DNA of 26,817 nt from Chiloscyllium plagiosum (lineage: Eukaryota), in assembly GCF_004010195.1 (NCBI RefSeq), contig NC_057752.1:1443902-1470718 (forward strand). The letters are read 5' to 3'. Of the stretch, positions 1-26,817 are shown piece by piece. Both the position numbers and the translations under genes were made by a program. How positions within the stretch are numbered: the first letter of the stretch is position 1; the number at the start of each line of letters is the position of its first letter. The notes under the pieces were generated by a model that had not been told where the DNA came from, did not search any database, and worked only from the letters and a program-made list of their open reading frames with translations.

Positions 1-500
1 AAGGAAAAGGAATGACTTCCACATTAGGAGGAATTTGTTTTGCTTGCCTCCCTCATGCTGACGTAGGGTCCTCAGTTTAGTTTACAATTCCACAGGCAGC
101 AAATGCTACCTGGTACCCTTCCCATGTGGCCCTGCCAGGGTATGGTCACATACCATCTCAAAGAATTTTTAAAAATCTGGCAGGTTGTCAGACCATGGGA
201 ATGGGCGAGGAAGGGATAAAAACAGAAAACAAAGCCAAGCTCAATTCTATCCTCTCACAAAATTCATGATCATGCGTGCACTTTCCAGGGGATGATAAAA
301 TATAGGACTGGAGAGGACATACCCCTGCCAGGTGCATTTTTGGCAGGGGGAAAGGGCACACACAAAATAAAAATAGGTACGTAGCTCACCACATCCTCAC
401 CCATCACCATAACATGGAGGGTGGGCACTTGCCAAAAATCAGTAACCTGGCCACCAGAGATTTTCAAAATTAACCAGTTTGGACTTGTTCTGACACACCT

Positions 501-1057
501 AGAACATAGAATCCCTCCAGTGTAGAAGCAGATTATTCAGCCAGTCAAGTCCACACTGACCCTCCGAAGAGTATCCCATCCACAACCCACCCCCAACCCC
601 ACCCCACCCTGAAACCCTGCATTTCCCATGGCTAGGAGGAGAAAGTGAGGACTGCAGATGCTGGAGATCAGAGCTGAAAATGTGTTGCTGGAAAAGCGCA
701 GCAGGTCAGGCAGCATCCAAGGAACAGGAGAATCGACGTTTCGGGCATAATTCCTGAAGAAGGGCTTATCCCCAAAACGTCGATTCTCCTGTTCCTTGGA
801 TGCTGCCTGACTTGCTGCCCATTTCCCATGGCTAATCTACCTAGCCTGCACATTCCTGGACACCACGGAGCAATTTAGCATGGCCAATCCACCATAACCT
901 ACGCATCTTTGGACAGTGGGAGGAAACCAGAGCACACGGAGGAAACCCACGCAGACACAGGAAGAACGTGCAATCTTCGCACAGACACTCGGCAGAGAGT
1001 GGAATCAAACCGAGGTCCCTGGCGCTGGGAGGCAGCAGTGCTGACCACTGAGCCACT
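501..1057 (-). mobile_element. HE1-like tRNA-derived V-SINE, interrupted by a PLE-derived insertion at 635-819
   Basis: Reverse complement has the tRNA-like head TGGCTCAGTGGTCAGCACTGCTGCCTC, the V-domain core (GTGTCTGCGTGGGTTTCCTCCG) and a CR1-like tail. It is homologous to 1629-1955. Confidence 0.88.
635..819. mobile_element. Non-autonomous Penelope-like fold-back element with a mutated hammerhead motif
   Basis: 15-bp TSD CATTTCCCATGGCTA (620-634 and 820-834). 53-bp inverted repeat 698-750/766-818 with 3 mismatches. CTGAAGA-A-GGGC-TTAT-CCCC-AAAACGTC at 754-781. Confidence 0.85.
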
Positions 1058-1061
1058 TTGT

Positions 1062-1133
1062 TACCTCGGTGACAGGTGGGACTTGAACTCAGAACTTCTA
1101 GCCCAGAGGCAGTACCACTACATCACAAGACCC
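1062..1133 (-). mobile_element. Short tRNA-like SINE fragment
   Basis: Reverse complement GGGTCTTGTGATGTAGTGGTA...GAGTTCAAGTCCCAC has A/B-box-like motifs and resembles 8661-8770 and 26037-26146. Confidence 0.55.
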
Positions 1134-1628
1134 CTTTGCCCACCCTCCATACAGAACGGAATTAAGCATCAATCGAGCTTGACCAAATCTTTGTTGACCC
1201 GAATATTAACCTGCCCCACCATAATATGATTGGCATTTCAAATGGCAGGGAAGAGGATTGGAGCCTGCTGTCGGCGGGGATTCTTCTGTGAATCAGAAGA
1301 ACTCAGCCATGCCCACCCCCAAGTTGGCCAAACCCTCCTTTACTTCCCTGGGTCTTGCATTCATTGTGATCTTCACCTTGGGACTGTCTGGAAACATTCC
1401 CCCTGCTCCCATCTCCTTTTTCTCACCTTTCAACAAAGACCTTTTGATCTGATTGGACCACCACATTTTAACTTTTCATTAATGAGGGGGCATGAGTTTC
1501 CCACTCACCACTGATTTAATCTCAAACATCTGACTGAATCACAACTTCTCCAAATTAAAGGAGCATGCAGGGCAAGCAAATGTAAGGAAAGGAGATTCTC
1601 CCAACTAAATGCTGTGACCCTAAAGTTA

Positions 1629-1955
1629 TGGGCGGCACGGTGGCACAGTGGTTAGCACTGCTGCCTCACAGCGCCTGAGACCCGGGTTCAATTCCCGCCT
1701 CAGGCGACTGACTGTGTGGAGTTTGCACGTTCTCCCCGTGTCTGCGTGGGTTTCCTCCGGGTGCTCCGGTTTCCTCCCACAGTCCAAAAGATGTGCAGGG
1801 TCAGGTGAATTGGCCATGCTAAATTGCCCGTAGTGTTAGGTAAGGGGTAAATGTAGGGGTATGGGGTGGGTTTCGCTTCGGCAGGTCGGTGTGGACTTGT
1901 TGGGCCGAAGGGCCTGTTTCCACACTGTAATGTAATGTAATCTAATCTAATCTAA
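1629..1955 (+). mobile_element. Full-length, young HE1-like V-SINE
   Basis: A box (TGGCACAGTGG), B box (GGTTCAATTCC), V-domain, and (TGTAA)n(TCTAA)n tail. Probable TSD CTAAAGTT at 1620-1627 and 1952-1959. Many CpGs are retained. Confidence 0.93.
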
Positions 1956-2192
1956 AGTTCTGCTGAAATGCTGATTATTTAATCCCTTAAACGCAACGTG
2001 GAATTTCAGCTCCAGCCTGGATTAAGTCACCCCATCCAGCACCTTTCCTATTTTGGGTGGCTCCATTAAATTCTGTCCAACATGTGGAATTAAAACCCAG
2101 AATAAATCAGAAAAGGGTGGTAAATATATTCATATCTAAACAATACTACACCAGAACATTCACAGATGCTTCAGCATGAAATAAATGATCTA

Positions 2193-2994
2193 GCTCCCTG
2201 AAAGTGGCAACACAAACAGATAAGGTGGTAAAGGCAGCTTATGCCTTGCTTGCCTTCATTGGTTGGGACACTGAGTGTAAAAGTTAGCAAGTTATGTTGC
2301 AGCTGTATCAGACTTTAGTCAGACTACATTCGGAGTATTGCGTTCAGTTTTGGTTACCAAACTATAGGAAGGACATGGGGGGCTTTGGAGAGGGTGCAAA
2401 GAAGTTTATGAGGATGTTGCCCAGATTGGAGATTGGACAAACTCTGACTGTTACCATTACAGCATCAGAAATGGTCCTCAGGGGTGACCTGATAGAAGTA
2501 TATAAAATTATGAGAGGCATGCATAGGGTGGATAGTTGGAATCTTTTTCCCAGGGTAGAAATATCAAATTCCTGAACGATGGATTCCTGAAGAATGGCTC
2601 ATGCCCAAAACGTCAATTCTCCTGCTCTTTGGATGCTGCCTGACCTGCTGCGCTTTTCCAGCAACACATTTTCAGCTCTGATCTCCAGCATCTGCAGTCC
2701 TCACTTTCTCCTAGAAATATCAAATACTCGGGAGCTTAGGTTTAAGGGGAGAGGGAAAAGTCTAAAGGAGATGAGCAAAGCAAGTTTGTTTTTTCCGAGT
2801 TTGGCAGGTGCCTGGAACATGCTGCCAGGGGAGATGGTAGAAGCAGATACAATACAGACACATGAACAGGTAGGGAATAGAGAGAGACATAGGCCGTGTG
2901 CAGGCAGATGGGATTAATTTAGAATGGCATCACGGTTGGCACAGACATGGTGGGCCGAAAGGCCTATTCTTGTGCTGTACTGGTCCATGTTCTA
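2193..2994 (+). mobile_element. CR1/HER1-type LINE, 5'-truncated 3' fragment (degenerate ORF2 C-terminus and tail)
   Basis: Translation LQLYQTLVRLHSEYCVQFW...LRGDLIEVYKIMRG is typical of the CR1 ORF2 end. Tail GGGCCGAAAGGCCTATTCTTGTGCTGTA. Interrupted at 2570-2711. Confidence 0.9.
2570..2711 (+). mobile_element. PLE-derived short element with a mutated hammerhead (same family as 635-819)
   Basis: 14-bp TSD TAGAAATATCAAAT (2556-2569 and 2712-2725). CTGAAGA-A-TGGC-TCAT-GCCC-AAAACGTC from 2587. The 3' part is the reverse complement of the left arm of 635-819. Confidence 0.85.
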
Positions 2995-3670
2995 TAAGGA
3001 AGTTCTTACCCAAAAAGCCAACTGACTGCACTCCATCCTCAAAAAAAAAGAGGTAGGCAGTCACGTTGCAAAATTCAATCTTTTTACAAAAGTATGTCAA
3101 CACTGTACATGAAAGTGAATGCAAATTGTAAACAGAATGCTTCATGTGAAGGGTCTCTACTTGAAACATTAACCTGCTTTATCTTTTCAAACTTGTTTCA
3201 AATTCAAGAATTGCCTTTCATAGATATTTATGGATTTGTGAAACTACCTTGAGCGGTATAGATTGCTTCATCCACAAAATACTCAATTTTATCATTTTCT
3301 TTCAGTCATAACAGAAGATTAAATTTCACAGAACTTAAGGCTAAAGATTCAAAGTTCATGTATTAAACAAGAAGACTGGCAACATTTACCTATGTTAAAC
3401 TGCTACTTTCACATATTGTAATTATTGTAAAGGAGTTGAGTGAGCCCTTCCATTCAATGTACCAGGCATGACTCAGCTACCATCAAACCTTTCTCTCTGC
3501 GATATGATAGAGGACAGAATTTTCTGATAATTACAATTCACAAACACAAAATCTTTGCTTTTCGTATATTCCTCAGTTTTTCAATGCATTCATTAGTGCT
3601 TCTTTGTCCCAACTCTTCAAAAAGACTCAAAGGCCAATATTTTTGTCATGAAATGGCAGCCTTTCCTAGA

Positions 3671-3935
3671 TCTATCAACAAACATCGCATTAGACCCCAT
3701 CTACCACCCCCTGAGAAAAAGGAACAGAAAGTGACTTCACCACAGGAAATAACATCACCAACCCAAAGAAACCCAAGTATATAAATAGAAAGCAGGAATT
3801 TTCAGCAGTGCTTCGCCTGGAGGCTACTGATGATGTTACCTAGTAGGGGGACAAAATGTCTGGAAATGAACCTTCAAGCTCAGCAAGCAAACCTACATCC
3901 AAAACCTCAACCGACAAATCTTCTCAAAGCTCGCT
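3671..3935 (+). mobile_element. 3' end of a Penelope-like retroelement (ORF C-terminus plus pseudo-LTR with decayed hammerhead)
   Basis: SINKH(frameshift)LDPIYHPLRKRNRK* at 3671-3734 resembles, from recall, PLE ORF C-termini after the GIY-YIG domain. CTGATGA-T-GTTACC...GGGGAC-AAAATGTC at 3827-3860. Downstream sequence is homologous to 21835-21867. Confidence 0.72.
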
Positions 3936-4440
3936 CAGCTTAAGGGCTTTTGGCTGGATAGAATTTGCTTCAGTTCAGAGATTGAGTTAGCAGTCTGTGG
4001 GCATCTCCAGTTTTGGTACAGCTTTAACAGTGCTGCTAAAGATAAACTGGCTTATGACAGCTTCCCTAGGAGGGGGCCTTCCAACAGCACGAACTCATAA
4101 CTGAATAATTATGAATAGAGTAGCTAATCCACAACAACAACCATCCAACAAAAAGAATCAGATGTTTATATGTCCCAATCAGTCTGTAACAAGTGGCCCC
4201 TTATAATAGAGAGAAATCTAATTTAGGGTTCATATTTTATATTGTTAATGAATGTTATATCTGGAACTGAAGCGGTTGAAAAGACAACCTATTGCATGGA
4301 CATTGAAGAACCATCGGTAAGTAAAGGAACGCAAATGCTAATTATATCTCAACAGAAGAGCAAAAGGACAATTCTTAGCCCCCTTGCAAAAAAGAAGTTC
4401 GAATCTAACCATTACTCTCAAAACTTACACATGAGTAAAG

Positions 4441-4640
4441 AGCTGAAGCAAACAAAAACAGAAGTACTGGAGAACCAGAATTAAGGTTTCAAGGCCAGTG
4501 CCATTTCGAAGGGTCACTGGGCTCGAAATGTTCATTCTGTTTCTCTCTCCACAGATACTGCCAGGCCTGCTGAGTTCCTCCAGTACTTTCTGGTTTTGCT
4601 TACTTCAGATCTTCAGTGTCGGCAGTTCTGTTTTCGAGAA
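4441..4640. mobile_element. Old PLE-derived fold-back element with a hammerhead remnant
   Basis: Imperfect inverted repeats (4487-4500/4515-4528; AGTACTGGAG/CTCCAGTACT). GAAGGGTCACTGGGCTCGAAATGTT remnant lacks CTGA. Shares the GAT.CTGCC..CCTGCTG motif with other copies. Possible TSD GAGTAAAG. Confidence 0.6.
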
Positions 4641-7334
4641 GAGTAAAGGTCTTTTGGGTCAGCCTCAACCCACCAAATCCAAGTATCCCAGTACCAAAGA
4701 CAAGACACTTTATAAAGCATTTAAACGGCTCAACATTAGTTCTTGCTGATACTCTCCTGACTGTGCACAAACTAAAGGACTTTTTGGCAAGACAAGATGT
4801 TTGATTTTCTGAGAGGCACCATCTTGCTTTTAAAAGATGTGAAAAAAATAACATTGAATTAAACGTTTTAATATAAATTTTGGTGGACAGACTTTTTAAC
4901 GCTTGAAAACATGACTGCTTCTCCCACTTCACAATTGTCACACGAGATGGATGAGATAGACGACGTCGCTCAGTGCTGACTGACAGGAAACAGCTTGTGT
5001 GGTTGAGGCAAGGCTCCATCCCAGCCCAACCCCCATCTCCTGCCGATTGTTGCTGTGAAAGATAAAGAATACTCAAAGAATCACGAGGCTCGCCACAAAG
5101 AACGATTGAATTGGTTCAATCAAGAGTGCAATTAAGGGTGAAACCCAGTTGGAACAATTGCTTGAAGAAACAAACAATATCATATCCTGGGCCTTGATAT
5201 TCTAAAACAAGTAGGAGGCAGTGGCAGATGGCTCATTTTCTGATCAGCAATAATGTAGACGTTTCTCATACCAGATGCTGCCAAGAGGTAGGGGCACGTT
5301 TTACTGCTGGAAATAAGATTTTTGTGGTCATAAGCATTCATTACTGGCTGCAAATGCCTCCACACGTCACACTTCTCACATGGGGAAAATCATACTGGTT
5401 ACAAAACTTCCATCAAGAGACAATTGTAATGCATGAAGGGGTTTCTAGCCGAGATTGAATACTGGGTGCTAAGTCATACGAATCAGTAACCGAGTTAGAC
5501 AGCAAACTGAACGATTGTAACAAACTGGAGTACCTCCCCCCTCCTCCCAACACAACTGTGTCTGTAATAAGCTGCATTATTTTACAAGTAAGTATTTGAT
5601 ATTTTAATGGTGACTCAAGCCCTGGGTCTTCACTTTTGCAAACTTATAATGAGGAGAAAGGGCAGGGGTGCAGCATATTGTAAATTGGTAATTTTTTTCA
5701 TATGTATCTCATAAAAGTTTGATCCAAACATTTAAATTTTTTGGCAAACTACTTGTGCATTTATTTGGATTCTGTATTACAACAGTTTGTGCAGTTTACC
5801 CATCACAGTGGGTATTTTACTTTGCAAGAGTCTGCTTATTAAAAGGATCTTTTGTTCAGTCAATTTTAAAAACTAAAAGAAAATATGGCTTGTTCTAAGT
5901 ATCATACAAGCTTTGATTTTGACCTTAATTTTGCAATTTAACAGGCTCCCTTTTGTATTCTGCAGAACAACAACGTCAATACTAGCTTTTTCTTAGCCGC
6001 CTACATCAGGATTTTCTGAACTAGCAAAGCTTATTTCACATCTCCAGTTTAGAAACGCTGTATTTTGGGTGCATTCCGATTGCCATCACTAGCTAGAGCA
6101 TTGTTTTCAAAGAGCAGTCCTGCGCTAAAACTGCAACCAAAAACAATTGGGAATGGGCATGACTGGCCAATGTTCAATCAGCACATAAAGCAGCTGCTTT
6201 TTGAAGTGACAGTGTATGTCTACATGCAGAGAGTCAGCGGAGATTGACTCTGGAAAATAGATTTTGCTCTTGTATCTCACTATTGAAAATAGAGAGCTTT
6301 CCAGACGGTGCAATGCGTAAGGGCACCGTGTGGTATGGCACAAAAGCCATACAGGGAATGATCACAGGTGTGATTGCCATCCTCACTGAAGGAGCTGATT
6401 CCATGTTGGGATACCAGCTGAAGGTCCAAGTTGGCTCCAATTTCACTGGTGGCATGGTGTGGTGCTGCTGGTGGTGGTGGTCAGGGAGGGGAAAAGAAAT
6501 CAGTCATTGTTCGACAATGTCTGGCCATTATCCAAATAAGCTTAATGAGAAATGCACGTGGTGCCAATTGGTCACAGTACACAGAATTTACAGACCAACT
6601 GCCGAGGTCTAGGGCAGGGTTTAACCTTTCACACAAACTTCTGACCAGCCTACTCCTTCACTCAAGGCAATCTGAAAATTGTGATCAGCCATGATACCCT
6701 TCACAGTTTCACAGCCTGCACACACACAGTTCCATTTTACATCCTGGGTGGGAATGCAGCCCAATGGGTGTCCAGATGATTTTAATCCAAGAGCCTCGCA
6801 AACATACCACTGGCATCCCGATCAAGATGACCTGGGCGTCAGTGGGAAATAGTGCAATTGGTCAGGAAGACTTTGCAAGGAACTGGCCCTGGCCCTCGGG
6901 CAAGTGATCAGGAGTTGGGGCTGGGGTGCTATGACATCGATAGCAGTTGGTCGGGGTAGGGAGTTATCCTGTTCAAGATCCACACAAACTATTTAAGAAA
7001 ACATTTTTACACTTCTCTTTCTCATCTCTGCTGGCCCTGGACTAAGTTCCCAATGGTTTCAATCTGGTGGGGAAGCCAGTACCACTCCATTGCTGAGGTA
7101 TTGCAGTCAGTATATGACACAGAGTCTGACTGACACATTTAAATAGTGTGGTTTCAAATGGGCCTCTTTGGCATTTGCAATGTACAATTACAGTCGACAA
7201 GACTGGGGACAGTGGTAAGTCCTATTTTAACAGATGTCAGCCTGGCAGAAACCAGGGTGGGGAAGTTCAAATTTCATCCCAATCTGTTAGGACGGATGAA
7301 AACAAAAAAATAATTATTAACCTATTTTTCTGAT

Positions 7335-7408
7335 CAGAGAAGTTATTACACACCTCTGGAGCTGATGGGACTTGAACCCAGGGACACTACCACTGCACCA
7401 CAAAAGGG
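7335..7408 (-). mobile_element. Short tRNA-like SINE, internally deleted
   Basis: Reverse complement TGGTGCAGTGGTAGTGTCCCTGGGTTCAAGTCCC contains A- and B-box-like motifs. Confidence 0.6.
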
Positions 7409-7486
7409 CACAGATAAAGACATGCAATTGGAGTTAACTACTGGCATGGACCGGTCATTTACAGATCTGTGCCATAAGTTCAGATA

Positions 7487-7628
7487 GCAGTGATAGTGTC
7501 CCTGGGTTCAAGCCCCACCTGACATCTCTGAACAGGTTAGTTCGAAATAGGAGAGTCAGGTCCAGGTTCAAGCCCCACTTGTGCTAGATGTGTGTCATAA
7601 CGTGCCTGAATAGGCTGATCAAAATAAT
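7487..7628 (+). mobile_element. Two tandem partial copies of the short tRNA-like SINE
   Basis: GGTTCAAGCCCCAC occurs twice (about 7505 and 7565), each followed by CTGAA.AGG.T...AAATA as in 8661-8770. Confidence 0.55.
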
Positions 7629-7834
7629 CATAAGTTAGGAAGAGCAAAACATTGAGTGGGCATTTGGGGTCTGGTGGCTGGAAAATCAGCTCCAGCTATG
7701 GAGAATTAACCAGAGAAAAGAATAAAGACCACCCTTAATATAAAAGGGAAGCCACTCAGGGGTGTATAGCAAAGATCTACAAAACATTAGATTAAACACA
7801 GCAAGAAACTGCAGGGTGAAACTTCAGGAAGCAA

Positions 7835-8504
7835 GGAGGTGGAGCTGTGTGCAGTGGAGATGGTCGAGAGTATCAAGTTCCTGGGAGTGACAATCACCAA
7901 CAATCTGTCCTGGTCTACTCACGTTGATGCTACGTCCAAGACAACACAACAATGCTTCTTCTTCCTTAGGAGGCTAAGGAAATTCGACACGTCCGAAAGG
8001 ACTCTCACCAAGTTTTACAAATGCACCATAAAAAGCATCCTATCTGAATGCATAACAGCTTGGTATGGCAACTGCTCTGCCCAGGACCATGAGAAATTAC
8101 AGAGTTGTGAACACAGCGCAGTCCATCACGCAAGCTAACCTTCCACTCATTGGCTCCATCCACACTTCCCACTGCCTCAGGAAGGCAGCCAACATCAAAC
8201 CCTTCCCACCCGGGTTACAACTTTTCCAACCTCTTCCGTCAGGCAGAAGATATAAAAGCTTAAACACACACACTAACAGGTTTAAGAACAGCTTTTTCCT
8301 TGCTGTTATTAGATTACTGAATGGACCTCTCTAATTTCAAATCTAATTTTGATGTTGCTTTTGTACGCCACCTTTGTCGCCGTATATTCCTCGCTCTGTT
8401 CGATCACTCTATGATCTTCGTAGGTTATGGTCTACCTGTACTAAATGCAAACCAAAACTTTTCACTCTACGGAAGTACATGTGACAGCAATAAATCAAAT
8501 CAAT
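7835..8504 (+). mobile_element. Rex1/Babar-like (CR1/L2 group) LINE 3' fragment
   Basis: VESIKFLGVTITNNLSWS...FFLRRLRKF...ITAWYGNCS and FQPLPSGRRYKSL...TNRFKNSFF..VIRLLN are post-RT motifs of this group. Ends in AATAAATCAAATCAA. Confidence 0.85.
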
Positions 8505-8660
8505 AAGGAGTGGAGTTGAAGAAGTGCATTGCTGAAAAATGTGGATCCCGGCCAGATGCCTCGTTTTCCTACTCATTAAACACAGGGTACTAACTGGCCC
8601 ATGACTGGTTGGTAAGTGGAATGTTTCAGTTCTGACAGGACCCAACTGTTTGTCTCGAAA

Positions 8661-8770
8661 GGTCTTGTGACACACTGGTAGTGTTGCCACCTCTGAGACT
8701 GAAGGTTCAGGTTCAAGTCCACATGCTCTGGTCATGTGCTGTAGCATGCCTGAACAGGTCAATTGAAATA
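8661..8770 (+). mobile_element. Short tRNA-like SINE
   Basis: GGTCTTGTGACACACTGGTAG...GGTTCAAGTCC; other copies at 1062, 7335, 7487 and 26037. Confidence 0.55.
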
Positions 8771-9254
8771 ACTACTTTTTTTTGAGGTAGAAATTAAAAC
8801 AAGCTGCCTCCCTCCAATGAAAGGAAAAGATTTGTAGAAGTATGCTACACCATGCTCTCTGCCCTCCATACAAGGAGGAGGGGTGGTAAGGAAAGAGTGA
8901 TCACAAACTCATTGTGACCCGTCACGTTTGCTTTTGGTAAAGGAACGTCTGCTTGTGCATTGTCCAGGGCACATTCAAACAATTCATGAATCCAGAGCCA
9001 AGTCTCTGGTCCTACCCTTAAGTGTGAAGTCTCCCACGAAACACACCCAATATACATTATAAATCACAAGAAAGTGTGTCCCTGAGTACACTTAGATTTT
9101 ATGCGTCTGTTTATATCATTGGCTTTTGAGATTAGCAGATCAAAAAACATACTTGCAACATCATTCGGAAATAGAGTTGGGATGTGTAGCCTGCCCAAAC
9201 TATTTCCAGTAGAGGTGGGCAGTATACAAATTGGGTGCTGCCACTGCATTTCAC

Positions 9255-10370
9255 CTGGTTTTGTGAAAGGGAAATTTGCATTTGAAATAATTTATTGGAG
9301 CTCTTTGAGGAGTAACAGATAAAGGGAAACTTGTGGATATGGTGTAAGTGGATTTTCAGATGACATTTGAAAGGGTGTCACATTAAAAATCACAGTGTAA
9401 AATAAGAGCCCATGGCACAGGGAGTAACATATTAAGATTAAAAGAGGGGTGGTTAGCTAACAGGAAACAGAATAGGCATAAAACCGATAATCTTTGAGCT
9501 GGCAAGAAGTGAAGTGCTACAGGGATCAATGCTGCGGCCTCAATTATTTACTCTTTATCAATGACTTAGACGAAGACATTTAAGACATGGTTGTTAAATT
9601 TTCTTCTGACAGAAAGATAGGTCGGATAGTAAATTGTGAAGACACTAAGAATACCTGAATGGGCAAGAAAATCTGGAAGATGATGCGTAACGTGGGAAAA
9701 TGTCAATTTGTCCACTAGCAAAAAGAATGAAAAAGCTGTACATTACTCAACAGTTGAGATGCAGGTACAACAGGTGATTAGAAAGGTACATGGAATATTG
9801 GTTTTAGTGCAAGGGGAATGGAATCTAAAAGTAAGGAAGTTTTGTTTCAGTTGTATGGGACATTGGTGAGACCAGATCTGGAGTAACGTGTACAGTTTTG
9901 GTTTCCTAATTTAAAAAGAGGGTATAATTGCATTAGAAGCAATTCAGAGAAAGTTTGCTCAACTGTTTTCTGGAAAGAAGGGGTATTCTTTTGAGGAAAC
10001 AGTGGACCCATAATCATTGCAGTCTCAAGACTGAGAGGTGATGTCATTGAACCTTACAAGAGTGAGGGGACTTGACAGAATCGATACTGACAGGAGGTTT
10101 CCTCTTGTGGGAGAGACTAGAACTAAGGATAGTTTAAAAGTGATAGGTCTCCTATTTAAGATGGCACTTAGGAGAAATCCTCTCTCTCAAAGGGATTGCA
10201 AACCTGTGGAATGCTCTGCCCCTGGGAGTAGTGAAAGCAGGGTCTTTTAATGTTTTTAAGACATAGCTTGATCGAGATGGTATCAGATCAGCCATGATGT
10301 TATCACAGAGACCAAGTGGAGCATGCTCAAGGAACCAATTGGCCAATACCTGCTCTTAACTCACATACCT
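9255..10370 (+). mobile_element. Old CR1-type LINE ORF2 (RT to 3' UTR), heavily degraded
   Basis: Remnants such as QGSMLRPQLFTLYQ, LYGTLVRPDLE.RVQFWFP and RVRGLDRIDTDRRFPLVGETRT, with many stops and frameshifts. Confidence 0.85.
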
Positions 10371-11147
10371 GTATACAGTAGACAACACAATGCAGAGTAT
10401 TTGAATTCTGGAAAACTTACAGCAGTCCTTTTTTGATTTGCAACAGTCACTCCAGAAAAAAATTATTTTAAAAACTTTAACCTAAAAAGAACCCTCATCA
10501 CTAGCTTTATGCTCAGGCCACATACTTTTCACAGGTTTCCTGCATATAAATCTACTGCTGCGTTGTTAAAAATTAAGAAAAGGTGTACTGTTAAGACTTG
10601 AAGTGAAATTTAGACAACTGATTCTAACTAGCTTGCCACGATCCTTTATTTCTGCACAAAAAGAAATGTTTACCTCAACAGGCTTTTTGCAAGCCTTCAA
10701 ATATGTTCCAACGCAACTTTTCAAATTCGATTAAAATTGCTTCCCTTCGTCTCAGCTATGGTTCTTGGAATGTGACTCCCCTCGTAAACAAACACCTTCT
10801 TAAAAAAAAGTTGGCAAGTTGCACACAAACATTTGTAGTGAATTTTCCTTCTCTTGTAACATTGCCCAGCTGTAATTTTTGGCTCTGAAGGAAGTGCCAC
10901 GGCTGTAGAATTTCCTGCACTCAACTTCACCACATGTATTGCAGCTGAGAAAAGCATGGAAATGTTGCTCTCTCTGTCTGCCTGTGAAAGGTTCAAGGCA
11001 GAAGAGGAGGACCCCAATTCTCTGTAACTTGGCAGAATGGTGTCTTGTCTGTATCCATGTTCTGGCAATGCCCCAAAGAGGCAGACGCTTTTTACATTTG
11101 TTCTCCAAATGTAAGGATCACTTGAGGTTTAATTAATTGCCCATTCT

Positions 11148-11482
11148 GGGGTAGCGATGGTGCATGGGGAAATGTCCCTGAATTAGTAATCTAGCCGAAT
11201 GTTCTGGGGACAAGGGTTCAAATCCTACCATGGCAGAAGGTGAAATTTGAATTCAGTAAAAATCTAGGAGTAATAAAAATTTGCCTCAGGATAACCATTG
11301 ATTGTTGTAAAAACCCATCTGGTTCATTAATATCCATCATGGAAGGAAATCTGCCATCCTTACCTGTGTGAGGCCTACATGTGACCCACAGCAATGTTGT
11401 GGTTGACTTTTGGCTGCAACTGGGGATGGCAAATAAATGGTGGCCGAGCCAGCAATATCCACATTCCAAGAACAAATGCGAA
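11148..11482 (+). mobile_element. tRNA-derived SINE, probably Deu-domain type (SacSINE1-like)
   Basis: B box GGTTCAAATCC followed by ACCATGGCAG...GAAATTTGAATTCA...AAACCCATCTGGTTCA...GGAAGGAAA. A second copy lies inverted at 12300-12555. Family name is from recall. Confidence 0.7.
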
Positions 11483-11874
11483 TAATCCTGTGTTAACGTC
11501 AGAAGGGTCCCCTTCTTCATAGCGATTTTGTTTCTGACAAGTGAATGATAGACTACCTCAAGGGCATTAAAATCAGATCAAGTCAGAATGTCAAATACCA
11601 TTCCCTTCAACATAGTTGGGAATCACAGATAGACTTTGACAACAGTGGCTTTCACAAACTCATTTAGTCTCCCTAAGACTTCACTTGCTGTTCAACATCT
11701 CTTTGCAACTGTGGATTGTTCTGCCAGGCAATGAAGGCTGCTTATTTTTGATCCAGGTGGTTATATATTTCTGCATGGTTATCAATGAACCACTTCTGTG
11801 ACAACCTTGCTCAAACCCAATGGTCTGGGCACAGGAGTCCAGCACAGCTGAGTTTATTGGATCCCACTGTACTT

Positions 11875-12028
11875 AAGTAAATTGGCCATGCTAAATTGCT
11901 CATAGTATTCAGGGATCTGTAGGTTAAGTGCGGAGAATGGGTCTGGGTGGATTACTCTTCGGAGGGTCAATGTGGACTTGCTGGGCTGAAGGGCCCGTTT
12001 CCACACTGTAGGGATTCGATGATTCTAT
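11875..12028 (+). mobile_element. HE1-like SINE, 3' half
   Basis: ATTGGCCATGCTAAATTG...GGGCTGAAGGGCCCGTTTCCACACTGTAGGGATTC matches the 3' part of 1629-1955. Confidence 0.85.
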
Positions 12029-12299
12029 GAAAGGAAGTTGGATGTGTGAAGGTTTGCCAGATTGATCATGAGCTGCACTCAGAATTCCTGATTTCGATTG
12101 GTCTGCTTTAGGATTGAAACATTCATCGTCTTCCTTTTGAATGTCAGGGCCTTGCAAGATCCTGGTGCTAAGCCCATGTGCATCACTGATCAAACAAGCC
12201 CATGACCTATTCAGTAGGCAGCAGTTTCCCACATGGATCATGTGATACAGGTGTCACTTAGATCTTGGACCGGAACCAGGGTCAAGATGATCTAGAATC

Positions 12300-12555
12300 T
12301 TTTTTTAAATTCATTCACAGGATAAGGGCATCGCTGGCTAGGTCTGGAGTCACATGCAGGCCAGATCATTTCCTTCCCTAAAGGACATTAGTGGACCAGA
12401 TAGGCTTTCCCAACAATCAGCAATGGAATCGTCGTCATCATTAAACTCTTAATTCCAGATTTTTATTGAATTCAAATTTCACCATCTGCCATGAAAGGAT
12501 TTGAACCTGGGTCCCCAGCACATTACCTGGGTCTCTAGATTGACAATTCAGCGAC
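12300..12555 (-). mobile_element. Second Deu-type SINE copy, internally deleted
   Basis: TGAATTCAAATTTCACCATCTGCCATGAAAGGATTTGAACC is the reverse complement of about 11214-11254. Confidence 0.7.
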
Positions 12556-12792
12556 AAGCTCGAATGTATCCATAAGGCTTCATATTCCACTTTCTGGCAG
12601 AACAAGGTGTTTATTGGAATGATGCCATGCTGAGCACACTTTCAGGAGGATGATGCCATTTGCATTGGCATTTCCACCCAGTTTTTCCCCAATGCTTCCA
12701 CCCCAGACATTGGAGTTATGGCCAACTGTGGTGTAAAGTCTCCCAGAAAGATGATCTTTTCTTCTTTTGAGATGGCAGTAAGGACTTCATCA

Positions 12793-12988
12793 GGGCGTGG
12801 AGGTGCCGGTGTTGGTCTGGGGTGGACAAAGATCTTGCCCCATCACTTGTATGACACTTTGATCTTTTACTATAAATTCCATGTCCTATGATCCTGCCCC
12901 ACTAGCTACCTGACGAAGGAGCAGTGCTCCGAAAGCTAGTGCTTCCAAATAAAGCTGTTGGATGATAACCTGGTGCGGTGTGATTTTT
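12793..12988 (+). mobile_element. PLE-derived short element carrying an intact hammerhead core
   Basis: 10-bp TSD GACTTCATCA (12783-12792 and 12989-12998). Hammerhead at 12907-12941. Confidence 0.82.
12907..12941 (+). ncRNA. Minimal type I hammerhead ribozyme motif
   Basis: TAC-CTGACGA-A-GGAGC-AGT-GCTCC-GAAA-GC-TA-GTG: both core boxes intact, 5-bp stem II, palindromic AGCT stem III, CUA cleavage triplet, and 3-bp stem I (TAC/GTG with one G-U). Confidence 0.75.
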
Positions 12989-13288
12989 GACTTCATCAAG
13001 GTTAGAACAGAACTTTTCCTTAACATCATCAGTGTCTGGGCTAAGCACTGATGATGACAGCATGTTAAATATTAGTACACATCCAAAATCAGTGAATAAA
13101 TGTAGAGATTGAAATGGCACATGGCTTAACTTCAGGCGCGTCATGACAACCCTGAAATTCACAAACCGTTGGACCTTCTCTGTCCTTCAGTAACGAATGG
13201 GCCACATTCCTGCTTTGAAAGCTGTAAGACAGCCCGAATAAAATGCAAAGGATTGACTAGAGAGTCAATATTTTAAATTTCAGTACAA

Positions 13289-14165
13289 TGTAAGAGATGA
13301 CATCTTTTTATTTTTGGACAGTGGACTGAAAGTGAGAAAAACAGACACTGCTTTTCAGAAGGGGAGAGTATTCAAGGAGTTGCTTGCAGCTTCAGAAAAA
13401 CAAGTGAAGCCACCTGATACATGTGAGACAGTGTTCCATTTCGGAAACACTGAATCCAGACAATCTGGTACCATTTGTTGTGGGACCAGGAGGGCCTAAC
13501 ATAATAACAACCCTCTGATTGGGTCAGGTTGCAGTTTAACACAGACCTTGTTAGGGAAGTGAAAGAGAGAGAAGCAAGGAGACCTGCATCAATCATTCGC
13601 TCTCCCCTTTCTTGAAAGTTGCTATCTCCAATTTTCTGTTGGAAAAGCAGAAAATCTACATTCAGAGACACTGAAAGAAATAATTCTAAAACCCAAAGAC
13701 AGCCCCATGTCCAAGTATGCAACTTGATTATCGCTGTGCAGATAGAGGTTTCCATGAAGAATTGAAATGATTATGAAATCAACCCATCTAGTTTTGTGAT
13801 TTGAACTGGTAATGCAGAACTGGATTCTCCTAACTATATTTTTCCCTCCCACTCACAGTACCTATGCTTTCTTTTGGGTGTACATGTACGTATGTGGGAC
13901 AATTTTAAAGGGGGTAAAGTTTAAGTTACATAAATTAGAAACCCTGTTCTTGTGAAAAGTAAGTTTCAGTAACTTCACAAAAAAAGTTACAAAAAAGGAA
14001 AAGTTTTTTTTAAAAAACTGTCAACTGAAGAGAGCTATTATGGTCTGCTTTTATCCTGGGTAGCAATCAGAGGCAAATTGAGAGTTTTGGATGTTTAATT
14101 AACTCTTCACATTTGTGGTGACTCAGAGCTTGATTTCCAGTGCCCAGCTCCAGTGAGTTGTGACA
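13289..14165. mobile_element. Probable old solo LTR
   Basis: TGTAA...TGACA termini with flanks TACAA/TAGAA (4 of 5 match, a possible TSD). No internal coding sequence. Confidence 0.45.
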
Positions 14166-14361
14166 TAGAAAGGGATCAACAGCTATTGTGAATTCCCTAT
14201 TAGATTAGATAGACTGGCCCACATCATGACTTTGTCCCTGTGGGCCAGGTGTAGGGTTATACAGTCACCGTGTTCAACTTTGGTTTGATGCTTCAGAAGT
14301 CTTGAGCACAATGCCTTTCCAGACTCTCTGTCTAATCCATTTCTTGGCCTTTCACTGACAG

Positions 14362-15095
14362 GAACATAGGATTGAGGAGGAGTAGGTCATTTCGAGCCTG
14401 CTGCACGGTTCAATAATATCATGATTGATCTGGTTGTGGTCTCATCTCCACTTCCCGTCTGTCTCCCATAACCCTCAAATCCCTTGCCTATCAAAAATCT
14501 AACTAACCAAGCCAGTGAATAAATTTGAAGACCCGTCCTACACTAGCTTCCGGGAAAGAGAATTCCACATGTTTATCATGGAATCCCTACAGCGTGGAAA
14601 CAGGCCATTTGGCCCAACAAGTCCACACCGTCCCTCCAAAAAGAGTATCCCACCCAGACCCATTCCTCTACCCCTGACTAATGCAGCTAACTTACACATC
14701 CCTGAATGTTATGGGCAATTTAGCATGGCCAATCCATCCTAACCTGCACATCTATGGACTGTGGGAGGAAACCGGAGCACCCGGAAGAAACCCACGCAGA
14801 CACGGGGAGAATGTGCAAACTCTACACAGACAGTTGCCAGAGGCTGAAATCAAACGTGGGTCCCCCTGGCACTGTGAGGCAGCAGTGCTAACCATTGAGT
14901 CCCAGAGAAAAAAATAGTCTTCATTTTTGTCTTAAAAGGAAGATCTCTTAATCTTAAACAATGTTGCGCAGTTTTGGTCTCCTCCACAAGAGGAAAGTCG
15001 TCCTGTTATCCATAGTATCCATTCACCTCACGATCTTATGTGCTTCAATAAGATCACCTCTCGTTCTCCTAAACTCCAATGGATATAGACCTAAC
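14362..15095 (-). mobile_element. CR1-type LINE 3' fragment interrupted by a SINE
   Basis: Reverse complement reads AGGAGAACGAGAGGTGATCTTATTGAAGCACATAAGATC (RRTRGDLIEAHKI). CR1-type tail near 14362-14420. Confidence 0.75.
14575..14900 (-). mobile_element. HE1-like V-SINE
   Basis: Reverse complement of the head, V-domain and tail of 1629-1955. Confidence 0.9.
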
Positions 15096-16566
15096 CAAAT
15101 TAGGAAGACATTACTACAGACATAACACAAACGTGGGAGGGAGTTGGTGTTTCTAAAAGATAGTAGGACTCAGAGGAAAGAAACAGAGAATTATTATCAT
15201 AAAACAAAGCTGTAACACCAGAAAAGAGCAGGGGCTCACAGGCCATGCAATCTGTAACAAATTGAGTGCCTGAAGCATTTCAGCACCCCCGCCCACTGTC
15301 ACACCTGCTTCACACAGCTGCTACAGTGCTGCTGAGTGATAGGTCATGCTGAGGTTAAGCAGCTTCCATTGCAGTGGATTTTATCATGGAAGAAAAACTA
15401 TAATACCCAAACCCAGCAACGTACAATCCTGAAGGCTACTGCTTCTCAATTACTCCAGAATGATTACATTTCTCAGTGTGGAAATCTGAAACACTGAGAA
15501 CATAACAGCAACAGCGCAGCCGCTCCCACTCACTTGGCTAATTTCACAAGTAGCCATTATAAATGTTTAACTTGTTTACTGACTTGACGATTCTGTTCAT
15601 GCCATTTACACAGCTGGTACTTTTGAAAGATACGCAACGCAATCATTGCCATATCATACCTGTTATTATGAAAATTATACCCCTGTCGGTATTTAATATT
15701 ACCTACCACTCCCTTTCGTTCTCATAATATTGCATTTTATTTTCCATTTGTAAAAGCAAGCCATCTTATTGATAAAATGAAACAAAATGAATTGGAAGAT
15801 TCATCTCAGGCAATGCACTCTCTGAACAATTGGATTTTCTAAGATTTCCTCTGGACTCGCATGTTAAGGAAGTAGCACAAAATCTGAGCAAGCTGTTGAA
15901 GAAGGATCAAATGAATAAATTGAAGGCTTTTTATTAAGGTTCCACAATTATTCTTGAAACCCAACAACAAATAGCTCTCATTTGGGTATGAAATGGAAAT
16001 ACTGCTGGTTTCAAATCACTTACCCAGTGTCAATCCTCCAAAACCTTTTCAAGGGCTATTTCAATAAGACTTGTATCCAGCCAAAATGAGTGCAAGGTTG
16101 GCAAAGTGCTTGCTGTTCTCGCCTGTGCCATTGTCAAATTTGGGATTCATTGAAAGGCAACTTCTTGCCCAGCGTTCAATGCCTGCTGGTGGGCATCTCA
16201 CTACAGCAGAGCTGGTGAGGTGAGCAAGGGACATTACCCAGCACCATTTTCTAAGGTTAGGAGCAACGTTCCTACTTTTCCTTGTCTCACAAAAGTGATC
16301 CAATTTACTTCAATTTGCAAACAGTATCCTACAACCAGAGAAGGACCGTGAGTGTAGCAGTTAAACAGCAGTTGTTTCAGACTGGAACATTTGCCGGAAA
16401 ATCTGTGTCAGCTAGATCTGGAGGGTCTCAGGAGCAGTCATTCTTCCCTGCCATTTTCAAACCAACAAATGCCTCATAAACATAACATGGAGATGCTGAA
16501 AAAGGCCCAAACATACACCTAGCAGAGGTCACTCAACAGTAACCAGATGACTTTTCTAAGCAGGTT

Positions 16567-16916
16567 CGAGTGGCATAATGGTTAGCACTGCTGCCTCATG
16601 GCACTCGGGACCTGGGTTTGACTCCACTCTTGGGTGTCTGTGTGGAGTTTGCATGTTCTCCCAGTGTCTGTGTGGGTTTCCTCCGGGTATTCCAGATTCC
16701 TCCCATAGTGCAAAGATGGGCAGGTTAGGGTGGATTCGCAATGCTAAATTGCCCATAGTGGCCAGGATGTTCAGGCTAGCTGGACTAGCCATGGGAAATG
16801 CAGGATTACAGGGTTAGGATAGCAGGTGGGTCTGGAAAGGATGCTCTTCAGAGGGCCAGCGTGGACTTGATGGGCTGAATGGCCTGCTCCCACACTGCAG
16901 GGATTCTATGATTCTA
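16567..16916 (+). mobile_element. HE1-like V-SINE
   Basis: Head TGGTTAGCACTGCTGCCTCA, V-domain, and tail CACACTGCAGGGATTCTATGATTCTA. Confidence 0.9.
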
Positions 16917-17663
16917 GGGGTACATTGATGACAACTAGAATATCCACACTCGTGTCAATTTTCAGGCACAGCCTCAAAGGTTCTGTGCTGTATTGTTCTG
17001 CGTTCCACGTTCTGATATGCTGTTAAGATCCTACAGGTAAATGTACTTTACAGGTTGCTTTTGGACTTCTTTTTACATACAACAAAGAATTAGTCACAAA
17101 TGAAAAGGGATTTGTACTTAGATCCACTAATTTGTATCTCCCTATCTAAACAGGACCTACAGCAGGACATAATCCTGCCTTGGGGGCAATCAGACCATTA
17201 TCCTCGTGTAATTATCACGGGCGAGTTGAATATTTATAACGAATAACAAGGCGGTCAGAAAACCGTAGGCAGTCAATCCTACAGCGGTGCCTTATTGAAG
17301 GAGGGAGAAACACAAAGATGGCAAACTAGGAAAACAAATGATCAATCATTTTTACAATCATAAGCTCTGAAGGGATGTACAAAAACAAGGATTAGTGATT
17401 TTTTTCAGGTCATTGATAAGAGCAAATACCCACCCAACATTAAGATGATCCACCAGGGCCTCTGTGAGACGTGTAGCGGCTGCAACAGCTTCCCTCCTCC
17501 TTTTTTCTGAAAGGAAATGAAGATATGAAGTTGGTGAAGAACTGCCTGGTCACTCTGTTCTATCCTTGCCCTCTAAAATAAATACATATGCATGACCGAA
17601 ATAAAATCTGGCATTCTAAATATCTAGTGGTGCTATCAAAGTACACAATTAGAATGTCCTATG

Positions 17664-17740
17664 GAGCTGAAAATGTGTTGCTGGAAAAGTGCAGCAGGTC
17701 AGGCAGCATCCAAGGAGCAGGAGAATCGACGTTTCGGGCA
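17664..17740 (-). mobile_element. Fragment of the PLE-derived element (635-819 family)
   Basis: Near-identical to 671-747. Ends inside hammerhead stem II (GACGTTTCGGGCA). Confidence 0.85.
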
Positions 17741-17743
17741 CGA

Positions 17744-17953
17744 GTGTCTCCCAGTGTCTGCGTGGGTTTCCTCCAGGTGCTCCGGTTTCCTCCCACAGTC
17801 CAAAGATGTGCAGGTTAGGTGAATTGGCCATTCTAAATTGCCCGTACTGTTAGGTGCATTAGTCAGAGGGAAATGGGTCTGAGTAGGTTACTCTTTGGAG
17901 GGTCGGTGTGGACTTGTTGGGCCTGTTTCCACACTGGAGGGAATCTAATCTAA
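17744..17953 (+). mobile_element. Headless HE1-like SINE
   Basis: V-domain through (AATCT)n tail; tRNA head absent. Confidence 0.88.
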
Positions 17954-18230
17954 TTGTTCTGCACTGTAGGAGGGTTGTGTAAGACAGATGAGAGTGACAC
18001 GCCATGATCGCAGATCGCCAGGCAGGAGTAGGTACAAACAAGTGATTGTGGAATGATAGAACAGTTGGCAGCCAATCACAACTAATCACCCCACATGTTA
18101 GAAGCAGACTGCGCGCTTTGCAGGATCTATATGTACCATTCCTCACTCCCTGTCCTTGCTCCCCACCCGCGTGAGAAAATTGGAGACAGCACCAAGACAG
18201 TAGGAGTACTTTTCCATTCTATGACCAAGT

Positions 18231-18330
18231 GAGTCTGACGAAGAATTATCTCGACTCGAAATGTTATCTTGTCCTCTCTCCATGGATGCTGCCTGACCCG
18301 CTGTGATCTCCAACGCTTTTTATTTTCAGA
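18231..18330 (+). mobile_element. PLE-derived short element with a degenerate hammerhead
   Basis: CTGACGA-A-GAATT-ATCTC-GACTC-GAAA-TGTT at 18235-18265, then CTCTCTCCATGGATGCTGCCTGACCCGCTG as in 4441-4640. Confidence 0.7.
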
Positions 18331-19509
18331 GTAAATGTGGCAATGCCATTTTGTGATGATGTGATTGCTGCAGAAAGAGCTGGAAAACTATTCCAAAACA
18401 GTTCTTAAATGCCTATTCCGAGCAGCTACCCTTCATGGACAGCCTGGACAGTTACCATCACAGCCAAGCAGTGGAGTTGGGGGAAACAGTGAGGACTTAC
18501 CATATGATGACCAGGAACAAAATTAGTTTTCTGCTTTATTCCCTTCCCCAAGATTAAAATATAAACTAACTGGAATAGCTACTGTCAACCCAAAGATTGA
18601 ACGCAATGTCATTTTGGTCTGTGAAGGTCAGCACCACATTTGCCTTCTATCTTATCGCAGGAATTCCAGAACAGTAGCATTTGACTCAACATTGAAAGAT
18701 ACTTTGTTTCTCCATTTTAATTTTGCTAAGGTTAGCAGGCCAGTAAAAAGATGTAATATTGCAGCAATGTTTTGCCCCACAAAGTGTGCTGATGTATGTA
18801 ATTCCTCACACGGTGCATTCTTGATCTTGGTCTTGGTCTTGTCACAAGAAAGGAGACATAAAAAGCTTAAATGCCAAGAGGAAGGCAGGAGCCTGTCCAC
18901 AATGAGGAATAAGCACAGGAGCAAAAAAAATACAAATGAGTCACTTTTGGTTAACTTAGCACAATTTCTGGCATTCGGATTGACAGCGGCTTATGAATGA
19001 GGATGTGAAATCCAAAGAACAAAGAAGAGAAATAAACAATTACTGTTACTTTAAATCAAAAGAATATTTAATTGTCACTGCTTATCCAAATCTCATTTTC
19101 TTGCTTCTGAACAGCAAAAATCTTCATAGTTGCTACCTCTACAGTGTCATTTTATACAGCAAAACCTGAAGCGACGATACTAACTTGCCATTAGCTCACT
19201 AATTTTGACAACATTGTTTCTAATTCTGAAAAATGTATGAAGACTTCAAAAGAGAGAGAAATGGAACAATAGGCACAGCAAGACCTATGCGTCAAAGGCC
19301 AGCAACATTAGCACGGTCTGCATACAATTTGAAAGCACCTATGGATTCTGTAATCGAAGACTGAAGATGTTAAGCTGTTTAACACTGGTGGAGAAGCAAT
19401 AATCACAGATCTGTCATTAGTGCTGGAGGGAGGTAACTAGAAATAGCATATTAATTGAATCAATAAAAAAAATTGATTTCATCATCAAAGCTCAACTTCA
19501 TACATTGCT

Positions 19510-19670
19510 CTGGATTAGTGGTGCTGGAAGAGCACAGCAGTTCAGGCAGCATCCAAGGAGCTTCGAAATCGACGTTTCGGGCAAAAGCCCTTCATGCTGC
19601 CTGAACTGCTGTGCTCTTCCAGCACCACTAATCCAGAATCTGGTTTCCAGCATCTGCAGTCATTGTTTTT
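19510..19670. mobile_element. PLE-derived fold-back element
   Basis: 15-bp TSD ACTTCATACATTGCT (19495-19509 and 19671-19685). Perfect 44-bp inverted repeat 19509-19552/19594-19637. The loop holds a minus-strand partial hammerhead ATGA-A-GGGC-TTTT-GCCC-GAAACGTC. Confidence 0.88.
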
Positions 19671-21099
19671 ACTTCATACATTGCTGCAGATCTGTTAAAA
19701 TCAAAAACATCACTCAAATCAATTCTGACAAAGGATTTGAAAATGACCTGAAACATAACCCTGTCATTTTGTCTTCTCTGACACTGATCTATTGTGAATT
19801 GCCAGCATTTGCACCTTTTATCTTAACAGTTTTGACCTTAAGACAATATAGCACTTCCTTCACATTTAGTAAGCTAATGTGATGAACTGGCTTTGGTAAC
19901 CGGGTTACAAAGGCTTTGTTAGATAAAATGGAATGTAATACAGTGTGGTTGCTTAAATAATTTTAAAAGAGAATGGGAGGTGGGGGCGGGGGGAAGAGAA
20001 CACACTACTTTTGGCCTTTGGATGCTGGACTCACACAGAACGTCAGCAGTTTCTGGAGATTATTATTCCTTACTCAGACTGTGGGAAAAGATGCTGGCCA
20101 GACTTCAAGGTCTCTGCTTAGAGAATAACTTGGGTCTCCAAGGTAATTAGAATTGGGCCAACTGTGACTGAGGAATAACTTTATCTTGACTAGAGAACAG
20201 AGGCTGCTCTGATAGTGTTTATTCCTTGAAGTCATCTGTTACACTATGGGACAAAGGGGAGAAAATACTGGGCATAGCAGCCAGATCAATGCAGTCAGTA
20301 ATTTGGCACCACTGTAACATTTGATTTGATTAGATCGATCGTGAAAATTGTGGGTGAGTCACAGCCAAGTAACTTACCGTTGGCTTAATAAAACATTTAT
20401 TGTAACAAGTAGCTTTTACAACGAATTGCTTGTGAAGGGAAAGCAACAAATGTCAAGCAGAAGACTTGCAATATTTTGACCTCTTGCTCGCCTTCAATTG
20501 CACAAATACCAACATCCCAGAGGTACCTTGCGCAACTTCATGTGCAAGCTGAAAAAGTGAATGCCAACCAGTTATTCAAATCTGGACGGTATCACAACTA
20601 GGCCAACATGCACTTTGTAGCAGCGAGTCACTGGATAGCGAACAGAAGTGGGAACCCTCTATCTGGGCCAAGATCACAAAGAGAAATTGGAACTTTCCAA
20701 ATTGACCAGCTCACTCAGATCAGGAATTAAAGATAAACATTTTGTCTGTATGGCTGTGTACCACACCAACAGTTCATTTAACCATATAAATACAGGGGAC
20801 AGATTGCATTTATTACTTTTACTAGCTGTGAATCATTGCATGAACACATTACTATATAGCGTCTACATCTCAAAGGTGGAACTAAGACATATGGTCCGTG
20901 TAAGGATTTTTTTTAAGCATAAAACAAATTAAGAGGTTGTTGAAATTGCAAGAGCAAAATAAAAGCTTTTAAAAAAAAAAATTTTTTAAAAATTGACATC
21001 CAGAAAAGAGAATGTCAGTATTTTGGCCATTTGATCAGAATTGAAAAGCTACAGAGATCTCTTCTAGAGGGCAAAATAGCAGGCAGTAGAAAGAAGCAT

Positions 21100-21993
21100 T
21101 GACCTGGTTAGATGAACAAAGAGACCTTGGAGTGCAGGCTCATCGTGCCTTGAAAGTAGAGTCACAGGTAGATAGGATAGTGAAGAAGGCGTTTGGTATG
21201 CTTTCCTTTATTGGTCAAGGCATGGAGTATAGGGGTTGGGAGGTCCTGTTGCAGCTGTACAGGACATTGGTTAGGACAATTTTGGAATATTGTGTGCAAT
21301 TCTGGTCTCCTTCCTATCGGAAAGATGTTGTGAAACTTGAAAGGGTTCAGAAAAGATTTACAAGGATGTTGCCAGGGTTGGAGGGTTTGAGCTATAGGGA
21401 GAAGCTGAACAGGCTGGGGCTGTTTTCCCTGGAGTGTCGGAGGCATAAGGCTGACCTTAGAGGTTTATAAAATCATGAGGAGCATGGATAGGATAAATAG
21501 ATAAGGCATTTTCCGTGGGGTGCGGGAGTCCAGAACGAGAGGGCATAGGATTAGGGTGAGAGGGGAAAGATATAAAAGGGACCTAAGGGGCAACTTTTTC
21601 CCCCAGAGGGTGGTACGTGTATGGAATGAGCTGCCAGAGGAAGTGGTGGAGGCTGGTACAATTACAGCATTTAAAAGGCATCTGGATGGGGACATGAATA
21701 GGAAGGGTTTTGAGAAGAACTGTAGCTCAGGTTGAGGTTCTGGATTTAAGTTTGCTCGCTGAGCTGGAAGGTTCATTTTCAGACATTTCGTCACCGAGCC
21801 TCCGGGTGAAGGCTTCATCCGGAGGCTCACGGTGTGAAAACGAACCTTCCGCCTCAGCGAGCAAACCTCCAGAATAGGAAGGGATATGGGCCAAGTGCTG
21901 GCAAATGGGACTCGAATAGGTTAGGATATCTGGTCCATGGAGGAGTTGGACTGAAAGGTCTGTTTCCGTACTGTACATCTCTATGACTCTATG
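21100..21993 (+). mobile_element. CR1/HER1-type LINE 3' fragment
   Basis: EQRDLGVQ...LQLYRTLVRTILEYCVQFWSP...LERVQKRFTRMLPGL and RGNFFPQRVVRVWNELP. (CTCTATGA)n tail. Confidence 0.93.
21715..21871. mobile_element. PLE-derived fold-back element (3671-3935 family) inserted in CR1
   Basis: Outer inverted repeat about 21749-21781/21835-21867 and inner hairpin 21796-21828. Homologous to 3811-3910. GAATAGGAAGGG is repeated on both sides. Confidence 0.8.
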
Positions 21994-22508
21994 ACAGATG
22001 TCACAAAGCAGTTGTAGACAGGCTACATAAAATATATGGGCTTGTGCAAGACAGGTGACACACTGTGTCAGCAGATCTCCTGGCAGGAGTAGATACAAGC
22101 AGCAGCAGCAGCAGCACCTTGTTAATGCAATCTACCTGCTATGGTACCTGTTCTGTCATGCACAACATTTCCAAAGTTACTTTCTCAGCAATACTAAACA
22201 TCAGAATTCAATAGCTACCCAATGGTTTCCAGAGAAGTGCAAAGCTCAGCGGAAACAATTTAAAGACTATGGCAGGTTTACAAATCAATTTAGACACAAA
22301 TTGGTTTGTTTGTGCTGGATAGATATTGCCACTCATCAGAGGCAGGAACATTTAAAAAAAGCTTCTGCCATTTTCATTTCTACCTACCAGGAAATGCAGA
22401 CATAAAGAATTGCCAGAAGCCACTGCAAAACACAGACATTTCACCAGAATTATGAACCTGAAATTGAAACAAATTTGCTCACAGAGAGAGGTAGCAGTGC
22501 CATGATAG

Positions 22509-23386
22509 TGCTAAAATATGCAATTTTCAATTTCCACTATCAAATTTTAATCTCCAAGACCTTTCGTGGATGAAAATGGGTTTTCAAAAATGGAGAAAAC
22601 AATGATTTAAAAGGCCCATAGTGGTCACCTGACAAGACTGAACCAAGCTCATGAAACCAATGTGAGATAAACAGTCTGAACCAAAACTAACATCCTCTGA
22701 TATTCAGTCAGGCATGAAGAAACCCTTGTCTCCTAGTTTTGATTTTCACCTTTCTGGAAGTTTATACACTTGGATAATCTGCAGGCAATTTTCATCAATC
22801 CTGAAAAAGCAATGAGGCCAGACATGGAAATACACATATAAACTGCATTGCAGACAAATTGCTTACTGGAATTCTCTCTCTCTACAATTGTGGTCTCAGG
22901 CTCAACTATAACAACTGAAGGATTCCAAGAACTTTTTAAACTTCCTACTCCTGATCATTCTTCTGGATTTGCCATTCTGCCCTTCTTAAGCCACGTCTGT
23001 GTGTGTTTTTGATGTTGTGTTTTATTAGTTTTTCCTTGGGGTTACTGGTAATTAAAATTTATCTTTATTTCAGTCAAGAATGGATGGATATATGAATAGG
23101 AAGGGTTTGGAGGGATATGGACTGGGTGCTGGCAAGTGGGACTAGATTAGGTTGGGATATCTGGTTGGCATGGACAAGTTGGACCGAATGGTCTGTTTCC
23201 GTGCTATACATCTCTGTGACTGTGACTGAATACCATGCAATTGGCTCCTTAAAATTTGATATACTGACTTCATTTTAATGGAAGTATGAAAAACCTGCAT
23301 GCTAAAAATAAGATATATTTATTGTGACTGACCAAGGGGGTTCAAAAGAAGGGAACCGATTCACCCCTTTTCACCTGGTCGTAACA
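22509..23386 (+). mobile_element. Possible old solo LTR interrupted by a CR1 tail; left boundary uncertain
   Basis: Ends in GGTCGTAACA, an LTR-like terminus. Internal layout resembles 13289-14165. No clean TSD. Confidence 0.3.
23081..23228 (+). mobile_element. CR1/HER1 3' tail fragment
   Basis: TGGATGGATATATGAATAGGAAGGGTTTGGAGGGATATGG...CATCTCTGTGACTGTGACT matches the ends of the 21100 and 26325 elements. Confidence 0.9.
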
Positions 23387-23412
23387 TTAGAACATGAAAT
23401 GTTTTCTGTATG

Positions 23413-23924
23413 TGTGGTGTAAAATTATGTCCCAATACATGTGTGAATCATAATGTAACACATGTATTGGGCCAAGCAGTGGAATGTGGTGAAACGGTTA
23501 AAAATTATGTCCCAATACATGTGTGAATCTAACCGGAATGGAGGTGTTGCTTAGTCCCGTGTGAATCTTCTTATCTGTATGTAACCAGAATGGAATGTGT
23601 TTTTTAGCCTTGCTCTGCTGTTCACATGAATGTTTATATCTGGAAAAGAGTATATCAGCTGGAAAAGTCTCCAGTTCGCTGAGTCTGCTCCGGGGTTACG
23701 TTTAACCGCCGAGCGTGGGTTGTTGGCAACCGCTCTACGAGAACTGACGGCTCCCAGTTCCGGTAACATGTAGAGTGAGTATAAGCCAGACCCGTTGTTT
23801 GGACCTGGTTGTGGCGACGCTGCGGGGAATAAAATGCCCATATTCTAGCAGACTCGCCTCTTGGTCGTTTGTTCTGTGTCAGACTACTCTCCTACGAACC
23901 TGACCTTGAGAATTTTTTAAAACA
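23413..23924 (+). mobile_element. Young solo LTR (512 bp) of an endogenous retrovirus or LTR retrotransposon
   Basis: TGT...ACA termini, perfect 5-bp TSD GTATG (23408-23412 and 23925-23929), U3-like repeats, TATA-like element at about 23651, AATAAA at 23828-23833, and CpG-rich interior. Confidence 0.85.
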
Positions 23925-23959
23925 GTATGTTAATAATGAAGGAGAGATCAGATTATAAT

Positions 23960-24120
23960 TTCAAAAGGGACAGTCCTGGATCAACATCTGAAAATGGGAG
24001 AATATAATAAAAGGGTTTGGAGAGTGAGCAGAAAAATGAAATTGGGACAAGTAGTTCCCATAGAACTGGCACCAACAAAACTGACTGAATGGCCTCTTCC
24101 TGCATCGTGGTTCTGATCGA
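23960..24120 (+). mobile_element. Old CR1/L2-like 3' tail remnant
   Basis: GACTGAATGGCCTCTTCCTG resembles the terminal stem-loop motif of the other LINE tails in this window. Confidence 0.35.
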
Positions 24121-24404
24121 AAAGAATTCTGCAATATTCTTACTATCACTGGCAGTGCACTGCAATCAAATTTACAAAACACACACTAATGGCAACCAAG
24201 GCCAGATATCCCTTTTGCTTTCATTCCAAAATTGAACATGGGAGTCCAAATGGCCTAATTTAACCAGCTTAGATCTTAGCGAGGAGATTCAACATGTTTT
24301 TGCCAAGTACTTCATTCAGGCAGGGGTCCAAAAGAAAAATCAGATCCTAAACTTTCAGAAGCTTTAACCAGCTGCACTCCACATTGCAGCTACTCTATCT
24401 TAAT

Positions 24405-24639
24405 TGATATAACTCCATGAAGGCTGGTATTCTGTCATCAAGTCACCTTTTATTTAAATGAGCATAGTACAAGATACTGACCCAGCTAGCTTAGAGCTGG
24501 CTCCTAGATTGACCAAAACCCCTGGATATTCCTATTTCTATCTGTCAGCCAGGACTCCGAGTGGGGCTGTTAACCTGGTCCACCCAGGGAACTCACTCTT
24601 AATGAGATCCGACTGGCTGACCTCATTCCAATCACTACA
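24405..24639 (-). mobile_element. Short solo LTR (235 bp)
   Basis: TG...CA termini, perfect 5-bp TSD TTAAT (24400-24404 and 24640-24644), and minus-strand AATAAA about 45 nt from the 3' end. Confidence 0.75.
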
Positions 24640-24837
24640 TTAATGATGGCTTGAATTTCAAAATATGCTCTGGAACTGTCTCTTTTATAATCAGTTTAAC
24701 AAGTTCAAAAGGTACCCATAGCATGTAAGGTGCTACCAAATGTAGAGTTCCCTCCTACATTGTTCACAGGAGTAGATTTGATACAAATCACTATTTGTAC
24801 AAGAGATATAAAAATTAAATCCAGTACTAGAAGAATT

Positions 24838-24906
24838 AAAGGCAGCTTTCTAAGCACTGTTATAACATGTATAAAAGGCAGCTTTCTAAGCACTGATATA
24901 ACATGT
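24838..24906. repeat. Tandem duplication with 36-bp period
   Basis: AAAGGCAGCTTTCTAAGCACTG(T/A)TATAACATGT at 24838-24870 and 24874-24906. Confidence 0.95.
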
Positions 24907-26036
24907 TCTGTTCCCCAGGTTCTCTGTTTGTATCCCGTTTAGAGCATACCTGGAACCAATGGTAAGTGTCATACAGAATGCTGGTTAACAATTACTCACT
25001 GTACATTCAGTTTGTGTAAGTGGAGCAGTATTGGTTAATGCAAGTGATATTAGCCTGTCTAACATTTCCTTCTGTATGCAGGTTTCTGGCCTCAATCTGG
25101 CAGCTTTATTTATGCTATCACTTTCTGGTAACATTAAAATACCAACAAGTAATGGGTTCGGAAATGTCTTCAGCAGCTTTCAAGATATTCACAGAAATCC
25201 TCCATTGTGGGGGGAGGTGCTGAGTGGAGACAAACTGCTGCCTCATTATAGGTGGAATCTTCAGTTACAGAATCTAGGTTCAGCTTGAGCAGCTGTACAG
25301 TTCACAGTTCATTGTACATCCATGTGCAAGTCATTCAGCAAATCTCGTTTTAAACAAGCAGGAAGCCAACACCTCAAACATGACCTTAAGGAGTTGGAGG
25401 TCCTTGGCGCCAAAGGACACCTCAACAGGCAAGCATTCACTGCAAGCCAGAAACAGCACTCAGGCCCTAGGCGGGGACACCTGCAGCGAAACATTCTGGC
25501 CATTATACTCTTCCCTGGTCAGCCTGCATCCCTGGGCCAACCTCCTGAATAATTACCACTTGCATTCCAGTCTCCAACCTTCGGTCATCTTCCATGCTGT
25601 GTGTAACTTCGACTGCCCACCAGCCAGCCTAAACTATCATGGCATGTGATAGACAAATGCTCTCCAAAGAAGACAGAGCAGTGGCTACTCAGTCCTGAGG
25701 CCAGCAAGGACCTCTCCTGCCACACGCTGCTCATATGCAGTTGTGAACTGGAAGATACATACTGCTTGTGCAGGGAGAACTTAATTGCAAAAGGTTCAGC
25801 ACACTATCCATATTCTAAATTTTAGCATCCCACTCAATTAAGGTCACCTGTTTCTCACTCTTCCTGCTCTTCAGATCAGCACAAGATTCCACACTATGAA
25901 ACAGAAAGGGAATCAGTTCAGGTCAGTTCCATACAACTTCTGGTAACCAGTTAAATGTGGACTCACAGAGACACAGAATGATAAATATTGATGCAGGCCA
26001 ATCAACCTCTTGTCTGTACTGAACCTTCAGTAGTGG

Positions 26037-26146
26037 AGCTCCTGTGGCATGGTGATAGTGTCCCTATCTCTGAGCCAGGAGTTCAAGTCTCACGTGCTCC
26101 AAAGATGTATCAAAACATCTCCAAACAGGCTGACATAGAAAATATC
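26037..26146 (+). mobile_element. Short tRNA-like SINE
   Basis: TGTGGCATGGTGATAGTGTCCCT...GAGTTCAAGTC...AAACAGGCTGA is similar to 7487 and 8661. Confidence 0.6.
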
Positions 26147-26324
26147 TGAGCCTTTACCCTTTAATAGAGCTATTCTATTAATCCCTGCCCTTTCCTTTAA
26201 AGTAATTATCCTATTAACCAGCCAGGTTCCTCTGCCTACAATCTCAAGTGAGGAACAATAGCAAAGGTCTGGGCAAGAATTTGATTTTTGGAATTGCAAC
26301 GACCCTTTTCAATCCTTACCAACA

Positions 26325-26817
26325 TCATAGAGATGTACAGCATGGAAACATGCTTCGGTCCAACCCGTCCATGACAACCAGATATCCCAACCCAATCTAG
26401 TCCCACCTGCCAGCACCCGGCCCATATCCCTCCAAACCCTTCCTATTCATATACCCATCCAAATGCCTCTTAAATGTTGCAATTGTACCAGCCTCCACCA
26501 CTTCCTCTGGCAGCTCATTCCATACATGTACCACCCTCTGCGTGAAAAAGTTGCCCCTTCGGACTCTCTCATATCTTTCCCCTCTCACCCTAAACCCATG
26601 TCGTCTAATTCTGGACTCACCGACCCCAGGGAAAAGACTTTGCCTATTTACCCTAACCGTGCCCCTCATTTTTGTAAACCTCTATATGGTCGCCCCCTCA
26701 GCCGCCGACGCTTCAGGGAAAACAGACCCAGCCTGTTCAGCCTCTCCCTGTAGCTCAGATCCTCCAACCCTGGCAACATCCTTGTAAATCTTTTCTGAAC
26801 CCTTTCAAGTTTCACAA
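26325..26817 (-). mobile_element. CR1/HER1-type LINE 3' end, running off the window
   Basis: LFPGVGESRIRRHGFRVRGERY...RGNFFTQRVVHVWNELPEEVVEAG; reverse complement of the 21100 element. Confidence 0.93.

Follow-up and report, generated by a model that had tools for sequence, protein, structure and literature searches.

Short hammerhead-bearing repeats in Chiloscyllium plagiosum as probable truncated 3' ends of coding Penelope-like elements

The window analysed here, a stretch of 26,817 nucleotides from the shark Chiloscyllium plagiosum, contains nine hammerhead-bearing repeats or remnants, and all nine elements of the original prediction, which was made from the sequence alone, were found in place. 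They belong to six families, five classed as Neptune-type (A, B, D, E, F) and one as Poseidon-type (C). Several families had been expected at about one element per 3 kb; the six identified occur at about one per 3-4 kb. The elements and their parts are listed below, with their identity to copies of the same family linked to the coding sequence of Penelope-like elements (PLEs) elsewhere in the genome; pLTR stands for pseudo-LTR.

635..819, both strands: family A (Neptune-type pLTR) fold-back inside a SINE; 15-bp TSD 620-634/820-834; 98% identity to the ends of ORF-linked copies L324/L121
635-748, minus strand: minus arm of this fold-back, with tail, CUGA box absent
750-819, plus strand: plus arm of this fold-back, core present, G12 lost
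2570..2711, plus strand: family A pLTR-only insertion with tail; core 2587; 14-bp TSD 2556-2569/2712-2725; G12 and one stem II pair lost; 96.9% identity to ORF-linked L121
3671..3936, plus strand: family C (Poseidon-type) end, comprising about 15 terminal PLE ORF codons, 3' UTR, hammerhead remnant (core 3827, G12 lost) and pLTR end; 88.7% to L051, which bears RT thumb and GIY-YIG
4441..4640, both strands: family D (old Neptune-type) fold-back; 8-bp TSD 4433-4440/4641-4648; decayed minus arm at about 4441-4505, plus arm without CUGA at about 4503-4635; 78% identity to RT/GIY-YIG-linked L232
12793..12988, both strands: family B (Neptune-type), inverted tail 12793-12830 followed by a forward pLTR without tail, in a LINE-like coding remnant; 10-bp TSD 12783-12792/12989-12998; 90.5% to GIY-YIG-linked L028, tail 94% to family tails
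12903..12944, plus strand: intact minimal hammerhead; core 12910, stem II GGAGC/GCTCC, GAAA, AGCU palindrome; predicted cut after 12938
17664..17744, minus strand: family A fragment from mid stem II to about +90, without CUGA, tail or TSD, fused to the 3' half of a SINE; 98.7% identity to L121
18233..18329, plus strand: family F (Neptune-type) pLTR-only copy; core 18235 intact, stem II mismatched; 86.5% identity to GIY-YIG-linked L100
19510..19670, both strands: family E (Neptune-type) fold-back; 15-bp TSD 19495-19509/19671-19685; 95-97% identity to RT/GIY-YIG-linked L216/L222/L225
19510-19593, minus strand: minus arm of this fold-back, with stem II, GAAA and palindrome intact, CUGA removed by the junction, without tail
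19594-19670, plus strand: plus arm of this fold-back, with tail
21711..21871, both strands: family C-related (Poseidon-type) fold-back in a LINE tail, CUGA box absent from both arms; 12-bp repeat 21696-21707/21872-21883; 89-90% to L051/L056/L060

All together, the nine copies show 78-99% identity to the ends of coding-linked copies, and five of them include an inverted arm of the kind known from PLEs. The four clean TSDs of 10-15 bp originally described were confirmed, at 15, 14, 10 and 15 bp (635, 2570, 12793 and 19510, respectively); no TSD of at least 7 bp was found at 3671, 17664 or 18231. No PLE reverse transcriptase lies in the window, where tblastn with the family A protein gave nothing significant, and no tRNA was reported there by ARAGORN.

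The quality of the motifs was evaluated by using descriptors of different stringency. The strict one, which requires the core, a stem II of at least 4 bp and GAAA, was matched by one of the nine window elements (12910), compared with a mean of 0.075 in 200 dinucleotide shuffles. A relaxed descriptor detected 5 distinct sites (shuffle mean 1.15, maximum 6) and a half-motif descriptor 3 (shuffle mean 2.17); at window scale these relaxed searches are weak or at chance level. The strict motif occurred 74 times in a genome sample of 1.17 Mb, versus 0 in shuffles, and the motifs are considered real because of this excess and of family homology. Rfam reported no hammerhead family in the window at E <= 5; its miRNA matches there, below gathering scores, are artefacts driven by the hairpins.

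While all nine predicted motifs proved to be repeats or their remnants, a complete minimal hammerhead is found only at 12910. G12 is lost (GAAA to AAAA) at 635, 2570 and 3671, and the CUGANGA box is absent at 4441, 17664, 19510 and 21715. The stems termed decayed pair fully in better family copies (GTTACC/GGTGAC or GGTAAC; GAGTC/GACTC). At 18231, stem II is mismatched. The alternation of ACGT and AGCT in stem III, described as covariation, turned out to be a single fixed difference between family B and the others, not statistical covariation. The assignment to minimal type I hammerheads of the PLE type is supported. In the predicted minimum-energy homodimer of the 12910 motif, stem II would pair between molecules, which is not the active fold, and the fold-backs are predicted to fold as single hairpins, at -107 to -114 kcal/mol.

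In other parts of the genome, every family forms the 3' pseudo-LTR of a long element and is directly preceded by PLE coding sequence. For family A, 18 of the 20 best RT matches (one being the query locus) are followed on the same strand, after 1.1-1.5 kb, by an A-type pLTR, and copies 95-99% alike contain open RT-to-GIY-YIG frames of 684-749 aa, in which Pfam reports RVT_1 (E 1e-8, 3e-6) and GIY-YIG (E 3e-4, just under the cut-off); a PDB sequence search with this protein returned 0 matches. In family E, reached in the genome via its 3' UTR, RT or GIY-YIG precedes the pLTR on the same strand at 9 of 25 loci, with a Pfam GIY-YIG match above cut-off. Family C has GIY-YIG in 7 of 25 loci, also matched by Pfam, and RT in L048. 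The links of the remaining families were found by tblastn or translation: RT or GIY-YIG upstream in 4 of 25 loci for family D, where a fifth match is weak and partly E-type, GIY-YIG in L028 and RT in L039 for family B, and GIY-YIG in L100 for family F. The links of B, D and F come from few, decayed loci.

Long family members thus carry RT followed by a C-terminal GIY-YIG domain, and their 3' end is a pLTR that contains a minimal hammerhead. A zinc-finger-like CX2-5CxxC linker between RT and EN is clear in A, B and E, decayed in F and not seen in D. This linker is also present in Nematis, and the class of A, B, D, E and F is accordingly given as "Neptune-type" only. Translations of L051 and L060 show no Cys linker between RT and EN, as in the Penelope/Poseidon clade, and from this absence family C is classed as putatively Poseidon-type. 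Among 20 loci, in a gappy assembly, no complete copy running from a 5' pLTR into the ORF start was detected; partial tandem pLTRs were seen at L124 and L180.

Since each family elsewhere adjoins upstream PLE coding sequence, the window copies are read as 5'-truncated PLE ends. The nine elements are very probably the 5'-truncated pseudo-LTR 3' ends of six coding EN+ PLE families, and likely dead-on-arrival products of retrotransposition. The claim that they derive from Penelope and are mobilised by a PLE reverse transcriptase holds. The fold-back shape would also suit hairpin MITEs of a DNA transposon, resembling hammerheads by chance; the arms, however, are internal and lack symmetry, TSDs range in length from 8 to 18 bp, strict motifs number 74 against 0 in shuffles, and the elements are contiguous with PLE ORFs, which refutes this origin and leaves it a negligible probability. 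MITEs devoid of PLE homology had been named beforehand as one outcome that would refute the prediction, and the ORF links show such homology.

The density of the window is typical of the genome, as 1,165,409 sampled bases contained 373 pLTR arms, in about 293 insertions; by extrapolation from the 74 in this sample, intact strict motifs number about 2 x 10^5 genome-wide. Short forms dominate, and of the 373 arms only 29 extend beyond 300 nt upstream. Copies have fixed 3' ends, a tail of 30-45 nt present or absent, variable 5' ends and TSDs of about 8-18 bp. Head-to-head pairs hold 161 of the 373 arms; of 80 sampled pairs, 69 have the tail on a single arm and 36 have a TSD of at least 8 bp. The insertion signature of EN+ PLEs, namely 5' truncation, an adjacent inverted copy and an optional 30-40 bp tail at one end, is therefore found here, in agreement with Craig 2021, Arkhipova 2013 and the two RT start sites of Frangieh 2024. 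A master junction common to the fold-backs was rejected, as junctions are heterogeneous and differ from copy to copy; a single junction recurs, in two subfamilies, and the tail there may be on either arm.

The 5' ends pile up at -15..+10 of the core, at 2.7% per nt versus about 0.26% per nt further upstream, and 44 of 64 young insertions end at the hammerhead 5' edge, not at the cut site. Cleavage as the origin of the 5' ends was rejected, as only 2 of 80 young arms begin at the cleavage site. Alignment artefacts, due to subfamilies whose 3' UTR lies outside the reference set, explain some old copies with C-rich flanks, and were rejected as the full cause of the pile-up, since they do not account for inverted pairs, TSD-bounded stubs and the young subset. 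A splice acceptor at the hammerhead 5' edge, as in D. virilis, was considered as well, but no common upstream exon was seen. YAG sites lie 2-5 nt upstream in families B, D and F; in A and E the upstream distance is greater. A pile-up at -15..+10 is likewise expected of a short master RNA, and this observation counts against truncation of coding elements.

Such an RNA is what a further explanation assumes: some short forms would be true non-autonomous families, whose short pLTR RNA, starting at the hammerhead 5' edge and transcribed from dispersed stubs, is copied in trans by the PLE RT, as SINEs are via LINEs. The dominance of the short form and its preferred 5' end agree with it, as does an initiator-like motif at -4 in families A, D and E. 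In rotifers pLTRs can be enough for mobilisation in trans (Arkhipova 2013, PMC3846280), Chlamydomonas MRC1 is a non-autonomous PLE (Craig 2021, PMC8557442), and Li 2026 (bioRxiv 10.64898/2026.07.22.740005) argues for a derivation of retrozymes from pLTRs. However, in young families the identity between short and ORF-linked copies is 94-99%, junctions differ copy by copy, and stubs beginning at -4 would lack the upstream part of a promoter; we regard this explanation as unlikely.

The cores of the stubs were also analyzed for decay. G12, at a CpG, is mutated in 18% of family A copies (n=79) and 25% of family B copies (n=33), and 39/79 and 9/33 copies, respectively, are intact; divergence at non-CpG core positions is 0.028 (A) and 0.034 (B), versus downstream medians of 0.038 and 0.061. 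At CpG sites, stub cores decay like neutral DNA, while weak selection may act on them, because core positions are slightly less diverged than downstream ones. RNA ends or circles at the NUH site had been suggested as a check; neither a pile of read ends at the cut site nor a circular joint was found in one polyA single-cell run (about 2% read, 1769 reads), a weak test from a library that is ill suited to small circles. Both strands were represented among the reads, and read depth mirrored the genomic structure of the stubs, which points to passive transcription.

These data bear on whether the elements are non-LTR retrozymes, in which tandem hammerhead repeats self-cleave, circularise and re-insert via circular RNA. 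Shared with retrozymes are the type I motif with palindromic stem III and TSDs longer than 4 bp; 13 same-strand pairs of the same family lie less than 1 kb apart among the 373 arms, a few being partial tandems, and Li 2026 reports retrozymes in the single chondrichthyan sampled. Against this, TRF finds no hammerhead tandem in the window and none of the nine elements is head-to-tail, the motif is minimal and not canonical, 3' ends lie 55-100 nt past the cut site, young arms rarely start there, the polyA run, weak as a test, gave no read-end pile, and all six families have coding members, as they continue into PLE coding sequence. A retrozyme origin is highly improbable. The original description of non-autonomous, ribozyme-defined, retrozyme-like families is thus not supported: each family is the 3' end of a coding PLE, with no tandems in the window, differing 5' junctions and neutral decay of the cores.

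For the truncated ends of coding PLEs, the following series of events is proposed, its first two steps being drawn from published PLE biochemistry. Staggered nicks made by the GIY-YIG domain in the two target strands would give the TSD. RT would then prime at one of two internal sites that lie downstream of the hammerhead, giving insertions with or without tail. Synthesis would mostly halt after about 90-135 nt, close to the hammerhead 5' edge, and the end of the cDNA would be joined either to the target or to another cDNA, primed from the other nick; the latter joint, made by microhomology, would produce a fold-back. The ribozyme motif would be kept by selection in autonomous master lineages, while stubs would decay neutrally and seldom cleave, being monomers that, in the case of fold-backs, are trapped in a long hairpin.

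The data favour an uncleaved template, in agreement with Frangieh 2024 (PMC11167929). Tentatively, and with some doubt, the template RNA may start at the initiator-like site about 4 nt upstream of the core, with the uncleaved ribozyme capping its 5' end; RT would prime at two internal sites from both staggered nicks and run off after 90-135 nt, the cDNAs being joined head to head, with a footprint of about 10^6 pLTR arms and about 2 x 10^5 intact hammerhead motifs. If so, the shark stubs would record PLE integration, an unsolved reaction, on the scale of a whole genome. With their fixed 3' ends, one-sided tails and 5' pile-up, they make the origin of PLE inversions, and the cleavage or not of the ribozyme in transposing RNA, testable on hundreds of thousands of natural events.

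Elements of this kind are already known, as minimal hammerheads in PLE pLTRs and as truncated or inverted PLE insertions; what is added is quantitative, namely motif abundance and 5' stops at the hammerhead edge. Short PLE stubs are a large repeat class in C. plagiosum, for which no annotating paper was found in the literature. EN+ PLEs such as Neptune and Penelope/Poseidon occur as 5'-truncated copies with an adjacent inverted pLTR and an optional 30-40 bp tail (PMC8557442; PMC3846280). The shark elements resemble them in their pLTR, in long copies with RT and C-terminal GIY-YIG, in head-to-head inversion with microhomology, in the one-end tail and in TSDs of at least 8 bp. Unlike described EN+ PLEs, they are mostly stubs of 90-260 bp that consist of the pLTR only and occur about once per 4 kb; no published account was found of the clustering of 5' ends at the hammerhead upstream edge.

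The shark motifs share with metazoan PLE minimal type I hammerheads (Cervera and de la Pena 2014, PMC4209133) the CUGANGA box, an unpaired base preceding stem II, G10.1-C11.1, palindromic 15.2-16.2, several families per genome and a prevalence of single motifs, which were read there as 'probably related to truncated PLEs'. The parts of that paper compared here do not mention sharks, and the extrapolated shark total of about 2 x 10^5 strict motifs exceeds the vertebrate counts reported in the literature compared (about 9,000 in Xenopus, 4,000 in coelacanth), obtained with different descriptors. In the Anolis Poseidon element PAc, the tail is accounted for by two internal start sites of RT, nicking and extension take place on both target strands, the template is uncleaved RNA and no RNA-seq ends lie at the cut site (PMC11167929); PAc is one lizard element studied in vitro, whereas the shark families are mostly Neptune-type and known here from sequence. 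Animal non-LTR retrozymes (Cervera 2020, PMC7229834; Li 2026) are likewise non-coding, carry a type I hammerhead and are related to PLE pLTRs. They are, however, head-to-tail tandems, usually with canonical hammerheads and circular RNAs, whereas the shark elements are single or inverted stubs of coding elements.

All nine hammerhead-bearing stretches of the original prediction (starting at 635, 2570, 3671, 4441, 12793, 17664, 18231, 19510 and 21715) are present in the window; they belong to the EN+ Penelope-like element (PLE) insertion units, and work in the same way as these. The proposed Penelope origin was confirmed, as all six families (A to F) continue upstream into PLE coding sequence in other copies. 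The upstream sequence of family A (635, 2570, 17664) is common to 6 of the 19 other top genomic matches, and runs into a C-rich UTR and, at three loci (L012, L017, L018), further upstream into PLE coding sequence. A protein search with the family A RT returned 60,785 first-look candidates; among the best 20 loci, which were examined and include the query, 18 (one being the query) are followed on the same strand by an A-type pseudo-LTR (pLTR); of the other two, one is a gap. Those family A copies that are 95-99% alike contain open frames (684-749 aa) in which a C-x4-C-x2-C linker lies between RVT_1 and GIY-YIG. The named proteins most similar to that of the element come from Chiloscyllium punctatum (80-83%) and Rhincodon typus (70%), and the host is accordingly taken to be a shark.

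Family E (19510), reached via its UTR, is preceded by RT or GIY-YIG in the same orientation in 9 of 25 loci, to which the window copy is 95-97% identical. The coding link is found, decayed, in 4/25 loci for family D (4441), and as GIY-YIG in L100 for family F (18231); for family B (12793), L028 supplies GIY-YIG with its Cys linker, and L039 the RT. Family C (3671, 21715) has GIY-YIG, without Cys linker, in 7/25 loci, and its window copy at 3671 begins within the last codons of the PLE ORF. According to the RT-EN Cys-linker criterion (Craig 2021, PMC8557442), A, B and E are classified, by sequence, as Neptune-type, D and F are assigned there by homology, and C as Poseidon-type. Four very young Neptune-type copies (L313, L315, L319, L325), about 97-99% alike, have open RT-to-GIY-YIG frames; their family was probably active recently.

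A hammerhead motif, or a remnant of one, had been claimed for at least nine elements: motif or remnant is found in each of the nine, and the strict descriptor is passed only by 12910, the core inside element 12793 (1 match in the window, whereas 200 shuffles averaged 0.075). G12 is lost in three of the nine copies, the CUGANGA box is missing in four and stem II is broken in one. Relaxed descriptors performed weakly or at chance level in the window, and an Rfam search of it gave no hammerhead match. Four clean TSDs had been predicted: they were recovered around 635, 2570, 12793 and 19510 (15, 14, 10 and 15 bp, respectively). Element 4441 has an 8-bp TSD, and a repeat of 12 bp accompanies 21715; none was found in the searched flanks of 3671, 17664 and 18231.

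The genome measures 3.56 Gb, and the window is rich in repeats. Its other features are:

10724-11128, minus strand: FANCM-domain match (PF17949, FANCM pseudonuclease) in an open frame, weak (E 0.015, below cut-off)
1631-1945, plus strand: abundant SINE, with tRNA-like head and simple-repeat tail
near 835-1060, 11875-12030, 14575-14900, 16570-16915 and 17745-17955: related SINE copies
2200-3000, 7850-8490, 9300-10380, 21100-21995, 23080-23225 and 26330-26817: LINE 3' fragments
7791-8135: PF09004 match
12720-13050, minus strand: LINE endonuclease-like coding remnant, interrupted by element 12793

Because of the FANCM-domain match, the elements may be intronic, the window possibly lying inside a FANCM gene. 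The SINEs, which we take to resemble the shark HE1/V-SINE type, include one copy hosting element 635 and another fused with 17664. LINE 3' fragments, presumably of CR1/L2 type, host 2570 and 21715. Within the endonuclease-like remnant, assumed to be RTE-like, CTGATGA at 12793 and 13032 was rejected as a hammerhead box, both being chance look-alikes.

Abundance was evaluated on 120 stretches of 10 kb (20 adjoining the window and 100 taken from other chromosomes at round positions), totalling 1,165,409 non-N bases at arbitrary, not random, positions. The strict minimal descriptor gave 74 matches, vs 0 in each of 10 shuffles; extrapolated from this arbitrary, non-random sample, this corresponds to about 2.3 x 10^5 motifs per genome. 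Published counts, obtained with different descriptors, are lower: about 9,000 minimal motifs in Xenopus (Cervera 2014, PMC4209133) and, from a section heading, up to 120,000 in axolotl (Cervera 2020, PMC7229834). In the same sample, homology search identified 373 pLTR arms, corresponding to about 293 insertions, so that the density in the window, predicted as about 1 per 3 kb, is ordinary for this genome.

Head-to-head pairs hold 161 of the 373 arms. Of 80 pairs, 69 carry the 30-45 nt 3' tail on a single arm, 9 lack it and 2 have it on each arm; TSDs of at least 8 bp flank 36/80. The window shows the same pattern, with the tail on the minus arm in 635 and on the plus arm in 19510; in 12793, the inverted part is the tail alone. 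Such pairs, with a one-sided tail, match the PLE insertion structure described in Craig 2021 (PMC8557442) and Arkhipova 2013 (PMC3846280). Frangieh 2024 (PMC11167929) relates the tail to RT starting at two internal sites, and reports that both target strands are nicked and extended, ribozyme cleavage being unnecessary for insertion. Junctions vary from copy to copy. The sole recurrent one spans two subfamilies, with the tail on either arm; this fits repeated microhomology joining better than a single master, and a master junction common to the fold-backs was rejected. The 21715 fold-back has a perfect short hairpin (21795-21829) at its junction, formed by the stretch that immediately precedes the family C core; the core itself is lost on both arms. 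At L169:2174-2400, L180:2209-2543 and L124, two pLTRs with intact cores lie 230-580 bp from each other on one strand; these partial tandems would count as retrozymes under the definition in Li 2026 (bioRxiv 10.64898/2026.07.22.740005).

Core, stem II and the 15.2-16.2 pair are kept in 39/79 family A and 9/33 family B copies; G12, a CpG site, is mutated in 18% and 25%, respectively. Non-CpG core divergence (0.028 in A, 0.034 in B) is close to, and slightly below, the downstream medians (0.038 and 0.061). Compensatory differences between families point to selection on the motif in master elements. Fold-backs are predicted to form single hairpins with the motif buried, and the 12910 monomer to form stems I and II. 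In Cervera 2014 (PMC4209133), monomers are inactive and dimers weak in cleavage, and single motifs are interpreted as truncated PLEs.

In families A, E and B, 144 of the 207 arms reaching +10 have their 5' end in the interval from -15 to +10 relative to the core (2.7% per nt, vs 0.26-0.27% at -42 to -300). Among young insertions (at least 92% identity, a filter that may under-count long copies), 44/64 end there, against an expectation of 19% (binomial p about 5e-18). The pile-up is weaker in family C (5/22). Some old copies with C-rich flanks probably belong to unrepresented subfamilies. The hammerhead cut site was discarded as the end point, only 2/80 young arms starting there. RT stalling at the folded ribozyme is an alternative source of the pile-up; the preferred reading is that RT would run off at the RNA 5' end. 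In a polyA single-cell RNA run, with the species label of the best-matching DNA data sets, both strands were represented among the reads and no pile of molecule ends was found; the best-supported 5' loose end, at -4 (98 reads), reflects the structure of the genomic stubs and is no evidence of a transcript end. The sequence at -4 in families A, D and E is, in our assumption, initiator-like. Internal promoters in PLE pLTRs (Schostak 2008) and an Inr-like motif in a rotifer pLTR (Arkhipova 2013, PMC3846280) are described. A pyrimidine tract with YAG lies 2-5 nt upstream of the core in L100, L028, L039, L235 and L109 (a seventh family besides B, D and F), and recalls the D. virilis intron ending at helix I (Cervera 2014, PMC4209133). 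The literature search found no account of the 5' pile-up at the hammerhead edge.

The same search, to which Repbase, Dfam and bioRxiv supplements did not belong, turned up no paper describing these shark families. The feature is real and was correctly spotted, its kind is already known, and the families are new members of it. A sub-lineage of short masters among the stubs is improbable. The suggested retrozyme-like, non-autonomous families were not borne out: compared with the non-LTR retrozymes presented in Cervera 2020 (PMC7229834) and Li 2026 (bioRxiv 10.64898/2026.07.22.740005), the nine elements are of another kind, because they are not tandem and have coding relatives.
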